A program made the translations under genes and the position numbers. Source: Bacteroidota bacterium (GTDB taxonomy: Bacteria > Bacteroidota > Bacteroidia > Cytophagales > Cyclobacteriaceae). Taken from it: 64,000 bases of DNA. The DNA is taken from positions 2,046 through 66,045 of the forward strand of contig JBCCTI010000031.1 of NCBI GenBank assembly GCA_039198955.1, in the 5' to 3' direction. How positions within the stretch are numbered: position 1 is the first letter of the stretch; each line of letters starts with the position of its first letter. Shown here one piece after another: positions 1-64,000 of the stretch. Below the pieces are notes generated by a model. That model made no database searches and was not told the origin of the DNA. It saw only the letters and a program-made list of their open reading frames with translations.

Positions 1-268
1 CAGAAATCTTTGCCTTCGCCGGAAGCGTGAGGTCAAAATGCTCAATTACCTTCTTTTCCAACTCGCGTCTTCGGTCAACCTGCGCTTTCTCTAAAAGGTT
101 AGGAAACTCGTTACGCAGTGGTGAGGGTAAAGGGGTCCGCTTGATAACATTCACAAAATGAACGTATTCTGCCGACCCGGTTCGGGCTAAGAACGAAGCA
201 AACTGGATGAGTGAGGTATCCATCTCAGTGTTGTCTAGCCCTACCATAATTTTTCGTACAGGGTCCAT
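1..268 (-). CDS. Universal stress protein family, N-terminal part (runs off the window edge)
   Basis: Manual translation from ATG at 268: MDPVRKIMVGLDNTEMDTSLIQFASFLARTGSAEYVHFVNV..., matching the Usp-type start (kILVglD ... i.lvhV). Not in the supplied ORF track. Confidence 0.65.
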   Translation of the reverse strand, partial: MDPVRKIMVGLDNTEMDTSLIQFASFLARTGSAEYVHFVNVIKRTPLPSPLRNEFPNLLEKAQVDRRRELEKKVIEHFDLTLPAKAKIS

Positions 269-457
269 ATAATTCAATTCTCCTTTATGATTTACAAAAC
301 TGTTAGTCTTTGTGGTTATCATGGTAAATTACGTGACGTTTCACAAGAGTGAAAAATGAATAAACACCTTCTGGGTATACGTGTAAGAAAAATAAGCGTT
401 ATGTTTATTCAAAGATTTATTTTCCTTTAATAACGTACAACTTATTTACTGATTTTT

Positions 458-1534
458 TTATGAGATTGCACTTATTTTATCGATTAATAGTATCATTTGT
501 TCTTTAGAGTGTGTAGGGAAATTGGCAATTCTGATATGTTTGCTCTTAAAATGACCATAGCCCTTACCAATTACTAGATTATCCGTCTGAAGTTTTTCCA
601 TAACCTCTGACGACGGTTTTTTCGTCTCGGCAACAATAACCGTCTTAGACCGATACTTCTCATTTCTTACAAATGGGGTAAAATCCGGATGCTCTAATAG
701 CGTTTGGTACATCATACCCGCCTTGAACTTAGTTTCGTTACGGATCATTTCCATCCCTTTCGTCAGCATATCTCCCGCCACTTTAGCTAACAGATAGATG
801 CCCAACACATTTGGAGTCTCAGGAGTTTGCTGCTTTCGGGCTTTTTCCAATAAAGATGGTAACGAATGATAAGAGCCAATGCTTTGTTTCTGCACTAACT
901 GTTCTGCTTTGGCTAAGCATCGGTCATTTACCAACCATACTCCCAATCCGGCGGGTAGCCCAAAACCCTTTTGAACCGAAAAGTAAGTTGTATCAATTTG
1001 CGCGTAATCCAGATCGATATACGGTAGGGTCGAGACGGCATCTACCGCAATAATAGCGTTAGGGTGACTTTTCCGTATCCGATAGATATCTTCTAATGGT
1101 TGGGCGGCCCCAGTACTAGTTTCGTTTTGGGTAAAGGCGACTAACTCAGTATCAGTCGGAATCTGGTCGGGATCAACAATTGCACAGTCTCCCTCCTCGG
1201 CAGCCTGGGCAATAGGTGATCTTCCTAATTCTTGGGTAATCTTGTAAAAACGATTTGAAAAAGCCCCATTTACGTAATGGTAACTTTGTTCGGCTACCAG
1301 GTTCTGAATAAGCCGCTCCCAAATCTCGGTAGCTGAGCCAGTAAAAAACACGTAGTAATTATCGGGCAGCCCCAGTAAGTTCCGAAGATTTTCTTCAGCC
1401 TCCTGAAAGATTGACTGAAAACGGGTACTCCGGTGCGAAATAGAGGGCACTTGTTCGGCTAAAGCTTTCTTTACATGACTTTCTACCGTAAAATACAGCT
1501 CGGCGGGGCCGGGGGTAAAAAATATTTGTTTCAT
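458..1534 (-). CDS. serC: Class V PLP-dependent aminotransferase, phosphoserine aminotransferase-like
   Basis: FTPGPA N-terminal motif, TGSAT, QNETSTG, DAVS and SVQKGFG (PLP lysine). ATG at 1534 preferred over GTG at 1540. Confidence 0.75.
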   Translation of the reverse strand: MKQIFFTPGPAELYFTVESHVKKALAEQVPSISHRSTRFQSIFQEAEENLRNLLGLPDNYYVFFTGSATEIWERLIQNLVAEQSYHYVNGAFSNRFYKITQELGRSPIAQAAEEGDCAIVDPDQIPTDTELVAFTQNETSTGAAQPLEDIYRIRKSHPNAIIAVDAVSTLPYIDLDYAQIDTTYFSVQKGFGLPAGLGVWLVNDRCLAKAEQLVQKQSIGSYHSLPSLLEKARKQQTPETPNVLGIYLLAKVAGDMLTKGMEMIRNETKFKAGMMYQTLLEHPDFTPFVRNEKYRSKTVIVAETKKPSSEVMEKLQTDNLVIGKGYGHFKSKHIRIANFPTHSKEQMILLIDKISAIS

Positions 1535-1549
1535 TATCACTGGTTTTTC

Positions 1550-1557
1550 TACCTTTG
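1550..1557 (+). promoter_or_regulatory. Bacteroidota primary-sigma -7 element TACCTTTG
   Basis: Exact TAnnTTTG match 45 nt upstream of the ORF at 1603. Confidence 0.55.
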
Positions 1558-1602
1558 TTTTAAATCCAACATTCGTTTACCAGATTTGTCTATTAGTAGG
1601 TT

Positions 1603-2394
1603 ATGAACCCTGCAATGTCATCACTGCCTCCTACATTGGCAGCATTTCGCCCCGTCATTGAAAAGTCGCTTCGTCCCTACATCCGAGTTCAAGCGCAAAT
1701 TGACGAAGATGTTACCATTATTCAAAGTAAATTCGGTGGATTACCGTATTTACCCTCTGATGTGGATTATCCGACTGATGAAGATGGAAACCCGTTATTC
1801 TTACTAGCACAGATTAATTGTGAAGATTTGCCGGAGTTAGAAGATTTCCCTCAGCGAGGAATTCTACAATTTTATATTGCCGATGATGATATGTACGGCC
1901 TGGATTTGGACGAACCCACCGATCAGCAAAATTTTCGGATACTGTATTTTGAGGAAGTAGATGAAGGGAATCGACAGCGTGATTTTAGTTTTCTCCCAGT
2001 ATTTGAAGAAATGCCCTTTGAAGAAAAATATACGCTCACGTTTACTTCAGAGACTGGAGCCGTTTCTCCTGAAGATATTCATTTTGATGAAGCCTTTGGT
2101 GAGGCACCTCATACCTTTTTCGATCAGTTTGGAGCTGATGCCGACCCGGTTCGCCGTGAGTACCGTCGGTTTGCTAAGGGGGCTGGACATAAAATGGGTG
2201 GTTACGCCCACTTCACGCAGGAAGATCCTCGCTTCGAGATCGATGATTTTGCTGAAGCCGTTCTACTACTCCAAATCGATTCTAAAAATGATATTGAGTG
2301 GGGCGATGCCGGAATAGCTAATTTCTTTATCCTTCCCGAAGACCTCCGCAACCGTGATTTTAGCAATGTGATGTACAACTGGGATAGCCTTTGA
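1603..2394 (+). CDS. YwqG/DUF1963 family protein
   Basis: SKFGGLPYLP, LFLLAQINC, GILQFYI, HKMGGY, LLLQIDS and WGDAGIANFFI...DFSNVMYNWD motifs. Confidence 0.85.
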   Translation: MNPAMSSLPPTLAAFRPVIEKSLRPYIRVQAQIDEDVTIIQSKFGGLPYLPSDVDYPTDEDGNPLFLLAQINCEDLPELEDFPQRGILQFYIADDDMYGLDLDEPTDQQNFRILYFEEVDEGNRQRDFSFLPVFEEMPFEEKYTLTFTSETGAVSPEDIHFDEAFGEAPHTFFDQFGADADPVRREYRRFAKGAGHKMGGYAHFTQEDPRFEIDDFAEAVLLLQIDSKNDIEWGDAGIANFFILPEDLRNRDFSNVMYNWDSL

Positions 2395-2565
2395 CAGTTG
2401 ACAATTGATAGTGGATAATTAAAAATATGAGATGTGAAAAGCGGCAGCCACGCTGTCGGAAGACCGAAGTCCGGAGACAGAGAACAATGAGCAATGAACA
2501 ATTTGTAATTTTTCAATTTGTAATTCCCTTAATCAACAACTAGCAATCGAGCATTCAAGCAACCG
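2391..2565. repeat. Mosaic of degenerate heptamer tandem repeats
   Basis: TTGACAG TTGACAA TTGATAG TGGATAA (2391-2418); AGACCGA AGTCCGG AGACAGA GAACAAT GAGCAAT GAACAAT (2461-2502); TTGTAAT-type and TCAACAA/CTAGCAA-type units; small hairpin CGGCAGC-CAC-GCTGTCG at 2442-2458. Confidence 0.8.
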
Positions 2566-2570
2566 AAAAT

Positions 2571-3101
2571 ATGATCTTTACTGAAACCAAACTGGCGGGA
2601 GCCTTTATTATCGATCTGAAAAAAATTGAAGACGATCGGGGTTTCTTCTCGCGGGCATTCTGTGCCAACGAATTTCGTGAGCATGGGCTAAACCCAACGG
2701 TAACTCAGTGTAATTTGTCACTATCTAAGGTCAAGTACACACTACGAGGATTTCACTATCAGGTAGAGGGTGCCGAGGAAGCAAAGACGGTTCGTTGCAT
2801 CCGAGGTAGTGTTCTAGACGTAATTATTGACCTGCGGAAAGATTCACCTACCTACTGTCAACATGTTGCGGTAGAATTGTCGGCCGAGAACCATCGGGCG
2901 TTATACGTACCCGAGCATTTTGCTCATTCGTTTATCACGCTAGAAGATAACTGTGAAGTTTTTTATCAAGTATCTGAATTTTATTCTCCCGGAAAAGAAC
3001 GAGGCATTCGCTGGAATGACCCGACATTTGAGGTAGACTGGCCCACCCAGCAACCCATCGTTTCTGAAAAGGATGCCAATCATCCCAACTTCCATCCTTA
3101 A
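2571..3101 (+). CDS. rfbC: dTDP-4-dehydrorhamnose 3,5-epimerase family
   Basis: DDRGFFSR, LRGFHYQ, KTVRCIRGSVLDVIIDLRKDSPT, YVPEHFAH, GIRWNDP and SEKD. Confidence 0.9.
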   Translation: MIFTETKLAGAFIIDLKKIEDDRGFFSRAFCANEFREHGLNPTVTQCNLSLSKVKYTLRGFHYQVEGAEEAKTVRCIRGSVLDVIIDLRKDSPTYCQHVAVELSAENHRALYVPEHFAHSFITLEDNCEVFYQVSEFYSPGKERGIRWNDPTFEVDWPTQQPIVSEKDANHPNFHP

Positions 3102-3123
3102 CCAATCTTGATTTGCTGGCTGC

Positions 3124-4107
3124 TCAAAGTGCTTGGGCGGGCTGCGTATACGGTTCCTGCTGTTGGAAGTAGTATTTGACCAATCCGTAGCCGTAGCCCA
3201 AAAACACAGTAAACGCTGTGAAAATACTTAAAAAACCTACTGACAAGGACTTATAGCGTACTGCACCTTCCAGGAAAACCGCAATAGCATATAGGCCTAA
3301 AGAGGCGGCCAGCCATCTTCCCAAGGCTGGTTCAATGATTGATAAAATCAGGGTAAGGAACAGATAGGCGTAGAACAAAAGGGGAAGAAAATACATAGGC
3401 TTTAAGCTACCGGGAAACAACCGAGCCAGATTAATACGGGACTTGCCAAACCACACCATCTGCTGCCAAAAACCTTTCAAAGTTTTCTTCCGCTTGTGAT
3501 AGATATATGCCTCTGGAATTAGCCCGACCTTAAACCCTTGCTGCTGAATGCGGATGCTCAGATCAATATCTTCCCCACAGTTGGGTAGCCGATAGCCCCC
3601 CGTAGCTTCGTATACCTGACGGGAGAAGCCCATATTGAAACTACGAGGGTGGTACTCTCCTACTTGTTTCTTTCTTCCTCGGGTTCCAGCCGTGGTTAGA
3701 AAAGAGGTCAGGGCAAAATCTACGGATTTTTGCATGGGGGTAAATGAAGAATGCCCCCGGTCTGGTCCACCAAACGCGTCTAGTTTCTGCTGCTGAATAC
3801 CTTGGTGGACATGTTGCAAATAGTCGGGCGGAACGATAATATCAGAATCTAGAATAATCAGATAATCACCCCGAGCCTGCTCCATACCAAAGTTACGGGA
3901 AAAGCCTTGTCCGTGATTGCCCGTATACGCGTAGTGAATATTTAACTGATTTTGGAAATCAGTCACTACCCGGTCAGATTTTACGGTCGAGCCACTTTCT
4001 ACCACAATTACTTCAAAATTCGTATACGTTTGCTGTACCAGCCCCTCCAGTACCTCCCGAATATCATCGGGGCGGTTGTACACTGGAATAACCAAAGAAT
4101 AAAGCAT
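3124..4107 (-). CDS. Glycosyltransferase family 2 with C-terminal membrane segment
   Basis: SLVIPVYNRP, RNFG, ILDSD (DxD), GEDIDLS and HKR motifs. Confidence 0.85.
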   Translation of the reverse strand: MLYSLVIPVYNRPDDIREVLEGLVQQTYTNFEVIVVESGSTVKSDRVVTDFQNQLNIHYAYTGNHGQGFSRNFGMEQARGDYLIILDSDIIVPPDYLQHVHQGIQQQKLDAFGGPDRGHSSFTPMQKSVDFALTSFLTTAGTRGRKKQVGEYHPRSFNMGFSRQVYEATGGYRLPNCGEDIDLSIRIQQQGFKVGLIPEAYIYHKRKKTLKGFWQQMVWFGKSRINLARLFPGSLKPMYFLPLLFYAYLFLTLILSIIEPALGRWLAASLGLYAIAVFLEGAVRYKSLSVGFLSIFTAFTVFLGYGYGLVKYYFQQQEPYTQPAQAL

Positions 4108-4109
4108 AC

Positions 4110-5087
4110 CTACACCATTTTACCCTCCAGTGGCTGCGTTTGTTCGGCAACTAGATAATCATTCTTCTGACCTGAGTTGATGGTAATCATCTCGCCCAAA
4201 AATCCCGCCAGAAAGAGCTGGACCCCCACAATTAAGGCAACCAGTGCCAGATAGAACAATGGCTGTTCAGTAACTTCCCGTACTACTAACTCATTATGAA
4301 TTCGGTAGATTTTATCAGCGATCAGCCAAATAGTAACAATTAAGCCAAATAAAAACGATAGTGTACCCAAAGTGCCGAAGAAGTGCATGGGTCGCTTCTT
4401 GAACTTGGAGACGAAGTTGATAGATAGCAAATCCAGAAAACCGAAGACAAATCGTTCCAGACCAAATTTGGTCACCCCGTACTTACGCTCCTGATGTTGC
4501 ACCACTTTTTCACCAATGCGGGTATAGCCGTTGCGGGCGGCAATCATCGGAATATAGCGGTGCATTTCACCGTACACTTCAATATTTTTGATTACTTCTT
4601 TCCGATAGGATTTTAACCCGCAGTTGAAATCGTGTAGCTTTACACCTGAAATCAAGCGAGTAACCGCATTGAATAGCTTGGAAGGAATGGTTTTACTGAT
4701 AGGATCATAACGTTTCTTCTTCCAACCTGATACTAAATCATAGCCCTGCTCCTGAATCATGGCGTATAGTTCCGGAATTTCATCGGGACTGTCTTGCAAA
4801 TCGGCATCCATCGTAATTACTACATCACCTCGTACGTGCTCAAAGCCCGTTTGCAGTGCGGCTGACTTACCGTAGTTACGATTGAGGCGTAGCCCCAGCA
4901 CATTGGGGTTTGCCCGGGCGATTTCCTGCACTACCCGCCAGGAATGATCGCGACTGCCATCGTCTACCAACAACACCTCGTAACGAAGGTTGTGCTCGTC
5001 CATTACCTGGCTAATCCAGGCACACAATTCTACCAAAGATTCTTCCTCGTTGTACAAAGGCACTACGACGGATACATCCTTCTTCAT
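4110..5087 (-). CDS. GT2 polyprenol-phosphate glycosyltransferase (ArnC/DPM1-like)
   Basis: VVVPLYNEEE, VDDGSRD, RNYGKSAAL, TMDADLQD, GEMHRYIP and two C-terminal TM helices. Confidence 0.88.
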   Translation of the reverse strand: MKKDVSVVVPLYNEEESLVELCAWISQVMDEHNLRYEVLLVDDGSRDHSWRVVQEIARANPNVLGLRLNRNYGKSAALQTGFEHVRGDVVITMDADLQDSPDEIPELYAMIQEQGYDLVSGWKKKRYDPISKTIPSKLFNAVTRLISGVKLHDFNCGLKSYRKEVIKNIEVYGEMHRYIPMIAARNGYTRIGEKVVQHQERKYGVTKFGLERFVFGFLDLLSINFVSKFKKRPMHFFGTLGTLSFLFGLIVTIWLIADKIYRIHNELVVREVTEQPLFYLALVALIVGVQLFLAGFLGEMITINSGQKNDYLVAEQTQPLEGKMV

Positions 5088-5605
5088 CAGTCAAATTCTG
5101 GTTCCTTTTTCTTAACAATTGCTCCAATAATCAGTGAGATAATTCCCCCGCCAATAAGCGTGGTAGTAAAATAGCCTATCAGTAAGTTTTCTACCCCAAA
5201 ACTGTCTTGGGATTCTATACCAGCTACTGCTTCATCAATTTGCTCATCGCTCATACCAAAACTCTCGAGTGTACCTACCGTGTTGTTAACCACACTTTCA
5301 GTAATGGTTTCTTTCAGCTCTGGATTAATCATATTAAACTGAACAATGGAATACAAGGTAGAAATAGCGGTACCGATGGCAATAATAATCAGGGTAGAAA
5401 GAAACGCATTTTTAAAGCTGAGAAACCCACCTTGCTGCTTACGAAGTTCCAGTCCGGCCACAATTAATATTGTCGCGCTAATGCCTAAATTTACTAGTTG
5501 AAACCAGGAAGCCACCATCAGAGTGGGGTCAATCATGATGATTGCCAGACTGATAGCAATACTAATAAACCCCAGGAACAGTCCGTACTTTAGATTGTGT
5601 GCCAT
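5087..5605 (-). CDS. DUF4199 family membrane protein
   Basis: KYGL start, four hydrophobic helices and GGFLSFKNAF motif; TGATG overlap with the downstream GT2. Confidence 0.75.
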   Translation of the reverse strand: MAHNLKYGLFLGFISIAISLAIIMIDPTLMVASWFQLVNLGISATILIVAGLELRKQQGGFLSFKNAFLSTLIIIAIGTAISTLYSIVQFNMINPELKETITESVVNNTVGTLESFGMSDEQIDEAVAGIESQDSFGVENLLIGYFTTTLIGGGIISLIIGAIVKKKEPEFD

Positions 5606-5628
5606 ATTCAGTAGCAAATTAGTTTCTG

Positions 5629-5636
5629 CAAAGATA
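5629..5636 (-). promoter_or_regulatory. -7 element TATCTTTG (internal promoter)
   Basis: Exact TAnnTTTG on the minus strand, 23 nt before ATG 5605. Confidence 0.5.
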
Positions 5637-5643
5637 ACAGAAC

Positions 5644-6216
5644 TTATGAGTTAGATAGGCGGCGGGCACGCAAAGATGAAATTACGCTAAATGCTATCGC
5701 CAGCGTAGATGTCAGGAAAAAACCAAGCAGCAACTTCTTGAGCAAATCGTCTAGCGCAATACCAGTTGCTGTAATCGAGACCACCGCTTTCTGGGTTTCA
5801 TTATACCGATCTGCCCCAAACTGTTCCAGGAATTCCTCCTGCCGACTTTCCAGGGATTGCAGGGACACTTCACGGTACGAACTTACCAGACTATCATCCA
5901 ATTGCATAACGAGTGTAGCGACTAAAAAAGTACTCAGGCAGATAGTTCCGTACACAGCAATTCCCAGCAGCAACCCGTACCAAAACTTCCACTTGCCTAC
6001 CCAGTGGTAGCGACGAAACTCTACCAAGGCGAGCAGGGAAAAAGCCATAAAGATGACGGAGTATGCTATCAGTTTGGGGGCACTCCAGATCATGGGATTT
6101 TCGCCCAGTCCCTGCATGGCAAAAAACAACCCAATGGCAATAACGCTACCCACCAAGCCGTACTTCAACCCTACGGAGAGAACAACTCGGATTAATGAGG
6201 TGGCTGGTTCGCTCAT
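5644..6216 (-). CDS. DUF4199 family membrane protein (second paralog)
   Basis: VGLKYGL start and four TM helices. ATG 6216 overlaps the upstream stop (ATGA), so it is preferred over the longer ORF-track start. Confidence 0.65.
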   Translation of the reverse strand: MSEPATSLIRVVLSVGLKYGLVGSVIAIGLFFAMQGLGENPMIWSAPKLIAYSVIFMAFSLLALVEFRRYHWVGKWKFWYGLLLGIAVYGTICLSTFLVATLVMQLDDSLVSSYREVSLQSLESRQEEFLEQFGADRYNETQKAVVSITATGIALDDLLKKLLLGFFLTSTLAIAFSVISSLRARRLSNS

Positions 6217-7511
6217 GGCGCAATGTAGTGTTGCCCAGCATTGAATACCGCCCGTACCTGTCCAGTTAGGGTTTTGCCCCACCAGGGATGGTTGCTAGAC
6301 TTAGATGGGCTGGTTGACTCGTTGAACTCCCAGTGAGCTATGGGGTCAAATACGGTGAGGTTAGCGATTTCGCCCTCGGCGATTTTGGGCAATGGTAACT
6401 TTAGTAACTTCCGAGGCAGATGAGTACACCGATTGAGTAGTAACCACCAAGGTAAAGATTCTGAGACTACTTGGGTAAGCATAGGCAAGAAAGTGGGTAA
6501 GCCTAGCATTCCAAACTCGGCTAGATCAAACTCACAGCGCTTGCTCTCAATATCTTGGGGCTGATGGCTGGAGACAATCACGTCAATAGTCCCATCTTTC
6601 AGCCCTTCCAGCAGAGCGAGGCGGTCGGCTTCGGTACGCAGTGGCGGGTTCACCTTGTAGTTGGTATCAAAATCAGCCAGCAGTTCGTCGGTCATCAGTA
6701 GCTGGTGAGCCGCTACGTCGCAGGTAATGGCTAAATCCTGTTGTTTTGCTTCACGAATTAACGCTACCGACTCGGCCGCCGAAATATTGCTTAGGTGCAA
6801 CCGGGGCGGATGATCATAAGCGTATTCACCGGCGTACTGTAGCAAGCGAATGTGCTGCTCAACCGCCAACGTTTCCGACAGGCTAGACATACCTTTCATG
6901 CCGAGCAGCGTGCTCTGTACCCCCTCGTGCATCACTCCAAACTGGGTGAGTTGAGTATCTTCGGGGCGATTTATCAGTAACCCGCCGAACTTCTGAACGT
7001 ACTGAAGGGCTTTCAGCAGCACTTGCCGATGAGTGAGTGCGTTTAGCCCATCCGAAAAAGCGACGGCACCTGCCTGCTGCAAGTCAATCATCTCGGTAAG
7101 CTCGTGCCCGTTTACCCCTCGGGTGACGGCTGCCAACGGATGAATTTTCACTAATCCCTCCGAATGACCTAGTAGATAGTGCAGATCATTTTTAGTATCT
7201 ACTACTGGATCGGTATTGGGAAGTAGTACCACTTCAGTAAATCCCCCGGCGGCAGCGGCCTGACTACCTGAGAATAAATCTTCTTTATGCTCCAACCCAG
7301 GGTCGCCAAAGTGCGTCTGCATATCCAGCCATCCCACAGATACCAACACCTCGTCGCCCTCAATTACCCGATCTGCCTGAATGTCAGGTACAGTAGTAGT
7401 CGCTGCTTCCAAGCGAGTGATTACTCCTTCTTGAATAAATAGATGTACTTTTTGCTGATGAAAAGGCGAGGAAGGTTCGAGAAGCGTGACAGACTTTAAC
7501 CAGATGTTCAT
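6213..7511 (-). CDS. pyrC: Dihydroorotase-like amidohydrolase, probably catalytically inactive PyrC'
   Basis: Type I DHOase scaffold (AAAAGGFT, PNTDPVVD, GAVAFSDG, KVNPPLR, DGTID), but the metal and catalytic ligands are substituted (DMQTHFGDPG, NRPED, LHLSNIS, SSHQP). Confidence 0.75.
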   Translation of the reverse strand: MNIWLKSVTLLEPSSPFHQQKVHLFIQEGVITRLEAATTTVPDIQADRVIEGDEVLVSVGWLDMQTHFGDPGLEHKEDLFSGSQAAAAGGFTEVVLLPNTDPVVDTKNDLHYLLGHSEGLVKIHPLAAVTRGVNGHELTEMIDLQQAGAVAFSDGLNALTHRQVLLKALQYVQKFGGLLINRPEDTQLTQFGVMHEGVQSTLLGMKGMSSLSETLAVEQHIRLLQYAGEYAYDHPPRLHLSNISAAESVALIREAKQQDLAITCDVAAHQLLMTDELLADFDTNYKVNPPLRTEADRLALLEGLKDGTIDVIVSSHQPQDIESKRCEFDLAEFGMLGLPTFLPMLTQVVSESLPWWLLLNRCTHLPRKLLKLPLPKIAEGEIANLTVFDPIAHWEFNESTSPSKSSNHPWWGKTLTGQVRAVFNAGQHYIAP

Positions 7512-7532
7512 AGGAAGATTAATGACTGCCGA

Positions 7533-7540
7533 CAAAGGTA
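7533..7540 (-). promoter_or_regulatory. -7 element TACCTTTG
   Basis: Exact TAnnTTTG 21 nt upstream of ATG 7511; supports this start over 7535. Confidence 0.55.
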
Positions 7541-7555
7541 GTGGTTTCTTACTAA

Positions 7556-7712
7556 TAGTCCACAGCTTATCAGTCCATGGTCGACAGATTATAGTTCACA
7601 AATTTCTAGTTGAAATAAATAGACAGCAATAACCAGTAATTCTAGCTGATGAGAAGTGAATGCAACGCTAAACGCTACTATCTATGGACAATGGACTGTC
7701 GTCTGTGGACTA
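7556..7712. repeat. Inverted heptamer-repeat arms around a ~110-bp core
   Basis: TAGTCCACAG (7556-7565) is the reverse complement of CTGTGGACTA (7703-7712); CAGTCCAT (7571-7578) is the reverse complement of ATGGACTG (7691-7698). Confidence 0.75.
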
Positions 7713-7735
7713 TTTCCCTAAAAAACATCAAGCAG

Positions 7736-7743
7736 TATATTTG
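7736..7743 (+). promoter_or_regulatory. -7 element TATATTTG
   Basis: Exact TAnnTTTG 19 nt upstream of ATG 7763. Confidence 0.55.
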
Positions 7744-7762
7744 ATCTAAAACTGCTCAGGCG

Positions 7763-8566
7763 ATGGCGCAAGATTATGACAAAATCCTGAAGGAAAATAT
7801 GGAAGCCCTTATTCTTCCGTTGGCAAAAAAGTTATTAGGATTATCTATTCAAGAAACAGAGGAACTCCCCGATGATTTACAAACTACCCTAGAACGAAAA
7901 CCCGATTTACTGAAGCGAGTTACAGCCGATGCAGACGGGCACTCATCTTACCTACTACATATTGAGTTTCAAGTGAAGGACGAAGCCACAATGATTAATC
8001 GTATGTTGCTCTACTACGCCATGCTCTGGGAAAAATACCGGGAACCGATAAAACAATACGTAGTTTTCATTGGGTCACGAAAGCCACGCATGACTACTAC
8101 TTTGAACCATGAACTGATCAATTACCATTTTTTGTTAGTTGATGTCCGCGAACTCGATTACCAAACATTGCTTAATAACGCTACTCAGCCCGAGGAAGCC
8201 GTCTTAGCCATTTTGAGTAATTTCAAAAAACAGGAAGTAGATACGGCGATTCCTGAGATATTGCAAAAGCTACAAAAGTTAGCTAAAGACGAACGAAAGC
8301 TAAGAAGATACGTTCGACAAATAGAGATATTAGCTAATTTACGCCATCTACAACCAAAAGTCATACAATATACCGAAGTCATGGCACTTACTTACGATAT
8401 TAAATCTGATGTCCGCTATCAGGAAGGAAAAGAGTCAGAAAAGAAAGAACTGATTATCTCTATGCTTAAGTCCGGATTGCTCACTGATAAGCAGATTGCC
8501 CAGATTGCAGATACTTCTCTGAAACAGATTCAGAAGATCAAAAAATCTATTGGGGAGCAGAAATAA
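7763..8566 (+). CDS. Rpn/YhgA-like PD-(D/E)XK nuclease family protein (putative transposase-like, possibly defence)
   Basis: DYDKILKE start, RKPDLLKRV...LLHIEFQ (PD...ExQ), RMLLY, YVVFIG, and a C-terminal YQEG...helix-turn-helix tail. Confidence 0.8.
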   Translation: MAQDYDKILKENMEALILPLAKKLLGLSIQETEELPDDLQTTLERKPDLLKRVTADADGHSSYLLHIEFQVKDEATMINRMLLYYAMLWEKYREPIKQYVVFIGSRKPRMTTTLNHELINYHFLLVDVRELDYQTLLNNATQPEEAVLAILSNFKKQEVDTAIPEILQKLQKLAKDERKLRRYVRQIEILANLRHLQPKVIQYTEVMALTYDIKSDVRYQEGKESEKKELIISMLKSGLLTDKQIAQIADTSLKQIQKIKKSIGEQK

Positions 8567-8605
8567 CCTTTACTTTGCTCTTTCTTTGGAGAAACCTTCT
8601 GACTT

Positions 8606-10756
8606 TCAAAGAAACCGAATCAATAGAATTTCTATTAAAAGGCATAGCAACGCCAATAACAGAGCGTACTTCCACAGAGCTACTTGATCGTTCTTAGATT
8701 GCATCAGAGCGGTAAATGCCTCCACATCTTCGGCTTCGTATAGAGAAACCTGCTCTAAATCGGTGATGCGCTGTTCCAGGTCAGCCACGGTGTACTGCTC
8801 CACCAGCGACTCAGTTTTGGTATTGTTAAATGAAAGGGATAGCAATCCTTCTTCTCGATTTACTGTCTCTGCTGATTCCTCGGTTCGTACGAGTTCATAA
8901 AAGCCGGCCTCGATGACATTCTGAGGTACTTCCATCAGTAAACGCCCGTTAACTACCCGTTGCGACGGGATCAATTCCTGCTCGTCGCGACGCAACTTGT
9001 ACAAATACCTTCCTCCACTTACCTCTCGACTAGCTGAGTCCAGTAAACGGGTGGCTTCCAGTGTAACCGTGTTTTCGTTCATAGGGTAGTATAGTGGTAC
9101 GTCTAAGGATTTGCTCATAGAGGCCAAGCGGTACATAACCGGAACGAAGATCGCGTGGCGGTACAAACTGGTAAACTCCTGTCGCAGCGGTGTGCTAAAT
9201 ACAAAAACCTGATTACCCGTAGCGAAAGGCGTACGTAGCGACAACAGGTAAGGATCACCCGTTTTATAGCTTAACAGGGAATTACCCCGCAAATTGTGGT
9301 TAACCAACGGTACCGCAAAGGGCATATCAAAATTATCAGCCTGCCCCTCAAACATATTATCGAAAAATGGATTCGCCAGGTCGGGGTTCGCTAGGGTAAC
9401 GGTCTGCACTCCGCTAGAATCGGCGTAGGTCTGGCGCTGAGCAACTAGCGAGGTGTTACGGGTAATCTCACTAAGAAAAGAAATATCACCGCTGGAAGGC
9501 AGAATAAACACAATATGTCCTTCGTTTTCCAGAAACTCCCGAATGTAGGGTAGCAGCACCGAGGCATTTTGGTTATTGCCCTCTATCTCGTTCAAAATCA
9601 GTAAATTGGTATTATCCAGCAAGCTATAATCCAGGTTATTGATGCTATACGATTGAAAGTTAAAAATATTCTCGTTGGCGTACACTCGTCCTACGTTGGT
9701 CGCACTATTCACCCGGTTGGCTGCCGGGTCGGAGGTTACCTCCAGAATATTAATTTTATCGCCCAGATTGAGGGTGAAGAAAAACTCATTATCAAATGTA
9801 ACTGGGTAGTCTTCAAACACAATCCGACACTGGTTCTGCGTCTGGAGGGGAAAATTAAGCGGAAAGCTGACAGTGTTAGTCGTATAAGCGTTGATATCTA
9901 CACTACCGCTGCCTACCTGTTGCTCATTTATCAACAGGCGAACAATTAGGTTTTCTACGGCTTCACTACCTTCGTTGCGTAGTGCCACCGCCAGTTCGTT
10001 TTCCTGCCCAGCCATAATAAAGGGATTAGCCAGATACATAGAGTCCACAAATACATTGTGCCGATACGACGACTGCACCGGAACTAGATTTGTCTGCAAA
10101 CTGGTATCTTGCCCCAGTTGGGTCATTTCACCAGAGGTCGACTTCTGAAAATCAGAAATCAGGTATACATCGGCCCGCTTGACCTGCTGACCTTGCAAAC
10201 CCGATAGTTGTACATCACCCTGAATTTTATGCAAAACCTCGTCCGTACTACGGGAGACCCCAGTAAGGGCTACGTTGGCTACCAGATCGGCCAGTTCGTC
10301 ACTACTTTTAGGCACTCGGGAAAAACTGCCGAAGCCATTGGTCAGTAATTTATACTGGGTATTGCGCGGGTAGTATGCGGCAATTTCATCGACGAAACTA
10401 ACGCCCTGATCAATACCCCGTACCCCACTCACTAGCTCCGAAGACATGCTGAGCGAATTATCCAAATAGAGATACACCAGTGGATTATTATCCGCCTCAG
10501 ACTCCTGACTGTTTTCGCCCGGTAGGTAGGGTTGAGCAAAGGTGAGCACCAGAAAAGTAATAAAAGCTAAGCGCGCCAGTAAAATCAGCAGATGTTTTAC
10601 TTTTAGCTTAGAGGTAGTGGTCTCCTTGACGTTTTTCAGAAACTGGTTGTTACTAAAGTATATTTTTTTAGTACGCCGAAAATTAAACAGGTGAATAATA
10701 ATCGGAATAGCCAGTGCTAACAGCCCCCACAAAAACCACGGATAAACAAAACTCAT
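8606..10756 (-). CDS. BatA-domain (N-terminal double TM) / vWA-like membrane protein
   Basis: MSFVYPWFLWGLLALAIPIIIHLFNFRR...FS..FL, YLDNSLSM (vWA DxSxS), ISDFQ and C-terminal LWKY..EILL. Confidence 0.85.
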   Translation of the reverse strand: MSFVYPWFLWGLLALAIPIIIHLFNFRRTKKIYFSNNQFLKNVKETTTSKLKVKHLLILLARLAFITFLVLTFAQPYLPGENSQESEADNNPLVYLYLDNSLSMSSELVSGVRGIDQGVSFVDEIAAYYPRNTQYKLLTNGFGSFSRVPKSSDELADLVANVALTGVSRSTDEVLHKIQGDVQLSGLQGQQVKRADVYLISDFQKSTSGEMTQLGQDTSLQTNLVPVQSSYRHNVFVDSMYLANPFIMAGQENELAVALRNEGSEAVENLIVRLLINEQQVGSGSVDINAYTTNTVSFPLNFPLQTQNQCRIVFEDYPVTFDNEFFFTLNLGDKINILEVTSDPAANRVNSATNVGRVYANENIFNFQSYSINNLDYSLLDNTNLLILNEIEGNNQNASVLLPYIREFLENEGHIVFILPSSGDISFLSEITRNTSLVAQRQTYADSSGVQTVTLANPDLANPFFDNMFEGQADNFDMPFAVPLVNHNLRGNSLLSYKTGDPYLLSLRTPFATGNQVFVFSTPLRQEFTSLYRHAIFVPVMYRLASMSKSLDVPLYYPMNENTVTLEATRLLDSASREVSGGRYLYKLRRDEQELIPSQRVVNGRLLMEVPQNVIEAGFYELVRTEESAETVNREEGLLSLSFNNTKTESLVEQYTVADLEQRITDLEQVSLYEAEDVEAFTALMQSKNDQVALWKYALLLALLCLLIEILLIRFL

Positions 10757-10759
10757 ACG

Positions 10760-11242
10760 TTAGCTGATTGGAAAGTATCGGTCTACTAATTCTCGGAAAC
10801 AGGCGTCGCCCCCCCGCCGTTCCAAAACGATATCGGCAACCTCGCGAATAGCCGGAGAAGCGTCAGCCGGACAGGCCGAGATGCCCACTTTCTGCATTAC
10901 TTCTCGGTCATTAATATCATCGCCCATAAACAGAATTTCTGAATATTGAATGTCCAACGTTTTCATCCAGCCCTCTAGTATTTGGGTTTTAGGGGCATGA
11001 CCCACGTAACAATATTCTACTCCTAGCATCTTAGCCCGAAGGGTAACAGTATTAGTACTAAGGCTGGCGCTGATGAACGCTACGGGCAGCCCTCGCCGAA
11101 TAAGTTTGGAGATAGCCATACCATCTTTGGCATTGTATTTTTTGAAAGAATCGCCTTTCTCAGTCACGTAAATTCCTCCGTCGGTGAGGGTTCCATCTAC
11201 ATCGAGCACAATTAAGCGAATCTTATCAGGATCAATATTCAT
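10760..11242 (-). CDS. kdsC: KdsC-like HAD phosphatase (KDO-8-phosphate phosphatase family)
   Basis: DVDGTLTDG, KDG and MGDDINDR...GISACPADA...GGDACFRE. Confidence 0.75.
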   Translation of the reverse strand: MNIDPDKIRLIVLDVDGTLTDGGIYVTEKGDSFKKYNAKDGMAISKLIRRGLPVAFISASLSTNTVTLRAKMLGVEYCYVGHAPKTQILEGWMKTLDIQYSEILFMGDDINDREVMQKVGISACPADASPAIREVADIVLERRGGDACFRELVDRYFPIS

Positions 11243-11246
11243 AAGT

Positions 11247-11316
11247 ATCAGGGTTTAGGGAATAGGTATTGGGCGTTAGATTCCAAAACCAAATCCCTGA
11301 TTCCCAACACCCAATA
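11247..11316. repeat. G-rich and C-rich heptamer arms with two cross-complementary blocks
   Basis: 11304-11316 pairs with 11267-11279; 11289-11301 pairs with 11247-11258 (see findings). Confidence 0.75.
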
Positions 11317-11397
11317 TAGTATTGCCTACCTGAATTAGTAACGATGGGTTGCTCTTTTCTAAATTCTGTACGAATTGTCTGGTTTTTTCTTTCCTAG

Positions 11398-12147
11398 CTA
11401 CAAAACCGCATCTACTGATTTACCAATAGGCAGAAAGTTTTCACCCACTTCAACATCTTCAGTATTGTACGAGCGCACGTGACGCTTATTTACAATATAC
11501 GACTTGTGAATGCGAACGAAGTCAGAAGGCAGTTCTTTTATGGCTTGTTTGAGACTAGCGTAGCGAATAAGTTTTTGCTGATCAGTAGTATGATAGGTAA
11601 TGTAGTTACCCATTCCCTCAATAAATAGAATCTGCTCGGGTTGTAGCCGAAATATCCGCTTATCAGCCTTAATCTCAATAACTGTCTGAGTGGTAAGTGA
11701 CTGATTATTTTTTCGTTCCTCAAAATAAAGGGTTAGTATTTTGAATGATGAAACGAACAATACAGTAGAGTTAATCAGAATAACCCCGCGCATAATCGGC
11801 CAGATCTCTAGCAGTTCGTTAATCGTCCACCCTGAGTTACCTTCGTAGAAATAATGACTGATTACTCGCTGCAAAATACCACATATCAGTATCAGCAACC
11901 CGTACTGAAGCCCGAAACGAAGGTATTTTTCTCGAAGCAGGCTACGAGGAATCAGCACGTAAATAGTAAGATATACCGCTGAAATACGGAGTGGTAGCAA
12001 GACAAACTCTAAGAAAAACGAATCGTAGTAGTCTCCATTGTAGCTCCAGATAAATCCGAAACTCACAAAATACCCCAGCCAGAATAGCACATGAGTGAGT
12101 ATACGCGAGCCAAATACATAGTAACTTCCCTGGTCTGAATAACTCAT
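11398..12147 (-). CDS. Membrane-anchored LytTR DNA-binding protein (TM region fused to LytTR, no receiver domain)
   Basis: Four hydrophobic helices, then IKAD...ILFIEGMGNYITYHT...FVRIHKSYIVN...LPIGKS (LytTR). Confidence 0.85.
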   Translation of the reverse strand: MSYSDQGSYYVFGSRILTHVLFWLGYFVSFGFIWSYNGDYYDSFFLEFVLLPLRISAVYLTIYVLIPRSLLREKYLRFGLQYGLLILICGILQRVISHYFYEGNSGWTINELLEIWPIMRGVILINSTVLFVSSFKILTLYFEERKNNQSLTTQTVIEIKADKRIFRLQPEQILFIEGMGNYITYHTTDQQKLIRYASLKQAIKELPSDFVRIHKSYIVNKRHVRSYNTEDVEVGENFLPIGKSVDAVL

Positions 12148-12168
12148 ATCCTGAATATAGGGATGATC

Positions 12169-12198
12169 GCATAAAAATACGTCTCGTTGGCATAAAAA
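12169..12198 (+). promoter_or_regulatory. Putative LytTR binding site: GCATAAAAA-N12-GCATAAAAA
   Basis: Two identical 9-mers at 12169 and 12190 (21-bp period), followed by a degenerate -7 box TATGCTTG at 12224-12231. Confidence 0.55.
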
Positions 12199-12243
12199 GC
12201 CCCCGCAACGGGGGATAATTGCCTATGCTTGTCCGAAAAACGT

Positions 12244-13554
12244 ATGAAGTATTTCCTTTCTTATTTCGCCGTAACTTTACTTTTCACCGTATCAGCCTAT
12301 AGTCAGGAACTCGGCCGACGGGCTAGTTGGCAAGCTCGAGTCAGTTATCCCGACGGAGGTATTCCCGGAGCAATTATACAAAGTGTAGAACCAGACTCGC
12401 CACTGGAAAAAGCTGGAATGCAATCAGGCGACAAAATCATCCGAGTAAATGGGATATTAGCAAAAGATGCCGAAGCCTGGACAGAAATCACTTACTCATT
12501 ACGAGCCGATACACCTGTTCACATTTTATTCAAGCGAAGAGCAGCAGAAAAATCACTCACCGTGAACCTTGGAGGACGACTGAAGGAAAAATACGTTGGG
12601 TTAGACACCTATTATGAATCAGTACTAAACGATTATGGAGTTCGACAGAGGGTGATTATTACTAAACCCCAACGCGAAGGTAAATTACCTGCCATGCTTT
12701 TCATCGGAGGACTGAGCTGTTCTACGCTGGAGCTTTCGCCTAACTCCACCAGTAATTGGGCAAAAGTAATTAGAGCATTGGTGGAGGAAACGGATATGGT
12801 GGTGATGCGGGTAGAAAAAGTGGGGGTAGGCGATAGCGAAGGGGACTGCTCTCAAACTGATTTCCTTACTGAAATGGCGGGTTACCGGGCTGCTTTGCAA
12901 GCATTGAAGCAAAAACCCTATGTGGATACTACTCAAATCATTATCTACGGGTCTAGTATGGGTAGTGCTATTGCTCCTACCCTAGCCAATGAGTTTAATC
13001 TGAAAGGAGTAATCTCTGATGGCACTTTCTTCAAAACCTGGTATGAGCATATGCTGGAGATTGAACGGCGTATCCGGCAAATGGAGGGTGATTCGGAGGC
13101 AGAGATTGTACGTAAAATGAATACTATCTACATTCCGCTCTACCACGGCATGCTGATTGAGAAGAAAACTTACGCCGAAGTGATCGATAAGTATCCGGCT
13201 TTGGCTGAATATAACTATCATGCTCCAGCTCATATGTACGGTCGCCCGGTGGCCTACTATCATCAACTACAAGATTTTAACCTAGCTAAGGGCTGGGAGG
13301 AACTTAAAGCTCCGGTACGCATTATGCGCGGTACCAACGACTGGATTATGTCCGCCTATGACAACGAGATGATTATGCAGGTACTAGAGGAAACCGGACA
13401 TCAGGATCACGAACTTTACCAATTTCCTGGCTTAGATCACTGGAACAAAATCCACGAAAGACCTAACGATTCTTACTTGGGTAAGCCCGGAAAGTGGAAT
13501 GAGCGAATTAGTGGTATTCTGGTTGAGTGGGCAAAAGAGTTAGTTGCCAAATAG
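12244..13554 (+). CDS. Secreted PDZ-domain alpha/beta hydrolase
   Basis: Signal peptide MKYFLSYFAVTLLFTVSAYS, PDZ (SPLEKAGMQSGDKIIRVNG), nucleophile elbow GSSMG and His in GLDH. Confidence 0.8.
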   Translation: MKYFLSYFAVTLLFTVSAYSQELGRRASWQARVSYPDGGIPGAIIQSVEPDSPLEKAGMQSGDKIIRVNGILAKDAEAWTEITYSLRADTPVHILFKRRAAEKSLTVNLGGRLKEKYVGLDTYYESVLNDYGVRQRVIITKPQREGKLPAMLFIGGLSCSTLELSPNSTSNWAKVIRALVEETDMVVMRVEKVGVGDSEGDCSQTDFLTEMAGYRAALQALKQKPYVDTTQIIIYGSSMGSAIAPTLANEFNLKGVISDGTFFKTWYEHMLEIERRIRQMEGDSEAEIVRKMNTIYIPLYHGMLIEKKTYAEVIDKYPALAEYNYHAPAHMYGRPVAYYHQLQDFNLAKGWEELKAPVRIMRGTNDWIMSAYDNEMIMQVLEETGHQDHELYQFPGLDHWNKIHERPNDSYLGKPGKWNERISGILVEWAKELVAK

Positions 13555-13686
13555 CGACTTGGTATCACTTTCTTGATTCGCGCTGCAAGATTTACACTTA
13601 GGTACCGTTTCTTCTATGTAATAAAAACGAAGTTTTCCCGCACGAAATCATTTTAGCCTTTCTTGAGTTTATAGTATATTCGTATC

Positions 13687-13921
13687 TGGAAATTTACAAG
13701 AAGGTGCAAACGTATGCATCCGTTCTTTTACATACTGAAGATTACCCGCTTGAGTCTAATCTCGTTTTCTAAATCCAACACTTAGACCAATACCGAGCCA
13801 AGTGTGCTACCAAAACCGGGCCTCACCCTAACTTACCCGTTAGGGCACTCTTTAAAAAGGAGTGTTAACAGTGGAGGGTTGCGATGGCGTAACAGCTCAA
13901 ATCCTGTTTATTATGGGATTT
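13687..13921 (+). ncRNA. Candidate structured small RNA, possibly 6S-like
   Basis: Lies in a 380-bp gap between convergent genes. Long-range pairings TTGAG/CTCAA and AACACT/AGTGTT; hairpins CCCTAAC/GTTAGGG, CACTC/GAGTG and terminal AAATCC/GGATTT; near-consensus -7 box TATATTCG just upstream. Ends and strand are estimates. Confidence 0.4.
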
Positions 13922-13937
13922 AGTAAAACCGACAGGC

Positions 13938-14522
13938 TCAAGTTGGGTTTTTTTCTAAAATTTCCTCCCGACCCTCTTCCAATCTTTTAGCTTCTTGCAG
14001 GGCTTCCTTTACCGAAACTCGTTCACCATCTACTTTGGCTACTACAAACGCATCCTGGATGCCCATTTGCTGAATATCTCTCTGAAACGCCAGAGCTTTC
14101 GGCAAGTCCCGAAATTTTCCGAGAGTGTATTGATCTAGCGGCCCGTTATAATCAATGTTCATCTTTACGAGATCTTCCTGATAGTCAGCCAGATCAAAGT
14201 TTTCAAATGCTCCAATCTGTACTTCGTAAAAAACCCCAGTGTAGTAGGGCGAAAGCTCCAGTAGCAAGTCATTTACTCGGTAAAGGCTATCAATCTGTTC
14301 TTTCAGATAATAGTTCTGGGCTTCAGCCCGATCCAACGACTTTTGTACTTGAGGCCAACGGCCAAACAGCGGGGTAAAAAACTCAATAAATATTAAGTAA
14401 CCAACTAACAGAAAAATGAGTCCTCCGCTAAATATCAGTCCTTGTTTGAGTAGTTTATTGTGCTGCTGTACCTGACTTTTCTGCTTACTAACTTGCTGAA
14501 ATTGTTCGGCGAGAGTTTCCAT
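13938..14522 (-). CDS. Single-TM coiled-coil protein with C-terminal SPOR-like domain
   Basis: TM helix, coiled coil, then FYEVQIGAF...YTLGKF...A..F...I..MGIQDAFVVAKVDGERV. Confidence 0.6.
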   Translation of the reverse strand: METLAEQFQQVSKQKSQVQQHNKLLKQGLIFSGGLIFLLVGYLIFIEFFTPLFGRWPQVQKSLDRAEAQNYYLKEQIDSLYRVNDLLLELSPYYTGVFYEVQIGAFENFDLADYQEDLVKMNIDYNGPLDQYTLGKFRDLPKALAFQRDIQQMGIQDAFVVAKVDGERVSVKEALQEAKRLEEGREEILEKNPT

Positions 14523-14612
14523 ATACTAAATTAAACTTTGTGGTTAATTACTGCAATTCGGCAGATTATCGGATAAATTTACGCTTCTATTGGTATTATC
14601 CGAACGGGCAAT

Positions 14613-14620
14613 TATATTTG
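14613..14620 (+). promoter_or_regulatory. -7 element TATATTTG, trp promoter
   Basis: Exact TAnnTTTG immediately upstream of the Trp-rich leader ORF. Confidence 0.65.
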
Positions 14621-14628
14621 CTACTGAA

Positions 14629-14694
14629 ATGGACACTAAATCAATCAATATGTTTACTTTCTGGTGGTGGCGCGTAGAATACTTCTTCGCGTGA
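14629..14694 (+). CDS. trpL: trp operon leader peptide (M)DTKSINMFTFWWWRVEYFFA; ATG 14650 is an alternative start
   Basis: Three consecutive TGG codons at 14662-14670, followed by a terminator and trpE. Confidence 0.85.
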   Translation: MDTKSINMFTFWWWRVEYFFA

Positions 14695-14730
14695 ACCAGA
14701 GGTAATATATTGTCAAAATAATTTTATGAT

Positions 14731-14763
14731 AGCCTACTGTTTACGCAGTGGGCTTTTTTTTTT
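14731..14763 (+). terminator. Attenuator terminator hairpin
   Basis: AGCCTACTG-TTTACG-CAGTGGGCT stem (one G-U pair) followed by a 10-T run; possible antiterminator 14689-14699 pairing with 14737-14746. Confidence 0.85.
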
Positions 14764-14785
14764 ACAAAATCTAACCGACAAGAAT

Positions 14786-16225
14786 ATGAATACTGATCTT
14801 TCTTCCTCCATCTTTCGGCTGACTACCCGTTCCGAGCGATTGCTAGCCGATACAGTCACCCCCGTAAGCATTTACCTAAAAATCCGTGACCGTTACGAGA
14901 ACCCTATTTTACTAGAAAGCTCCGATTACCACAGTAGTGATAATAGTTTTTCGTATATCTGTTGCCAACCGATCGCCTCTTTTTCGGTAAGTCAGCGAAA
15001 AGTAACTCAGGTACTACCAGATGGCAACAAAGAAGAGACTGTAGTGGAAAATCCTCAAGAAATTATCGGAATGCTCACCGAATTTGCCAGCCGATTTCAG
15101 AGCGAAGAGCACGCTTACCGATTTACCACCAATGGTTTATTCGGTTACATGGGCTACGATGCCGTACAGTATTTTGAGGATATTGATCTATCTTCAGACG
15201 AAAAAAGCCAGTATAACATTCCTGAAATTCACTACGCGGTGTACCGTTACGTAATTGCCGTAGACCATTTTCGTAATGAACTGTACGCTTTTGAGCATCA
15301 GCACGAAGGAAATAATAGCGAAGAAAGTGGATTGGCAAACCTGCTGGCACTTATCAATAATAAAAATATTCCTAGCTATCACTTCAAGCGTAGCGAAGCC
15401 GAAAGTAGCAATTACACCGATGAGGAATTTTTAGATATTATTGGCAAGGGACGCGAGCACTGCTTCCGGGGCGACGTTTTTCAGATTGTACTATCGCGCC
15501 GCTTCCAGACTTCTTTCAAGGGTGATGAGTTTAATGTTTATCGAACTTTGCGTTCTATCAATCCTTCACCCTACTTATTTTACTTCGACTACGGTAACTA
15601 CAAGCTGTTCGGCTCATCGCCCGAAGCCCAGATTGTAATTAAGGATGATACCGCCAGCATCTACCCCATTGCCGGAACCTTCCGCCGAACGGGCAACGAT
15701 GAAGCCGATGCCGAACTCGCCCGCAAGCTGATGGACGATCCTAAAGAAAATTCAGAACACGTGATGCTAGTCGATTTAGCCCGCAATGACTTAAGCCGTA
15801 ATGGTGATGATGTAACGGTAGAAACCTTCAAGGAGATTCAGTATTTCTCCCACGTTATCCACCTAGTTTCTAAAGTAACTGGAACCCTGTCGAGCGATAC
15901 TTCGCCCATTCGGGTGGTCGCTGATACTTTTCCCGCCGGAACGCTTTCGGGTGCCCCCAAACATATGGCCATGCAGCTAATCCATCGGTACGAAAGCACT
16001 CAACGAGGCTATTACGGCGGTGCTTTGGGTTTTCTGGGTTTCAACGGAGACTTCAACCATGCGATTATGATTCGCTCATTCTTGAGCCAAGATAACACAT
16101 TGTACTACCAAGCGGGAGCCGGCATTGTCGCTAAATCGGAAGTTGAGAAGGAGTTGCAAGAGGTAAATAATAAGTTAGCGGCTCTTCGAAAGGCATTGGA
16201 ACTAGCTGAATCAATTGCAAATTGA
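14786..16225 (+). CDS. trpE: Anthranilate synthase component I
   Basis: LLADTVTPV, LLESS, GDVFQIVLSRRF, NPSPY, PIAGT, EHVMLVDLARNDL, FPAGTLSGAPK and QAGAGIV. Confidence 0.95.
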   Translation: MNTDLSSSIFRLTTRSERLLADTVTPVSIYLKIRDRYENPILLESSDYHSSDNSFSYICCQPIASFSVSQRKVTQVLPDGNKEETVVENPQEIIGMLTEFASRFQSEEHAYRFTTNGLFGYMGYDAVQYFEDIDLSSDEKSQYNIPEIHYAVYRYVIAVDHFRNELYAFEHQHEGNNSEESGLANLLALINNKNIPSYHFKRSEAESSNYTDEEFLDIIGKGREHCFRGDVFQIVLSRRFQTSFKGDEFNVYRTLRSINPSPYLFYFDYGNYKLFGSSPEAQIVIKDDTASIYPIAGTFRRTGNDEADAELARKLMDDPKENSEHVMLVDLARNDLSRNGDDVTVETFKEIQYFSHVIHLVSKVTGTLSSDTSPIRVVADTFPAGTLSGAPKHMAMQLIHRYESTQRGYYGGALGFLGFNGDFNHAIMIRSFLSQDNTLYYQAGAGIVAKSEVEKELQEVNNKLAALRKALELAESIAN

Positions 16226-16673
16226 AAGATTACAAATTGCAGATTGAAAAATTGTAAGATTACAAATCGTTAAGGATGGCGAAGAAAATTGAGCAGTTTG
16301 AAGACTTACCGATCTGGCAGCAAGCGGTTGATATTGCTTCTGAAGTATATCTGCTAAGTAATCAAGACGAATGGAAGTATTCTTTTGGTATTAAAGACCA
16401 GATACAACGATCGGCATTGTCTATCTCCAGTAATATCGCTGAAGGTTTTGAGTATGACAATACCAAAGATTTTATCCGTTTTCTCCGGTACGCTAAAGGC
16501 TCAGCCGGAGAGCTACGCAGTCAACTATATATTCTTTATCGCTCAGAGATAGTCCAGCGGGCTGAATACGAAGCCCTACACACTAAACTTCTGGAAATGT
16601 CCCGTCAACTATCCGCTTTTATGAAATACCTGAAGTCACGCACCCAATAATTTGCAATTTTCCAATCTACAAT
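16214..16673 (+). mobile_element. Inverted-repeat-flanked four-helix-bundle cassette between trpE and trpG (mobility inferred)
   Basis: Arm 16236-16257 matches the reverse complement of 16652-16673 at 19 of 22 nt; both arms are built of ATTxxAA-type heptamers. Confidence 0.55.
16276..16650 (+). CDS. Four-helix-bundle protein (23S rRNA IVS-protein family)
   Basis: FEDLPIWQQA, KDQIQRSALSISSNIAEGF and FLRYAKGSAGELRSQL. Confidence 0.9.
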   Translation: MAKKIEQFEDLPIWQQAVDIASEVYLLSNQDEWKYSFGIKDQIQRSALSISSNIAEGFEYDNTKDFIRFLRYAKGSAGELRSQLYILYRSEIVQRAEYEALHTKLLEMSRQLSAFMKYLKSRTQ

Positions 16674-16678
16674 CAACC

Positions 16679-17251
16679 ATGAAAATACTAGTACTAGATA
16701 ATTACGATTCATTTACCTACAACTTGGTCCATATTCTGCGAGAGTTGGGAGTGGGTGAACAGATGGATATTATTCGCAACGATAAGATTTCAGTAGAGGA
16801 AGTAGATCGCTACGATAAAATTTTGCTTTCCCCCGGACCGGGTATTCCGTCTGAGGCAGGCATTATGATGGATGTAATCAAAACCTATGCTCCGAGTAAA
16901 AGTATTTTAGGTATTTGTCTCGGACATCAGGGAATTGCCGAAGCCTTTGAGGCCGATTTGTACAACATGCCATTGGTACTGCACGGTTACGGCGACAAGG
17001 TTTTTATTGAAGATGACAAAGAGTACCTGTTTGACGGAATTCCTACATCATTTAATGTGTGCCGTTACCATAGCTGGGCGGTGGTAGCTGATTCTATGAA
17101 TGAAAATCTGGTGGTAACTGCCCGGGACATTAAGGGAGAGATTATGGGACTTCGTCATCGGCAGTATGATGTAAAAGGGCTACAGTTTCATCCTGAATCC
17201 ATCTTAACCGAACATGGGAAGGAGATGATTAAGAATTGGTTAGGACGCTGA
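16679..17251 (+). CDS. trpG: Anthranilate synthase component II (glutamine amidotransferase)
   Basis: MKILVLDNYDSFTYN, SPGPG, GICLGHQ, RYHS and QFHPES. Confidence 0.95.
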   Translation: MKILVLDNYDSFTYNLVHILRELGVGEQMDIIRNDKISVEEVDRYDKILLSPGPGIPSEAGIMMDVIKTYAPSKSILGICLGHQGIAEAFEADLYNMPLVLHGYGDKVFIEDDKEYLFDGIPTSFNVCRYHSWAVVADSMNENLVVTARDIKGEIMGLRHRQYDVKGLQFHPESILTEHGKEMIKNWLGR

Positions 17252-17280
17252 TTGCTGAAAGCTGAAATTAATGAGGTGCG

Positions 17281-17661
17281 ATGAATAACAAGAAGCATTT
17301 ACAACTAAATGATATTGATGCCTATAAAGCTGCTTTTAGCTTGAGTAATAAGGTATGGAGCATCATAACACGGTGGGATCATTTTAGTAAAAATACTGTA
17401 GGCATTCAGTTTGTCCGCTCAGTAGATTCAGTATCCGCGAATTTAGCGGAGGGATTTGGACGCTACGGGAAGAAAGATAAAATTAAATTCTGTCGCTATG
17501 CTTTAGCCTCAGCGTACGAATCCCTAGATTGGAATGAAAAGTCTAAAGCAAGATGCTTAATTACAACAGATATATACGAAGTGAATTTCCTAGAGCTGCA
17601 AAAATTACCTAAAGCCATAAACGCTTTAATAAAATTCACCAACAGCCATTTGACCATTTAA
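17281..17661 (+). CDS. Four-helix-bundle protein (23S rRNA IVS-protein family), second copy
   Basis: QFVRSVDSVSANLAEGFGRY...KIKFCRYALASAYESLDW; flanked by short tandem repeats. Confidence 0.88.
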   Translation: MNNKKHLQLNDIDAYKAAFSLSNKVWSIITRWDHFSKNTVGIQFVRSVDSVSANLAEGFGRYGKKDKIKFCRYALASAYESLDWNEKSKARCLITTDIYEVNFLELQKLPKAINALIKFTNSHLTI

Positions 17662-17682
17662 CAATTCTAGCCATTTCGAAAA

Positions 17683-18684
17683 ATGAAATCCATCCTTAAC
17701 AATCTCATTGAATATAAATCTTTAGACAAACAAGCAGCTAAAGAGATCTTAGTCCGTTTAGCCCAAGGCGAATTCAACCAAAGCCAGATGGCGGCCTTTC
17801 TCACTGTATTTCTAATGCGGAGCATTACCGTAGAAGAACTGGAAGGCTTCCAAGAAGCAATGCTGGAGCTTTGTGTTCCTTTAAACATCGCTGAGTACGA
17901 TGCCATTGACCTCTGTGGTACAGGGGGCGACGGAAAAAACACCTTCAATATTTCTACTACGGCTTCTTTTGTAGTAGCGGGAGCGGGACAAAACGTAGCC
18001 AAACACGGTAACAACGGAGTATCATCGGTTTGTGGGTCGTCCAATCTACTAGCTCATTTTGGCTATAAGTTTACCAATGATACTAATATCCTGAAGCAAA
18101 GCTTAGATCAAGCCGGCATCTGTTTTTTGCACGCCCCGCTATTTCATCCGGCTATGAAGAATGTGGCTCCGGTACGCCGTGAGCTAGGGATGAAAACCTT
18201 TTTCAATATGCTCGGCCCGATGGTAAACCCTTCATTTCCGAAGAAACAACTGGTGGGGGTTTTTAATCTGGAGCTCGCTCGTTTGTATGCCTACCTTTTT
18301 CAGAAAAGTGATAAGCAATTTGTCATTCTTCACTCACTGGATGGCTACGACGAAATCTCACTCACGGGTCCGTTCCGCATGATTACTAACGAAGGCGAAT
18401 ACCTGCTGCGCCCTGAGGACCTAGGATTTCAAACCCATCGCTCAGAAGACCTATACGGTGGGGCAACGGTGGAGGATTCAGCTCAGATATTTCTGAATAT
18501 CTTAAATGGAAAGGGGACTCTGGCTCAGCGAGAAGCAGTTATAGCCAACGCGGGTATGGCCATTCATTGCGGTAACCCTTCGCTTACTTTGGAAGAAAGT
18601 ATCCAGCGCGCCCAGACTTCATTAGAATCAGGTAAAGCTCAGCAAACCTTCCAACGGTTAGTGGGTAATCATGCTTCAGCCTAA
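17683..18684 (+). CDS. trpD: Anthranilate phosphoribosyltransferase
   Basis: DLCGTGGDG, FNIST, KHGN, FLHAPLFHPAMK, TFFNMLGP and DGYDE. Confidence 0.95.
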   Translation: MKSILNNLIEYKSLDKQAAKEILVRLAQGEFNQSQMAAFLTVFLMRSITVEELEGFQEAMLELCVPLNIAEYDAIDLCGTGGDGKNTFNISTTASFVVAGAGQNVAKHGNNGVSSVCGSSNLLAHFGYKFTNDTNILKQSLDQAGICFLHAPLFHPAMKNVAPVRRELGMKTFFNMLGPMVNPSFPKKQLVGVFNLELARLYAYLFQKSDKQFVILHSLDGYDEISLTGPFRMITNEGEYLLRPEDLGFQTHRSEDLYGGATVEDSAQIFLNILNGKGTLAQREAVIANAGMAIHCGNPSLTLEESIQRAQTSLESGKAQQTFQRLVGNHASA

Positions 18685-19355
18685 TGTTATACTGGCTTAC
18701 CAATGAGTTAGTATTTCCTCCGGTAGAGCTTGCCGAGGATTGGGGTGGTCTAGCTTTAGGCGGTGACCTTTCCCCCGAACGTCTGCTACTGGCCTACCAA
18801 TCCGGAATATTTCCCTGGTACGAAGATGGTCAACCCATAATTTGGCACGCGCCTGATCCTCGCTTTGTATTATTCCCGCATAAGCTACATATTCCCCGCA
18901 GTCTGCGTCCCTTGCTTAATCAGAAGAAGTTTACAATTACCTACGACACCGCTTTCCGAAAAGTCATTCGGCAGTGCCAGCGGGTGAAACGTCCCGACCA
19001 GCCCGGTACCTGGATTACTGAAGAAATGCTGGAAGCTTACTGTAAGCTACACGAATTAGGTTACGCCCATTCAGTAGAAGCCTGGCAGCAGGATAAGCTC
19101 GTCGGCGGTCTGTACGGCATCTCCTTAGGCAAAGTATTTTTTGGTGAGTCTATGTTTTCCCTCGTCAACAATGCTTCAAAGGCAGCCTTTGTCACGCACG
19201 TTTTAGATTTGGCTAAGCAGGATTTCTTACTTGTTGACTGCCAGGTAGCTACTCCGCATCTACAACGCTTCGGGGCTGAAGACATTCCTCGCTCCCAATA
19301 CATGCAGTTACTTTACACTGCACTCCAGCCAAATGCATCTCATAACCGAGGCTAG
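18684..19355 (+). CDS. aat: Leucyl/phenylalanyl-tRNA-protein transferase
   Basis: GGDLSPERLLLAYQSGIFPW, TWIT, AHSVEAW, GGLYG, FFGESMF and ASK; TAATG overlap with trpD. Confidence 0.93.
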   Translation: MLYWLTNELVFPPVELAEDWGGLALGGDLSPERLLLAYQSGIFPWYEDGQPIIWHAPDPRFVLFPHKLHIPRSLRPLLNQKKFTITYDTAFRKVIRQCQRVKRPDQPGTWITEEMLEAYCKLHELGYAHSVEAWQQDKLVGGLYGISLGKVFFGESMFSLVNNASKAAFVTHVLDLAKQDFLLVDCQVATPHLQRFGAEDIPRSQYMQLLYTALQPNASHNRG

Positions 19356-19560
19356 CCTCATCAGAAACACCCTTTAAATACCGATTTTATTCGCATTTCC
19401 CCTTTCAAACTTACCTAAGGGAGGACTGACTAGCTTGCTATTAGCGCCAATTTGGGGATAAACATTACCTGCGACAGCTTTTGCCTAAAACCTACCGCGA
19501 ATACCAGTACTTACTTCGTAGATTTATTATTCTTTAATATGATGATAGTTTAATTTTTAC

Positions 19561-21795
19561 ATGCATCTATTTTCTAAGGCAGATATATTTGCTTCGTCTT
19601 CCCCAGAAGTACTAGATAGCCTACCTCTGCCTACGTTATTGGTAGATCCTACGGGTAGAATTGAGTACGTTAATCTTCCGGTTTGTGAATTACTGGAAGA
19701 AGAGGCTGGACACCTGATTGGCCGTCCTTTTCTGCAAGGTCCTTGGCTACTGATGCACCCTGATAATACCGCAATAGAGTCAGCTGTGGAGCTGATTGCT
19801 GACTTACCCCACACCCGAAAAACTATCAGTGGAAAAAAATTTGGTCTCATCTTCAAAACTGGTACGCTGTGGCTAGACCTTTACGCCCAACCCCAGTTTT
19901 CAGAAAATGATGACTATACAGGAGTAGTGATTACTCTGATAGATGTTACCGAAAGTACTGAAAAAGAATTGAGGTTCTCTCACCAGTCAGAGCGGTTGCG
20001 ATCAGTACCTGAGCACCAAACTCACTATATAATCCGCACCGACTTAGAGGGGAATTTCTTGTATCTTAACCACGCGGCTGCGACTCAGTTTGACCGAGGG
20101 GAGGAAGAAGATGTATTCCGCTCACTAAATTATCTTACTGATCCGGTATACGCTATCCGATGTATTAAGGCGGCCGCCTATTGCATAGATCACCCCGGCA
20201 GCCATCGGCATATTGAGATTCGATGCTACAATAAAGACCGCGAGTACTTCTGGACCGCCTGGGAACTGGTAGGCATTACGGATAAAACTGGTGAAGTTGT
20301 TGAAATTCAGGCAGTAGGACACGATATTTCTAAGAAGAAACGCATGGCCGATCTGTTGGGAGAAACCAGTCAGATGGCCCGGATCGGGGGTTGGGAGATC
20401 AGTAGTTTCGCTCAGAAAGTTAGCTGGACGCCTGAGACCTACCGCATTCACGATATTCCCGAGGGCACTCCTATTTCGCTGCGGAAAGCTATTGAATTTT
20501 TTGATCTTGAATATCAATCTGTTTTGCGCCAAGCCTACCGGAAGCTTATCACCAAAGGCGAACCGTTTGACCTTCGTTTGAAAATGCTAACGGCACTGAA
20601 ACGAGAGTTGTGGGTACGGGTAATTGGTCAGCAGGAAAGCGTACACGGCAATTTTGTGCGGGCTTACGGCGTGATACAAGATATTACTGAGGTTCAGCGC
20701 TCTAAGGAAAAAATCAAACACCGGGAATGGCTATTTCAGTCGGTATTTAACAGTACTGCCGATGCTTTGTTCATTATCAATGAATCCTACAAAATTATTG
20801 ACTGCAACCAAAATGCTTTACGCATGCTGGAGGTTGATGATAAAGAAACACTGCTGGGCACTGACGCCACTAGCTTTCAGAAAGAACCTTATCAGGAGGA
20901 TACCATAGCGACTATTCGGAAAACAATTAGTAAAACGGGGGTATGGACTAATGAGGTTGAGTTTATATCTAAGCAAGGACGGCTTTTTTGGGGCAGTCTG
21001 GCGATTACTACTTTTCCTAAGATGGGCTATAGTGTAGTACGGGTCACAGATATTACCGATAAGAAGGAAGCGGAGGCTTTGCTGGTAGAAAGTAATCAAA
21101 ATCTACTCAAAGCCAATAAAGAGCTAGACCGCTTCGTATACAGTGTCTCGCATGATCTTCGGGCACCGCTTACTTCAATACTGGGGCTCATTAGCCTGAC
21201 TGAGATGGAAAATATGAGTGATCAGGTTCGGGATTATCTAAAGCATATGGAGAAAAGTGCTCATCGCCTAGATGATTTCATTAAAGACCTTACCTATTTT
21301 TCGCGCAACGCCCGCTTACAAGTACTCTCAGAACCTATTGAAATCGAAAAGCTTATCAACGAACTTTTTGAGCAGTATCAATTCATGGATTTTCACTCTC
21401 CGGTAAAAACCTATCTAGAGATAGACCAAGGTTGCGTTTTCCATTCTGACCGAAGCCGCTTGCAAATTGTGTTAGGTAACATCATTTCCAATGCGATGAA
21501 ATACCGGATGGAGCGCAAAGACACTGAGTCATACGTAAGGGTCAACGTCAAAATTAACGAAAGAGAGGCGGTCATTCACATTGAAGATAACGGAATAGGC
21601 ATTCCCGATGAGCACCAGCCTAAGGTTTTTGATATGTTTTACCGAGCCGACGATTATAAACCGGGGTCAGGCCTGGGGCTTTATATTGTCAAGGAAACCA
21701 TGGATAAACTACAAGGTTTGATTACGCTTACTTCTGAGCAAGACCAAGGTACATCATTCACCTTACGCCTACCCCAACTTTCCCTTACACCCTAG
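19561..21795 (+). CDS. Cytoplasmic multi-PAS sensor histidine kinase
   Basis: Several PAS/PAC repeats, FVYSVSHDLRAPL (H-box), NIISNAMKY, DNGIGI and GSGLGL. Confidence 0.9.
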   Translation: MHLFSKADIFASSSPEVLDSLPLPTLLVDPTGRIEYVNLPVCELLEEEAGHLIGRPFLQGPWLLMHPDNTAIESAVELIADLPHTRKTISGKKFGLIFKTGTLWLDLYAQPQFSENDDYTGVVITLIDVTESTEKELRFSHQSERLRSVPEHQTHYIIRTDLEGNFLYLNHAAATQFDRGEEEDVFRSLNYLTDPVYAIRCIKAAAYCIDHPGSHRHIEIRCYNKDREYFWTAWELVGITDKTGEVVEIQAVGHDISKKKRMADLLGETSQMARIGGWEISSFAQKVSWTPETYRIHDIPEGTPISLRKAIEFFDLEYQSVLRQAYRKLITKGEPFDLRLKMLTALKRELWVRVIGQQESVHGNFVRAYGVIQDITEVQRSKEKIKHREWLFQSVFNSTADALFIINESYKIIDCNQNALRMLEVDDKETLLGTDATSFQKEPYQEDTIATIRKTISKTGVWTNEVEFISKQGRLFWGSLAITTFPKMGYSVVRVTDITDKKEAEALLVESNQNLLKANKELDRFVYSVSHDLRAPLTSILGLISLTEMENMSDQVRDYLKHMEKSAHRLDDFIKDLTYFSRNARLQVLSEPIEIEKLINELFEQYQFMDFHSPVKTYLEIDQGCVFHSDRSRLQIVLGNIISNAMKYRMERKDTESYVRVNVKINEREAVIHIEDNGIGIPDEHQPKVFDMFYRADDYKPGSGLGLYIVKETMDKLQGLITLTSEQDQGTSFTLRLPQLSLTP

Positions 21796-22742
21796 CTTTT
21801 TGGTAGAAAGACTTCGGCCATCATACACCGGGCACTACCCCCACCGCAGGACTCAATGGTGTTAAGCGGGCTGTGTACAATGTCAGTATATCGCTTAATT
21901 TGCTTAATTTGTTCTTGATTAAGTGAATTGTACGCCTGTTCAGACATTACTAATAACTTCTCGCCCTGCTGATTCTTTACTTGCAGCATATTTCCCGCAA
22001 ACTGGTTGCACTGCTCTTCGCTAATCAGGATGACTTCTTTATCCGTATCCTGAATAATTTGTAAGATATCCTTTTGCTCCCAGGTATTTTTCAGGGCATC
22101 AGCGCAGAATATGGCGAAGTCTTCCCCGATGCTCATCATCACGTTAGTATGATAAATTTCGGCAAAGCCATCATCGATCATTTGGGAAGCAATAAACACA
22201 ATGGGGCGATAGCCAAACTCCTGGCAAAACTCAGAAAGTAAATGCAGATGGGTCCGGGGCGAAACGCAGGCGTAGGCGATTCGGTTCTTACGGTCGAGGA
22301 CCATGCTACCGGTTCCTTCCAGAAACTTTTCTTCCGCCTCAAAATAGGAATAATCAATTTTCCGCCGAATAGAATACCTGTGTTGTTGGATGAGGGGCGA
22401 TAAAATATCGTCGCGCCGCTCTTTCCGGCGGTTGGGTGCCCACATGGGATAGGTAACCACTGTACCATCCTGATGAAAGGAAATCCAGTTATTGGGAAAG
22501 ATAGAATCGGGCGTCTCTTTCTCGGCGGTATCATCTACGGTAATTACCTTCACCCCGCGCTGAGTGAGCGTATTTACCAACTGATTAAATTCCTCTAATG
22601 CCCGATACTGAATTTCTTCTGGAGGCACATCGCCCAACTCCCGTTGGTAATGATTATTTACTGCAGTCTCTACATTGTACCCGAACTTCACCGGGCGGAT
22701 CATCAGAAGTGTATCGGTAAGTTGTTGATTATCTTTTGTCAA
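21792..22742 (-). CDS. ctlX: Citrulline utilization hydrolase CtlX (amidinotransferase superfamily)
   Basis: LMIRPVKFGYN.ETA.NN, TPDSIFPNNW, LEGTGSMVLDR, YHTNVMM and GGGSARCMMAE; TTG start. Confidence 0.85.
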   Translation of the reverse strand: MTKDNQQLTDTLLMIRPVKFGYNVETAVNNHYQRELGDVPPEEIQYRALEEFNQLVNTLTQRGVKVITVDDTAEKETPDSIFPNNWISFHQDGTVVTYPMWAPNRRKERRDDILSPLIQQHRYSIRRKIDYSYFEAEEKFLEGTGSMVLDRKNRIAYACVSPRTHLHLLSEFCQEFGYRPIVFIASQMIDDGFAEIYHTNVMMSIGEDFAIFCADALKNTWEQKDILQIIQDTDKEVILISEEQCNQFAGNMLQVKNQQGEKLLVMSEQAYNSLNQEQIKQIKRYTDIVHSPLNTIESCGGGSARCMMAEVFLPKS

Positions 22743-22839
22743 TGGTTCGATTGTTGGATTGCCCTATTACTCGATGGCTAAATTGCTGATTGCTGAAGTT
22801 GTTCTTAGTTCTCACCTTTCTCCCTTCTCCCGTTTTCCG
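22743..22839. repeat. Intergenic spacer made entirely of 8-mer and 7-mer repeat arms
   Basis: AATGGTTC GATTGTTG GATTGCCC ... GATGGCTA AATTGCTG ATTGCTG, then CTCACCT TTCTCCC TTCTCCC GTTTTCC. Confidence 0.8.
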
Positions 22840-24327
22840 TCAAACCACCACATCTAAATCATCGCGTAGCAGTGGCATACTCATGCAGTGGGTGCCACCC
22901 CGGGCCCGGGAGAGTTCGCCGGAGGGTAATAAAATCAGCGTATCCCCGGTCACAACCTCATCGACAGACTTGCCTTGTTCTACCTGCTCAATAATCTCAG
23001 CAGAGCGCATCACAGCAAAGCCCCGCTTACGAAACTCTTCTTCGGTCTTGATATTGCGGTCGTAGCCGATGATGACGCCTTCTCGAACGGCTAAAAAGTT
23101 ACAGGCATCAGTCCACTGTTCGCGCTCACTGTAAGGAAACTCCCCACCTGCACTCGGAATAATCTCACAAGTAGTTGCCCCGAAATCCTCTCGGCTAATT
23201 TGCCTCAGCAAGTCATCCAGGTAATCCATCCGGTTGGTAGCAATACTGTAAGTGCCTCCTGCCTGTTCCTGACGGACAAATTGTACTACCTCTACTTGGT
23301 GAGTGGGTTCAATGGTTTGTTTACCCTGAATGGCTCCGGTCACATTGAAGCCTAAATTACGATTGATTTCCTGCTTGGTAAACGGACTAAAGACAATCCA
23401 GGTATCTCGCTTTACCTGGGTAAAAACCGTATCAATATGCATGTAGGCCCGACGACGGGGAATTTTGATCACCGAAATTTTCTGTACCAAATTACGCTGA
23501 AAAAGTTTCTCAACCAGTTGTTCAACCGCAGGTAGCGAAGTGCGTTCGCTCAACCCTACCAGCAAGTGCCCCGGACTAATCATCATTATATCGCCTCCCT
23601 CTATAGTCACTACCTTTTGCTGGGTTTCTTCTTCGCTGGAAATATAGAATAAATTGGGCTCCTGTAACTCAATTACTTGTTGCGCTAGTTCATCGGCTTC
23701 CTGACTAGTTTTTTGCCGCAACAGTTCAAAGTGGGCTATGTATTTAAAAATTAATGCTTCGCGGTCGCGGGCATCTTCGTAAGGTTTACTGAGCAAAATA
23801 TGGTCGTGAACAGTAATACCGATATCACGGGTAAAGATCAGGTTGGGCACCGGCGGAAACAGGATAATTTCCTGCCCATTTTTATCTCTCAGGATACCGG
23901 TAATCAGTACCGAAGCCAATTGCTCCGGGCTCATACCCAGCAACTGCTTCTGGGTACGCAACCCACATTTTTCCAGAGCGCATACTGAAGGAACTAGCAG
24001 ATATTTTATGTCTTCGTACTGAAGGATTCGCACCAGCATTTGCTCTACACTCAGCACTTTATCAGACTCAAACCAGTTATTTTTTACCGATAATTGATAG
24101 TCAGGATCACTGGCTTTGCCCTGGATTTTTTCCGGATCGAGAAAACACAGCAATACTCGCAGGTACTCGCTGTACTCCTGCTGCATCTTGTCTAGGTACA
24201 CAATGTCGTCGTACAGTAGCTGGTCTTTAATACGGGGAACAATCTTACCAATTCCCGCATCAGGACTGTGAATAAGCAGGCGTTTCAGTCGCCCAACTTC
24301 GGATGTTACGTGAATATCATGAACCAT
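22840..24327 (-). CDS. arcA: Arginine deiminase family protein
   Basis: VTSEVGRL, L.DDI, PNLIFTRD, IEGGD, MHIDTVF, EQW.D..N and RARGGTHCMSMPL. Confidence 0.85.
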   Translation of the reverse strand: MVHDIHVTSEVGRLKRLLIHSPDAGIGKIVPRIKDQLLYDDIVYLDKMQQEYSEYLRVLLCFLDPEKIQGKASDPDYQLSVKNNWFESDKVLSVEQMLVRILQYEDIKYLLVPSVCALEKCGLRTQKQLLGMSPEQLASVLITGILRDKNGQEIILFPPVPNLIFTRDIGITVHDHILLSKPYEDARDREALIFKYIAHFELLRQKTSQEADELAQQVIELQEPNLFYISSEEETQQKVVTIEGGDIMMISPGHLLVGLSERTSLPAVEQLVEKLFQRNLVQKISVIKIPRRRAYMHIDTVFTQVKRDTWIVFSPFTKQEINRNLGFNVTGAIQGKQTIEPTHQVEVVQFVRQEQAGGTYSIATNRMDYLDDLLRQISREDFGATTCEIIPSAGGEFPYSEREQWTDACNFLAVREGVIIGYDRNIKTEEEFRKRGFAVMRSAEIIEQVEQGKSVDEVVTGDTLILLPSGELSRARGGTHCMSMPLLRDDLDVVV

Positions 24328-24331
24328 GTGG

Positions 24332-24339
24332 CAAAGGTA
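24332..24339 (-). promoter_or_regulatory. -7 element TACCTTTG, 4 nt before the arcA ATG
   Basis: The minus strand reads TACCTTTG CCAC ATG. Confidence 0.55.
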
Positions 24340-24344
24340 ATTAA

Positions 24345-24370
24345 CAATGGGCAATGGGCAATGGGCAATG
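24345..24370. repeat. Perfect heptamer tandem (CAATGGG)x3.7
   Basis: Directly read; further TCAA(C/T)-type degenerate heptamers extend to about 24460. Confidence 0.9.
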
Positions 24371-24561
24371 CATGTTCTGGCTGGTCGGCATTCCGATTGA
24401 CTGGAAAACCATCGTGAGTTGATAGCGCACGGTGCCCGATTGACGAGGGATAGTTGAAATCGGAAGACACAAAAAAGAAAAGGGTTTTGGCAAATGAGTT
24501 ACGAATTTGTTCATAGCACTCACTAATGGTAAATACTTTATAACTATCAATTTTCCAAACC

Positions 24562-25404
24562 ATGAAAAAGAATCATCAACACCCCTCACTATCATTACTT
24601 AGCACAATCGTATTTGCTGTCATAATTTTGGTAGCGAGCTGCTCGCAAGAAAGCGACACCATTACCCCCCAGGAATTACCAGATAGTTCTGGAAAAGAGC
24701 TTTCACTATCGGTTCAAGCCCCGACTGCAGCCCAAAGTCCAGTTTTATCGCAAACCCATGAAGTAACTGATCTGCTACCATTCCCTGGTAAATCATCTTC
24801 TAGTTTCAGTGCTAGAACCGACGGCTACGGCGTGACTGATTACGTAGACTTTAACGATGAAATGGCCCTGATGATTATTCCTGATCAGGCCAAGTTCACA
24901 TTTGCCCCCGCTCCCTATTATATTCAGAAGGTAGGAAACGCTTGGGTGCACGTGAAGGAAAATAGTGGCCCTGGCTACAATCCGGCATTTACCAGCGATT
25001 ATAAGCATTACCATCTTAGCTACAGTGGTGAGTTTTGCATCACCCCCAACGGCAAGCCCGGAAAAATGGTGAACGGGAATTGTGTAGAAATCAGTAATCC
25101 CACCAAAGAACCCCGTTCTTTAGATACTCACGCCGAAGATCAGTGGATAAAAATATACGCGTACGACTATAATAGTTCTCAACGAGTATTTGACCTACTC
25201 AGTATTAAAATTACGAATGGCCCAGTTCAGCTATGGTTCAAAAAAAAGAACGGGGGTTGGCTACGCTGGTCAAGCTTAGGGACAGGCACCTGGAACCTTT
25301 CTTCTTACTGCACCGATATTACCCAAGTACTTATTTCGGCCAGCAACGGTACTTACGGTAGCGTTGGGTTTGACAATGTGAAAGTAAAGATGCCCTACAA
25401 CTAG
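24562..25404 (+). CDS. Uncharacterised lipoprotein
   Basis: Lipobox LVASC, low-complexity linker, then an aromatic- and Gly-rich, probably beta-rich domain. Confidence 0.7.
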   Translation: MKKNHQHPSLSLLSTIVFAVIILVASCSQESDTITPQELPDSSGKELSLSVQAPTAAQSPVLSQTHEVTDLLPFPGKSSSSFSARTDGYGVTDYVDFNDEMALMIIPDQAKFTFAPAPYYIQKVGNAWVHVKENSGPGYNPAFTSDYKHYHLSYSGEFCITPNGKPGKMVNGNCVEISNPTKEPRSLDTHAEDQWIKIYAYDYNSSQRVFDLLSIKITNGPVQLWFKKKNGGWLRWSSLGTGTWNLSSYCTDITQVLISASNGTYGSVGFDNVKVKMPYN

Positions 25405-25424
25405 TATACTAACCAAACAACTCG

Positions 25425-25472
25425 ATCCAGGTGGCCATTTACTACTGAGAAGCTACCTGGATTCTTTTTTTT
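25425..25472 (+). terminator. Rho-independent terminator
   Basis: ATCCAGGTGGC...GCTACCTGGAT stem followed by a T-run. Confidence 0.75.
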
Positions 25473-25660
25473 GATGCCTTTGATTTTCGCCTTTTTTCTC
25501 ATGGGTTTGATCAGAAACCGAAATCGATGAATTGCTACGCCTACTTTACTTTGGTTTTCCTACCTTTACCAAATTAACCTACTATTGGAATTGATTCATA
25601 AAATAGTTTCGGACAATATTTTATTCGTTATCAACTTTCCATTTTCAATTATTAGCTGGT

Positions 25661-26464
25661 ATGAGCATTCTCAATACTATTGTCGCGCGAAAAAAGGAGG
25701 AAATAGCCGAACGGAAAACGCGGCTTGGTACGACTGAACTAGAGAAAAGTCCCTTCTTTCATCGGGATACATATTCTCTTTCCCAATCCTTGCGAAAAGC
25801 GAGTCCGGGCATCATTGCTGAATTTAAGCGTAAGTCGCCTTCCAAGGGCATTATTAACGATCAGGCTGATGTAGCAGAAACTACGCAAGGCTACGTACAA
25901 GCCGGGGCAGCCGCCCTCTCGGTACTTACTGATGTTGATTTTTTTGCGGGCAATGACGGAGATCTTTGTATTGCCCGTGCTCGTAACCAAGTGCCTATTC
26001 TTCGCAAGGATTTTACCATTGATGAATATCAGGTAGTGGAAGCTAAGGCGTTGGGTGCAGATGCTATTTTACTGATCGCCGCCATTCTCCCACCACCCCG
26101 AGTACTGGCGTTGGCTCAGCAAGCCCATCAGCTAGGCTTAGAAGTATTATTAGAAGTCCATAACGAAGAGGAATTACGTCAGACAGCCCTCAACAAAACG
26201 ATCAGCCCGTTTCTGGATGTGGTCGGCGTGAATAATCGTGACCTAAAAACGTTCAACACGACTATTGAAACCTCCATACGGCTAGCGGAATTAATGCCTA
26301 ATAACCTGGTAAAAATCTCTGAAAGTGGTATCAATGCCCCCGCTAATATCCGCACTTTAATGGAGCATGGATACCAGGGCTTTCTGATTGGTGAATACTT
26401 TATGAAACAAAATAATCCCGCTCAGGCCTGCGGTAATTTTATTCAAGAACTAACGGCAAATTAA
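25661..26464 (+). CDS. trpC: Indole-3-glycerol-phosphate synthase
   Basis: IIAEFKRKSPSKG, LSVLTD, LRKDF, GADAILLI, LEVH, GVNNRDL and SESGI. Confidence 0.95.
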   Translation: MSILNTIVARKKEEIAERKTRLGTTELEKSPFFHRDTYSLSQSLRKASPGIIAEFKRKSPSKGIINDQADVAETTQGYVQAGAAALSVLTDVDFFAGNDGDLCIARARNQVPILRKDFTIDEYQVVEAKALGADAILLIAAILPPPRVLALAQQAHQLGLEVLLEVHNEEELRQTALNKTISPFLDVVGVNNRDLKTFNTTIETSIRLAELMPNNLVKISESGINAPANIRTLMEHGYQGFLIGEYFMKQNNPAQACGNFIQELTAN

Positions 26465-26469
26465 GAAAA

Positions 26470-27039
26470 ATGCAGAGCTATATTGACATGGCAGAGAAAA
26501 ACGGGGTTACGCTCTATAGCGAAGGTTCGTGTCAGTTTTGTGGGGCAAACACTACCCGTGGCGTTCACGAGTGCGTTGAAATCTTCAGCCTAGGTTTCCA
26601 ACTGATTGATTATTATAAGCCAGAAAATCATATTTATCGCTTCCTCAGTGTTGATGCTCATACGCTTCAACACTCCGAAATTCACGGAAGGTGGAACAAT
26701 CACTTTCACCTCACTCGGCAACACCTAATTTTTGAGTATAAAGTTGCTTGGAACTACGGCTTGTCACCAAAACTTAGCGACCATTTAAATGCGTATAAAG
26801 CTAACAGAGGTGATGAGTTTTTAGATCCCCCCAAAGTTTCAGAGCGAGGGTCGGTTACTACCACTGATGTTCGCGATAATGCTACGAATGAAGCCGAGTG
26901 CCAAACGATGATTGAAACGTGGGGACAGGAGGTATATCGGTCTTGGAACCAGTACCATGCACTAGTTGATAAAATTGCTCAAGGGTTCATAAATAAGAAT
27001 AGCAGCAAACTTCCCAGGAGGAAATTACCTTTAGAATAG
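26470..27039 (+). CDS. DUF5946-like hypothetical protein inserted between trpC and trpF
   Basis: CxxCG...EC and VDAHTLQH motifs. Confidence 0.55.
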   Translation: MQSYIDMAEKNGVTLYSEGSCQFCGANTTRGVHECVEIFSLGFQLIDYYKPENHIYRFLSVDAHTLQHSEIHGRWNNHFHLTRQHLIFEYKVAWNYGLSPKLSDHLNAYKANRGDEFLDPPKVSERGSVTTTDVRDNATNEAECQTMIETWGQEVYRSWNQYHALVDKIAQGFINKNSSKLPRRKLPLE

Positions 27040-27074
27040 TCACACAACCTTTTATTGATAGACACACCTGCGGT

Positions 27075-27716
27075 ATGAAACTCAAGATTTGCGGAATGAA
27101 GTACGCCGATAACCTGCGGGAAGTAGCTGCCCTTCAGCCAGACTATCTGGGTTTTATCCTCTACGAAAAATCACCCCGATATATGGCAAGCAGTCTTAAT
27201 CCTGAAGAACTGGCGGCTATTCCCGAGCGGATCCAGAAAGTAGGGGTGTTTGTCAATGCCACAAGTGAATATATGATTCATGGAGCCGAACGTTTTGGCT
27301 TAAATGGATTACAGCTACACGGCGATGAACCTCCTGAGCAGTGTCAGAAACTGAAAGATGCAGGCTACTTCGTGATAAAAGTATTCCGACTAGGTAACGG
27401 ATATTTTGATTTCTCTCAGCTGATGGCTTATGAAGCTTACGTTGACTATTTTTTATTTGATACCCAAACCCCAAATTACGGTGGCTCTGGTCATACTTTT
27501 GATTGGTCGCAACTTGAAGAATACACTCTCACTACTCCCTTTCTTCTCAGCGGTGGCATTAGTCTAGAAAATTTAGAAGAGGCTCTCGAGCTAGATCATC
27601 CTCAATTCGCTGGTTTGGACGTTAATAGCCGCTTTGAGATTGAACCGGGACGAAAGGATATTGATCGATTGCAGAAGTTAGTGAATAAAATACATAGAAT
27701 CCGCTTAGAAGGTTGA
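27075..27716 (+). CDS. trpF: Phosphoribosylanthranilate isomerase
   Basis: MKLKICGMK, GFI.Y..SPR, VGVFVN, QLHG, LFDT, GGSG..FDW, LSGGI and DVNSRFE. Confidence 0.93.
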   Translation: MKLKICGMKYADNLREVAALQPDYLGFILYEKSPRYMASSLNPEELAAIPERIQKVGVFVNATSEYMIHGAERFGLNGLQLHGDEPPEQCQKLKDAGYFVIKVFRLGNGYFDFSQLMAYEAYVDYFLFDTQTPNYGGSGHTFDWSQLEEYTLTTPFLLSGGISLENLEEALELDHPQFAGLDVNSRFEIEPGRKDIDRLQKLVNKIHRIRLEG

Positions 27717-27749
27717 TTAGATGTACGACAAAATGCAGGTTTTCTTACT

Positions 27750-27821
27750 GGATGAGCAAAGCGAATTCCGGTATCTCTGTACTTATTACCAGTGAGACCC
27801 CGGAATTCGCTTCGCTCATCC
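27750..27821. repeat. REP-like inverted doublet between convergent genes
   Basis: GGATGAGCAAAGCGAATTCCGG (27750-27771) vs CCGGAATTCGCTTCGCTCATCC (27800-27821): 21 of 22 nt complementary, 28-nt spacer. Confidence 0.8.
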
Positions 27822-27905
27822 GGGGAGAGATTTATATTTTTCTACATTTTGTCGCACACTCGGTTGATTCGCCAATTTTTGATAGAGAAGATGGTTTAGC
27901 CATAG

Positions 27906-30512
27906 CTACTCGCTCCGCAAGCTCTTCACTGGATTTACGGTGGAAGCTTTAATGGTTTGATAACTTACTGTCAACAAAGTAACCAATAAAGCCCCCAAAG
28001 CTGCGATAGCAAATACCCACCAGTTTAGATCGGTACGGTACTCGTAATTCTGTAACCAATCGCGAGCAAAGTAGTAGGCGAGCGGAATGGCTACCAGACA
28101 GGCAATTAGAATCAAGCCCAGAAATTCTTTAGAAAGCAACTGCCATAGATTGGTTACCGAAGCCCCCAACACCTTGCGAATACCGATTTCTTTGGTTCGT
28201 CGTTCGGCCACAAACGAAGCCAGTCCAAACAAGCCCAGACAACTGATAAAAATAGCCAGGATAGCGAAGAAACCCGATAGCTTGCCTACCCGAATTTCAG
28301 TACTAAATTTTTGAGCGTACTGTTCATCGGTAAAGTTGTACTCAAATGGATTGACCGGATCAAATTTTTTGTAAACAGATTCAATATCCGCCAAGGCTTG
28401 CTTCGTACTTACATCGGGTTTTAGTTTGATGTTGAGAACGTCAGATCGGTTGTAGTCAATAAAGAAAATCATTTGCCTCACCGGAGCGTAGGGCGACTGG
28501 GTAACCATATCTTCTACCACCCCAATAATGGTGTAGGTTCCATTGTCACCCCAATCTACCTGCTCACCAACCGGGTCATCAAAACCCATATATTCGGCGG
28601 CAGTTTCATTAATCACAAAGCCCAGAGAATCGGTAGCGAAATCGCGAGAAAAATCGCGGCCTTCTACAATATTCCAGTCGATGGTTTTACCGAACTCGTG
28701 GGTAGCCCGCATAGTGACAAATTCGTCCTGCATGCCAGCGGGTTTGCCCCGCCAGTCAAGACCACTGTTAGTCGTGCCCATCTGGGTAATAGGAGATGCC
28801 GATTTAGCTACCTCCTCTACTACTCCAGTTTGTAATAATTCGTTTCGAAAAGCATTGAAACGTTGATTTACTTCGCCTCTTGCCGGAACAGTAAACAGAC
28901 GATCAGTATTGTATCCAATTGGGCGATTTTTAACAAATTGGATTTGCTGGAAAACGATCATTGTACCAATAATCAGACTGACCGAAACGGCAAACTGGGT
29001 GACCACCAGCATTTTACGCGGTAGGGCAGCCAACCGTCCGGTTCGGAAAGTTCCTTTCAGCACGCGCACGGCTTTTAGCGAAGAAAGATACAGTGCCGGA
29101 TAGCTTCCTGCTAATGTTCCGGTGAGCAGAACAAAGCCTAACCCGACTAGCCAAAATAAGGGGTTAGACCATAGAATACTTATTCCTTTATTAGCTACTT
29201 CATTGAAAGCAGGAAGAATTAACCACACCAGCAAGATGGCAACCACAAACGATAAGGCGGCGATCAGCATAGACTCGGTGAAGAACTGATGAATCAATTG
29301 ACTACGTAGTGAACCGATAGCTTTGCGAACGCCTATTTCCTTCGCTCGTTTCTCTGAGCGGGCTGTACTCAGATTCATAAAGTTGATACAAGCCAGCAGT
29401 AGCACAAACACTCCAATGATGCCAAACAACCATACGTATTGAATCCGACCACCTACACTCGCTCCTTCTTTAAAATCTGAATGCAGATATACTCTCGACA
29501 TAGGATGCAGAAACAACTCAGGATTAAACCTTGCCCCTTCATCCTCGTTTACCCGTTTCTTTTTTGCATCTTTAATCGCTACCGAGACCTGCTCCATATC
29601 AGCGTGATCAGCAATTTGCACCATCGTTTGAAACCAACTATTCCCCCAACTTAGCCAGTCTGGTAAATCTTTCAGGTACAATTCCCACGGGGCAATAAAC
29701 TCTACCTCGCCAAAACTAGAGTTATCAGGAATGTCTTCATACACGCCAGTAACTTTCACTTCTCTGTTGCTTACTAACAAAATCTGATTAATCGGGTCTT
29801 GATCGCCAAAAAAGGCTTGTGCGGCTGATTCAGCCAGTAGAACAGAATTAGGTTCTACCAAACCTTGCTGAGTACCACTGAGCATTTGTAATGTCAGCAT
29901 TTCTGGAGCAGTTGCTTCCATGAACATACCCGTTTTAGTCAATGCCTTATCGTCCTTTCGCAGTGTGCGGTCTTGCTGAAAACTCGCCATGATGATGTGC
30001 TCAAAGTGTGTTCCGTAATTTTCTCTTAGTTCGGGAGCCAATTGCTTCGCCTGCGACCACCAGGTTCGAGTTTCCCCCTCAAAATTTTGGTTCTGCATCA
30101 CCCAGGCAATACGGTCGTAGTTCTGGTGATATTTGTTAAACGATAATTCGTCATGCAGCCAAAGACCGATGAGCAGGGCAACGGCCATACCGACGGACAA
30201 CCCACTGATGTTAATTAGCGAGTAGCCTTTGTGTTTTAAAATATTTCTCCAGCCAATTTTAAAATAGTTACGGTACATAGTGTAGTAATTTGGGTGATAT
30301 AATGTTGATAAATTTCTTATTGCGAAGGGGCGCAGATAATGGAAGACCTGGTACCAGTAGTTTCGTCTGGCTTTAGATACTGAATGCTCTTCCAGTGTTT
30401 GATAAAACTTCTCCTCTAAATCCCCTTCTACCTCCTCAGCTAGTTCATTCCGGAGAAACCAGTGCAGAAATCGCTGGGCAGACTTGGGGGGATTGTATTT
30501 ATGCGGTTTCAA
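27906..30512 (-). CDS. MacB/FtsX-family ABC permease with N-terminal permease-prefix domain
   Basis: LLACINFMNLSTARSEKRAKEIGVRK, ERRTKEIGIRKVLGAS and NPVKSLRSE; TTG start, internal ATG at 30278. Confidence 0.9.
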   Translation of the reverse strand: MKPHKYNPPKSAQRFLHWFLRNELAEEVEGDLEEKFYQTLEEHSVSKARRNYWYQVFHYLRPFAIRNLSTLYHPNYYTMYRNYFKIGWRNILKHKGYSLINISGLSVGMAVALLIGLWLHDELSFNKYHQNYDRIAWVMQNQNFEGETRTWWSQAKQLAPELRENYGTHFEHIIMASFQQDRTLRKDDKALTKTGMFMEATAPEMLTLQMLSGTQQGLVEPNSVLLAESAAQAFFGDQDPINQILLVSNREVKVTGVYEDIPDNSSFGEVEFIAPWELYLKDLPDWLSWGNSWFQTMVQIADHADMEQVSVAIKDAKKKRVNEDEGARFNPELFLHPMSRVYLHSDFKEGASVGGRIQYVWLFGIIGVFVLLLACINFMNLSTARSEKRAKEIGVRKAIGSLRSQLIHQFFTESMLIAALSFVVAILLVWLILPAFNEVANKGISILWSNPLFWLVGLGFVLLTGTLAGSYPALYLSSLKAVRVLKGTFRTGRLAALPRKMLVVTQFAVSVSLIIGTMIVFQQIQFVKNRPIGYNTDRLFTVPARGEVNQRFNAFRNELLQTGVVEEVAKSASPITQMGTTNSGLDWRGKPAGMQDEFVTMRATHEFGKTIDWNIVEGRDFSRDFATDSLGFVINETAAEYMGFDDPVGEQVDWGDNGTYTIIGVVEDMVTQSPYAPVRQMIFFIDYNRSDVLNIKLKPDVSTKQALADIESVYKKFDPVNPFEYNFTDEQYAQKFSTEIRVGKLSGFFAILAIFISCLGLFGLASFVAERRTKEIGIRKVLGASVTNLWQLLSKEFLGLILIACLVAIPLAYYFARDWLQNYEYRTDLNWWVFAIAALGALLVTLLTVSYQTIKASTVNPVKSLRSE

Positions 30513-30536
30513 TAGCTAACCATTTATTTTTCTATA

Positions 30537-33137
30537 TTACTCGGATCGCAGGCTTTTTACTGGGTTCATCAGGGCGGCCTTTACTGTTTGATAGCTAACT
30601 GTGGCCAGCGTAATCAGTAAAGCTCCCAAGCCTGCCGCAGTAAAAACCCACCAGCTTAGCTCAATGCGGTAGTCGTATTGCTGAAGCCAACGCTGCATCG
30701 CATAGTAAGCCAACGGAATAGCAATAAAGCAGGAAATGAGTACTAATCTCACGAAATCTTTGGATAGCATTCCCCATAGTGATACTACCGAAGCTCCCAG
30801 TACTTTTCGGATACCTATTTCTTTAGTCCGTCTTTCTGCCAAGTAAGAGGCCAATCCAAACAATCCCAGCGCACTGATGAATATCGCCAGTGCAGCAAAA
30901 ATACCCGCGAGTTTTCCCACCTGGTTTTCCATCGCAAATTTTTCATTGAACTCCTCATCCACAAAACTATACTCGAACGGAAAGGCCGGATTATGCGTCT
31001 CAAAAATGGGTTGGATAGATGTCAGTGCCTCTTGTACGCTCACTCCTGATTTTATCCGAATCAGTATATTACTAGCAATATCAGGAGTGAACATAATAAC
31101 TCCTGGTGCTACCGTCTCAAAGGGATTCAGCATTAATACATCCTCTACCACTCCCACAATCGTCATCTCGCGGCCACCCGAGGTCATGGTTCGGCCAATC
31201 GGATCATCGTAGCCAATGACATCTAAGGCTGTTTCGTTGAGGATCACCGCATTAGAATCCGTAGAAAATTCTGGTGAAAAGGGCCTCCCCTGCCTAAAGG
31301 TGAGTCCCGCAGCTTGTTCGTAATCCCATCCGGTCATTAACGCTTCCAAAGCAATACGGGATTCAGGATCTTTGCCTTCCCAGGAAAAGTCACTCCATTT
31401 ATTGTACACTTCAGTCATAGGACTCGATGTTCGGGCCACCGCCTCCACGTATCCGGTATTTAACAGTGCTTGCTTCAAGGCATTAAAGTTTTGGGCAATG
31501 TCTTCGCTTCCTTGAATAGAGATCAGGTTATCTGGATTGTAGCCGATGGATCGGTTTTTCGCGTAGTTGATCTGGTGAAAAACCACGAGAGTCCCGATGA
31601 TCAACCCGACGGAAATGACAAATTGGAATACCACTAACACTTTCCGAAATACTACTGGTCCTCGACCTTGTGTGAAAGTACCTTTAAGAATCTTGACGGG
31701 TTGGAATGAGGAAAGATACAAGGCTGGATAACTCCCCGCGATCAGCCCAGTGATGAGACAAATACCAAATCCAATCACCCAGAGGAAGCGACTACTTACA
31801 TCTAGCGTGATATGTTCAAAGCCAAGATCTCTTAAATAAGGAAGCCCTATGAACACTAATCCTATTGAGAGTAGAAATGCCAGCAAAGCGATCATTACCG
31901 ACTCACTAAAAAACTGTAAAATGAGTTGGGTTCTGAGTGACCCAATCGCCTTGCGAATGCCCACTTCTTGAGCCCGCTTCTCCGAGCGAGCGGTAGAAAG
32001 GTTCATGAAATTGATACAAGCAATTAGTAGTACCAATACTCCAATAATGCCAAATAGGCGCACGTAGGCAATTTTACCGCCTGCATTCTCCCAGTTTTCG
32101 TACTTATCGTACAAATGAAATTGACCGAAGGGTTGAATACTCAGCTTTTGTTCCGGCGACGCAGGGTCGTTTTCCCGGTTGATAAGGCTGATCTTATCCG
32201 AGAATGCATCCATGGCTACACCTTCATTCACTTCCAAAAATGTCCAGATCACATTACTGCCCCAATTGTCCTGGTACCTTTGTAGAGAGCTATTGGCTAG
32301 GGGGTATTCAAATGGCGCTAAAAACGTGATGTAACTGAAAAATGAGTTTTCTGGTATATCGTTCATTACTCCGGTTACCTGGGCGTCGTACTCATTATTG
32401 ATTCTCACTATCTTACCCATCGGACCATCATCGCCAAAGAGAATTTCAGCTAGCGATTCGGTTAGCACGATGGATTGAGGATCATTCAGAGCAGTCGCAC
32501 GATTACCCTCTATCAAAGGAAAGGAGAACATCTCCAGGAAGTCGGGGTCCACGTATTGACCGATTTGTCGAACCTTCCGTTCATCTGCTATCAGGCTTAC
32601 ATTACCGCTTTTAAAGCGAGTGATATGCCTAATTTCAGGGTAATCATCACTCAAAACTTCGTACAGGGGCAATGGCACAAACAGTTGCGTATCTTTCGTA
32701 TCATTAAAAAGGGTATGTTTTCTGATGATTCCAATACGATCCAGGTTTTCATGAAAAGAATCCGTACTCGTTTCGTAGTGTATCCATAACCCAATGAGCA
32801 AGGCTACCGCCATTCCCACTCCTAGTCCACTGATGTTGATCAGCGAGTATCCTTTATTTTTCAACAGATTTCTCCAGGAAATTTTTACGAAATGATTAAA
32901 CATAGCGTACTGAGTTGGGTGGTGTAATGACGTTAAATTCTTTATCGCGAACGGACGTAGATAATGAAAGACCTGATACCAGTAGTTGCGCTTAGCCCGA
33001 TGTAGTGAGTGTTCTTGTATCGTTTGATAAAATTTCTCTTCCAAATCCCCTTCTACTTCTTCTGCTAATTCATTCCGAAGGAACCAGCGAAGAAACTTCT
33101 GAGCAGACTTAGGAGGGTGTCGGGATGGCGATTTCAA
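30537..33137 (-). CDS. MacB/FtsX-family ABC permease with permease-prefix domain
   Basis: Same signature motifs; TTG start, internal ATG at 32903. Confidence 0.9.
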   Translation of the reverse strand: MKSPSRHPPKSAQKFLRWFLRNELAEEVEGDLEEKFYQTIQEHSLHRAKRNYWYQVFHYLRPFAIKNLTSLHHPTQYAMFNHFVKISWRNLLKNKGYSLINISGLGVGMAVALLIGLWIHYETSTDSFHENLDRIGIIRKHTLFNDTKDTQLFVPLPLYEVLSDDYPEIRHITRFKSGNVSLIADERKVRQIGQYVDPDFLEMFSFPLIEGNRATALNDPQSIVLTESLAEILFGDDGPMGKIVRINNEYDAQVTGVMNDIPENSFFSYITFLAPFEYPLANSSLQRYQDNWGSNVIWTFLEVNEGVAMDAFSDKISLINRENDPASPEQKLSIQPFGQFHLYDKYENWENAGGKIAYVRLFGIIGVLVLLIACINFMNLSTARSEKRAQEVGIRKAIGSLRTQLILQFFSESVMIALLAFLLSIGLVFIGLPYLRDLGFEHITLDVSSRFLWVIGFGICLITGLIAGSYPALYLSSFQPVKILKGTFTQGRGPVVFRKVLVVFQFVISVGLIIGTLVVFHQINYAKNRSIGYNPDNLISIQGSEDIAQNFNALKQALLNTGYVEAVARTSSPMTEVYNKWSDFSWEGKDPESRIALEALMTGWDYEQAAGLTFRQGRPFSPEFSTDSNAVILNETALDVIGYDDPIGRTMTSGGREMTIVGVVEDVLMLNPFETVAPGVIMFTPDIASNILIRIKSGVSVQEALTSIQPIFETHNPAFPFEYSFVDEEFNEKFAMENQVGKLAGIFAALAIFISALGLFGLASYLAERRTKEIGIRKVLGASVVSLWGMLSKDFVRLVLISCFIAIPLAYYAMQRWLQQYDYRIELSWWVFTAAGLGALLITLATVSYQTVKAALMNPVKSLRSE

Positions 33138-33168
33138 TGGTAAGACGCTTGTTTCGTTATCAATTATA

Positions 33169-35835
33169 TTACTCTGATCGTAGATTATCGGCAGGATTAA
33201 CCAGTGCCGCTCGAATGGATTGATAGCTGACGGTAAGCACCGCGATTGTAATAGCTATTAAACCGGCTAAAGCAAATACATCCCACTCAATGGGTATGCG
33301 GTATTCATAATCTTCTAACCAGGTCTGCATGAAATACCAGGCAATAGGAATGGCGATTACCAGCGATATCAAAATGAGTATTAGGTAGTTTTGGGTGAGT
33401 AGGCGGAAGATTTGTCCGAAAGACGCTCCTAAGACTAGCCGGATGCTAACTTCTTTTCGACGTTGTTCCGCCATGAAGGCCGACAGAGCGAATAGGCCAA
33501 GGCAAGCAATGACAATCGCCAGGATAGCAAAACTGGTAAAAATTCGCCCCATGCGTTTTACATCGGCGTACATCATGGCAAAACTCTCATCCAGAAAGGT
33601 GTAACGAATACCTTGGTTAGGAGAAAAACGATCCCACACCGCCGTTACGGCTTCTATTGTTTCTGGCATATCAGCGGTATTAACCTTCACTGATACCACC
33701 GAAGGGCTGTTGCCTAATACCAGGCAGAGTGGGCGAATTTTTTCTTTTAGCGATTGATAATTGAAATCCTGCACCACTCCGATAATCTGCCAGACATCGC
33801 CGCGGTTGGTAATTCGCTCGCCGATGGGATTATCCAACCCCAATTCCTGCGCCATTCGCTGGTTAATGATTACTGCCTGAGAGTCACTAGCCATCTCAAT
33901 ATTGAAGTTTCGCCCTTCCACAATGTTCATACCTATTGTCTGCAGGTAGTCTTCATCCGTACGCCATATCTGGGTTCCTACTCCTACGTCCTCATTTACT
34001 TTTCCCTCTTTCCAAAAAGAATTCTGATTTCTCTTCGTACCAGCAATGGGTAAGTAGTCGCTAACGGATACTTGTTTTACATCTGATAATTGCTGCAACT
34101 CGCTTTTAAAAGCAGGTAGCTGGTTCTCTAAAGTATTAGCACCCTGAAGCAGTATTACCTGTTCTTTATCAAAGCCCACATCTTTAGTGAGGATAAACTG
34201 CATCTGTTGGTAGACGATAGCAGTACTAATAATTAATATGATGGAGGTAGCAAACTGAAAAATAACCAGAGCGCTACGGAGCTTAGAGCTTTTACTACCT
34301 CGAGTCACTTCTCCCTTTAGTACCTGGGCAGGTTTAAAGCGGGAAAGATACACTGAGGGATAAAGCCCGGCTAGAATGCCAATAACTACGGCTAGTGCTA
34401 CTAACACCGGTAAAAACCACCACGCCTGCCAAGGGAAAGTTAAGGTTTTGGCTGATAAATCGTTGAAGTATGGCAGCAGTAAGAATGCTAACAATATCGC
34501 TAAGACAAATGACAAAAAGCTAATTAATAGCGACTCGGTTAGAAACTGATGAACTAGTTGACGGCGAGCCGAACCAATCGCTTTTCGTAGTCCTACTTCC
34601 TTGGCGCGATTGGCCGACTTAGCGGTAAAAAGATTGACAAAGTTAATCCCGGCAATGAGCAAAATAAAGCCCGCAACTGCACCGAATAGCCAGACAAAGC
34701 GTATATCACCGTGATTAAGGCGATCTCTAATACCGTTTGAGTATAAATGGATATCACTGATAGGTTGTAACTCTACGCTTAGGTTTGAGGCAAACGCTTC
34801 AGCATTCACCATACCTCCTTCTTGGAAGCTGGGCAAGAAATAGTTTTGAATGATCCCCTTCGTCAGCTTGGCTTCCAATGCATCAGCCTCGGTTCCAGGC
34901 TGAACCCTAATATAAGTATGGTAGTTGCTCGATCCCCAAGAGGTTTGTTCACCCTCCCAAAATTCCCGACCAGTCATTGTAATTAGAAAATCATATTGAA
35001 AATGAGAGGTGGCCGGAAAATCTTCAAAGACTCCGCCTACTTTGTAGAGCTGACTTTCATCGTTACCAAGTACTAGCGTCTGGCCTAAAGGATTTTCATC
35101 AGGAAATAATTTATTGGCTTGGCTCTGAGAAATGGCGATAGTATTAGGCTCCGCTAAGGCTCTTGGTAGTTCGCCCTGAACAAAGTTGGGCCGGAGTATC
35201 TCTAGCAACTCCTGATCGGCGTAGACAAAACCTTCTTCGTAGATATTCTCAGCCTGATCCGCCCGACGCACTTCTCTACCACCAGCACCAAATAATTCGC
35301 TGGCGTTTATCCTGCCCGAGGCTTCAATTTCTGGAAAGTCGTCTTTTAGTACACTAGCCATTGGGGGTGGAAAATGTATTCCTTTTCGAATCTCCCCCTG
35401 ATCGTTGAATACACCAACTACTCGGTAAATACAATCACCATCCGAATAGTGCTGATCGTAGCTAAGTTCATGCTGAATAAATAAGGTAATTAACAAACAG
35501 GCCGTAATGCCCAGGGCAAGCCCGCCAATCTTAATCAAAGAGTAAGTTTTCTGCTTCCTCAGGTTTCTCCAGCCAATTTTAACATAGCTTTGGTACATAG
35601 CACGATGGGTTAAGTTGTAAAATGTTGTTAGATTACGGATAGCAAATGGTCGTAGATAGTGAAATACCTGATACCAATAATTGCGCTTAGCTTGACCTAA
35701 CGAGTGTTCTTCCAGCGTTTGGTAGAACTTCTCTTCTAAATCCCCTTCTACTTCTTCGGCTAGTTCGCCCCGAAGGAACCAGCGGAGAAAGCGTTGAGCG
35801 AGTTTGGGTGGTACATTGTCAGGATCAGGATTCAC
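33169..35835 (-). CDS. MacB/FtsX-family ABC permease with permease-prefix domain
   Basis: NFVNLFTAKSANRAKEVGLRK and NPADNLRSE; GTG start, internal ATG at 35598. Confidence 0.9.
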   Translation of the reverse strand: MNPDPDNVPPKLAQRFLRWFLRGELAEEVEGDLEEKFYQTLEEHSLGQAKRNYWYQVFHYLRPFAIRNLTTFYNLTHRAMYQSYVKIGWRNLRKQKTYSLIKIGGLALGITACLLITLFIQHELSYDQHYSDGDCIYRVVGVFNDQGEIRKGIHFPPPMASVLKDDFPEIEASGRINASELFGAGGREVRRADQAENIYEEGFVYADQELLEILRPNFVQGELPRALAEPNTIAISQSQANKLFPDENPLGQTLVLGNDESQLYKVGGVFEDFPATSHFQYDFLITMTGREFWEGEQTSWGSSNYHTYIRVQPGTEADALEAKLTKGIIQNYFLPSFQEGGMVNAEAFASNLSVELQPISDIHLYSNGIRDRLNHGDIRFVWLFGAVAGFILLIAGINFVNLFTAKSANRAKEVGLRKAIGSARRQLVHQFLTESLLISFLSFVLAILLAFLLLPYFNDLSAKTLTFPWQAWWFLPVLVALAVVIGILAGLYPSVYLSRFKPAQVLKGEVTRGSKSSKLRSALVIFQFATSIILIISTAIVYQQMQFILTKDVGFDKEQVILLQGANTLENQLPAFKSELQQLSDVKQVSVSDYLPIAGTKRNQNSFWKEGKVNEDVGVGTQIWRTDEDYLQTIGMNIVEGRNFNIEMASDSQAVIINQRMAQELGLDNPIGERITNRGDVWQIIGVVQDFNYQSLKEKIRPLCLVLGNSPSVVSVKVNTADMPETIEAVTAVWDRFSPNQGIRYTFLDESFAMMYADVKRMGRIFTSFAILAIVIACLGLFALSAFMAEQRRKEVSIRLVLGASFGQIFRLLTQNYLILILISLVIAIPIAWYFMQTWLEDYEYRIPIEWDVFALAGLIAITIAVLTVSYQSIRAALVNPADNLRSE

Positions 35836-36330
35836 TGGATGATAAGATTATCAGGATTTTACTTTCTGAATGATTAACTTTTTGCTTTATGTTCTTTACT
35901 GAATAGACGCTTAACCTCGAGGCTCCGCGCCCCAAAATTGATGAGTAATCCTTTATCTATCTTATAAGCTTGTAGATAATTAAGTCCTTGTGCTAGATGA
36001 GCGTCTTCCAGCTGGATGACTGCCTTTAGCTCCACGATTACTTGGTTTTCTACTATAAAGTCAGCCCTTCTAGTACCTACCTGTATATCTTCGTAATAAA
36101 TAGGCATTTCCAACTCCCGCGCAAATCCTAACCCTTGCTTCTCCATTTCAATCGCTAAACACCGTTGGTAAATCACTTCTTGAAACCCGTTGCCCAAAGT
36201 ACTATGAACTTTCGTAGCACACCCGATAATCTTATATGTCAAAGGATCGTTAATATCTTCTTTCATCTTCCAAATTTTTTTAATCGCTAGGTTATAATCC
36301 TGCTAATCCCACCATCCCGTGAATCCTGAT
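35824..36330 (-). mobile_element. GxxExxY cassette bounded by 38-bp imperfect inverted repeats (mobility inferred)
   Basis: 35824-35861 vs the reverse complement of 36293-36330: 32 of 38 identical. Confidence 0.6.
35874..36266 (-). CDS. GxxExxY protein (PD-(D/E)XK nuclease fold)
   Basis: IIGCA..VH..LGNGFQEVIY, RADFIVE...IVELKA, AQ.LNYL and GLLINFG. Confidence 0.92.
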   Translation of the reverse strand: MKEDINDPLTYKIIGCATKVHSTLGNGFQEVIYQRCLAIEMEKQGLGFARELEMPIYYEDIQVGTRRADFIVENQVIVELKAVIQLEDAHLAQGLNYLQAYKIDKGLLINFGARSLEVKRLFSKEHKAKS

Positions 36331-36345
36331 ACTGACATTATAATC

Positions 36346-36675
36346 TCACAATCCAGACCATCCCGGTCGAAACTGTCGCCATAGAGATACTTTCAGATCG
36401 CGAGAGATTTCCAGGGCGCGCTGACCGTAGGCTGTGATAGTGTAAATGCGCTTACGGCGCCCGCCCCGTTCGGCAGTAGCTTGTCCCATTTCGGAAGTGA
36501 GAAAGCCTTTATCCTCCAGTCGACTTAGCGTAGAGTGTACCGCGCCAATAGAAACCGACCGGCCAGTTTGAGATTCAAATTCTTCGGCTAGCTTGAAAGC
36601 GTAAGCTTCCTTACCCAAAATGCCTACCAGCAGCAGAACGGTTTCTTCAAAGTCACCTAAACGAGATTCTTTCAT
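36346..36675 (-). CDS. PadR family transcriptional regulator (short subfamily)
   Basis: LGDFEETVLL, SIGAVHSTLSRLEDKG and GGRRKRIYTITAYG. Confidence 0.9.
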   Translation of the reverse strand: MKESRLGDFEETVLLLVGILGKEAYAFKLAEEFESQTGRSVSIGAVHSTLSRLEDKGFLTSEMGQATAERGGRRKRIYTITAYGQRALEISRDLKVSLWRQFRPGWSGL

Positions 36676-36680
36676 ATGAT

Positions 36681-36735
36681 ACTAAATTGTAGATCAAATA
36701 TAAAAATAAAAATTTTATTTATTCTACAATCTAGT
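36681..36735 (-). promoter_or_regulatory. padR promoter (-7 TATATTTG at 36695-36702) bracketed by two inverted putative operators
   Basis: ACTAAATTGTAGA (36681-36693) and TCTACAATCTAGT (36723-36735) are complementary at 12 of 13 nt. Confidence 0.6.
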
Positions 36736-36808
36736 AACAAATTATTTCAAAACCCTCGTCGAGCGGTCGGCGTTCTGATAAAGCTGAAGGCAAAAAGTGA
36801 AGTAACTA

Positions 36809-37663
36809 CTAAAAGGCGATAGTATCTGGGAGATATTTGGATGCTAAATCTTCGTAGTAAGGCCGTAGCTCTTGTACGTTCGGGGCTTGAGGGGATTTAG
36901 TGTACAGATCGTAGGGGTTAAACGTATCTACCCACTTAAACATAGCATGATCATGCTCACTCATTAGATGATCATAGGCTCCTTCCCGGTGCTGGGCGTA
37001 GAAGGAGTGGTAACGCATAATGTAAAGGGCAGGTTCTGGCATGTAGTCCTTCATGGCGGTATACATATACTCATCGTGCCCCCAGGACATATGCACACTG
37101 TCTAACCCACAATTAGGCTCGTAGATTCCGTACTTGGTATTATAGCGCTCATTGTCAATATCAGGATTATCCTGGAAGAACTCCGGGTAGACAATCTTAT
37201 CAGAAAAACGACAGCCAACTGGAAAAGTATCGCCCACCACAGCCCACTGCGGTTCGCCGTACAGACAGAGAATTTTACCCAAATCGTGCAAAAAGCCCGT
37301 CAGCACAAACCAGTCGGGGTGACCGTCCGTCCGGATCGCTTCGGAAGTTTGTAGTAGATGCTGGGTCTGATCCAGGTCAATATCCGGGTCAGAATCATCA
37401 ATGAGGGTATTCAGAAATTCAACGGCCTCCCAGAGCGTCATTTTCCGCTTTTGCAGTTTTTTGTACTCCGCTTCTTTCGCCAGCACAAAATCGTAAGACT
37501 GGTACGTATGGTTGAGGCGGTAAAACTCCCGCACCGTATCCCGTCCGGGATTATCGTAGTTGCGGAATTCCTCCTTTTTCTTTTCCCCGGTTTCAGGATA
37601 GCGTTCTAGCAAATCCTCCTCCCACAGTTCTTCTATATCTAATGTTGGTTTTGTGTCTTTCAT
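36809..37663 (-). CDS. myo-Inositol oxygenase (MIOX)
   Basis: FRNY, VREFYRLNH, DDSDPD, HLLQTSEAIR, HDLGK, QWAVVGDTFPVG, SWGHDEY, RYHSFY and FNPYDLYTK. Confidence 0.92.
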   Translation of the reverse strand: MKDTKPTLDIEELWEEDLLERYPETGEKKKEEFRNYDNPGRDTVREFYRLNHTYQSYDFVLAKEAEYKKLQKRKMTLWEAVEFLNTLIDDSDPDIDLDQTQHLLQTSEAIRTDGHPDWFVLTGFLHDLGKILCLYGEPQWAVVGDTFPVGCRFSDKIVYPEFFQDNPDIDNERYNTKYGIYEPNCGLDSVHMSWGHDEYMYTAMKDYMPEPALYIMRYHSFYAQHREGAYDHLMSEHDHAMFKWVDTFNPYDLYTKSPQAPNVQELRPYYEDLASKYLPDTIAF

Positions 37664-37687
37664 GAGATTAGTAGTCAGTTAAACAGA

Positions 37688-38176
37688 CTATTTAGTAATT
37701 GTAAAATAGCGCCGCTCAGGATAGTTTGCACCATTCACGCTCCATACTTCTTGACTATTATAAGTTATTCGAGTGGTAACCATATAATGTTTCCCAATAG
37801 CAAACTCACAAGCCACAGTATCGATATCATCTTCATTCCATTCAATAAATGTGATAGAGGTGCTCTCATTAGGATTTTCATTCGGGCCTAACGTCATGAC
37901 ATAACGATCAGTCAGTTCGTCTACTCCTATTGAGAAATTTTCCGGAAGATCGTAATTTCCGTTGTATACCTTTCTCTTTTCTCCTTCGATCAAATAATAA
38001 ATATCAATCTGGTGTGCTTCAAAAGCATCAGAATTAGCTGGATTAAGCAGGCTCTCGCCATTAGTATTATGCATTTCAAAACGAAATTCGGTATCAAGAT
38101 TATACCCTATATCATCTTCTTGACAAGACATAATGATTGAAGCTAAAAAACAATAACCAACGAGTTTATTCTTCAT
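37688..38176 (-). CDS. Small uncharacterised lipoprotein between the symporter and MIOX genes
   Basis: MKNKLVG...IIMSC lipobox; AT-rich; ATG 38176 avoids overlap with the upstream stop. Confidence 0.65.
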   Translation of the reverse strand: MKNKLVGYCFLASIIMSCQEDDIGYNLDTEFRFEMHNTNGESLLNPANSDAFEAHQIDIYYLIEGEKRKVYNGNYDLPENFSIGVDELTDRYVMTLGPNENPNESTSITFIEWNEDDIDTVACEFAIGKHYMVTTRITYNSQEVWSVNGANYPERRYFTITK

Positions 38177-38193
38177 TAGTTTCTTTACATTAC

Positions 38194-39768
38194 TTACTGT
38201 CCTAACCAAATATATAGTGCAATAATTACAATGGTTAGTACGATACTAAACGGTTTGGCGTGCTTCCAGGGTTGCATATCCAGAATGGTTTTATCAGATG
38301 ACCAGGCGGGACGATTATTAGGGTAAAAATGTGATACACCGAACATCACCGCCATATTCAATAGAAACTCAATACCCCAGATATGCACAAAGTGCGTATC
38401 TATCTTAAATATAAATGTTGCGAGGATGTAAAACAATAGTCCAACAAACAATGCAGCTTTCGCCCCAACCGCTGAAATACGGGAGATAAACAGTCCAGCG
38501 ATCATGATAGAAGCAATCGGGATAAAGAAAATACCGTTCAACTGTTGCAATAATTGATACAGTCCTTCCGGAGCACTTGCTACCAAGGGTGCTGCCATGA
38601 TCGCTACAAGTGCCAAAATAGCCGAGCAGACTTTCCCCACCCGCACTAGTTGGCGGTCAGAAGCCGTGGTATTGATCAAGCGTTGGTAAATACCTACACT
38701 AAAAATCGTAGCCGCACTATTGAGTACGCTGTTAAAGGTACTGAGTACTGCTCCCATCACTACGGCTGCAAAAAATCCAACAAAGCTCAACGGCAGCACT
38801 TTTTTGATCAGCTCGGGGTAGATAGTATCTTGATTTTCGTAAAACCGATCACCAAAGTAGTAGTAGGCAATCACGCCGGGTAGCACGATGATGAGGGGCA
38901 CCAACGTTTTTAGCACTCCGGTATACAGTAATCCTTTCTGCGCTTCTTTCAAGTTCTTAGCTCCAAACGCCCGCTGGATTATCGTCTGATTCATCCCCCA
39001 GAAGTAAAGTTGATTAATAATTAAACCCGTAAACAATGTGCTAAACGGCAACACTGAGTCGGGTGCCCCGATCACATTAAATTTCTCAGGGCTATTTTCG
39101 TATACCCGAGACAAACCCGTGAACATATTGCCATCTCCGATATCCAACAAAGCTAATATTGGAACGGCTAAGCCGCCGATGAATAATCCAATGCCGTTAA
39201 TCGTATCCGAATAAGCCACTGCTTTTAAGCCCCCAAAAATAGCGTAACCTGAGCCAATCAATCCAATCACCACCACCGTAATCCACAGTCCTTCGCTTTG
39301 GGATACTCCCAAAACTCCCGATACATCAAAAATGCTTTCCAAGTTGATTGCTCCGGTGAACAGCACAATTGGTAGCAAGGTTACGACAAAGGAGATCATC
39401 AGAAATAGGGCTACCAGCGTACGGGTCATGCTATCGAAGCGCTCTTCCAGGTACTGCGGAATAGTGGTCAGACCCATCTTCAGATAGGTAGGAACGAAAT
39501 AGAGTGCTGCTACAATCAGTGCCAGAGCCGAGGTTATCTCCCAGGCAATAATAATGAAGCCATTCTTGTAGGCCGATCCGTTTAGGCCAATTAAATGTTC
39601 CGTAGAGATATTAGTCAGCAGCATCGATCCGGCGATCACTACCCCAGTAAGGCTGCGGCCACCCAGAAAGAAGCCATCGCGGGAGGATAGGGATTCTTTA
39701 CGAAGGCGATACCAGGAGTAAAAAGCGACAAAGGCTGTAAAGCCCAGAAAGGAAAGTAGGGTTTGCAT
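38194..39768 (-). CDS. Sodium:solute symporter (YidK-like), probably myo-inositol uptake
   Basis: FFLGGRSL, SMLLTNISTE, AYSDTING, YFWGMNQTIIQR and STFNSVLNSAAT; adjacent to MIOX. Confidence 0.85.
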   Translation of the reverse strand: MQTLLSFLGFTAFVAFYSWYRLRKESLSSRDGFFLGGRSLTGVVIAGSMLLTNISTEHLIGLNGSAYKNGFIIIAWEITSALALIVAALYFVPTYLKMGLTTIPQYLEERFDSMTRTLVALFLMISFVVTLLPIVLFTGAINLESIFDVSGVLGVSQSEGLWITVVVIGLIGSGYAIFGGLKAVAYSDTINGIGLFIGGLAVPILALLDIGDGNMFTGLSRVYENSPEKFNVIGAPDSVLPFSTLFTGLIINQLYFWGMNQTIIQRAFGAKNLKEAQKGLLYTGVLKTLVPLIIVLPGVIAYYYFGDRFYENQDTIYPELIKKVLPLSFVGFFAAVVMGAVLSTFNSVLNSAATIFSVGIYQRLINTTASDRQLVRVGKVCSAILALVAIMAAPLVASAPEGLYQLLQQLNGIFFIPIASIMIAGLFISRISAVGAKAALFVGLLFYILATFIFKIDTHFVHIWGIEFLLNMAVMFGVSHFYPNNRPAWSSDKTILDMQPWKHAKPFSIVLTIVIIALYIWLGQ

Positions 39769-39772
39769 AGGT

Positions 39773-39900
39773 TAATGATTGATGATGAATGAGTGATGAC
39801 TAATGATGAAAAGCGTATTATTAATCATCCGCGCCACGCGGTGGGCGCCCACCGCGTGGCGCGGCGGCCGCAATCATTATTCATTCATCATCATCGTAAT
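39773..39900. repeat. Heptamer arms enclosing a perfect 36-bp GC-rich palindrome (39829-39864)
   Basis: CCGCGCCACGCGGTGGGCGCCCACCGCGTGGCGCGG equals its own reverse complement; the flanks share GATGATGAATGA / TCATTCATCATC. Confidence 0.9.
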
Positions 39901-40908
39901 TTACGCAAAAAACCAGAAATCCCGCCTTGGCTCTTTTTCCCAACTAGCCAACTGATTCTGTATCCCAGGCAACATCGGGGGCGAGGTGACCACAACTAAA
40001 ATTTGCGGATAATCTAGTTCAGGAATTACTTCGACAGATTCTAGCTTTATCCCGTAAATCCCCTTCCCTATTTTCCGGGGATTATTGCACACCCAATGAA
40101 AACGCTCTTCTCGCTTTAACAGTAACTTAGCCAAGTCTTTCCCCTTTTTTCCTGCTCCCCAAAGTACTAAGGGACGATTCGGATCACGATCAAGATCGTA
40201 GAAATAGCGTGTTTTCAGATCAAAGAAACGATTATCCTGATAGTCATCATCATTGCGGGAGGTGCGATCCGGGCGGTCACGACAATAATTCAGGACTTTA
40301 TCTATCCCAACTATGTGCAGCTTTTGTTGGTAGAACCGGAAACATAAATCATAATCTTCGGGGTACACTTCCGGCGTAAACCCTCCTGCTATCTCAAAAT
40401 CATCCCGGTGCAGCAGCCAGCACTGCGAGGGGATCACACACTCGCGGTAAATTTCATGGTAATAGGTCTGATCTTTCGCAATCTGATTCAACCATCGCGC
40501 GTACCGCCGAAAACCATCACCTATTTCCTCACCGTCCATAAAGTACTCCATCCCTCCGGCCACTATAGTTCCTTTACCATGCTGCTGCCAGATACGGTGC
40601 ATCACTTCTAGTTTATCAGATGGCATAATATCGTCCGAATCCATGCGAGTGATTAATGTACCTCGTGAGTGTCGGTAAGCATTTTGCAGCGCGGGAATCA
40701 GCCCAACTCGATCAGTATCAAACACCCGAATCCGAGAATCTCGCTGGCTATACTCCGTCAGTATTTCTTTGGATCGATCCAAAGAATCATTATTCACCGC
40801 CACTAACTCCCAGTCAGAGTACGATTGGGCAATGATAGAATCCAGGCACTCGGGCAGATACCGTTCAGTGTCTCGTACTGACATGAGGATGGAAATAGTT
40901 GGGTTCAA
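39901..40908 (-). CDS. Glycosyltransferase family 2
   Basis: ISILMSVR, NNDSLD, TRMDSDD and PEDYDL. Confidence 0.85.
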   Translation of the reverse strand: MNPTISILMSVRDTERYLPECLDSIIAQSYSDWELVAVNNDSLDRSKEILTEYSQRDSRIRVFDTDRVGLIPALQNAYRHSRGTLITRMDSDDIMPSDKLEVMHRIWQQHGKGTIVAGGMEYFMDGEEIGDGFRRYARWLNQIAKDQTYYHEIYRECVIPSQCWLLHRDDFEIAGGFTPEVYPEDYDLCFRFYQQKLHIVGIDKVLNYCRDRPDRTSRNDDDYQDNRFFDLKTRYFYDLDRDPNRPLVLWGAGKKGKDLAKLLLKREERFHWVCNNPRKIGKGIYGIKLESVEVIPELDYPQILVVVTSPPMLPGIQNQLASWEKEPRRDFWFFA

Positions 40909-40990
40909 GTGTTATGATATTATGGTGTTCAAGTTACCAAAATTGATAAATCTGCTGTAAACCTATAGGCTGTAACCAGGACGATTTCAC

Positions 40991-41560
40991 GGTAGTGTAC
41001 TTTAGATAAGGATGGGAGAATTAAAAATTTGGCACAGACTAGTGCGTATTATTGGATTCGTCGCGCTACGATGGCCAAAACCTATATAATTATGACTACG
41101 TGTCCGCATTGCCAAAGCGGAGTGCCGCCCAGTCCTAAGATCGTCAAAAACGGGTTAACCAGGCCTCGACGGCATACCACGAAAAACAGAATTGCCGCTG
41201 TCGCCAATGTAACCGTCAGGCAGTAGAAAGAAAGCCCCCTGCTATGTTTAGGCGAGAAGAACTACTAAGACAACTCTCGCTAGAGCGTGTCTCGCTGCGG
41301 GCTAGTGCTCGTACATTACATGTGAGTGTAAACTGGCCGGCACCCTTTAGGTTTGTAGGAGCGAAAGGTTGCCCTGAGTGGGTATGACTGGCCATAGAGC
41401 GACGTAGTAGACTTGTTGTTGGCTTTCATATTGGGGGCGGTGACAGGATGGTGCGTTAGGACTATGGCTCAGTATCCCCGAAGAACTACGCCTCAGAGCA
41501 CTAGTCTTTACAGATGATTGAGCGGCCTATGCCAGTGTTTTTGCTAAAGGGCAGCATGGG
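40991..41560 (+). pseudogene. Degenerate IS1-family element (InsA/InsB remnant)
   Basis: Possible left end GGTAGTG at 40991; MTTCPHCQS..IVKNG from 41092; after a frameshift KQNCRCRQCNRQ...LERVSLRASARTLHVS; then FVGAKGCPEWV*LAIERRSRLVVGFHIG and VFTDD*AAYASV..GQH with nonsense codons. No right end found. Confidence 0.85.
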
Positions 41561-41927
41561 ATGCCCCGCATCAAGCAGAAGGCAAAAAGCAGACTGTGAA
41601 GTATGCTTCGCCAGCGATGAACCCCGAAGCCAAAGCAGATAATTTTTACAGCCCCACTACTGGCTGGAGTGGCTCCCCTGATATATTAGAACCAGAATAT
41701 TTACTATTAGATAAAGTCAATACTAATATTAACTGGGAGGGGTGTGAAAATGCGGTTGGATCGTTCGAGTTCTAGTTTTTCAATGTAGAGAGGGAGACTT
41801 GGTTCCAATAGTGTGATACCAAGCCCCTCTTTTTTCATATATCGACAGTTTATTATTACTCCCGAGGAGGTACTTAGGTTGCCTTCTTTAAGGAAGTTTC
41901 TGTCAGTATTGTAGAGGCTTCCTATTA

Positions 41928-42077
41928 TCAGGCTGAAACTACAATACCTAGTACTTCCAGCAACTGAGGATTGTCTTTGAGTGCCATCTTGGCAACCCAG
42001 CTAAAATCCGGCTGCCAAGTATATAATTCGGCTAATGCCTCATTACGCTTTTGCACAGGAGATTCCGCTGTTATTTC
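41928..42077 (-). pseudogene. C-terminal fragment of a conserved Bacteroidota hypothetical protein
   Basis: ...QKRNEALAELYTWQPDFSWVAKMALKDNPQLLEVLGIVVSA* resembles a family tail I recall (..RD.A...L..W..DF...AK.AL...PQLLE.LGI); in-frame stop upstream and no start codon. Confidence 0.55.
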
Positions 42078-42137
42078 TTAGCAAAGCTTTAGGAAGATTG
42101 ACTGAGTATTTTGTAAGTTGCTCTTAATATGAATCAT

Positions 42138-42194
42138 GTAATGTAAGTTACTGCTAACTGTACATCAACGTAGAATAATTAGCAGTTACATTAC
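42138..42194. promoter_or_regulatory. Two-block inverted repeat 12 nt upstream of the nuclease-ImmA gene
   Basis: GTAATGTA/TACATTAC and ACTGCTAA/TTAGCAGT. Confidence 0.55.
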
Positions 42195-42206
42195 TGTGAA
42201 TTAAAG

Positions 42207-43487
42207 ATGTCAGAAAGAACTACATTAGAAAAAGGAGATGATTTTGAGAACCGTTCTAGGCAAATAATAGAACGTATGATTGACGAATCTCAAATTCCTC
42301 ATTTACGCGAATACATAAAGGTTTACGGACGAAAAGAAAAAGGGTATTACTCTAAATCCCGTGAAAAGAATATATATTTCGATTTAAGCATTGAGGTGTG
42401 GCCTCCTAATGCACAAAGGGCCTCATTCACGTATTTCATTGAATGTAAAAATTATGGAAAGTCTATTCCAGTCGATGATGTAGAAGAATTTCATGCAAAA
42501 GTTCGTCAAGTCAGTGGCTTAAATGTGAAAGCTATATTTATTGCTAATGCTCCTTTACAAGAAGGTGGATATAACTTTGCGAAGAATGAAGGGATTATGT
42601 TCGTACAGGGAGAATCATCCGAGAATTATCAAATCATTTTACACAAGTCGAGTATTTCTGATAAGGAAACTAAAATACCAACTGTAAAATCTTCAGCTAA
42701 TGAGAATATCGTTAATGAAGAGAGTATACCGCTTGTAAAACTTGTTGATTCAGTTATTCTCAGCGCATTTGAGAAGATAGAAAAAAACAATCGTATCTCA
42801 TACAGCATTGATAAACTGAGTCGAAACAGAATCATTGAAATAGCAGAACAGGAACTTCCCCAAATCAGTCCTTACATTTTCGAGGAAGGGCGCCCCTTAA
42901 CTGTTAAAAAGCTAAAGGAATATCTAATCTCACAATATGGCATAAAAGTATTTGAAATTGCTTCTAGCTCAGATTTGCTAGGTAGTTTTAATAGAAACGA
43001 TCGGCTAATTTCTATTAATAGCTCAATTGTTGATACAGGAAGAGAATTGTTTATTCTTGCCCATGAATTTGGTCATTTTGTTTTGCACAGTAAACTTCAA
43101 ATCGGACAAATAGCTTACGAAAGCTTCGAGGATTCAAAAATCAACTTTAGAACTGGAAAGTACGATCTGCGGAATCCAAAGAATTGGATTGAATGGCAAG
43201 CAAATCAGTTTGCCTCCTCTTTAGTATTGCCTAGAGCCTGTGTTTTGGCACGGCTTCGGCAGTACCAATATAAGAAAGGGTTAAGGGGTGAGAAATTATA
43301 TGTAGACGATCAATATGACAATCAGAAGACACTCTCAGAGATAATCAAACAACTAGCTTATATTTTCAGTGTGACTCAAACTTCTATTATTTACAAGCTT
43401 CGAGAGATGAAGCTGCTAGAAGAGAATTCTCGTCTAAAGTCAATAGGGCAAATTATTGCTGAGTATGACGATGAGTTAATAATTTGA
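42207..43487 (+). CDS. Restriction-endonuclease-like (Mrr-type PD-(D/E)XK) domain fused to ImmA/IrrE-family metallopeptidase
   Basis: N-terminal KGDDFE...FDLSIE...FIECKNY...DDVEEF...GGYNFAKNEGI; C-terminal ELFILAHEFGH (HExxH) and EWQANQFASSLVLP; AT-rich. Confidence 0.8.
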   Translation: MSERTTLEKGDDFENRSRQIIERMIDESQIPHLREYIKVYGRKEKGYYSKSREKNIYFDLSIEVWPPNAQRASFTYFIECKNYGKSIPVDDVEEFHAKVRQVSGLNVKAIFIANAPLQEGGYNFAKNEGIMFVQGESSENYQIILHKSSISDKETKIPTVKSSANENIVNEESIPLVKLVDSVILSAFEKIEKNNRISYSIDKLSRNRIIEIAEQELPQISPYIFEEGRPLTVKKLKEYLISQYGIKVFEIASSSDLLGSFNRNDRLISINSSIVDTGRELFILAHEFGHFVLHSKLQIGQIAYESFEDSKINFRTGKYDLRNPKNWIEWQANQFASSLVLPRACVLARLRQYQYKKGLRGEKLYVDDQYDNQKTLSEIIKQLAYIFSVTQTSIIYKLREMKLLEENSRLKSIGQIIAEYDDELII

Positions 43488-43511
43488 TTTACAGACTATT
43501 CAAGACAAAAA

Positions 43512-43814
43512 ATGCCAAAGCTCTACGAATATTTGGGGATCATTATTTTTTTCTACTCCAATGAGCACGAACCTATCCATGTGCACGCTCGCTACAGTGA
43601 GTTTGAGAGTAAGGCGGAAATTATTGTAGTGGATGGAATCGTTGAGGAGATTATCATTACGAATGTGAGGGGAAGAAAACCACTAAAAAGAAAGGAGTTA
43701 AACAATTTAAAGAAATTTCTAGGGCATTATTCCGACGCCATTGTAGACAAATGGGTAGACTATTTCGTATATCATAGGGGAATAGATTTTGAGAAGATTA
43801 CGCAAAGATTATAA
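43512..43814 (+). CDS. DUF4160 family protein (putative toxin)
   Basis: MPKLYEYLGIIIFFYSNEHEPIHVH. Confidence 0.8.
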   Translation: MPKLYEYLGIIIFFYSNEHEPIHVHARYSEFESKAEIIVVDGIVEEIIITNVRGRKPLKRKELNNLKKFLGHYSDAIVDKWVDYFVYHRGIDFEKITQRL

Positions 43815-43817
43815 CTC

Positions 43818-44132
43818 ATGAAAATCACTGAGCAATATACCGAACAGCAAAAGCAAGAAAGTCTCTCTATTATCAAAGCAAACTACATCGGTGACTTCGC
43901 CATTCGTTTATTCTTTAACGATGGGCACCAAAGGCTGGTGGATTTTAAGCCTTTTCTAGAGCAAGCTACGCATCCGGCTATCAAAAAATACTTAGACGAA
44001 AAGTTATTCAGAACCTATCAAATAAAAGACGGTAACCTGGACTGGAATGATTTTGATTTATGCTTTCCGCTGGAAGATCTTTATCAGAATCGCCTACTAA
44101 AGAATGAAGAAGCGACTATAAATGCTAATTAG
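43818..44132 (+). CDS. DUF2442 family protein (putative antitoxin)
   Basis: Y.I.L.FNDG...VDF..FL...L..F......L.WND.D motif; adjacent to DUF4160. Confidence 0.8.
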   Translation: MKITEQYTEQQKQESLSIIKANYIGDFAIRLFFNDGHQRLVDFKPFLEQATHPAIKKYLDEKLFRTYQIKDGNLDWNDFDLCFPLEDLYQNRLLKNEEATINAN

Positions 44133-44168
44133 CTATCCGTTACTAACTAACTCACAGTTAAAGTGATT

Positions 44169-45218
44169 ATGAAATTGATTCGTCTTGTGCTACTTCTTTT
44201 ACTTTTAGTAGTCTCAGCTTTAGGGGGAGGCTATTTTTGGTTGCAGCGTGCGCTGAACACGCCAATAGCCCACGATTATTCTTCTGAGTACATTACCATT
44301 GAGCGAGGAATGGCTTCTAATCGTATTTTAAGGGAATTGGAAGACTACCAAATCATACAGACCCCGTTGGCTACCAAACTGTATCTGCGGTTTTTTGCTA
44401 CCGACTTACAACTAGAAGCAGGAGATTATCTTTTTCCTTCACCTATTAGCCCGAAAGAAGTTTTAGCTACCCTAGAGAATGGGAGAAAACGTTCTAAAAC
44501 ACTAACGATTCCCGAAGGGTGGTCGAGGTTTGAGATGGCGGAACGTATCGCTGCCCAGTTTCCAATAGAACCTGCGCTAACAACGGAAGAGGTACTAGCC
44601 ATGATGAATGATACGAGTCCTATTCAAGATTTTGATCCTCAAGCTACCAACCTAGAGGGTTACCTCTATCCTACTACCTACGATTTTGAAATGGACACTC
44701 ACCCTAGGGCAGTAATAGAGCGAATGGTTCAGCAATTTAAGCAGGTATGGCAACCGGAGTGGGATCAACTGGCGAAAAATATGGGCAGAGAAAAGCACGA
44801 AATCATTACTATTGCGAGTCTGATTGAAAACGAGTCTCAAGTAGATAGCGAGCGCGCTTTGGTCGCCTCAGTAATTTATAACCGACTGGAGAAAGAGATT
44901 CCCCTCGGCATTGATGCCACCAACGTATATATCGCCAAGCTACTCAACCGCTGGGATGGGATCATCCACAAAAGTGATGTTGAAGTAGATCATCCTTATA
45001 ATACTCGCCGAATACGGGGGCTACCTCCCGGGCCAATATGCTCGCCCAGCAAATCAGCTTTAGAAGCTGCCCTAAATCCAGTATCTACCGATTATTTGTA
45101 CTACGTATTGAATGTAGAAGCAGGCGATGGTTCCCACAACTTTTACGCCGACGCAGCCGGGTTTGCCCGAGGAAAAGCTGAATATCAACGATGGCTATCC
45201 CGGCAACGGAAGAATTGA
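44169..45218 (+). CDS. mltG: Endolytic transglycosylase MltG
   Basis: N-terminal TM, TIPEG, LEGYLYPTTY, IASLIENE, YNT...GLPPGPI.SP and YLYYV. Confidence 0.9.
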   Translation: MKLIRLVLLLLLLVVSALGGGYFWLQRALNTPIAHDYSSEYITIERGMASNRILRELEDYQIIQTPLATKLYLRFFATDLQLEAGDYLFPSPISPKEVLATLENGRKRSKTLTIPEGWSRFEMAERIAAQFPIEPALTTEEVLAMMNDTSPIQDFDPQATNLEGYLYPTTYDFEMDTHPRAVIERMVQQFKQVWQPEWDQLAKNMGREKHEIITIASLIENESQVDSERALVASVIYNRLEKEIPLGIDATNVYIAKLLNRWDGIIHKSDVEVDHPYNTRRIRGLPPGPICSPSKSALEAALNPVSTDYLYYVLNVEAGDGSHNFYADAAGFARGKAEYQRWLSRQRKN

Positions 45219-45345
45219 TCTAAGTCCTATTTGGCGTATTGCAAATGTGTATGAATTTCATCCGAATATTAAGGGGATACTAAAAGGTGAATGATGTAAA
45301 CCGACTTCTGGTATCAACTTATCGGCAGTAAGAAAAGAGAACCCC

Positions 45346-45360
45346 TGACAGAAAATGTCA
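45346..45360. promoter_or_regulatory. Palindrome TGACA-N5-TGTCA, putative WYL regulator site
   Basis: TGACAGAAAATGTCA; a second copy is at 46082. Confidence 0.65.
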
Positions 45361-45391
45361 TATTCAGTTGGTAACTTCACCAATAAAAACC

Positions 45392-46084
45392 ATGAACCAT
45401 CTGGCGAGGCTTCTATCCATTCTCACCATCTTAAAGTCAAAGAGAATAACTACCGGGGGTGAGTTAGCTAAAAAGTTTAATGTAAGCTTGAGAACCATCT
45501 ACCGGGATATTAAAAAGCTAGAGGAGTCGGGCGTTCCCATCATCACCATTGAGGGAAGGGGATACTCGATTATGGATGGCTATAAGGTAGCCCCTATTAT
45601 GTTTGATGAAGCCGAAGTGAGTGCTCTGATTACGGCGGAGCAACTCATTGCCAAAACCAACGACGACTCACTGATTCAGCACTTTGAGCAAACATTGCAG
45701 AAGATAAAATCCGTATTCAAGAGCTCTTTACAGTCGCAGGGCGAGATGTTAAGCAGCAAAATGCTGGTGGTGAAAAGCAAGACCGATGAAGTGAAGACTG
45801 ACTCGCTCTCGTATATACAAATGGCAATTATCAACTTCAGAGTTACTGAGCTAGCCTATCAAGACAAGCATAAAGCAACCACCCGCCGAAAGATAGAACC
45901 GCTAGCAATTTTTTGCTTCGACGAAATGTGGATTGTGGTAGGTTGGTGTCGTCTGCGGCAAGACTACCGATCATTCCGATTGGATAGAATCCAACACTTC
46001 AAAATTTTAGAGGAGACGTTTGAAGACCGCCGTTTTGATTTAGGAAAATTTTTATCCTGCGACGAATTTAATCACCACCCCTGA
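45392..46084 (+). CDS. YafY-type HTH-WYL transcriptional regulator
   Basis: RLLSIL, LAKKFNVSLRTIYRDI, G.GY, RKIEP, W..VGWCRLRQDYRSFRLDRI. Confidence 0.92.
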   Translation: MNHLARLLSILTILKSKRITTGGELAKKFNVSLRTIYRDIKKLEESGVPIITIEGRGYSIMDGYKVAPIMFDEAEVSALITAEQLIAKTNDDSLIQHFEQTLQKIKSVFKSSLQSQGEMLSSKMLVVKSKTDEVKTDSLSYIQMAIINFRVTELAYQDKHKATTRRKIEPLAIFCFDEMWIVVGWCRLRQDYRSFRLDRIQHFKILEETFEDRRFDLGKFLSCDEFNHHP

Positions 46085-46115
46085 CATATTCTGTCATTCG
46101 CCCCCGCTACCTTTG
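46082..46115 (+). promoter_or_regulatory. TGACA-N5-TGTCA site plus -7 element TACCTTTG (46108-46115)
   Basis: TGACATATTCTGTCA overlaps the regulator stop codon; an 11-nt gap separates it from the -7 box. Confidence 0.7.
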
Positions 46116-46146
46116 GGCTATTGTCTAACTAAAAATAGTATCACCT

Positions 46147-46515
46147 ATGTCAACACAAGAAATTGCCAACCAATGGGCCGAGTACTGCCGCCAAGGTCAG
46201 TGGGGTAAAGCCCAGGAAGAATTATACGATGCTAATTGCGTCAGCCTTGAAATGGAAGGTGCCCAAGTTTCCTCCCAAAAAACAGAGGGGTTAGAAGCTA
46301 TTAGAAAGAAAGAACAGCAGTGGAGCAACATGGTAGAAGAGTTTCACGGTATAGAAATTGAAGGACCAATAGTAGCGGGCGATCATTTTACAGCTTCCAT
46401 GAAAATGGACATTACTATGCAAGGGCGACCCAGAAACACCGATGAAGAAGTGGGTGTATTCCGAGTAGAAAATGGTAAAATTGTTTCCGAACAATTCTTC
46501 TACGCAGTAGACTGA
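46147..46515 (+). CDS. SnoaL-like (NTF2-fold) small protein
   Basis: IANQWAEYCRQG...ELY...VSLE, GDHF...M.MD and E..V.RVENGKIVSEQFFY. Confidence 0.8.
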   Translation: MSTQEIANQWAEYCRQGQWGKAQEELYDANCVSLEMEGAQVSSQKTEGLEAIRKKEQQWSNMVEEFHGIEIEGPIVAGDHFTASMKMDITMQGRPRNTDEEVGVFRVENGKIVSEQFFYAVD

Positions 46516-46533
46516 CCAATTTGAGTCCTCACT

Positions 46534-46563
46534 ATGGTAGTGTTCCAAAGGGTTCACTACCAT
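46534..46563. terminator. Hairpin between convergent genes
   Basis: ATGGTAGTG-N12-CACTACCAT. Confidence 0.5.
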
Positions 46564-46637
46564 TCGTTGTATCCGTTAAGTTGTTCTGGCAAAACTGATT
46601 TCTGTCGCTTCAATATCCAACCATCTTAATCAAGAAT

Positions 46638-48035
46638 TCACTCTAAAACTTCTGGAATACCGTAGGGACCGTCTTTCAGTAGTACAATGGATGGATTGGG
46701 GGCGTTAGCCGAGCGAATGGCGTGTTGGATAGCCGCTTCGGTTATTTGGGTAATTTTTTCTTCATCGGTTACGCTTTGTGATTTGGACTGATCCAGCAGT
46801 TGGAAGCCAGGAACGCCCGGTAAATGTTCGTATTCAGCATCGGGAATTTCCAGAGCACAGTAAATCAGGTTATCTTCCCGCTCAATACGGGTGAGTACCT
46901 TACTCCACATTTGTACCTGCCACTGTTCTTGAATCATCTCCCACTGGGAGTCGCTAATCATTCGCAGAAACTCTGCCTTACCGTGCTTTGCTAGCAATTT
47001 TAGTGACTGTTTGTAACCCCTCCCCCCTACTGGATCAGTATCAGTATTTTTGGCGACGATAATAATTTGTCCACCCAGCTTTACCGCCCGAGCCGCTTCA
47101 ATGGCCGCCTTCCCTGCCTGATAATGGTTAATTCCCACAAAACCTGCCGGAATAATTACAATATCGTAGTGTTGCTCCAGTGGAACCACCACATACTCCC
47201 GAATTTTTTGTACCGCTGCCTGATGGGCTGCTACCAAATCACCCGCGTACACTCCGGTCATTCGTTTGTCGGCATCTAGCGTGGTATTCACTAAGAAGTC
47301 ACAGCCGGCCATCTGCGCCACCTCCAGCGACTCGTCGTTGAGCGGATTGCCTTCCAGTACCAAATCAGCCGCCTTCGCCGAGCTGAGAAACTTAGCTCCA
47401 TGAAAAATCTTCAGCGTCTTGATTCCCACAATGCCCGGACAGATACCTTTGCGCCCACCGGATGCCCCCGCCATAAAGTGGCTTTCTACCAGCCCAGTCA
47501 CAATCTTCAGGTCAGCTTCGTAATACTGCCGATTAACGGTTACTTCTGAACCTCGCGAGGTAGTTCCCAAATAAATTAGATGATCGTCGTTATCGTACTC
47601 ATGGTTAGTTACGTTTACTTCCGCGAAACCAGACTCTTGCAAACCTAGCATGGTTTCAATTTCATCCGCTTCCATATTCCGGTGCGAGCCCGCCCCAATA
47701 ATGACCGTAACTTGCGACTGAGCAAACCCGGCTTCCAACAAGGTACGGATAATATAGCGCATAATACCGTGCTCACCTCGGTAGGGCACCGGACGGGTGT
47801 TATCCGATACCACAATCACTGCTTGGGCATTAGCATTCTCAACAATCTTCTGCTTGCCAATTTCCAATAGTGAAGGAGAATTGATAGGATTCTCTAAAGC
47901 ATCGGTAATTCCTTTGGGTAATGCTATCGCCTCCGGGTTTCCCGCCATCCCCCGCACATCTACCGAATGATCGCAGTTGACATCAATTAATCCTTCGCCG
48001 TATTCTATTTTTAGGTTCATCTTTTGTTTAATCAT
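46638..48035 (-). CDS. LarA-family (nickel-pincer-dependent lactate racemase-like) alpha-hydroxyacid racemase/epimerase
   Basis: SDNTRP, GAGSH, ESHFMAGASGGRK.ICPG, IFH and HYQAGKA, matching the positions of LarA active-site residues. Confidence 0.85.
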   Translation of the reverse strand: MIKQKMNLKIEYGEGLIDVNCDHSVDVRGMAGNPEAIALPKGITDALENPINSPSLLEIGKQKIVENANAQAVIVVSDNTRPVPYRGEHGIMRYIIRTLLEAGFAQSQVTVIIGAGSHRNMEADEIETMLGLQESGFAEVNVTNHEYDNDDHLIYLGTTSRGSEVTVNRQYYEADLKIVTGLVESHFMAGASGGRKGICPGIVGIKTLKIFHGAKFLSSAKAADLVLEGNPLNDESLEVAQMAGCDFLVNTTLDADKRMTGVYAGDLVAAHQAAVQKIREYVVVPLEQHYDIVIIPAGFVGINHYQAGKAAIEAARAVKLGGQIIIVAKNTDTDPVGGRGYKQSLKLLAKHGKAEFLRMISDSQWEMIQEQWQVQMWSKVLTRIEREDNLIYCALEIPDAEYEHLPGVPGFQLLDQSKSQSVTDEEKITQITEAAIQHAIRSANAPNPSIVLLKDGPYGIPEVLE

Positions 48036-48058
48036 AAACCTTTACTGTAGCCAGTGGC

Positions 48059-49084
48059 TTAAAGTAATCGCTTCCGAATGGGAAATGCCTCAGCAGGGTT
48101 CTTTACTAGCAGTTGATCAATGTCGGCTTGGCTGAAGCCGAGCTGTTTTAGTTCAGGGACGAATTTATCGAACAGTACGGCATAACCGCGGTAATTACCG
48201 CCGTTGGGTTCGCCTACGTAGTACCAGCCGGCATCGCCAGAGACGAGTACTTGTTTCAGATATCCAGCTTCTTTCAGGTCGCGTACTTGTTGGGCATAGT
48301 CGGCGTAGTTGCTTTCGCTAATGCCATCAATCTCTACCCAGGCCCCTTGCTTCGCGGCTCTCACATGATTGTCGTGACCCTGGTTCTGAGCATGTACCCA
48401 AATATATGCACTGGGGTGTACATTAGCCGCCTGGATAATTTCTAGTTCTTCCATCGCTGCCGATGCATCACCGGTGTGTACTGCGATGGTCAGGCCGGTC
48501 TCCCGATGGGTGAGGGCAGCCGCTTCTACCAACTTTCGACCGTAGTCCTCCAGTGGCCCGTTGTCCACCCCAATTTTGATAAATCCCGGACGGATGCCCG
48601 TTCCGTCAATACCTTCTTCAAATTCTTTGATCCAACGCTGGGCAAGCTGTTCGGGCGTTTCCCGGGCTACGTAGGTAGGAAGATAAATACCATTTCGGGC
48701 ACCGTAGAGTCCGGTGTTGGTCAGAATTTGCAGTCCGGTAGCTTCGGATAGGCGTTGCAATAAGCGAGCATTGCGCCCTAGATAGTTGGGAGTACACTCC
48801 ACAAAGGTCTGGCAACCTAAATCCTGAATTTCTTGCAAGTAAGGAAGGATTCTCTCAAAAGCCTTATCAGCATCGTAACGGTCAGGGTTTACTCTATGAG
48901 CTCCTATAAAATCTACCAAAACATGCTCATGGGCTAATGTTACACCCATCTGAGCCGGAGTAATTTCCTGTTGAACCGTCTGCACCAGGGCATCATCGGT
49001 AAAGAGGAACGAAGAAGGCACTGTAAGTCCAGCTATCCCAGCGAGAGAAGATGTTTTCAGGAAATTTCGGCGAGATAAATGCAT
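48059..49084 (-). CDS. Tat-exported phosphotriesterase-family metallohydrolase/lactonase
   Basis: SRRNFLK twin-arginine signal; TLAHEH, FIKIG, AVHTG, WVHAQ and SGDAGW metal ligands. Confidence 0.88.
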   Translation of the reverse strand: MHLSRRNFLKTSSLAGIAGLTVPSSFLFTDDALVQTVQQEITPAQMGVTLAHEHVLVDFIGAHRVNPDRYDADKAFERILPYLQEIQDLGCQTFVECTPNYLGRNARLLQRLSEATGLQILTNTGLYGARNGIYLPTYVARETPEQLAQRWIKEFEEGIDGTGIRPGFIKIGVDNGPLEDYGRKLVEAAALTHRETGLTIAVHTGDASAAMEELEIIQAANVHPSAYIWVHAQNQGHDNHVRAAKQGAWVEIDGISESNYADYAQQVRDLKEAGYLKQVLVSGDAGWYYVGEPNGGNYRGYAVLFDKFVPELKQLGFSQADIDQLLVKNPAEAFPIRKRLL

Positions 49085-49149
49085 GAACGAATGGTACTTT
49101 TAGAACGTTCAAATTATTGTTTTCTTCGCACAATCACTAACCTAGCTAG

Positions 49150-49395
49150 ATGAGCACACTTCCCGAATATACTATTCAGCAGTTGGCTTTACGCAATGGG
49201 CAAGACCGAGAGGAAGTTTGGTGTGCCTACCAAGGCATTATCTACGATGTGAGTGAATCGAGATTGTGGCGGGATGGAAAGCACTACGAACATTGGGCGG
49301 GGCAAGATTTAACTTCTGAATTGAACAATGCTCCGCACACCAACTCCGTATTTGATCGTTTTAATCCGGTGGGTCAACTTAAACCGTCACGCTAA
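49150..49395 (+). CDS. Cytochrome b5-like heme/steroid-binding protein
   Basis: L...NGQD...W.AY.G.IYDVS.S.LW..G.H..H.AGQDLT.EL..APH. Confidence 0.85.
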   Translation: MSTLPEYTIQQLALRNGQDREEVWCAYQGIIYDVSESRLWRDGKHYEHWAGQDLTSELNNAPHTNSVFDRFNPVGQLKPSR

Positions 49396-50024
49396 TGCGA
49401 ATTCGTCGCGCTATTGCCCTACTACTTTTGTTAGGTGTACCCTTTTTGGTAGGCTACTACTGGCAACGCTGGACAGAACCCACGGTAGTTGAACCTACTG
49501 CGGTAGAAGTCAAAACAATGTTAATCACCGAAGTGGAAGCTTTAGGCAAAATGGAGCTGGTAAAGTACCAATTTCAGGAGGTGACCGAAGTAAAAGAATT
49601 AAGCCCCGAGTTTTTGAACATACTGAAGCTGGATACCGATGCTAAGGCCATCTTAATTACCCGGGGCGAAGCAGCGGGCTGCCTAGATTTGCTTAAGATC
49701 AGTGCTGATGACGTAGAGATATCAACCGATACCGTATGGATGCAATTACCTGAACCAGAAATCTGCTACTACAAACTAGATTTAGAAAAGACGAAGCTTT
49801 ATTCAGTAGAAACCGGACTGTTTACCGACCGCGATCAGTTTATTTCCCGAGCCTACCGCCAGGCCGAACGTCAAATTCGCAATGCCGCTAACAACTCAGG
49901 CATTCTGGAAGAAACGGAAGTAAACGCCCACCGCATTTTGCGACCGATGCTGGAAGAGCTATCGGGTAAGACCATTATCTTTACTGAAAAGATTCCCGCC
50001 GCGCGGATTACTCCAGTTGATTAA
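49395..50024 (+). CDS. DUF4230 family protein
   Basis: N-terminal TM, LGKMELVKY, G.A..C.DL, LPEPEI and A...GIL. Confidence 0.8.
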   Translation: MRIRRAIALLLLLGVPFLVGYYWQRWTEPTVVEPTAVEVKTMLITEVEALGKMELVKYQFQEVTEVKELSPEFLNILKLDTDAKAILITRGEAAGCLDLLKISADDVEISTDTVWMQLPEPEICYYKLDLEKTKLYSVETGLFTDRDQFISRAYRQAERQIRNAANNSGILEETEVNAHRILRPMLEELSGKTIIFTEKIPAARITPVD

Positions 50025-50031
50025 ATTTTAT

Positions 50032-50457
50032 TCAGGTAGGTCGTCTATCTGGAAAAATATTGGTAAGAAACTGGTTCCGAATATCACGGTAGATATAGAA
50101 GTCAGAATCAATACTAGCGATCTCAGTAATCCCATAATTTTTAGAAGCAACAATTAGGGAAGCATCTGCTAAGTCCACAGGGACATCTGAGAATTGCTGA
50201 CTTAGTTCAATTAAACGAGCTATATGTGATTGGTCTAGCTCGGCAATTTCAATTCCGCCCCGACGAATCCACTCTAAAAAATTGATTTGTACATTAATGC
50301 TAAAATCAAGCATGTGCGAAGTTTCTGTAATGACGGGCCAGGTTGTTAATAATCTCCTGGGATGGTTCTTCAAAAACTCAATAGCTGTAGCGTGAAATTG
50401 ATCGCGCTTGTCGAATAGCGCAATCAGTGGACCAGCATCAACGAGAATACTTTTCAT
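50032..50457 (-). CDS. PIN-domain (VapC-like) toxin
   Basis: ILVDAGPLIA, WPVITE, DLADASL and ASIDSDF.IYR. Confidence 0.9.
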   Translation of the reverse strand: MKSILVDAGPLIALFDKRDQFHATAIEFLKNHPRRLLTTWPVITETSHMLDFSINVQINFLEWIRRGGIEIAELDQSHIARLIELSQQFSDVPVDLADASLIVASKNYGITEIASIDSDFYIYRDIRNQFLTNIFPDRRPT

Positions 50458-50686
50458 GGAGCTTTTCTTTCAGCCTGCTCTTAAATTTGATAGAGCCTTC
50501 GGTTCGGCTACTACCTTCCTGCCCAAACAAGTCTTTCCCTAAGTCATAGGGACTATGAGCCGCTTCAGCTTTCTGCAAGTACGCAACTAGTGCTTCCTTC
50601 ACTACTTGTGATTTGGTTTTTTGCTGCTGTTGGCAAAATTCACGCAATTTCTCTTCGGTCTCATTAGATAAACGAACGGTCAACAT
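50438..50686 (-). CDS. Ribbon-helix-helix (CopG-like) antitoxin
   Basis: MLTVRL...EEKL......KTKSQVVKEAL..YL; overlaps the toxin start. Confidence 0.85.
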   Translation of the reverse strand: MLTVRLSNETEEKLREFCQQQQKTKSQVVKEALVAYLQKAEAAHSPYDLGKDLFGQEGSSRTEGSIKFKSRLKEKLHEKYSR

Positions 50687-50701
50687 ATCACAATTCTTGT
50701 T

Positions 50702-50719
50702 GTATTACAAGTGTAATAC
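50702..50719. promoter_or_regulatory. Perfect palindrome GTATTACA-AG-TGTAATAC, putative TA autoregulatory operator
   Basis: 15 nt upstream of the antitoxin start codon. Confidence 0.65.
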
Positions 50720-50838
50720 GTTTGAAGAAACTATTAGGTTCTACACACAGCAAATTAGATCAAAAAATCGTCCTATATGTTTACATCTTCTCTTTCAGTA
50801 GTACTAAGCAGTATACAGCTTAACCAAAATGCCTCATT

Positions 50839-51621
50839 ATGTACCCTTACTTGAAAAAAAGAAATCGTCTGCCTACCGTTACCGCTGCTCAGATTTTACT
50901 CAACCGGGCTTTACGCCGAGGCGAAACTATTGCCGTAGATGGCGATTTCGGAAGAAAAACCCGCGAGGCAGTGATTAATTTTCAACAAAATCACCATCTC
51001 AACGACGATGGAATTATCGGGAAAAATACCTGGGCAGCCCTGGTTCGTGGTCAGGGATTACAAGTTATTGATACGGTTGATGTAGCCGAGGTAGCTGATA
51101 TCGGCTACGAAGACCAAGACATTCGTGATGCCGGAGGCAACCCAATTGTTAACCACGGCATGAGTGGTGGATTACGGGTAGTACTCGATCAGATTCTGGC
51201 TCGGGGGCAACTTGGTCGCGTGGTACTACTGCGTTTTCACGGACATGGCTCACCAGGAAATATGGGATTATCAACAGGTACTCGATCAGACGTACCTTCT
51301 TCCGAATTTACTGCTGATTACTTTAGAATAGAACGCTTCCGAAACTTTCTAGCTCGCCTTGCTCCTCTTTTCTGCCCATTTGGCAGTGTAGAATTCCACG
51401 GTTGTCGAGTAGGCGGAGGGCAAGCTGGGAAGAAGTTTGTAGAAGGGTTTGCCAAAGTACTTAAAGTTCCGGCAACGGCGGGCAAGCAAACGCAATACGG
51501 TGGTGGTCGCTCTACTTTTCGCTTCGAGGGAGCTATCCGAACGGCTTTTCCCGGAGGAAAGACATTGAAAGCCTGGTCGGCCTCTCAAGCTGAAGCTGGA
51601 CAGATGTCGGTTTATCGCTAA
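50839..51621 (+). CDS. Peptidoglycan-binding domain fused to a DUF4347-like (caspase/C80-fold) domain
   Basis: AQILLN...VDGDFG.KT..AV..FQ....L..DGIIG..TW.AL; C-terminal FHGHG.PG and FHGC.VG. Confidence 0.7.
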   Translation: MYPYLKKRNRLPTVTAAQILLNRALRRGETIAVDGDFGRKTREAVINFQQNHHLNDDGIIGKNTWAALVRGQGLQVIDTVDVAEVADIGYEDQDIRDAGGNPIVNHGMSGGLRVVLDQILARGQLGRVVLLRFHGHGSPGNMGLSTGTRSDVPSSEFTADYFRIERFRNFLARLAPLFCPFGSVEFHGCRVGGGQAGKKFVEGFAKVLKVPATAGKQTQYGGGRSTFRFEGAIRTAFPGGKTLKAWSASQAEAGQMSVYR

Positions 51622-51671
51622 ACCTAGCTGGAGATAGCTATCTCAGGTATTGTAAAAATTATGGACGTGCC

Positions 51672-52424
51672 CTAGTTCTTATCCTCTTTAGAAAAATCGG
51701 TATAACAGCGGTTGATGGCAAGAACTAGGTCGTACTGGCTAGATCGTTCAATAAAATCTTCTTCGAAGCGACAGAAGATCATAAAATTATCTAGCAATTC
51801 TTCAGTCAGCCCCGTGATTTTACCTACCATTTCGCGATTATACTTGCGGGAAAGCCGCTGACGGCGGTCGTAATCCTGCTGGGCTTCCCGAGCCATGCGT
51901 TCATACTTCGCCCGACGGTTAAACCGACTGGCAATAAACGAAACCGGGTTTAACGGGCTGACCTTAGGCTCCCGGCGAGGTCCATCGTAGGAACCCGGAA
52001 CGACAACCTTAGGCGATTCTTCTGGTAGGTCATCCAGTGCCAACACCGCCCGCTTGAAAGATTCTACATCTTTGAAAGCAAACACCGTAACGTTTTCTAG
52101 CTCGTAAGTCTGTTCGCTCATTCTAACTTGCAAGTCATAATTGCTCACCTGAGCGGTATCACCGAAGAACAAAAATGCCGATTGGTAGCCTACCGAGGAA
52201 ATACGAATGGTATCGCTCCGCTGAAAGGTCAAATAAAAAAATCCGTCTTCATCGCTAATCACCCCAGTTTCAGTCGTCAGGTTGGTAACCGTAGCAAAAG
52301 ATAGTGGCTCATCCTGGTCATTAACAATGTTTCCCGAAACCTGAATACTTCCTTCAGGAGTACTTTGGGCTAATGCGCCAAGGGCAAGCAACCAAAAACT
52401 GAGGATGAAGAGAAAAGATTGCAT
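51672..52424 (-). CDS. Carboxypeptidase-regulatory-like domain protein
   Basis: Signal peptide, then VSG.IV....EPL.FATV.N...TGVISD..G.F, D.IRISSVGY and L..V.V. Confidence 0.8.
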   Translation of the reverse strand: MQSFLFILSFWLLALGALAQSTPEGSIQVSGNIVNDQDEPLSFATVTNLTTETGVISDEDGFFYLTFQRSDTIRISSVGYQSAFLFFGDTAQVSNYDLQVRMSEQTYELENVTVFAFKDVESFKRAVLALDDLPEESPKVVVPGSYDGPRREPKVSPLNPVSFIASRFNRRAKYERMAREAQQDYDRRQRLSRKYNREMVGKITGLTEELLDNFMIFCRFEEDFIERSSQYDLVLAINRCYTDFSKEDKN

Positions 52425-52489
52425 AACTAAATATCTAAATTACTGAAAAGCTAAACAATACACCAGTGATTAACATTTTTTAACTTCAA

Positions 52490-52627
52490 AGATTGAAGGG
52501 GTCAATGATAGTGACCATGCATGGCTAAATTGCTGATTGTTATCTACTCTTTCACTTTTTTCCACCTTCCCTTCTCAGTTTTAAGCTATCAATTATTGCC
52601 TGTCAATTATTCTACTTCCACTTGATA
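52490..52627. repeat. Mosaic of heptamer/octamer repeat arms
   Basis: Contains ATGGCTAAATTGCTGATTG (52521-52539), identical to 22774-22792, and TTGACAG/TTGATAG units (minus strand) like those at 2391. Confidence 0.75.
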
Positions 52628-52816
52628 TTATATCCAACACTGTTCGTGCTTAATGTGCTCTACATAAAGGCAGCGATTACAAATGAACATAATCACCGTA
52701 GCCTGTTTTCCTCGCACATTGGCAAGACTCAATGTTTTATCCAAGCGGGTATCAAGCAGGAAAGAATCAGGGGCAATAGTTTCTAAAGGCGTTAAGTTAG
52801 GTTCGGTAGTTGCCAT
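52628..52816 (-). pseudogene. Truncated thioredoxin-family (AhpC/TSA-like) gene
   Basis: MATTEPNLTPL.T.APD..L.DT...T.SL....G..ATVIMFICNRCLYVEHI matches the family N-terminus (ICNHCPYV) but stops after 62 aa. Confidence 0.7.
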
Positions 52817-52907
52817 AAAAAGTAGTTTTAGCGATTGCGAAAAAGTTTTGATATTTTACTCTCTACTATCGCTAACTAATAACCATTGAAAAAGATACTA
52901 CACTGTG

Positions 52908-54299
52908 ATGAAGCACAACCTACTTCTTTTGATCTTGCTGATAATAGTCGGCTCGGCGACGGCTTTGTTTTCTCAAAGTTCAGTTACTCGTCCCAATATT
53001 GTGATTATTTACGCCGATGACATGGGATACGGCGACGTAGGCTGCTACGGAGCCACCGACATCAAAACTCCCCACATGGATCAGATTGCCCGAAATGGCA
53101 TCAGATTTACTGAGTTCTACTCAGTCTCGCCCGTATGCAGTCCCTCCCGCTACGGATTAATGACCGGACGCTATCCGGCTCGAGATGGTATTCACGGGGT
53201 GTTCTTTCCCGAAAGCTGGACCGGCATGGATACTGCCGAAGTCACCATGGCTGACATGCTCAAAGAAGTGGGCTATGCTACCGGAGTAGTTGGCAAATGG
53301 CATCTGGGGCACAGACGCGAATATCTACCTTTACAGCGAGGCTTTGATTACTACTTTGGCATTCCGTACAGTAACGATATGGAAGCAGTGGTTTACCTAG
53401 AAGGAAATAAACTGGTGGAAGAAGATGTAGATCAGCGTTATACTACCCGAACCTATGCCGAAAAAGCCGTTCAATTTATTGATGATCATCAGGATGAACC
53501 ATTCTTTCTATATATGCCCCACTCCATGCCGCACGTACCATTGTACGTATCCGAAAAATTTGACGGTTCGTCCGAACGAGGTTTGTACGGTGACGTAATT
53601 CAGGAACTAGATTGGAGTGTAGGTGAGGTATTGAAGAAATTACAGGAGGTAGGCGTGGAAGAAAATACCATTGTGGTTATATCCAGCGACAACGGTCCCT
53701 GGCTTACTATGATTGATCACGGCGGCTCAGCGGGTCCACTGCGTTGCGGTAAGCAGACAACCTTTGAAGGAGGCATGCGCGTACCCTGCGTGATGCAATG
53801 GAAAGCCCAAGTAAAACCAGGACAAACCATTGATGGGATGCATAACATGATGGACTGGTTTCCTACCTTTGCCACAATTACCGGAGCTTCCTTACCGGCT
53901 GACCGACCCATTGACGGTGAAGATATTGCGCCCGTATTGCTGGAGGGGAAAGAACGACAGGGAGATCGATTTATGTACTACGCGAACCGCACTGGAGAAA
54001 TAGCGGCTTACCGCAAAGGCGATTGGAAACTTAAGCTCCCGATGGAACGACCCTACCAGGGGCGCTATACCTATCCCGGTGAAGAGTCCCATGGAATTCT
54101 ACTTTTTAATTTAGCCGAAGACCTGGGTGAGCAAAATAATTTGGCGGATCAACACCCTGAAAAAGTAGCGCAGATGCAGCAGGAAATCGAGCAATTTAAG
54201 CAAGAATTAGGCGAAACCCGGGAAACGCACCGATTCAAGCCAGCAGCAGATAAGAGCCATCATGAATATCTCAAGGAAAAATATGGTGGCAGCCAATGA
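52908..54299 (+). CDS. Formylglycine-dependent sulfatase
   Basis: PNIVIIYADDMGYGD, CSPSR (CxPxR), GKWHLG and SDNG. Confidence 0.92.
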   Translation: MKHNLLLLILLIIVGSATALFSQSSVTRPNIVIIYADDMGYGDVGCYGATDIKTPHMDQIARNGIRFTEFYSVSPVCSPSRYGLMTGRYPARDGIHGVFFPESWTGMDTAEVTMADMLKEVGYATGVVGKWHLGHRREYLPLQRGFDYYFGIPYSNDMEAVVYLEGNKLVEEDVDQRYTTRTYAEKAVQFIDDHQDEPFFLYMPHSMPHVPLYVSEKFDGSSERGLYGDVIQELDWSVGEVLKKLQEVGVEENTIVVISSDNGPWLTMIDHGGSAGPLRCGKQTTFEGGMRVPCVMQWKAQVKPGQTIDGMHNMMDWFPTFATITGASLPADRPIDGEDIAPVLLEGKERQGDRFMYYANRTGEIAAYRKGDWKLKLPMERPYQGRYTYPGEESHGILLFNLAEDLGEQNNLADQHPEKVAQMQQEIEQFKQELGETRETHRFKPAADKSHHEYLKEKYGGSQ

Positions 54300-55873
54300 T
54301 TATCCGCCTTACCTTTCTGTCTCTTTGGCTGGGCTTACTTGCTTGTCAAGAATTACCTACCCTGAAAGAAGATAACCGCCCCAACATCGTCATTATCATG
54401 GCAGATGATATGGGCTATGCTGACCTGGGTTGCTTTGGCTCGGAAATCAACACACCCAATATTGACCGATTAGCTAACAACGGTCTAATAATGACTCAGT
54501 TTTATAATGCGGGTCGGTGTTGCCCTACCCGGGCGTCTTTACTGACCGGATTATACCAGCATCAGGTAGGTATTGGGCACATGGTGGGCAATATGGGTCG
54601 TCCGGCCTATCAGGGCTATCTTAATAACCAGTGCGTTACTATCGCTGAGGTGCTTAAGGAGGCAGGCTATAGCACACTGATGACCGGGAAATGGCACGTA
54701 GGCAGTGCCCGAACGCAATGGCCTCACCGACGGGGTTTTGATCGATTCTACGGTGTTCCGCGGGGCGGTGGAATGTACTATTACCCTTTCATCCAGCGTG
54801 GAAGGCGGGATGTAGTACTGGACAGCACCGAAGTTAAGCCAGATAGTGTCAATTTTTATTCTACTATCGCGTTCAACGAGTACGCAGTGAAATTTTTGGA
54901 AGAACAACGCAATTCGCCTAATCCATTTTTTCTGTATGTTGCTCATATCGCCCCCCACTTTCCGCTGATGGCGCCTGACTCAGCGGTCGCTAAATATCGG
55001 GGAAAGTATCGGGCAGGTTTTGAGCAAATTCGGCGGCAGCGTTACCAGAAAGCCCAAGAGCTTGGAATTATTCCAGAAGGACTGAGGATGTCGCAACCTG
55101 ATAGCCTGGTGTGGCAGTGGGACAGGCTAACGCCCGCTCAGCAGGATACGATGGACTTAAAGATGGCGGTCTACGCCGCCCAGGTTGATATTATGGATCA
55201 GGGCATTGGTGACATAATCAACAAACTAGAAGACCTGGGAGAGTTAGATAATACCGTTATTATGTTTCTCTCCGACAATGGGGCTACCCGCGAGTATATC
55301 GACCAAAACCCTAGTCCGGCCGATACCGCTGCGATTGGCAGTCGGTTTAGTTGGACTTCTTACACTGCTTCCTGGGCTAATGCCAGCAATGTCCCGTTTC
55401 GACTCTACAAAAGTTGGGTACACGAAGGTGGTATCGCCACTCCGTTCATCATTCATTATCCTCAGCAAATTAAACAGCACCGCATCGATCGACAGGTTGG
55501 TCACATCATTGATCTGATGGCTACTTGTACCGACTTAGCCCAAACTGAATATCCGCGGCAGTATCAAAATCAAAAAATATTACCTACCGAAGGTATTAGT
55601 CTGGTTCCAATCATTCAGGGTGACTCAGTTAACCGTACCCAACCTTTATTCTGGGAGCATATAGGTAATCGAGCTATTCGGGACAGCGATTGGAAACTAG
55701 CTGCTCCCGGCCCTAACCAAGACTGGGAACTATACAATATAGTTACCGACCGTTCTGAAACCCAAAACCTGGCTGGCCAATATCCTGAAAAAGCCACAGA
55801 ACTAGCCCAAAAATGGCAAAATTGGGCAGACCGAGTAGGAGTAGTTGCCTGGGAAGAATTGACTAGTCATTAA
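54296..55873 (+). CDS. Formylglycine-dependent arylsulfatase (lipoprotein)
   Basis: LLAC lipobox, PNIVIIMADDMG, CCPTR, GKWHVG and HEGGIATP; ATGA overlap. Confidence 0.92.
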   Translation: MIIRLTFLSLWLGLLACQELPTLKEDNRPNIVIIMADDMGYADLGCFGSEINTPNIDRLANNGLIMTQFYNAGRCCPTRASLLTGLYQHQVGIGHMVGNMGRPAYQGYLNNQCVTIAEVLKEAGYSTLMTGKWHVGSARTQWPHRRGFDRFYGVPRGGGMYYYPFIQRGRRDVVLDSTEVKPDSVNFYSTIAFNEYAVKFLEEQRNSPNPFFLYVAHIAPHFPLMAPDSAVAKYRGKYRAGFEQIRRQRYQKAQELGIIPEGLRMSQPDSLVWQWDRLTPAQQDTMDLKMAVYAAQVDIMDQGIGDIINKLEDLGELDNTVIMFLSDNGATREYIDQNPSPADTAAIGSRFSWTSYTASWANASNVPFRLYKSWVHEGGIATPFIIHYPQQIKQHRIDRQVGHIIDLMATCTDLAQTEYPRQYQNQKILPTEGISLVPIIQGDSVNRTQPLFWEHIGNRAIRDSDWKLAAPGPNQDWELYNIVTDRSETQNLAGQYPEKATELAQKWQNWADRVGVVAWEELTSH

Positions 55874-55925
55874 AATATCAGGTGTAATGAAATTAAAGAG
55901 AACCAGCTTCAACGATTAGTTCATT

Positions 55926-56393
55926 ATGTGTTTTAGAGTTACGTCGTTGGTACTGATTATTGTTAGCTTGAATTGCTGCGAAAGTAGGCGAGATTTTGAC
56001 CGCAAACTTTGGCTTAAATATAGTAATCCTAGTGGCTTGAGTAATCCGAGAGTATCCATGGTAGATGATCTAATGCAGAACTATTTGAAACCAGGTTTAA
56101 CTAGAGACTCAATAATTTCCTTATTAGGTGAGCCACAGGTAGACGGAGTAGAACAACGGCTTCCTAAAGGATTCGTTGAGCCAGATTCCATTACTTTTCA
56201 GAGTGACTCTTCCTCCAACCCTGGATATTCCGAAAGGTGGAATCAGCGGGTTAATCAGTATTTTGTCGCCCATGCCCAACCCGACACGCTTATGTCGTAT
56301 TTCGTAGGATGGTCTACCATGGATCATATGTATTTAGTTGTAAAACTTAACCCCGATAGCGTAGCTTATGATTATTGGGTAGAGCAGCACTAG
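55926..56393 (+). CDS. Hypothetical exported protein or lipoprotein
   Basis: Hydrophobic N-terminus with Cys; FD...W...R..MVDDL...L..G.T...I..LLGEP. Confidence 0.6.
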   Translation: MCFRVTSLVLIIVSLNCCESRRDFDRKLWLKYSNPSGLSNPRVSMVDDLMQNYLKPGLTRDSIISLLGEPQVDGVEQRLPKGFVEPDSITFQSDSSSNPGYSERWNQRVNQYFVAHAQPDTLMSYFVGWSTMDHMYLVVKLNPDSVAYDYWVEQH

Positions 56394-56556
56394 AAAACCA
56401 GTTAGTCTTCGCGCGAAACATGGGATTTTAAAGTTTAGATATACTCTCGTTCCAAGAACTTAAACCAAGGGAAGCAAGATCATTAATGATAAAATAGACT
56501 CCATCGGCTGATAATCATTTTTATATCTTCTGAGCATACCAGGATATCGAGGGTTC

Positions 56557-56598
56557 TGACAATCTGTCATAGCACTATGGCTTGGCATACCCATTGAT
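56557..56598 (+). promoter_or_regulatory. dnaK upstream: TGACA-N3-TGTCA palindrome plus sigma54-like TGGCA-N6-TTGA
   Basis: TGACAATCTGTCA at 56557-56569 and TGGCATACCCATTGAT at 56583-56598. Confidence 0.5.
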
Positions 56599-56644
56599 AA
56601 CGTAAGATTGATAACTTAGAACTCCAACTTTATAAAATATATTT

Positions 56645-58588
56645 ATGGGAAAAGTAATAGGAATAGATTTAGGAACAACCAACTCCTGCGTAGCAGTGAT
56701 GGAGGGCAATGAGCCCGTCGTCATTCCCAACAGTGAGGGTGGTAGGACGACTCCTTCCATCGTAGCCTTCCTGGATAACGGAAACGGCGAGCGAAAGGTA
56801 GGAAGTCCGGCAAAACGACAAGCAATTACGAATCCGCAGAACACCATCAGCTCGGTAAAGCGGTTTATGGGTAAAAAGCACTCCGAAGTCTCCGAAGAGA
56901 TGAAGAATGTCTCTTACCAGATAGAGAAAGGAAATAACGATACAGTACGGGTGAAGATTGGCGACCGCGTGTATACCCCACAGGAACTTTCGGCCATGAT
57001 TCTGCAAAAAATGAAGTCTACTGCCGAAGACTATCTCGGAACTACCGTGACCGAGGCAGTAGTAACTGTTCCTGCTTACTTCAACGATGCTGAACGTCAG
57101 GCTACTAAGGAAGCTGGACAAATTGCTGGGTTAGAGGTAAAACGGATCATTAACGAGCCTACTGCTGCAGCACTGGCGTATGGTTTAGATAAAAAGAATC
57201 AGGATCTTACCATTGCCGTGTACGACTTAGGAGGAGGAACCTTTGATATCTCGGTTCTCGAACTGGGTGATGGCGTATTTGAGGTAAAATCTACCAACGG
57301 TGATGTGCACCTAGGTGGTGATGACTTTGATGCCCGCATTATTAACTGGTTAGCCGACGAGTTTGAAAAAGAAAATAGCATTGACCTGCGGAAAGATCCG
57401 ATGGCGTTGCAACGCTTAAAGGAGGCTGCTGAGAAAGCTAAGATTGAGTTGTCAAGTGCTACTAGCACCGAGATCAATCTGCCCTACATTATGCCAGTAG
57501 ATGGTATCCCCAAGCACTTGGTACGGAGCCTGAGCCGATCTAAGTTTGAGCAGTTAGTTGATGACTTAGTACAGCGAACCCTGGAGCCTTGCCGACAGGC
57601 TATTAAGGATGCTGGAATTTCCGCTTCTGAGATCAATGAAGTGATTCTGGTAGGGGGTTCTACTCGAATTCCCAAGATTCAGGAAGAGGTAGAGAAGTTC
57701 TTCGGTAAGAAGCCCTCCAAAGGGGTAAACCCTGATGAAGTTGTAGCTCTTGGGGCAGCTATCCAAGGTGGAGTATTCAGTGGTGATGTGAAAGACGTAC
57801 TACTGTTAGATGTAACTCCGCTATCATTAGGAATTGAAACCATGGGTAGCGTATTCACTAAGCTGATTGAATCCAATACTACAATCCCTACCAAAAAGTC
57901 GGAAACATTCTCGACTGCTTCGGACAACCAGCCTTCGGTAGAGATTCACGTACTACAGGGTGAGCGGCCTATGGCTAAGGATAACCGAACCATCGGACGT
58001 TTTCACTTAGACGGAATTCCACCGGCACCCCGGGGTGTGCCTCAGGTTGAGGTAACCTTCGATATAGATGCTAACGGTATCATGAACGTATCAGCCAAAG
58101 ATAAAGGCACTGGTAAAGAACAGAAAATCCGTATTGAGGCTTCCTCGGGACTTACCGACGAGGAAATCGAAAAGATGCGTAAGGAAGCTGAGGCCAACGC
58201 TGAAACCGATAAGCAAGAGCGTGAGAAGATTGAAAAAATCAATGCTGCTGATTCGCTGGTCTTCCAAACAGAAAAGCAACTCAAGGAATTTGGTGATAAG
58301 TTGTCGGAAGGTAACAAGAAACCTATCGAAGATGCGCTTGCTGAGTTGAAAACAGCTCATCAGTCTCAAGATGTGAATGCTATTGATGCCGCTATGGAGA
58401 AGCTAAATGCCGCTTGGCAAAATGCTTCTCAGGAGATGTATCAGGCAGCTGGTGCTGACGCCTCCGGAGCTGGTGCCGACCCTACTGCTGGTGCCACTAA
58501 CGGCGAACAGGCCAGTGCCGAGAGTTCAGACGATGCTGATGTTTCTGACGTAGAGTATGAAGAAGTGGACGATAAGGACAAGCAATAA
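56645..58588 (+). CDS. dnaK: Chaperone DnaK (Hsp70)
   Basis: [33 protein letters not shown] and DVTPLSLG. Confidence 0.99.
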
Positions 58589-58619
58589 CGGTCTTCCCCT
58601 TATTCTTACCTCAGACTTT

Positions 58620-58643
58620 AAAGCCCCAATTGGGGCTTTTTTT
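58620..58643 (+). terminator. Rho-independent terminator
   Basis: AAAGCCCCAATTGGGGCTTT palindrome plus T-run. Confidence 0.85.
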
Positions 58644-59189
58644 ATTACTATTTTTCCCAGCTTATCTACTAACATAGTATTTCTTACATATCAACCATCG
58701 ATGAAATATCACCAGAGGTTTTGTAAAATTATTTCCTCTCTAGGCCTGTATTTAGCTGATTTACCCCTTCCTGAGCTTTACAATTATTTCATTCTCCGTC
58801 ATTTTATTGCCATGTAATGAAATAGGTTATTTACACCATTTTTTTTACCTGCCATTACATAGGTTTATCATAAGGATATGAGTGAAACTATCTACCAGAA
58901 ATAATTATATCTCAGTCAGTAAAATTGAAATAAGTTGCCTGATTCGTACAAAATAGTATGAGTCCATTCATTATCCACTAGTGCTAGTACAAGAGTAATA
59001 GATTGAGCAAGGCGAGCGAATAATTACGTAAGGAAAATAGATTTTCAACTGAGAATAAGTAACAGCAGCTTAACTAATATACATATTTCCTCTTTTTCTA
59101 ACATAGGTATAATACGAAACCTGCTATCAGTATAGCTATTTGAAGCTAACTTGAGCGTTAAATAGCTGTGATAGAAAGTACGTGACATT

Positions 59190-61682
59190 ATGAATACGAT
59201 TTTAACTACTATAACGGGCCTGCTCAGTGTCATTGGGATTACCCCCTACGATTACTGCTATTTTTCGCAGCCCGCTACACATTGGCTACAAACCCTACCC
59301 GACGGACTGATCAACACCGTATACTCGATTATTCCGTTTACTATCTTTTTACTTGTAGGGAAACGCCAGAGTACCCAGAGTACCAAAGCGGTGCTTTACT
59401 TATTTCTACTTTTTTCTTTGTCTAATGGGTTTATTCTACTCACTGAGATATACGCAATTTGGTATCCAACTTATCAGGTTCCTTCTTGGGTTAAAATACT
59501 TAACATTTCTGTTCTCTTCGCTACTACCTTGGGGCTGTGGCCTCACATCGTTCGGCTACTGAGAGGGACTTCTACCATCATTTCATCCCAAGTCGGTGAT
59601 GAGAGTGAAACCACCCGAGAGCGTGAGTTACAATTGCGGGAAGATAATCTGGAAGAACTGGTAAATAACCGCACTAAGGACTTAGAAAACACCTTACTTC
59701 AACTTAAGCATGAAGCCCGCGACCGACAAAGGGCACAGGATCAAGTGAAGTTCCAAACCTCCTTGCTCGATCAGGTAGATAGCAGCATCATTGCAACTGA
59801 TACTCATCGAAAAATTGTGTATTGGAACCACCATGCTGAACAATTATTTGGCTGGACAAAAGAAGAAGCCTTAGGTAGGAAAACGTCAGAATTATTCAAA
59901 GATAAACAAGCTGCTAACGAGACCTACTACCGTGAACTTATCCAAAACAATCACTGGGAGGGCGAAATTATGATGCGGCACCGTAGCAATAAAATGTTTC
60001 CGGTTTATACCAGTGCCGCGGCCCTAACGAATGAAAACGGCGACCCTATTGGCTATTCAATGGTCTGCTTTGATATGACCAATCAGGCTAAGCAAGCCAG
60101 TCGGTTGCGCCGCGATAAAGAGAAAGCCGAACGGGCGGCCTTGGCCAAACAGGACTTCTTATCTACTATGAGCCACGAAATACGTACCCCCTTAAATGTG
60201 GTGGTAAATATGGCTCGGCTACTCATGGACGAAAGCCCTCGGGCCGACCAGCTAGAATACATGAAAAGCCTGCAATTTTCGGCTAATCACCTGCTAGTTA
60301 TTATCAACGATATATTAGATTTTGCTAAAATTGAGGCTGGTAAGATCAAGCTGGAAGAAATCAGTTTCAGTCCGAGGGAGGTGGCCGAAGGTATTACCAA
60401 AGCCTTCCAGTTTCGGGCCAAAGAAAAGAATATTAGCCTCCGTCTGGATTGGGGCTCTAACATTCCCGAATATATATTAGGCGACGAAGTACGTCTTACT
60501 CAGATTCTCAATAACCTGGTTGGAAACGCTATTAAGTTCACCGAAAAAGGATTTGTGTCAGTACATACCGAGCTTCTGAGTAAGCAGCATGATAAGTACA
60601 AAATCAGATTTGAGGTACGGGATACCGGAATCGGTATTCCGGCGGACCGAATGAAGTCGATCTTTCAGGATTATACCCAGGGAGGTGATGATACTACCCG
60701 CAGGTTTGGTGGAACCGGGCTGGGGTTAACCATCTGCAAGCGGCTGATTGATATGCAGAATGGCAAACTGTCTGTTCGTAGTAAAGAAGGCTGGGGTAGT
60801 AACTTTAGCTTTGTGCTTACCTACCAACACGACGCTAAATCTGGATCGTTGGCATCGGCCTCAGCCAAAGAAAGAATTGATACGAGTAAGCTGAGCGGTA
60901 AGAAACTCTTATTAGTAGAAGACAATCCATCGAACCGAATGGTTGCCACTAGCTTTCTGGAGAAAGTAGGCATCCGGGTATCCACGGCAGAAAATGGAAA
61001 GCAGGCCATAGACAGAGTGCAACAAGAACCGTTTGATATTGTGCTAATGGATCTTCAGATGCCTGTTATGAATGGCTGTGAAGCCTCTCAGGCGATTCGG
61101 AATTTAGGTGAGGATTATCAGAAGCTACCCATTATCGCCCTCACGGCTGACGTGGTGCAAGGAGTAAAAGACCGGGTTCGTGAATGTGGCATGAGTGATT
61201 ATTTACCCAAGCCTTTTAATCCCGATGAACTACACTATAAAATCGCTCTCAATCTTGGCCTAATTTCCCCTCAGGAAGCAGACTTTGCCACAGCCGAAGA
61301 GAAGAGCGATATAATGCAGTTACATCGACTAATTGATCAGTACAACGATGACGTTAAGTTTGTAACGAACTTACTAGATTCCCTGCGCCAAAGTTTTCAG
61401 TTGCTTACTGAGCAGGTAGCTAGTTCAGCCGATCAGAAGGATGTGTATGAGTTGCGCCGTCTGACCCATAAGTTACTGCCTTCTATCAAAATGGTCGGTA
61501 ATCATGAGTTGCACACCCACCTCGATGGGTTAAAAGAGGCTCTCGCCGACGACAAAATTGACGAGGCTGAGGTTGCCCAATTGATTAAAAAGGTTCAGAA
61601 CTCGTCTACCAAGTCTATCAACTACATAGATGAGTTGGTTACTAACATGAAAGAACACAGAGGGCAGCTTACTTCTTCCTAA
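59190..61682 (+). CDS. Hybrid sensor kinase: degenerate ethylene-binding-like TM domain, PAS, HisKA, HATPase, REC and Hpt-like tail
   Basis: FLSTMSHEIRTPL, NLVGNAIKFT, DTGIG, GGTGLGL, LLVEDN, MDLQMP, KPF and L.HKL.PS. Confidence 0.9.
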   Translation: MNTILTTITGLLSVIGITPYDYCYFSQPATHWLQTLPDGLINTVYSIIPFTIFLLVGKRQSTQSTKAVLYLFLLFSLSNGFILLTEIYAIWYPTYQVPSWVKILNISVLFATTLGLWPHIVRLLRGTSTIISSQVGDESETTRERELQLREDNLEELVNNRTKDLENTLLQLKHEARDRQRAQDQVKFQTSLLDQVDSSIIATDTHRKIVYWNHHAEQLFGWTKEEALGRKTSELFKDKQAANETYYRELIQNNHWEGEIMMRHRSNKMFPVYTSAAALTNENGDPIGYSMVCFDMTNQAKQASRLRRDKEKAERAALAKQDFLSTMSHEIRTPLNVVVNMARLLMDESPRADQLEYMKSLQFSANHLLVIINDILDFAKIEAGKIKLEEISFSPREVAEGITKAFQFRAKEKNISLRLDWGSNIPEYILGDEVRLTQILNNLVGNAIKFTEKGFVSVHTELLSKQHDKYKIRFEVRDTGIGIPADRMKSIFQDYTQGGDDTTRRFGGTGLGLTICKRLIDMQNGKLSVRSKEGWGSNFSFVLTYQHDAKSGSLASASAKERIDTSKLSGKKLLLVEDNPSNRMVATSFLEKVGIRVSTAENGKQAIDRVQQEPFDIVLMDLQMPVMNGCEASQAIRNLGEDYQKLPIIALTADVVQGVKDRVRECGMSDYLPKPFNPDELHYKIALNLGLISPQEADFATAEEKSDIMQLHRLIDQYNDDVKFVTNLLDSLRQSFQLLTEQVASSADQKDVYELRRLTHKLLPSIKMVGNHELHTHLDGLKEALADDKIDEAEVAQLIKKVQNSSTKSINYIDELVTNMKEHRGQLTSS

Positions 61683-61749
61683 AAAACCTTCTACGCCTAG
61701 GTTCTTGCTTTAGTAGTATTTTCGTAGATTAGCGAAAATCACTACACCT

Positions 61750-62565
61750 ATGAACCGAATTCTTGCCTTTTTACTAACTCCCTTTTTGTTTATTGCTTGC
61801 CAGCCGCAACAAACCACCGAAGAACAAGTCGCTGAGATAGATGGTGCCAGTCTGGCCTATCCTAACCCTCCTGCTGAGGGTTTTAATGAAGCCGCCTCCG
61901 ATGAAAAAGCCATTGCGATTGCCGACAGTGTAATGCAGGCCATGGGAGGCCGCCAAGCTTGGGATACTACCCAATACGTAAGTTGGAATTTCTTCGGGGC
62001 TCGAACGTTGCTTTGGGACAAACAGTCGGGCGACGTGCGGATTGAAGTACCCCGCGATTCGGCTATCTACTTAATCAATGTGAATTCTGATCAGGGGAAA
62101 GTAGCAATGGGTGGGGAAGAGATCACTGATACTGATTCTTTATCAAAATATGTAGAGCGGGGAAAGAGTATCTGGATAAATGATAGCTACTGGTTATTTA
62201 TGCCCTTTAAGCTGAAAGACTCGGGCGTGACGCTGACGTATGCCGGGGAAGATACTATTCAGGGAGGCGCGTCCGCCGAGGTGCTCGAATTACGCTTTGA
62301 AGGCGTAGGTGTTACTCCGCAGAATAAGTATCGGGTGTACGTAGACCCCAACGACTATATGGTAGAGCAGTGGGCTTACTATCCTGAAGCCGAAATGGAT
62401 ACTCCCCGTTTCATCACTCCCTGGGCTGAATACGAAAAATACGGAGCACTCATGCTATCGGGCGACCGGGGACAACGAGATATTACCGACATTGAAGTGA
62501 TGGAAGCTGTACCAGAAGGCACGTTCTCCAGTATCGAAGAATTTCAGTTATTAAAATCATCCTGA
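61750..62565 (+). CDS. Conserved hypothetical lipoprotein
   Basis: FIAC lipobox; AD.VM.AMGG..AW, WINDSYWL.MPFKL and GVTPQNKY.VYV. Confidence 0.7.
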   Translation: MNRILAFLLTPFLFIACQPQQTTEEQVAEIDGASLAYPNPPAEGFNEAASDEKAIAIADSVMQAMGGRQAWDTTQYVSWNFFGARTLLWDKQSGDVRIEVPRDSAIYLINVNSDQGKVAMGGEEITDTDSLSKYVERGKSIWINDSYWLFMPFKLKDSGVTLTYAGEDTIQGGASAEVLELRFEGVGVTPQNKYRVYVDPNDYMVEQWAYYPEAEMDTPRFITPWAEYEKYGALMLSGDRGQRDITDIEVMEAVPEGTFSSIEEFQLLKSS

Positions 62566-63845
62566 AATACTACTTCTTGGTCTTTGTCCAGTAGACGAAC
62601 GTAATCTACTGAACCCGTACCTTGAAATCGGTACCGGATTCCGGCTACTTTTCCGGCATCCTCTTCAAGAGTAGTCTGAAAAATTAGCTGCTCATTGCGG
62701 TATACCGACAGTTGTTGTTGCTTAACTGTTAGGCGGATATGCTGCCATTCGGAAAGATTGCAGCCAAAAGCTGATAAATCCGCCCTCTGTCCCTCAAGAT
62801 ACTGTTCGCTGGCAGCTAAGTAGATTTTTCCCACACAACCAGGGATTGACCAAGGAATAGCGATACGCCCCTTTGAGCAAAGTACTGATACCTGGCTCTC
62901 TTGGCATACGGCTTCTCCCTCGCTGTAATCACTTCTGATAGCGGTTTCTAACGTAAAGTTACCGGAAGAGATTTCACCAAAGTCTTGTACATTATAGTAC
63001 GCTAACCCAGGTGCCGATTCTCCATTTAAAAAACCTAGCTGCTGTAATCGTTCGGGAGAGACCGTAAGCGTACCGTTTTGCTGGATTTTTTCATCTAAAT
63101 AATGTGGAATGGATTCATCCTCTACTAGAGCTAACCACCCATCGGAGGTGACGTATACATCGTGCTCTTTCACTACCTGCTCTTCTACCAGCAGCTTGGC
63201 TCGGAAGTAGCCTGGGTAGTAGTAAGTAGTGGTGAAAACCTTGTTATCCTTATCCACCTCTTGGCGCAATCGCGAATCCCACGACTGTTGTATTTCTATC
63301 TGATCATAAGGAAGTTTGGATACATCGTAGTGAAAAATTACCGTATTCGGTAGTCCTTCCGTAACTGGCTCACTGGAAAATGTGACTTGCGAAGTATCCA
63401 TCTCTAGCGGGCGATTAACCCAACGGTTAAATCCAAGAATTAGCAGTACCAATACCGGAATTAGTAGTAAGAGAGCTAGTTTTTTACTGACAGCCGGAGA
63501 TGTCGCTTTTTGCCTCGAAAGTTCTTTTTCAGTAGTATGAGAGACGTAAGATTGGCTTCCCACAAAGTCACGCCAGTGCTCATAGTCAGCAAACTGAGCT
63601 AAAGCATTCAGAGTATTAGTGGTGGGCTGGCTTTGGTAGTTTACTTTACCCCATAACCGCTTCAGGGTAGTAGCACTCAGTTTGGTTTGGGTTTTCTGCC
63701 AGATCCGTTCACTCAATTGCTCAAAGTCCTGGTGCGTCCATTCCTGGCTATTACCCCAGGCTACCTCATTCTCAATGATTTGCTTGAGAAGCTCTATATA
63801 GGTTGTTTCTTTGTTAGTCGCCTCCATGATGCTTGGCTGTACCAC
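62544..63845 (-). CDS. Predicted bitopic protein with an N-terminal HTH-like region and a periplasmic beta-sandwich region (start may be 63827)
   Basis: W...DF..LS..I...T...LS.TTLKRLWG...Y...TLN.LAQF..Y..W.DF; single TM; Y.YPG.F.AKL. Confidence 0.65.
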   Translation of the reverse strand: MVQPSIMEATNKETTYIELLKQIIENEVAWGNSQEWTHQDFEQLSERIWQKTQTKLSATTLKRLWGKVNYQSQPTTNTLNALAQFADYEHWRDFVGSQSYVSHTTEKELSRQKATSPAVSKKLALLLLIPVLVLLILGFNRWVNRPLEMDTSQVTFSSEPVTEGLPNTVIFHYDVSKLPYDQIEIQQSWDSRLRQEVDKDNKVFTTTYYYPGYFRAKLLVEEQVVKEHDVYVTSDGWLALVEDESIPHYLDEKIQQNGTLTVSPERLQQLGFLNGESAPGLAYYNVQDFGEISSGNFTLETAIRSDYSEGEAVCQESQVSVLCSKGRIAIPWSIPGCVGKIYLAASEQYLEGQRADLSAFGCNLSEWQHIRLTVKQQQLSVYRNEQLIFQTTLEEDAGKVAGIRYRFQGTGSVDYVRLLDKDQEVVFQDDFNN

Positions 63846-63933
63846 GAAGATAACGACTTTTTGTCTATTCTGTGATAAAGATGCAAGGCTTGTTCATAAA
63901 AAAGGGAAAGAATGAAAAGTGCGCGGAGAATGA

Positions 63934-63941
63934 TAATTTTG
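63934..63941 (+). promoter_or_regulatory. -7 element TAATTTTG
   Basis: Exact TAnnTTTG 16 nt before an ATG at 63958. Confidence 0.45.
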
Positions 63942-63957
63942 AAGTGAACTAAACAAC

Positions 63958-64000
63958 ATGATTATCATGCACACTTTTCAAAAAATGAAATTACGACCTA
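63958..64000 (+). CDS. Start of a CDS running off the window edge
   Basis: Open frame from ATG 63958 to the end of the window, downstream of a -7 box; too short to identify. Confidence 0.35.
   Translation, partial: MIIMHTFQKMKLRP

Follow-up and report, generated by a model that had tools for sequence, protein, structure and literature searches.

Small genes framed by inverted arrays of short tandem repeats occupy gene junctions in a Cytophagales genome

Small genes from two little-understood families, carried between arms of short tandem repeats and lodged in the gaps between other genes, represent a type of insert that is real and for the most part undescribed. Ten gene junctions with such repeats had been listed in a 64,000-nt stretch of a Cytophagales (Bacteroidota) genome, referred to here as the window, and arrays are present at all of them. 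TRF reports arrays (score at least 30) at 2391, 2482, 2500, 16214, 22782, 24345, 39773 and 52423, and those at 7556, 11247, 17247 and 35824/36292, which are too degenerate for TRF detection, were seen by eye together with folding or arm alignment. The original prediction had treated the ten junctions as one system, a view that stands only in part: three carry a cargo gene and three more (7556, 39773 and 11247) are gene-less complementary hairpins, whereas those at 2391, 22743, 24345 and 52490 hold only unpaired or chimeric arrays that lack excess structure. The gene-bearing junctions did prove to hold inserted cassettes whose arms are complementary and whose layout resembles that of the ORF-bearing intervening sequences (IVS) of 23S rRNA. 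Overall, the earlier interpretation is partly supported. The evidence leans, by a modest balance of probability, towards these junctions being compact promoterless DNA cassettes whose arms would be arrays of sites for the cassette's own protein.

Cassettes at the trp junctions

Two cassettes, HB1 and HB2, fill the trpE-trpG and trpG-trpD junctions, respectively:

14726-16225: trpE gene
16214..16269, + strand: HB1 5' arm, degenerate ATTGNAA/ATTACAA units
16276..16650, + strand: HB1 cargo gene, 124-aa four-helix-bundle (4HB) protein, TIGR02436/PF05635 (23S-IVS protein, Avd-like)
16651..16678, + strand: HB1 3' arm, made of TTNCAAT units that complement the 5' arm
16679-17251: trpG gene
17246..17273, + strand: HB2 5' arm, CGCTGAT TGCTGAA AGCTGAA, beginning inside the trpG TGA stop
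17281..17661, + strand: HB2 cargo gene, 126-aa four-helix-bundle protein (TIGR02436)
17643..17678, + strand: HB2 3' arm, CAGCCATT-like units, overlapping the ORF end and stopping 5 nt short of the trpD start
17683-18684: trpD gene

The HB1 5' arm (period 15, 3.6 copies by TRF) starts within trpE, whose end ...ATTGCAAATTGA, including the last codons and the TGA stop, forms its first two units. The 3' arm runs up to the trpG ATG (16679) and is conserved in two relatives, L003 and L005; the two arms align to each other with z 5.2-5.7. The HB1 protein matches TIGR02436 with an E-value of 4.3e-32 (110.6 bits, cut-off 24) and has a dN/dS of 0.07 against its closest relative. HB2, 31% identical to HB1 at the protein level, matches the same family (E 2.3e-20, 72.8 bits), and its orthologues in L002 and L007 (57-74% identity) occupy the same junction. 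Its 3' arm is only weakly complementary to the 5' arm in the window (z 1.8); in L007 the 5' arm is TTGCTGG x12, an example of how quickly array copy number changes, and the arm pair reaches z 6.9.

Among 80 sampled relatives, the trpE-trpG junction holds a 4HB gene in 27, distributed across Bacteroidota. In relatives, the trp junctions variously hold different allele types, pseudogenes or bare arms, and where they are empty the two genes lie 2-15 nt apart. At trpE-trpG, trpG is ~90% identical between alleles, yet the 4HB gene is either 77-92% or merely 58-64% identical, the first type being accompanied by ATTGNAA arm units and the second by GGTTNCAGG. Arms and gene have been replaced together here, and these allele types support the predicted interchangeability of cargo at a single site.

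The padR-permease cassette

The third cassette carries a different protein fold:

36346-36675, - strand: padR gene
36292..36364, - strand: GxxExxY cassette 5' arm, GGATTNNNN units, period ~9
35874..36266, - strand: GxxExxY cargo gene, 130-aa protein, TIGR04256, PD-(D/E)XK-type fold
35817..35873, - strand: GxxExxY cassette 3' arm, AATCCTGAT units
33169-35835, - strand: ADOP-type permease gene

The cargo protein matches TIGR04256 with an E-value of 6.4e-43 (145.8 bits, cut-off 35), and the arms align with z 13-15. The outer units of the 5' arm double as the final ~6 codons of padR plus its stop, and the outer end of the 3' arm, whose terminal motif ..TTCAGACA is common to relatives, provides the GTG start and first ~8 codons of the permease. 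The earlier observation that terminal codons of neighbouring genes can themselves be repeat units is therefore confirmed for trpE, padR and the permease.

Filled and empty alleles of the same junction, which had been anticipated, were found here as at the trp junctions, together with decayed and arms-only forms: the padR-permease junction of 19 relatives comprises five intact cassettes, one decayed by internal deletion, seven arms-only and six empty sites. In two of the empty-site genomes padR is 97-98% identical to the copy described here. In empty-site relatives padR is missing its final ~6 codons and the permease its initial ~8; padR of L174 and L175 aligns just to residue 104, and the permease alignment of empty alleles begins at residue 7-9. 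No Rpn gene, another proposed companion of the arrays, was seen beside the listed junctions in the part of the window ORFs that was scanned.

Gene-less arrays in the genome and the window

Against an order-3 Markov simulation of the whole genome, intergenic period-7 arrays are in ~12-fold excess (334 observed, 28 expected) and period-14 arrays number 115 rather than 5. With gene calls from our own simple caller, 21.4% of arrays lie at most 3 nt from a stop codon, compared with 6.6 +/- 0.8% when randomly placed in the same spacer, and 8.3% lie at most 3 nt from a start codon, compared with 4.8%, bearing out the expected enrichment at both. Across the genome, stop-abutting arrays are predominantly purine-rich (91 versus 7) and start-abutting arrays pyrimidine-rich (30 versus 12). 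In co-directional spacers the first third contains 97 purine-rich and 19 pyrimidine-rich arrays, and the last third 18 and 86, respectively. The density is ~6 intergenic arrays per 64 kb; the window is typical in this respect and is no special region of the genome.

The gene-less features of the window are as follows:

39773..39896, - strand: gene-less hairpin, AATGATG-type arm 39773-39809 (on +), complementary arm 39872-39896
7556..7712, unstranded: gene-less hairpin in a divergent spacer, arms 7556-7587 and 7682-7712, loop ~95 nt
11246..11316, - strand: gene-less short-loop hairpin, TTAGGG-like units
2391..2526, + strand: chimeric unpaired arrays, TTGACAG x4, then GAACAAT x3, then AATTTGT x3.6
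24345..24370, - strand: single perfect array, CAATGGG x3.7 on + (CCCATTG in gene sense), TRF 100% matches
22743..22839, - strand: spacer, purine-rich tract behind the upstream stop, CAGCAAT/CAATCC units ahead of the downstream start
52423..52627, unstranded: loose arrays in a divergent spacer, TRF score 31

The 39773 hairpin (MFE -62.1 versus -33.7 +/- 3.6 in shuffles, z -7.9), occupies the gap from a glycosyltransferase stop to a sodium:solute symporter start, and its arms flank a perfect GC palindrome (39830-39863) that has three related copies elsewhere in the genome. The 7556 hairpin, with GTCCACAG/GTCGACAG units in its first arm (7556-7587) and folding z-scores of -4.1 (sense) and -4.4 (antisense), belongs to the unit family of a 4HB cassette on contig C20 (C20:76975), and the 11246 hairpin to that of a 4HB cassette on contig C10. 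In the 11246 hairpin the pyrimidine arm stops 2-3 nt upstream of a HAD-hydrolase gene start, and a local stem is seen, the whole spacer scoring just z -1.1.

At 2391..2526 the TTGACAG array begins inside the TGA of a DUF1963 gene, the AATTTGT array is of the complement type of the HB1 unit family, and there is no excess structure (z 0.1). The 24345 array lies 18 nt upstream of an arginine-deiminase-family gene start with no partner arm (z 0.7) and is unique in the genome. The 22743 spacer retains the polarity, its two parts being non-complementary (z 0.8). A 19-nt word, GGCTAAATTGCTGATTG, is common to 22776-22794 and to the unstructured 52423..52627 arrays (z 0.5), for which a search of the genome for a dispersed family found none. 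Empty and chimeric arms had been read as scars of gain and loss; gene-less arrays do look like scars or satellites of the cassette unit families.

Arms follow their cargo

The link between arms and cargo is specific. Eight of the 12 intact 4HB/GxxExxY genes in the genome (67%) have complementary flanking arms at z of at least 5, as against 34 of all 5781 genes (0.6%), which upholds the suggested enrichment next to these families. Among relatives, arm z-scores of at least 4 were obtained for 47/80 HB1, 17/30 C40-type and 11/30 GxxExxY loci. The unit RRTTGNAA accompanies HB1 relatives over 45-92% identity and in several contexts, TTGAYAR accompanies the C40 type, and CAGGATT with terminal TGTCTGAA..TTCAGACA accompanies GxxExxY, so that the repeat unit tracks the protein branch across phyla and contexts. 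Arm similarity is 18.4-20.5 within a protein branch and 11.9-13.0 between branches; arm likeness is 41.9 at the same locus, 27.3 at different loci of one branch and 18.4 when shuffled. Gene-less arrays matching the unit family of each 4HB cassette number 12-52 (1.4 expected), and gene-less copies of GxxExxY units are few (2-6).

Inverted array pairs show purine..pyrimidine order in 36 cases and the reverse in three, and among HB1 relatives the figures are 35 and 3. The purine-first order described earlier in mRNA sense is not a property of the mRNA, because the polarity of an inverted repeat is identical on both strands. All three reading frames are closed by 19/36 of the 5' arms and by 3/36 of the 3' arms, the stop-codon richness of purine arms being partly an automatic result of composition. 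Cargo is co-oriented with co-directional neighbours at all 30 non-trp loci and at eight of nine such junctions in this genome.

These associations bear on the reading that the arrays are simply slippage repeats (STRR-type microsatellites) in AT-rich spacers, where small accessory genes land or survive, there or in pre-existing hairpin loops. Arrays are indeed abundant genome-wide, mostly with no gene, their copy number is unstable, the arrays at four of the ten listed junctions have neither partner nor cargo, and ordinary genes (dciA, a GNAT gene) can sit between two hairpins. Against this stand the figures just given for armed 4HB/GxxExxY genes and for genes at large, the tracking of protein branches by the units, the 36:3 polarity and the joint exchange of arms and gene at trpE-trpG. 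The association statistics already go most of the way to refuting such a coincidence, which we regard as very improbable.

Proposed pairing in the transcript

The arms had been proposed to pair in the mRNA and bring the flanking stop and start codons together. In a fuller version of this IVS-like scheme, the arms would pair in the operon transcript, RNase III cutting or looping-out would spare expression of the flanking genes, and the stem would be under selection. The architecture is that of ORF-bearing 23S rRNA intervening sequences (PMC4990558), the cargo lies in the operon sense, the arms reach exactly from stop to start, and some stems are strong, namely the GxxExxY duplex (-64.6 kcal/mol, top 0.07%) and the 39773 hairpin. 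However, selection on sense-strand RNA pairing should favour G:U oppositions, and across 92 significant arm alignments these (200) are not above A:C (217). The duplex energy of the HB1 and HB2 flanks is no better than genome background (~50th percentile), and folding is as good for the antisense strand as for the sense strand. Single arrays with no partner are frequent, some loci (L039, L167) place a complete hairpin at either flank instead of enclosing the gene in one hairpin, and cleavage of the stem would cut the polycistronic mRNA too. Maintenance of the arms by mRNA pairing is not supported by these counts and energies, and the RNA-level scheme as a whole is judged improbable.

Persistence, loss and a possible host role

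The 4HB cargo at trpE-trpG, with a dN/dS of 0.04-0.10, is under strong purifying selection. Contexts cluster on the protein tree (5 changes versus 21.8 in shuffles). Paralogues within the genome are just 22-53% identical, and as none are near-identical nothing points to recent transposition; nor was a target-site duplication seen.

Such persistence could be expected if the cassettes were ordinary operon members rather than inserts, the 4HB proteins being trans-acting regulators that bind stop/start heptamer arrays, as RNA or DNA, at many genes, and the arrays flanking their own gene being autoregulatory sites. The low dN/dS, the occurrence of the trpE-trpG 4HB gene in 27/80 relatives, spread over Bacteroidota, with clustered contexts, and the 12-52 gene-less arrays per unit family adjoining stops and starts would suit this arrangement, and a role in translational regulation has been proposed for TAACTGA heptamer arrays directly before start codons (PMC4679880). 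It accords poorly with presence that is patchy within one genus, with pseudogenes and internally deleted copies, and with arms-only and truly empty alleles despite 97-98% identical neighbours. A nuclease-fold protein shares the design, gene-less arrays adjoin genes with no functional relation to one another, and arrays decay and shift copy number fast, as in L007. Host regulation of this kind is considered unlikely.

Relationship to known systems

The closest known systems are 23S rRNA intervening sequences, REP/RAYT and Ssn/NTS. In the first, terminal inverted repeats form a stem that is cut by RNase III, with an S23p-family ORF in the loop; ORF-bearing examples are found in helix 45 of Coxiella burnetii and in Leptospira (PMC4990558). 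They share with the cassettes the cargo family (PF05635/TIGR02436 four-helix-bundle), a similar size (~430-560 nt), an ORF between terminal inverted repeats and a sporadic distribution among relatives. In contrast, the cassettes occupy protein-gene junctions rather than an rRNA helix, their arms are degenerate tandem arrays of a protein-branch-specific unit where the IVS has a near-perfect stem of 28 bp, GxxExxY provides a second cargo fold within the same design, and selection on RNA pairing was not found in the G:U and A:C counts of their arm alignments.

REP/REPIN-RAYT elements (PMC3733652) similarly comprise a single small gene flanked by inverted repeats of its presumed target, with many gene-less intergenic copies, mostly vertical inheritance and divergent paralogues. 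RAYT, however, is an IS200-like Y1 transposase, which the cassette cargo is not, and REPs are 20-40-bp palindromes with GTAG/CGTC tags, whereas the cassettes have 7-10-nt tandem units and abut stop and start codons. Two RAYT-like genes with such flanks occur in this genome, at C52:249-851 (sequence resemblance only, no Pfam match) and C68:16785-17327 (Y1_Tnp match at the family cut-off).

The Ssn GIY-YIG single-strand nucleases and their NTS/SRM repeats (PMC11893778) also consist of a small nuclease gene framed by dispersed repeats that its protein recognises, with hundreds of gene-less copies near other genes. They differ from the cassettes in repeat design and in fold, the latter being PD-(D/E)XK-type or four-helix bundle in the cassettes. 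This genome has a GIY-YIG gene with palindromic flanks at C79:6014-6304.

Intergenic heptamers are known as cyanobacterial STRR and as the TAACTGA arrays of Beggiatoaceae, Cyanobacteria and some Bacteroidetes (PMC4679880). These, too, lie in spacers as tandem heptamers, and many of them end a few nt short of a start codon or overlap the upstream stop; 'forward' TAACTGA units stop all three frames, and their phylogenetic distribution is patchy (PMC4679880). The arrays described there are direct, with no associated gene family named (PMC4679880), whereas those of the cassettes are inverted pairs of fixed polarity with branch-specific units tied to 4HB/GxxExxY genes. The cyanobacterial STRR framing of the original prediction is inapplicable to a Cytophagales genome.

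A probable promoterless DNA cassette

The favoured model, in which the arms are site arrays for the cassette's own protein, would have one small gene, encoding either a 4HB/Avd-like or a GxxExxY PD-(D/E)XK-fold protein, placed inside two inverted arrays of 7-10-nt units. The arms would be a property of the element and not of the target, with a unit specific to the protein branch wherever it is located, and the gene-less arrays that dominate the genome would be satellites or decayed versions drawn from the cassettes' unit families. With the purine-rich array on the 5' side, whichever strand is read, a ribosome arriving from the upstream gene would meet stop codons in three frames at once, while the stop-poor pyrimidine array would extend to, or provide, the next start codon, so that the cassette would fit exactly from stop to start within an operon, sometimes rewriting a few codons at the end or the beginning of a neighbouring gene. 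Its cargo, in the operon sense, would rely on host transcription.

The encoded protein may bind the repeat unit of its own cassette, with the 4HB protein acting as a nucleic-acid binder and GxxExxY as a site-specific nuclease, and such binding would serve to maintain the cassette or to spread it, like RAYT on REPs or Ssn on NTS. As two folds share one arm design, a third, host-encoded factor could read the arms. Arm complementarity would probably derive from inverted arrays of one unit evolving in concert, and not from selection for an mRNA stem. Cassettes would mostly pass down vertically, staying at one junction over very long periods while purifying selection acts, with sporadic loss, of the gene first and the arms later, and occasional replacement by another allele or a move to a new context. 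Such long vertical retention and strong purifying selection are as compatible with usefulness to the host as with a selfish function.

Tandem arrays in the window and the genome

The draft genome (7.03 Mb, 44.8% GC), in which the window covers positions 2046-66045 of contig C31, is assigned to a Cytophagales bacterium (Bacteroidota) on the basis of its closest relatives, which are uncultured Flammeovirgaceae/Roseivirgaceae and Splendidivirga. An identity of its repeats with the STRRs of heterocystous cyanobacteria was therefore rejected, though the repeat type, tandem heptamers in intergenic DNA, is similar. Genes were called with a simple dicodon model (5869 genes) and TRF was run on the whole genome. 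The gene names of the original prediction were borne out by family scans, including those of two four-helix-bundle (4HB) genes and one GxxExxY gene.

14726-16225, + strand, trpE (family scan)
16276-16650, + strand, 4HB gene HB1, 124 aa (TIGR02436, 110.6 bits, cut-off 24)
16679-17251, + strand, trpG (family scan)
17281-17661, + strand, second 4HB gene, HB2 (TIGR02436, 72.8 bits, cut-off 24)
17683-18684, + strand, trpD (family scan)
33169-35835, - strand, ADOP-type permease (family scan)
35874-36266, - strand, GxxExxY gene (TIGR04256, 145.8 bits, cut-off 35)
36346-36675, - strand, padR (family scan)

padR is followed by three paralogous ADOP/FtsX-type permease genes in tandem, each of ~870 aa (27906-35835, - strand). 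At least 10 padR paralogues occur in the genome, and each of them seems to head an ADOP/FtsX-type permease set.

Arrays had been predicted at ten gene junctions (2391, 7556, 11247, 16214, 17247, 22743, 24345, 35824, 39773 and 52490); eight were recovered by TRF, and the rest are too degenerate for TRF, yet visible in the sequence. Intergenic DNA of the genome contains 334 period-7 and 115 period-14 arrays, against 28 and 5, respectively, in an order-3 Markov simulation of intergenic DNA. The predicted enrichment at stop and start codons holds genome-wide: the distance to a stop codon is 3 nt or less for 21.4% of arrays and that to a start codon for 8.3%, compared with 6.6 ± 0.8% and 4.8% on random placement within the same spacer. 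The window is typical of the genome, not special.

Polarity of the arrays

The cassettes, in which inverted arrays of a short repeat unit (the arms) flank a cargo gene, have a fixed polarity. Stop-abutting arrays, read in the sense of that gene, are predominantly purine-rich (91:7) and start-abutting arrays pyrimidine-rich (30:12). In co-directional spacers, purine-rich arrays outnumber pyrimidine-rich ones by 97 to 19 in the first third, and the ratio turns to 18 to 86 in the last. Because these counts hold across the whole genome, the purine-arm-first rule proposed for the window is a genome-wide property; it is not, however, a polarity relative to the mRNA, both strands of an inverted repeat reading alike. 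A count made without gene calls gives 50 pairs of neighbouring intergenic arrays with significant inverse complementarity, 36 running from purine to pyrimidine and 3 the reverse. Most have loops of 1-130 nt, which makes hairpins without a gene the commonest form.

A purine-rich unit that contains T almost automatically includes TGA, TAA or TAG, so the tendency of the 5′ arm to start in a stop codon is partly built in. All three frames are closed in 19 of 36 5′ arms versus 3 of 36 3′ arms. The purine-first order may be favoured because incoming ribosomes would be stopped in every frame.

Cassettes and their cargo

TIGR02436 matches occur at 12 places in the genome, of which 9 are intact, and GxxExxY genes are present in 3 copies. 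Nearly all of these loci have a purine-rich array upstream and a complementary array downstream, the unit differing from locus to locus. For each gene, the 100 nt upstream were aligned with the reverse-complemented 100 nt downstream, and the arms were scored by the shuffle z-score of this alignment. Arm pairs at z>=5 flank 8 of the 12 intact 4HB/GxxExxY genes versus 34 of 5781 genes overall; within the window, the GxxExxY pair scores 13-15, that of HB1 5.2-5.7 and that of HB2 a weak 1.8. Cargo shares the orientation of co-directional neighbours at 30 of 30 non-trp loci; in this genome it does so at 8 of 9 such junctions. Paralogues in the genome are 22-53% identical and each has its own, different arms. 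No near-identical paralogues were found in the genome, and active transposition was rejected on this ground.

Three 4HB loci (C6:15338-15654, C6:32648-32959 and C131:2601-2783; C-numbers denote contigs) are pseudogenes or fragments with 1-6 internal stops or truncations and weak or lost arm complementarity, consistent with decay in place.

High arm scores were also given by genes of other kinds. C68:16785-17327 is RAYT-like, matching Y1_Tnp at the family cut-off (23.7 bits, cut-off 23), and C52:249-851 appears RAYT-like by inspection of its sequence only, without a Pfam match; both have REP-like palindromic flanks. A 96-aa GIY-YIG gene (C79:6014-6304) is framed by long palindromes, as in Ssn systems. 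Inverted arrays of a single unit family, the heptamer GTGTTNN, enclose three unrelated small genes (C25:4915-5346, DUF6985; C41:47544-48203, a 219-aa unknown; C22:8468-9064, DUF445), and no 4HB or GxxExxY gene with this unit was seen in this genome.

Filled and empty alleles at fixed junctions

As anticipated, both filled and empty alleles occur among relatives at the trp junctions and at padR-permease. Arms and gene behave as a single unit: at fixed gene junctions this unit is gained, replaced or lost, and when it erodes the gene goes first. The trp sample comprised trpG ± 1.5 kb from 30 relatives. At trpE-trpG, an HB1-type gene is present in several genomes of the same genus as one of two allele types, the first with 77-92% identity and ATTGNAA arms, the second with 58-64% identity and GGTTNCAGG arms, while the flanking trpE and trpG show the same closeness (about 90-95%) with either type. 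Decayed HB1-type copies are frameshifted in locus L007 and truncated in L005; in L014 the arms are present without a gene; and in L010 and L017-L020 merely 2-15 nt separate the trp genes. Large copy-number jumps in one arm only (L007 ~2065-2170, TTGCTGG x12 upstream of the HB2-type gene; L002 ~2520-2580, CAATCAG x8 downstream) imply that arms grow by slippage, each independently.

Ordinary-looking genes replace 4HB cassettes in the trpE-trpG gap of L002, L007, L008, L013 and L015 and in the trpG-trpD gap of L005-L013 and L015. These are methyltransferase-like (200-242 aa; resemblance by eye) or ABM/monooxygenase-like (~105-135 aa), and L007 has both a methyltransferase-like gene and the frameshifted 4HB gene.

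The padR-permease junction was compared at 19 orthologous loci, of which five carry an intact GxxExxY gene, one an internally deleted gene with arms (L179), seven arms only (L181-L188) and six neither. In the six empty loci stop and start overlap or nearly abut, and two of these (L174 and L175) have a padR 97-98% identical to that of this genome. Measured against the empty alleles, the cassette replaces ~25 nt, and no target-site duplication is visible in the comparison. Its arms provide the last ~6 codons and stop of padR and the start and first ~8 codons of the permease, which upholds the proposal that termini of neighbouring genes are themselves repeat units. The cassette extends across the whole spacer between stop and start, and neighbouring genes can have their termini rewritten by it.

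Breadth, constraint and the match of unit to protein

Eighty relatives of HB1 (45-92% identity) were fetched from Bacteroidota, Ignavibacteriota and Chlorobiota. Arms at z>=4 flank 47 of the 80, with a polarity of 35:3. RRTTGNAA-type units are common to HB1 relatives in every context, the HB1 unit itself being written as (GATTGNAA)n. The 4HB protein of contig C40 has the unit (TTGACAR)n, and TTGAYAR or ATTAAT units are common to its C40-type relatives. GxxExxY relatives have CAGGATT units in common, with a period of 9-10 and often outer TGTCTGAA..TTCAGACA ends. Arm similarity is 18.4-20.5 within branches and 11.9-13.0 between them; in the HB1 branch it is 41.9 within one locus, 27.3 between different loci and 18.4 for shuffled sequence. 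A branch-wide motif overlaid by locus-specific concerted evolution follows from these values. The match of unit to branch suggests that the cargo protein could recognise its own repeat unit. An alternative layout is seen in L039 (= L016) and L167, where a full purine..pyrimidine hairpin stands on each side of the cargo (a hairpin direct repeat) and the gene does not lie in one loop.

In 27 of the 80 sampled relatives, with trpG down to 52% identical, the trpE-trpG junction is the exact position of a 4HB gene of one branch (16276-16650 in the window). This gene (loci L031-L106) spans Cytophagales, Chitinophagales and Flavobacteriaceae, making it an unannotated trp-operon member of phylum-wide occurrence. 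Among cultured relatives, Splendidivirga corallicola has the trpE-trpG cassette. The context label changes 5 times on the protein tree versus 21.8 times in shuffles, a value as low being reached in none of 500; inheritance has therefore been mostly vertical, with few moves. In view of the long retention in the trp operon, regulation in the service of the host by the 4HB proteins is still a serious rival reading. The 4HB protein is strongly constrained (dN/dS 0.04-0.10 in ten close pairs, wherever dS is unsaturated) and the cargo reads in the operon sense.

Proposed pairing of the arms in mRNA

The original prediction held that the arms pair in the mRNA and bring the flanking stop and start codons together. 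Maintenance of arm complementarity through pairing in the sense transcript should bias the transition mismatches to G:U. No such bias exists in the significant arm alignments, with 200 G:U versus 217 A:C in total (by data set, 45 versus 47, 90 versus 119, 39 versus 33 and 26 versus 18). Sense and antisense strands fold equally well, and the duplex energy of the trp cassette flanks is near the median of the genome. Duplex energy of 90-nt flanks was dropped as a measure for every gene, being dominated by GC-rich coding flanks (mean -25 kcal/mol, equalled by mismatched pairs), and arm alignment with shuffle z-scores was used in its place. The mRNA-stem idea is left without its main sequence-level support; stronger stems may still be processed.

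Gene-less junctions

Elsewhere in the genome, each 4HB cassette unit family has 12-52 gene-less arrays versus 1.4 expected, and GxxExxY units have only 2-6. Gene-less arrays appear to be satellites or relics of cassette unit families. In the window, junction 7556 forms a hairpin (z -4.1) with units of GTCGACAG type that correspond to those in the arms of the C20 4HB cassette, and junction 11247 a short-loop hairpin with TTAGGG-like units resembling those of the C10 4HB cassette. Whole-spacer folds at 2391, 22743, 24345 and 52490 gave no excess structure beyond shuffled controls, the arrays there being unpaired or chimeric. The spacers at 22776-22794 and 52523-52541 have the word GGCTAAATTGCTGATTG in common, followed by a pyrimidine-rich tract (CTTTCTCCCTTCTC and CCACCTTCCCTTCTC, respectively). 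A dispersed element family comprising junctions 22743 and 52490 was rejected, as only this 19-nt word is common to them and no other copies of it were found in the genome.

Junction 39773 forms a strong AT-rich heptamer hairpin (z -7.9), the loop of which holds a perfect GC palindrome of 34 nt (39830-39863). This palindrome has only three partial relatives, of 20 nt (C20:24112, C2:28474 and C2:49907); the arms of the C10, C24 and C34 cassettes have GC-rich segments at their inner edge. A strict scan (perfect stem >=9, GC >=75%) found only 10 GC palindromes in the genome, none within TRF-defined inverted pairs. Such palindromes, previously proposed as recurrent cargo, were set aside as anecdotal, that at 39830 included.

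Relation to known systems

The closest described object is the 23S rRNA intervening sequence (IVS), the ORF-bearing form of which has its cargo between terminal inverted repeats that form a near-perfect stem (PMC4990558). The cassettes share its 4HB cargo family and terminal inverted repeats. Stem-forming repeats around the ORF are found for HB1 and the GxxExxY gene (z 5.2-15) and weakly for HB2. Unlike the IVS, which sits in a 23S rRNA helix, all three window cassettes separate protein-coding genes, namely trpE and trpG, trpG and trpD, and padR and permease. An IVS is also cut out of the transcript by RNase III; for the cassettes, the balance of G:U and A:C (200 versus 217) lends no support to selection on an RNA stem. 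REP/RAYT (PMC3733652) and Ssn/NTS (PMC11893778) systems also have a gene framed by its own repeats. As in REP/RAYT, the cassette gene stands between inverted copies of a repeat that is frequent without the gene (12-52 arrays for 4HB, just 2-6 for GxxExxY); the cargo is a 4HB or GxxExxY gene, not an IS200-like Y1 tyrosine transposase gene. The several near-identical copies with identical terminal repeats that mark IS elements and MITEs are not seen among the cassettes, nor is a target-site duplication visible between filled and empty padR-permease alleles. Integron gene cassettes have a promoterless ORF with a single attC at its 3′ end and are arrayed beside an integrase gene and attI. The promoterless cargo here, reading in the operon sense, would fit this design, but the present cassettes are solitary with arms on both sides. 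TAACTGA/STRR heptamer arrays adjoin starts and stops and close all three frames, with no gene family tied to them there (PMC4679880). A resemblance to Avd has been published for PF05635, the family of the 4HB proteins (PMC10053308). Searches of the literature outside subscription journals, covering both families in connection with cassettes, IVSs or heptamers, found no description of the cassette architecture.

Implications

To our knowledge, no function is established for either of two very large families, PF05635 ('23S rRNA intervening-sequence protein', related to Avd, an accessory protein of retroelements) and GxxExxY/PF13366. We tentatively propose, as a possibility we consider less probable than not, that PF05635 4HB proteins recognise short periodic repeats in a sequence-specific manner and that GxxExxY proteins do likewise, the proteins of each branch reading their own 7-10-nt unit. 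The gene with its inverted arrays would then represent, in autonomous form, a class of elements found across bacteria, with the 23S rRNA IVS as the special case carried in rRNA and the long-unexplained intergenic heptamer arrays (STRR, TAACTGA-type) as satellites lacking the gene. If it turns out that the short repeats these proteins read can be programmed, they might serve as tools, as with Ssn nucleases.

The cassettes also illustrate how an insert survives inside an operon, the purine-rich arm placing stops in all frames and the stop-poor arm reaching or supplying the next start. For annotation, terminal codons of trpE, padR and the permease can be repeat-derived and vary among close relatives. 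The shared genomic design with branch-specific units offers a testable function for PF05635 and GxxExxY/PF13366, namely that the protein reads its own repeat. If true, this would tie the intervening sequences of rRNA to the heptamer arrays found in intergenic DNA in several phyla.

Follow-up and report, generated by a model that had tools for sequence, protein, structure and literature searches.

A four-helix-bundle gene between inverted heptamer-type arrays at the trpE-trpG junction: a probable operon-dwelling counterpart of ORF-bearing 23S rRNA intervening sequences

A family of small four-helix-bundle (4HB) proteins was first found in rRNA intervening sequences (IVS), and ORF-bearing rRNA IVS have been known since the 1990s; to our knowledge neither the IVS protein nor the IVS heptamers have an explained role. 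In a 64,000-nucleotide stretch of DNA from a Bacteroidota bacterium of the family Cyclobacteriaceae (the window), a gene of this family, here called gene A, fills the gap between trpE and trpG, co-directional with the trp genes and behind a Trp-codon attenuator. An earlier note, made from the letters of the window, had proposed that it is looped out of the trp mRNA by a 22-bp inverted repeat, as an mRNA-level equivalent of an rRNA IVS. Our analysis places the architecture of an operon-dwelling IVS variant on solid ground, with the mechanism as a candidate. Overall, we judge it probable that the locus holds a hairpin-armed 4HB cassette, an operon-dwelling counterpart of the ORF-bearing 23S rRNA IVS, in an originally near-zero trpE-trpG spacer. 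In the cassette a single PF05635 gene is enclosed by two inverted arrays whose 7/8-nt unit is specific to its subfamily, and the setting is as follows (positions are those of the window).

14650-14694, + strand: trp leader peptide MFTFWWWRVEYFFA, read from the sequence, with three tandem Trp codons
14731-14764, + strand: attenuator's intrinsic terminator (10-bp stem, then a T-run)
14786-16225, + strand: trpE, anthranilate synthase I (Pfam Chorismate_bind 4.6e-77, Anth_synt_I_N)
16214-16267, + strand: left array of 7/8-nt units, direct repeats (TRF period 15, 3.6 copies, score 60)
16236-16257, + strand: left arm of the putative closing stem, ATTGCAGATTGAAAAATTGTAA, from an inverted-repeat search (alternative register 16214-16238)
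16276-16650, + strand: 4HB gene A, 124 aa (PF05635 / TIGR02436)
16649-16673, + strand: right arm, reverse complement of the left units, overlapping the gene A stop
16679-17251, + strand: trpG, glutamine amidotransferase subunit (Pfam GATase 1.3e-47)
17252-17280, + strand: degenerate left units of a second cassette, B (TTGCTGA AAGCTGA AATTAAT)
17281-17661, + strand: 4HB gene B, 126 aa, between trpG and trpD (PF05635 3.7e-19, TIGR02436 2.3e-20)
17683-18684, + strand: trpD, anthranilate phosphoribosyltransferase (Pfam Glycos_transf_3 2.4e-72)

The Trp-codon leader peptide and the intrinsic terminator uphold the attenuated operon of the earlier note, and Rfam Trp_leader gives a weak match overlapping the leader peptide (14657-14761, 27.4 bits vs a gathering score of 41). 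The attenuator supplies the one terminator-like site in 14400-19500; the interval from trpE to trpD is free of such sites, as expected if cassette and operon are co-transcribed. A sigma-70 promoter scan, with a consensus that is wrong for Bacteroidota, did no better than shuffles (12 matches vs 9.3). The true start of trpE is likely ATG 14786, because a longer ORF from 14726 would overrun the terminator; that of trpG was set by homolog alignment. At its other end trpE runs into the cassette, its final codons (..SIAN-TGA) being array sequence and its stop (TGA, 16223-16225) lying inside the left array. Separately, the ancestral TrpE tail (..AEKI, GAGAAGATT), also seen at empty sites, resembles the unit GAAGATT.

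The left array reads, in order, ATTGCAA ATTGAAAG ATTACAA ATTGCAG ATTGAAAA ATTGTAAG ATTACAA, its TRF period of 15 representing one 7-nt plus one 8-nt unit, and the unit consensus of the A subfamily is RTTNNAR (7/8 nt). The inverted-repeat search pairs 22 nt at 86%, with a second register (16214-16238 / 16649-16673) pairing 25 nt at 80%. Direct reading of the sequence bears out the inverted repeat and its placing as first described: the left arm and the right-arm core (TTGCAATTTTCCAATCTACAAT, 16652-16673) are complementary at 19 of 22 positions, the differences being C·A, A·C and a U·G wobble pair, the array begins in the last trpE codons, and between the arm end at 16673 and the trpG ATG at 16679 there are 5 nt (CAACC). 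The duplex energy of the arms is -17.3 kcal/mol, and the predicted fold of 16200-16690 contains the closing stem in both its MFE and its centroid form. Counted against a looped-out gene are that this stretch, taken in full, folds no better than shuffled sequence (z -0.75) and that the stem is AT-rich and imperfect, closing a loop of ~400 nt.

Arm matching was scored by locally aligning the flank before a gene with the reverse-complemented flank after it. This score, with genome-wide controls, replaced RNAduplex z-scores on 130-150-nt flanks, which were uninformative, long spurious duplexes being dominant. Gene A scores 33, and none of 3000 random placements of the same geometry in this genome is as high (mean 14.7, maximum 31); the arm match is therefore not chance. 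A flank score of at least 29 is reached by 7 of the 11 PF05635 copies in the genome, an eighth scoring 24, and by 8 of 887 other small ORFs (0.9%), where the high scorers are mostly GxxExxY, GIY-YIG or RAYT proteins.

The product of gene A is a well-defined member of its family. It matches PF05635 at 2e-31 (108.8 bits, cut-off 33.8) and TIGR02436 at 4.3e-32 (110.6 bits, cut-off 24), and its AF2 model (pLDDT 94, pTM 0.87) comprises helices 12-28, 37-59, 63-89 and 95-123. Foldseek aligns the model with 2GSC and 2RLD, each of five chains, at TM 0.75-0.84 (query) and 0.81-0.90 (target), and phmmer reaches 2GSC at 6.4e-12; the protein thus has a four-helix-bundle fold like that of Xcc0516 or BT_0352. 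HMM matches and fold agree on the membership of the IVS-protein family read earlier from the sequence. The conserved family motif GxxRxxxSxxxNxxE (PMC3936711) is represented by R45, S49, N53 and E56, the leading G being Q42 in the A subfamily; across 39 relatives N53 and E56 never vary and S49 hardly does. Among orthologs, in which synonymous sites are saturated, dN/dS is 0.05-0.12, indicating that purifying selection keeps the protein.

Of the 77 nearest analysable relatives of protein A, 26 share its trpE-trpG location and its orientation; they come from several Cytophagales lineages, the carriers including Ohtaekwangia, Chryseolinea, Algoriphagus, Rhodonellum, Catalinimonas and Splendidivirga. 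Members of the A subfamily are found at no fewer than 25 distinct gene junctions (paaA|paaB, FAA hydrolase|flavin reductase, CoxM|CoxS and others), and 61 of 67 relatives having both neighbours identified are co-directional with both. On the 4HB tree the trp-located copies require 6 changes vs 24 in shuffles, their monophyly is not rejected (AU p=0.144), and cassette and host distances co-vary (Mantel rho 0.40, matched in 0 of 2000 permutations). One and the same layout is kept by 25 orthologous loci: the left array starts at or over the trpE stop, and the right array starts at or just past the 4HB stop and ends shortly before the trpG ATG. Arrays on both sides exceed the random 99th percentile in 23 of 27 orthologous loci; in 4 of the 27 the gene is kept with arm complementarity undetectable, the right array measuring 13-20 nt in three. 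Retention of the gene at this junction across many relatives marks it as an old, selected resident, not a fresh insertion, and on these sequence comparisons we conclude that its residence there predates the divergence of several Cytophagales lineages.

Congeners of the source organism present filled, empty, decayed and replaced trpE-trpG sites. Insert-free adjacency of trpE and trpG in close relatives, which the earlier note had looked to, does occur, with gaps of -1 to 36 nt at the empty sites. The same note had set vertical conservation at the site against its proposal; such conservation is largely seen, in several families, and speaks against recent insertion, leaving the looped-out RNA unaffected. 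Inheritance has been mostly vertical, with losses, decay and cargo additions. At least one swap has probably taken place in this genus, as judged by sequence divergence, between the cassettes of the source and G015 on one side and those of G004 and G005 on the other: the proteins differ by 40% and TrpE by 3-4%, and the pairs are the largest outliers of the set (distance ratios 5.3-6.4; median 1.55). The ML tree places G004/G005 with G010 (support 94), and in an AU test the vertical grouping is not rejected (p=0.51). The 126-nt trpE-trpG spacer of G003, considered as an arms-only hairpin, folds no differently from shuffles (z -0.08) and is better described as an array-like remnant. No obvious direct repeat brackets the arms, and the empty-site comparison is blurred by overlap of the array with the variable TrpE tail.

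In the explanation we favour, the cassette would be transcribed within the trp mRNA, where the two arrays could pair, looping out the 4HB ORF and setting the trpE stop beside the trpG start. Such pairing would make insertion cheap for the host and let the gene ride on a housekeeping operon, and the stem would then be either an RNase III substrate, like that of rRNA IVS, or a binding site for the 4HB protein. Several points count against this. Ribosomes translating trpE and the 4HB ORF would melt the stem, the arm mismatches are often disruptive, and cassette B, whose gene is ~25-30% identical to gene A, has a flank score here of 16, which is not significant (its orthologs carry TTGCTGG x12 upstream in G013 or CAGCAAT x8 downstream in G012). 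In 52 related cassettes the arm mismatches comprise 51 G·U vs 47 A·C, with 120 of transversion type, and give no RNA-strand signature; the gain of own-locus (mean 31) over cross-locus arm scores (24) is only modest. Compensatory evolution of the arms was considered and rejected; in the close pair G004/G005, moreover, the right-arm core is identical and the left arm varies at several sites without any corresponding change. What is retained is a pair of inverted arrays built from one unit type, rather than a compensated helix. Strand polarity in the arms is fixed, with C at 4% in the left and G at 4% in the right.

Other accounts of the same locus have to be weighed against the looped-out cassette. 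If, as the earlier note's model taken in full would have it, RNase III cleaved the stem in the trp mRNA, a separate 4HB mRNA would be released and trpE split from trpG-trpD, much as in rRNA IVS excision. The genome does encode RNase III (rnc, 104 bits) and the stem is predicted at 22-25 nt in both MFE and centroid folds; however, it has at least 3 mismatches in 22 nt, is AT-rich and is weaker than the 28-bp Coxiella stem, G·U does not exceed A·C among the related cassettes, and some orthologs keep the gene after arm loss, so that we find this model rather doubtful. The fixed strand polarity suits a different proposal, that a 4HB pentamer recognises its own 7/8-nt unit (for A, ATTGCAGATTGAAAA-type arrays) in DNA or RNA, gene and genome-wide arrays being related as RAYT is to REP and the inverted pair serving as an autoregulatory or 'home' copy. 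In keeping with it, the unit type, not exact pairing, is conserved through the whole A subfamily; the ten other PF05635 copies in the genome have arms that differ from those of A, with a different unit for each 4HB copy; gene-less A-unit hairpins exist at C88, C6, C122 and C93; and the fold matches diversity-generating retroelement (DGR) Avd, part of a nucleic-acid-containing complex (8UB7). Arm-type 21-mers also recur at 3-58 other genome loci vs ~1-2 by chance, an expectation only roughly estimated for such low-complexity 21-mers; A-arm matches elsewhere in the genome are of array type only, with 2-4 mismatches in 21-22 nt, and GxxExxY arm 21-mers recur nowhere else in it. Against recognition by the protein, common descent of gene and arms is enough to tie each unit to its subfamily, with no binding needed, and the commonest gene-less array families here (TAATGAn, CGGAGAC) fit the arms of no 4HB gene in the genome. 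We think this proposal unlikely. Broader again, and in our estimate distinctly unlikely, is the view that PF05635 proteins are trans-acting partners of genome-wide 7/8-nt array hairpins, with one unit per subfamily, REP/RAYT-like but lacking a recognisable catalytic protein. Gene copies would then be long-lived at subunit-gene junctions (trpE|trpG, cysD|cysN, paaA|paaB, CoxM|CoxS), where paired arms would rejoin stop and start and preserve coupled expression, and rRNA IVS would be copies that landed in rRNA.

The variety of sites could also reflect a recent DNA mobile element with terminal inverted repeats, the arms being transposition relics with no present role. Filled, empty and decayed sites among congeners, the many junctions of the A subfamily and the divergence of the source/G015 from the G004/G005 cassette proteins are all as such an element would leave them. 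Yet the cassette's sole ORF is the 4HB gene, and a transposase, a near-identical second copy in the genome and a clear target duplication are all lacking; moreover, the junction is occupied in several families in which host and cassette co-diverge, two-sided arrays persist in most orthologous loci despite saturated synonymous sites, and gene A is under purifying selection, all of which makes a recent element improbable. Finally, the gene might simply sit between two arrays by coincidence, in a genome that holds 865 period-7/8 arrays and 46 inverted pairs of them, 40 without a gene, and in which an ordinary GTPase gene is also flanked by inverted arrays. The concentration of matching flanks in 4HB genes compared with other small ORFs, the protein classes to which most other positive ORFs belong and the constant layout of 25 orthologous loci render coincidence very improbable indeed.

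The cassette in trp has implications beyond this operon, as the module of gene, stem and heptamers known from rRNA is also resident in ordinary operons. The question is accordingly no longer one of an rRNA parasite in decay but of a genetic module that is widespread and maintained, and this module connects the 4HB family with the heptamer repeats, abundant and as yet unexplained, that lie between bacterial genes. The trp locus is a convenient test bed, being a well-understood attenuator-controlled operon with cultured carriers (Ohtaekwangia, Algoriphagus, Splendidivirga) and with natural variants to compare it with, in which the site is empty, decayed or reduced to the gene alone. The deep conservation of the site and the negative G·U result give this case its particular value.

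Among known systems, the GGGNATC heptamers of Xanthomonas and Nostoc (PMC4692102) resemble the present arrays in being transcribed, enriched between co-directional genes and near stop and start codons, as far as the available text of that report goes; the same text names no associated gene family or inverted pairing, and the G-quadruplexes it proposes for GGGNATC could not be formed by the AT-rich units of the trp cassette. REP/RAYT elements, with their Y1 transposase, are likewise one small gene flanked by inverted short repeats that are also scattered gene-less in intergenic regions, and a RAYT-like Y1_Tnp gene with inverted flanking repeats in this genome was among the positives of our small-ORF control. 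In contrast to these, no catalytic motif is known in the 4HB protein, and its repeats are tandem 7/8-nt arrays, not single palindromes. DGR Avd (4DWL) shares the four-helix-bundle fold (TM 0.72-0.75 on the query, 0.80-0.84 on the target), and the two are alike in being small, helical, of basic type and known to act with nucleic acid; however, identity is only 13-14%, and the cassette neighbours trpE, trpG and trpD, with no adjacent reverse transcriptase.

A close likeness is to the ORF-bearing 23S rRNA IVS of Coxiella and Leptospira (PMC4990558), with which the trp cassette has in common the protein family (PF05635 / S23p), an ORF in the loop of a terminal-inverted-repeat stem, and an element of ~430-470 nt inside a highly transcribed unit. 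The host differs, being the trpE|trpG protein-coding junction and not an rRNA helix. Rfam has no hit on the cassette, at the nine other paralog loci or among the 40 nearest non-trp relatives, so that neither a known RNA family nor an rRNA context is involved; none of those 40 lies in or beside an rRNA gene, no rRNA match occurs in 13500-19500, and the assembly itself is without any 23S gene. In the Coxiella burnetii IVS, GACAGAT heptamers and an S23p ORF accompany a 28-bp stem with one mismatch and one bulge, within which RNase III cleaves (PMC4990558). Both elements place tandem heptamer-type units between stem base and start codon, the trp stem being shorter and less perfect (19/22 vs 28 bp) and its units mixed, 7 and 8 nt. 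RNase III excision has been shown in Coxiella and would be a candidate process at the trp cassette. Whereas the Coxiella S23p is suggested by its authors to be decaying (PMC4990558), the trp 4HB protein is under purifying selection.

The host genome is a 7.0-Mb metagenome-assembled genome whose nearest public relatives carry the labels Flammeovirgaceae or Roseivirgaceae (Cytophagales). Gene order in its trp region was taken from a reading of 15900-16900 and from the ORF listing.

Features of the trp region (window coordinates)
14650-14694: trp leader peptide MFTFWWWRVEYFFA, 5' of trpE
14731-14754 plus T-run: attenuator terminator hairpin, after the leader peptide (attenuator window 14650-14764)
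ending at 16225: trpE, Pfam-confirmed
16276-16650: gene A, 124-aa ORF; PF05635 (23S_rRNA_IVP) 2e-31; TIGR02436
16679-17251: trpG, Pfam-confirmed
17281-17661: gene B, 126-aa ORF; PF05635 (23S_rRNA_IVP) 3.7e-19; TIGR02436
17683-18684: trpD, Pfam-confirmed

Genes A and B, whose products are only about 25-30% identical, are both assigned by NCBIfam to TIGR02436, "four helix bundle protein" (4HB). The leader peptide and the terminator-like hairpin upstream of trpE, an intrinsic terminator and the only such hairpin in 14400-19500, indicate that the trp operon is attenuated, as had been claimed from the sequence; the actual trpE start is probably ATG 14786. The Rfam model Trp_leader gives only a weak match to this classical attenuator (27.4 bits; gathering score 41), and Bacteroid-trp gives none in 14650-14764. 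The AlphaFold2 model of protein A (39 relatives in the alignment; pLDDT 94, pTM 0.87) has four helices, with Xcc0516 (2GSC) and BT_0352 (2RLD) as top PDB matches ahead of Avd from DGRs (4DWL) and Avd within the DGR ribonucleoprotein (8UB7), and the family motif RxxxSxxxNxxE is present as R45, S49, N53 and E56.

The inverted arms bounding cassette A, that is gene A with its flanking arrays, are not chance. The 22-mers reported at 16236-16257 and 16652-16673 are complementary at 19 of 22 positions (differences C·A, A·C and U·G), and a repeat search found a second pairing register, 16214-16238 with 16649-16673 (25 nt, 80%). Local alignment of the upstream flank with the reverse complement of the downstream flank scores 33; 3000 random placements in the host genome reach at most 31 (mean 14.7). 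On the left, units of 7 and 8 nt alternate in a tandem array (16214-16267, period 15, 3.6 copies by TRF) that includes the trpE stop, bearing out the earlier note's placing of its start in the last trpE codons, while the right arm overlaps the stop codon of gene A and ends, again as described, 5 nt before the trpG ATG. This layout is invariant in 25 orthologous loci, the left array beginning at or over the trpE stop and the right array beginning at or just past the 4HB stop and terminating just before the trpG ATG. All of the A subfamily has units of one type, RTTNNAR (7 or 8 nt), and arms therefore match nearly as well across loci (mean score 24) as within a locus (31), both well over the random mean.

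These inverted arrays are maintained as arrays. They occupy both flanks in 23 of 27 loci despite saturated synonymous sites, and their polarity is fixed (left arm 4% C, right arm 4% G), which together count against pure neutrality; in four of 27 orthologs the gene is intact and arm complementarity is not detectable, the right array having shrunk to 13-20 nt in three. Arrays of this kind are microsatellite-like in behaviour. Among B-type arrays, genome G013 has TTGCTGG x12 on the upstream side, and G012 has CAGCAAT x8 on the downstream side. Gene B of the window (trpG-trpD gap, 17252-17682) has only degenerate arms, of two units, and its orthologs at loci L018 and L013 have arrays expanded from the same unit, in opposite orientation.

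The trpE-trpG-trpD region was compared in 30 related genomes. The uninterrupted trpE-trpG adjacency that the earlier note proposed to look for exists in G007 and most other genera (gap -1 to 36 nt). Other genomes have a 4HB ortholog of A in the gap, namely G001 and G015 (77-92% identity to A), G004, G005 and G010 (60-64%), Splendidivirga (58%) and G020 (49%). G013 has a frameshifted 4HB gene together with a methyltransferase-like one, five species have only the methyltransferase-like gene, G002 has a 132-nt remnant of it, and G003 has an array-like remnant of 126 nt. In the trpG-trpD gap, gene B is present in the host genome, G012 and G013, many genomes have an ABM-like gene, and the gap is near-empty in the others. 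Among congeners the methyltransferase gene is Methyltransf_11-like and 200-230 aa long, and the ABM-like gene encodes a monooxygenase of ~105 aa; the loci concerned are L013, L018, L019, L024 and L026 for the trpE-trpG gap and L016, L017 and L019-L024 for the trpG-trpD gap, and pseudogene and 132-nt remnant stages occur. The G013 methyltransferase-like product ends ..SVIAN-stop, resembling the ..TIAN-stop of TrpE, which suggests a stop codon derived from an array unit. A TrpE C-terminus ..AEKI-stop (GAGAAGATT) is conserved and found also at empty sites (L029, L032, L036 vs L074-L113); it looks like the GAAGATT unit present in the arrays after it at filled sites, a likeness that could be insertion-site microhomology or coincidence.

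The nearest 80 relatives of protein A were collected in a scan of one genome per species, and of the 77 analysable 26 lie between trpE and trpG, all in operon orientation, in hosts including Ohtaekwangia, Chryseolinea, Algoriphagus, Rhodonellum and Catalinimonas. The trp-located copies cluster on the 4HB tree (6 changes vs 24 in shuffles; starred branches force 1 change only), with a single clade not rejected by the AU test (p=0.144); cassette distance follows TrpE+TrpG distance (Spearman 0.40, matched by 0 of 2000 permutations); and in pairs with unsaturated synonymous sites the 4HB gene has a dN/dS of 0.05-0.12. Because of this occupancy, clustering, co-divergence and low dN/dS, cassette A is old at the trpE-trpG junction, has been inherited there mostly vertically and is under selection. 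Vertical conservation at the site, which the earlier note had set against its own reading, is largely seen, alongside empty, decayed and replaced sites within the genus; it speaks against a recent insertion rather than against a looped-out RNA. The largest departures from co-divergence separate the host and G015 cassettes from those of G004 and G005 (4HB 40% different, TrpE 3-4%; distance ratio 5.3-6.4, median 1.55), whose arms likewise differ (ATTGCAGATTG and GTTGCAGGTTT, respectively). The pattern suggests a within-genus cassette swap or a burst of change; simple vertical descent is not rejected (AU test, p=0.51). Non-trp members of the A subfamily occupy at least 25 further junction types (e.g. 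paaA-paaB/paaC, FAA hydrolase-flavin reductase, CoxM-CoxS). Relatives are co-directional with both neighbours in 61 of the 67 cases where both are identified, and none of 40 tested has an rRNA gene at or near the cassette.

Of 41 related genomes, 37 carry PF05635, and copy numbers per genome are 0-15. Of the 11 matches in the host genome, eight lie between inverted repeats with significant scores, 29 or more in seven of them, and each copy has a distinct unit (GTGAAAT, ATTGACA, GTCGACA, TAGAGGT, GGGTGAA and others). Only 8 of 887 other small ORFs (0.9%) score as high, among them two 4HB genes, one PDDEXK_3/GxxExxY, one GIY-YIG and one RAYT-type Y1 transposase. The 4HB paralogs presumably sit at co-directional junctions such as cysD-cysN and ftsI-murE, neighbours being identified by eye from ORF sequences. 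The hairpin layout of the 4HB cassettes extends to another cargo family, PDDEXK_3/GxxExxY: the nuclease-family gene at 35874-36266 (minus strand; Pfam 2.3e-40) lies inside an inverted repeat (35812-36342; 50 nt, 82% complementary, CAGGATT-like units), and its flank score of 55 is the highest among small ORFs sampled in the genome. The GIY-YIG and RAYT-type genes lie within long inverted repeats (C79:6014-6304, score 40; C68:16785-17327, score 36), neither made of heptamer arrays.

Arrays of period 7/8 number 865 in the host genome, and 40 inverted array pairs there have no gene between them. Gene-less hairpins of the A-type unit occur at C88:8650-8725, C6:139795-139880, C122 and C93, and the 17-nt sequence ACGGTCGCCGTGCGATT, in this or complementary form, recurs in or beside such hairpins at C122:3020-3100, C93:2723-2842, C32:9560-9660 and C37:53085-53163. 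When TRF arrays with periods divisible by 3 are set aside, period 7 leads by a wide margin (1066 arrays, vs 397 of period 5 and 445 of period 8). The commonest array unit, TAATGAn, adjoins no 4HB gene in this genome.

The arrays may pair as RNA, be cut by RNase III or bind protein. Excision of the cassette from the trp transcript by RNase III at the closing stem, the helix predicted from the paired arms, would fit the presence of that stem in both the MFE and centroid structures of 16200-16690 (arm duplex -17.3 kcal/mol) and of an RNase III gene in the genome; the fold of this segment overall is no better than shuffles (z -0.75). An RNA helix selected on the transcribed strand is expected to show a G·U excess, and arm mismatches over 52 cassettes show none relative to A·C (51 vs 47, with 120 of other kinds). 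We consider excision, a hypothesis, rather unlikely. The earlier view of an mRNA-level equivalent of an rRNA IVS (intervening sequence) is partly supported: protein family, closing stem and heptamer-type units are shared, and the strand-bias test of the stem is negative. We think it somewhat more probable than otherwise that cassette A is best read as a long-resident, co-transcribed, IVS-like 4HB cassette.

Among known systems, cassette A comes nearest to the ORF-bearing 23S rRNA IVS, and the resemblance in layout is real: the two have protein family, closing stem and heptamer-type units in common. Location in an rRNA gene, which defines an IVS, is absent, so strictly speaking cassette A does not count as one. 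Cassette A is rejected as a DGR part, since no reverse transcriptase adjoins it, and as a recognisable transposon, since it has neither a transposase nor near-identical copies. 23S_rRNA_IVP genes are reported from insertions in rRNA and between cas genes (PMC3936711), and the abstract of PMC4692102 describes intergenic heptamer repeats without an associated gene; we found no description of an armed cassette in ordinary operons in the literature searched. To these systems cassette A adds a strand-bias test of the stem with a negative outcome, a series of sites in one genus that are empty, decayed or replaced, and deep conservation at a single operon junction with purifying selection on the gene.

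Follow-up and report, generated by a model that had tools for sequence, protein, structure and literature searches.

A GxxExxY nuclease gene framed by phased inverted repeats at a padR-permease junction in a Bacteroidota bacterium

In a Bacteroidota bacterium of the family Cyclobacteriaceae (assembly GCA_039198955.1, contig JBCCTI010000031.1), a small gene encoding a GxxExxY protein is wedged between a padR-family regulator and a large permease, and one of the inverted repeats that frame it reaches into the permease gene. This raises the question of what kind of unit the gene and its repeats form, and of whether the repeats act as DNA or as an RNA stem. The original prediction, made from a window of 64,000 nucleotides (the whole stretch of DNA analysed), was of an insertion cassette whose stem could gate permease translation, with the encoded protein as a candidate mobiliser or toxin. 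In our analysis, the feature is probably one ~521-bp member of a class of small DNA elements, widespread and repeat-armed, with a single GxxExxY nuclease gene. This class, referred to here as the repeat-armed GxxExxY cassette, is proposed in this work and is not a published family.

Arms and genes at the focal junction

The operon lies on the minus strand and comprises the padR-family regulator (36346..36675), whose stop codon is 3 nt ahead of the upstream arm, the 130-aa GxxExxY gene (35874..36266) and an 888-aa FtsX/MacB-type duplicated permease with a 'permease prefix 2' N-terminal domain (33169..35835). The 38-mers first noticed, at 35824-35861 and in the reverse complement of 36293-36330, are indeed identical at 32 of 38 positions, and three of the six mismatches in this core are G-U pairs, as had been claimed. 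The inverted repeat is longer than was claimed, with arms of 50 nt (35812-35861 and 36293-36342) that are complementary at 41 of 50 positions and have 431 nt between them. The local inverted-alignment score at the arms was 64, against a maximum of 30 among 246 evenly spaced control positions in the same window, and arm pairing stood at z = 19 versus shuffles. Read as mRNA, the 50-nt arms give 41 Watson-Crick pairs, four G-U pairs and five other mismatches; that is, four of the nine mismatches are G-U and none is A-C.

The periodicity of about 9 nt that had been noted in the arms corresponds to four GGAT(T/G) modules at spacings of 9, 8 and 9 nt, the same as in the family logo. In operon sense, the upstream (5') arm (36293..36342, minus strand) has its outer end TGTCAGTATC from 36337 and carries the modules ATCAGGATT, CACGGGATG, GTGGGATT and AGCAGGATT, which fits the logo of TGTCTGAA followed by GGATT four times. 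The downstream (3') arm (35812..35861, minus strand) carries the modules AATCC, TAATC, CATCC and GAATCC, with the terminus CCTGACA at 35817. The unit as a whole runs for ~521 bp from TGTCAG to CTGACA, and its ends, TGTCAGTA and TGTCAGGA, are versions of the family terminal octamer. Its long complementary arms and the phased modules around the gene place it in the proposed class. The coordinates also bear out that the permease begins inside the downstream arm, since its GTG start (35835-35833) lies 21-23 bp inward of the outer end of the 50-nt arm, and the right end of the element supplies the first six codons (MNPDPD). The 3' end of padR (...RPGWSGL*; 36338..36368, minus strand) is itself arm-like: it repeats the inner upstream arm in direct orientation and degenerate form (36292-36319 versus 36338-36365, 71%).

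A nuclease-fold protein and its module-bearing ends

The encoded protein matched both profile models for this family well above their curated cut-offs, namely PF13366 PDDEXK_3 (E 2e-40, 138 bits versus a cut-off of 22) and TIGR04256 GxxExxY (E 6e-43, 145.8 bits versus 35). Eight residues (G27, E30, Y33, D69, E79, K81, Q93 and Y97) are invariant in 37 aligned sequences, and the PD-(D/E)XK core (E..D..ExK), the QxxxY residues and the G-x-x-E-x-x-Y motif are all intact within its 130 aa. Although a sequence search against solved structures gave no meaningful match, an AF2 model (pLDDT 91) has an alpha-beta core of the Cas4/RecB/lambda-exonuclease-like fold class, with Cas4 SSO0001 (4ic1, E 5e-4) as its top PDB match. 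The protein is thus predicted to fold as a minimal RecB/Cas4-like PD-(D/E)XK nuclease. No match was obtained among phage families (PHROGs), and among defence families (PADLOC) there was only a weak match to Cas4b (E 0.007). The suggestion that the protein is a toxin found no support, with no partner gene and no defence-family match beyond this one, while its role as a mobiliser is a reasonable inference. Our literature search found no biochemical data for any PF13366 protein, and the only survey found to list the family gives its function as 'Unknown' (PMC3424549).

The association of gene and arms extends far beyond this locus. Flanking inverted repeats (z>3) were present at 50 of 79 related loci, compared with five of 139 displaced controls; shuffles and displaced positions served as controls because the arms of different loci share motifs, which made a mismatched-pair control unusable. 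Further, both ends carry TGTCTGAA in 44 of the 83 nearest relatives (four in the wrong-orientation control), followed in these loci by four GGATT modules at 9-8-9 nt spacing, and the hosts of such elements include Bacteroidota, Ignavibacteriota, Calditrichota, Chlorobiota, Fibrobacterota and others. The module type (GGATT, GAATT or TGATT) tracks the protein tree and not host taxonomy, with four changes versus 13.2 for shuffled labels, and none of 200 shuffles as low. Gene and arms thus travel and evolve as a single unit across host phyla. Simple linkage would also lead arm and protein to co-vary.

These units typically occupy the stop-to-start gap of co-directional genes. Both neighbours are co-directional with the GxxExxY gene in 27 of the 39 elements in which both could be called, and in six elements the stop of the upstream gene is the TGA inside TGTCTGA. 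An ATG follows the right end within 6 nt in 19 of 44 elements, versus three of 44 on the mirror side (p 1e-4), so that the downstream start in the wider family is usually found just outside the element end. The unit fits precisely between the stop codon of one gene and the start codon of the next where the two are co-directional, and it shares their orientation.

In the mechanism that we infer, the modules would be the binding sites of the nuclease itself and the terminal octamer TGTCTGAA would be its cutting site. By analogy with Ssn/NTS and RAYT/REP, recognition would probably occur on DNA, either as duplex or as folded single strand, and not on RNA. Transcribed within the host operon, the element would not require a separate promoter. 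A bolder proposal, offered tentatively and unlikely to hold in full, is that GxxExxY cassettes form an unrecognised cross-phylum class of minimal autonomous DNA elements. In such elements, a nuclease of 125-130 aa, the sole encoded protein, would assemble on the four phased modules of each end, cut at the octamer and insert at stop/start junctions of tightly coupled genes, with the left end giving the stop (TGA in TGTCTGA) and the right end preceding or supplying the next start. In this arrangement, insertion would be nearly harmless and transcription by the host operon would be ensured.

History of the junction and role of the arms

Comparison of the padR-permease junction across the genus revealed an intact unit in five species, with one internally deleted copy, six gene-less hairpins and one lone right end in other congeneric species. 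The empty sites that an insertion cassette implies were found as well: clean junctions with neither arms nor gene occur in three genomes of the same genus (G004, G015 and G003) and in two other genera. Together with the recurrence of gene and arms as a unit across phyla, these sites bear out the idea of an insertion cassette, although clean and occupied junctions differ by ~45 nt of replaced sequence and not by a simple insertion. Homologous permeases at this junction start with ATG(A/C)ATCCTGrTTCAGACA. In G005 and G001, padR passes straight into a single arm copy, and in G013 a different padR C-terminus adjoins TGTCAG. Across the five syntenic orthologues, synonymous divergence is saturated and dN/dS lies at 0.01-0.035; the syntenic GxxExxY copies are under strong purifying selection. 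The unit at this junction is thus old and vertically inherited under such selection, it has decayed to gene-less hairpins in sister species, and the host permease now takes its start codon and first six codons from the right end of the element.

An alternative reading in terms of host benefit is a regulatory hairpin: the arms, with or without the gene, would be kept because their stem masks the start codon of the permease and thereby ties permease translation to that of padR or restrains it relative to padR. All occupied and gene-less orthologues share the position of the start codon within the right arm, six species retain the hairpin without the gene, and the right arm is more conserved than synonymous sites in the neighbouring ORF, the last in part because this arm codes for the permease N-terminus. 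We nevertheless consider such a regulatory hairpin improbable, as a plain junction suffices in the three congeneric species and two other genera, the left arms are truncated or rearranged in G005 and G001, several gene-less copies pair poorly (15-23 of 42) and the downstream start lies outside the element in the wider family.

The repeat-armed element itself looks like a small selfish DNA element, yet a single syntenic copy that is old and under strong purifying selection is at least as compatible with a gene useful to the host as with an active selfish element. This genome has three GxxExxY copies, all framed by inverted repeats, but these are just 60% and 35% identical, and near-identical copies at different sites are absent among the three. 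One of them (L002) is antisense to its flanking genes; across the genus, its site holds a 91-nt spacer with its own small hairpin in G005 and an extra permease gene in G013, and the genus comparison gave no clean empty site at the L002 insertion point. Gene-less hairpins with the same ends, 136-190 bp long, also occur in this genome, where about six extra arm copies were found, all in paralogous contexts; such hairpins may be duplicates that arose together with the flanking sequence. Copies number 0-5 per genome across 31 relatives, with a patchy distribution that includes truncated and stop-containing copies. No target-site duplication was found above chance, the longest shared flank words being distributed as in shuffled pairings; one 15-nt flank repeat, at L086, resembles a partial arm duplication. 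The missing fixed-length target-site duplication rules against a DDE-type insertion sequence or a MITE, and no recent movement was seen across the copies and junctions compared.

A second reading in terms of host benefit is that of a domesticated nuclease resembling SsnA, which would cut single-stranded DNA at the arm motif and thereby modulate how DNA with this motif recombines or is taken up, with the gene-flanking arms as the founding copy only. The low dN/dS of the syntenic copies agrees with this, as do the presence of a small single-domain nuclease within its own repeats, as in Ssn (PMC11893778), and the fact that Cas4, lambda exonuclease and MGME1, to which its fold is related, act on single-stranded DNA or on DNA ends. 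The few extra arm copies in this genome, in paralogous contexts, stand against the hundreds of NTS in Neisseria, and L002 and L003 have none; in addition, many relatives have lost the gene. We thus regard this reading as quite improbable.

The most doubtful of these readings places the function of the arms at the RNA level, as an IVS-like element whose stem is cut by RNase III or by the encoded nuclease, splitting the transcript into separate padR, GxxExxY and permease messages. Folding of the transcript predicts paired arms in both the minimum-free-energy and the centroid structure, most elements are oriented with the host operon, and the share of G-U among the focal mismatches had been taken to favour an RNA stem. 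Moreover, genes for four-helix-bundle 'IVS proteins' in this genome also lie between inverted module arrays, and a Coxiella IVS with an ORF is excised by RNase III (PMC4990558). The G-U argument, however, did not survive comparison with the family, in which 32 in-register elements give 45 G-U, 65 A-C and 223 other mismatches. The orthologues likewise lack a G-U excess, G013 having one G-U versus six A-C and the ten junction copies pooled having 40 and 43. Across the family, the arms are only ~75% complementary, and 57% at spacer positions; conservation across phyla lies in the terminal octamer and GGATT modules and not in pairing at spacer positions. Modules conserved as sequence are what ends bound by a protein would have, and a plain double-stranded RNA substrate would not need them. 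The antisense position of L002 and an overall fold z-score of only -2.35 also speak against this reading. An Rfam search of 35600-36600 returned two chance-level matches only, 23S or 16S motifs were absent from all 80 nearest loci, and universal motifs detected no rRNA in this assembly. With neither G-U excess nor compensation, the unit is unlikely to be an rRNA-type intervening sequence with a selected RNA stem.

Significance and comparison with known systems

The PF13366/GxxExxY family is very large, and its fixed partnership with end module arrays gives it a first testable substrate, namely its own arms. In terms of annotation, repeat-armed cassettes account for orphan small ORFs and hairpins wedged between operon genes in Bacteroidota and other phyla, and such elements give the upstream gene its stop codon and, as at the focal locus, the downstream gene its start and first residues.

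A literature search covering GxxExxY, PF13366, PF05635 and IVS-type elements did not find this architecture described. Tn7 and Mu have several transposase-binding sites per end, and the cassettes share with them TGT...ACA termini and several phased, similar modules resembling binding sites in each inverted end. Unlike Tn7 and Mu, the cassettes have no DDE transposase, target-site duplication or sign of recent transposition, their only protein being the 130-aa nuclease.

The Coxiella 23S IVS (PMC4990558) is similar in that ~0.4-0.5 kb of DNA with terminal inverted repeats around a small ORF resides in a transcribed host unit, having been horizontally acquired and then vertically kept, and the IVS-type four-helix-bundle genes of the present genome have the same arm design as the cassette. 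In contrast, the IVS occupies helices of rRNA, from which RNase III excises it as RNA, whereas the cassette lies between protein genes, has no RNA-pairing signature and has none of its 80 nearest relatives in rRNA.

The nearest published parallels are RAYT/REPIN and Ssn/NTS. In REPIN/RAYT systems and REPtrons (Bertels and Rainey, 2011, PMC3116915; Di Nocera et al., 2013, PMC3733652), one small enzyme gene likewise lies between inverted repeat copies, inverted doublets that lack the gene form hairpins at other genomic sites, insertions are extragenic between co-directional or convergent genes, and the gene is long vertically inherited. RAYT is a relative of HUH/Y1 (IS200/IS605-like) transposases, which separates it from the RecB/Cas4-like GxxExxY protein; REPs consist of a GTAG or CGTC tag with a simple palindrome and not of phased module arrays, and REPIN populations are large, compared with 0-5 genes and few hairpins for GxxExxY.

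Ssn nucleases, with their NTS/SRM repeats, have been demonstrated to cut single-stranded DNA next to the repeat (Chenal et al., 2025, PMC11893778), whereas the activity of GxxExxY proteins is predicted from fold. Ssn has a GIY-YIG fold, so the PD-(D/E)XK protein is not an Ssn enzyme; Ssn repeats are single short hairpins, in contrast to the terminal octamer and four modules phased at 8-9 nt in GxxExxY arms, and number hundreds per genome against a handful. In both cases, single-domain nucleases of ~100-130 aa are encoded by genes framed on both sides by their own inverted repeats of 20-50 nt, repeat and protein variants are paired, and the family is widespread and was formerly 'hypothetical'. 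If the GxxExxY protein binds and cuts its arms, it would represent a third enzyme fold, after HUH/Y1 and GIY-YIG, for the design of a small nuclease framed by its own repeats, and may offer a compact sequence-specific nuclease.

Anatomy of the cassette at the padR-permease junction

The GxxExxY gene lies on the minus strand (35874-36266), downstream of padR (36346-36675) and upstream of an FtsX/MacB-type permease of 888 aa that starts with GTG at 35835. Its 130-aa product matches the profiles PF13366 (PDDEXK_3, E 2e-40) and TIGR04256 (GxxExxY, E 6e-43), and the nearest named relative, from a Fulvivirga MAG, shares 85% aa identity. G27, E30, Y33, D69, E79, K81, Q93 and Y97 are invariant in an alignment of 37 relatives. 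An AlphaFold model (pLDDT 91) predicts a minimal PD-(D/E)XK core, with Cas4 SSO0001 (4ic1, E 5e-4) as its best structural match, followed by alkaline and lambda exonucleases, the AdnAB nuclease domain and MGME1. No solved structure was found by searching with the protein sequence, and searches of defence-system and phage families returned only a weak Cas4b match.

An inverted repeat search placed 50-nt arms on either side of the gene, the upstream one (in operon sense) at 36293-36342 and the downstream one at 35812-35861. The arms are complementary at 41 of 50 positions across an interval of 431 nt, and their inverted alignment scores 64 (z = 19 against shuffles), whereas the best of 246 control positions in the window scores 30. 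The 38-bp inverted repeat of the original prediction, matching at 32 of 38 positions, is therefore real and extends to 50 nt. Its periodicity of about 9 nt reflects an array of GGATT modules with 9-8-9 spacing and, as had been noted, the permease start falls within the downstream arm, which holds the GTG and the first six codons.

Distribution and co-inheritance of gene and arms

Inverted repeats frame each of the three GxxExxY copies in this genome, with a different motif in each. The family sample combined this genome's own copies with the protein's 80 nearest relatives, which come from many phyla. A flanking inverted repeat (z>3) was present at 50 of 79 loci, against 5 of 139 positions displaced by 1300 nt. 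TGTCTGAA occurred at both ends in inverted orientation at 44 of 83 loci, a count that covers nearest relatives of this GxxExxY protein only, compared with 4 in the wrong-orientation control. Elements with these ends are 449-805 bp long. A logo of 88 ends shows TGTCTGAA and then GGATT modules at +11, +20, +28 and +37, to which the arms in the window conform exactly (TGTCAGTATCAGGATT CACGGGATG GTGGGATT AGCAGGATT). Module type (GGATT, GAATT or TGATT) groups by the protein tree (4 changes vs 13.2 with shuffled labels) and does not cluster by host taxon; thus gene and arms are inherited and transferred jointly.

Where both neighbouring genes could be called (39 elements), they run in the same direction as the nuclease gene in 27. 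The upstream stop codon lies between 35 nt inside and 15 nt before the left (upstream) end in 26 of 41, six of these using the TGA within TGTCTGA. Of 44 elements, 19 have an ATG within 6 nt after the right end, and 3 have one on the mirror side (p 1e-4). The elements therefore fit in among tightly packed genes, at the point where one stops and the next starts. Their flanks show no consistent target-site duplication.

This genome also contains gene-less hairpins (136-190 bp) whose ends read TGTCTGTATC(A/T)GGATT...GATACAGACA, on contigs C9, C80, C11, C52, C57 and C28. Upstream of them are lipoprotein genes of about 430 aa that are paralogues of one another; with paralogous flanks, the hairpins may have arisen through duplication of a larger region. 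The paralogues (C11:90729-92514, C52:1524-2813, C57:33799-35097, C28:74900-76207, C9:353-1756, C80:212-1510) share an N-terminus MK..K..W..MLLIG...SC(D/E)-rich and a C-terminus KLW(GD); downstream of each come a terminator-like hairpin and then the gene-less TGTCTG hairpin, and some copies additionally carry an ORF of about 71 aa that is conserved (..DRYYWEL..LRDDPDH(K/R)HRILLRAIKQT..). The assembly is broken at a gene-less TGTCTGTATC-ended hairpin of about 140 bp (both ends of C98, C9:1-141, C80:1-141). C98 (20.5 kb) carries half a hairpin at either end, inverted, and C9 and C80 begin with the other part; inverted copies may therefore flank the 20-kb segment, which would be a candidate for inversion or for a mis-join. 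In this genus the spacers between tandem FtsX-type permease genes also regularly contain small hairpins built on short-module repeats of their own, for example GATGG...CCATC and GCAGTGAACAATGAACAATTGC (L130, G005:C101:10040-10270; L131, G013:C1:6172240-6174940).

Selection and decay at the junction

Junction states were established by a DNA search in 30 relatives, after which the junction sequences were read. The cassette is intact in G000, G013, G005, G001 and G012; G010 retains the arms with an internally deleted gene; gene-less hairpins with the same ends (~86-195 bp) remain in G011, G006, G009, G014, G007 and G008; and G002 has the right end alone. Empty sites, which the original prediction proposed to seek in relatives, were found in G004, G015, G003 and two other genera (G017, G018), where the padR stop is followed cleanly by ATG. 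Some 45 nt have been replaced between the clean and the occupied junctions, which leaves no sharp insertion boundary. The otherwise clean G003 junction (L117, G003:C32:23850-24400) reads TGTCTGAATG / GGTGTCTGAATGCAT around the padR stop codon, which overlaps an exact copy of the TGTCTGAA terminal octamer. This copy could have been left behind by a lost element, could be a natural target similar to the element's end, or could have arisen by chance (~1 in 1000 in a 30-nt window).

The permease start reads (A/G)TG(A/C)ATCCTGrTyCAGACA in all occupied or gene-less copies; thus the host gene takes its start and six codons from the element's right end. Among the five intact copies dN is 0.03-0.06, dS is saturated and dN/dS is 0.01-0.035. 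The junction cassette is old, vertically kept and under strong purifying selection. Each of 31 genomes has 0-5 GxxExxY genes, at varying locations; several of the copies are truncated or carry internal stops. No recent movement of the element was found.

The last padR codons (RPGWSGL*, 36338-36368) are encoded by a degenerate repeat, in direct orientation, of the inner arm modules at 36292-36319. In G005 and G001 padR continues directly into a single arm, while in G013 a differing C-terminus (FPPFATDYN), resembling that of empty-site species, adjoins TGTCAG. These variants suggest repeated rearrangement or re-insertion at the junction.

RNA stem or DNA element

The original prediction favoured an RNA-level stem from three G-U pairs among the six mismatches of the 38-mers in mRNA sense. 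The recount agrees, and folding of the operon transcript predicts pairing of the arms, as would suit an RNA element resembling the 23S rRNA intervening sequences, or IVS (PMC4990558). However, no G-U excess over A-C exists family-wide (45 G-U, 65 A-C and 223 other mismatches in 32 in-register elements) or among ten pooled junction copies (40 G-U, 43 A-C; in G013, 1 and 6). Arm complementarity is about 75% overall, spacer positions are complementary at 57% within an element vs 43% between elements, and the octamer and modules are conserved as sequence across phyla. Moreover, L002, another GxxExxY copy in this genome, is antisense to its neighbour genes, none of the 80 nearest loci lies in rRNA, and an Rfam search found nothing. 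The comparative signal runs contrary to a selected RNA helix; the IVS-like explanation keeps some weight, as do a host regulatory hairpin and a domesticated Ssn-like nuclease.

The best-supported reading, held at somewhat better than even odds, is a small repeat-armed DNA element, a long-resident operon passenger decaying in sister species. Its nuclease would recognise the module arrays of its own element, which would ride within the host operon. What the data establish directly is its anatomy, its distribution, the co-inheritance of gene and arms, the selection on it and the series of decay states; binding, cutting and insertion are proposed by analogy with Ssn/NTS (PMC11893778) and RAYT/REPIN (PMC3116915, PMC3733652).

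The gene-between-module-arrays design of the GxxExxY cassettes recurs in the four-helix-bundle genes of PF05635 ('23S rRNA IVS protein'). This genome has eleven, of which two lie in the window (16300-16614 and 17311-17622, both plus strand) and others on C24, C10, C6, C20, C40, C34 and C27. Most lie between inverted short-module arrays with a different motif each (for example GGGTnnAGGGT, GACAGTCGACGG, ATTGACAGTTGA). A literature search found no paper on such an architecture for PF13366. The general design, in which a small nuclease gene sits between repeats of its own, has been published for two other folds (PMC11893778; PMC3116915, PMC3733652).
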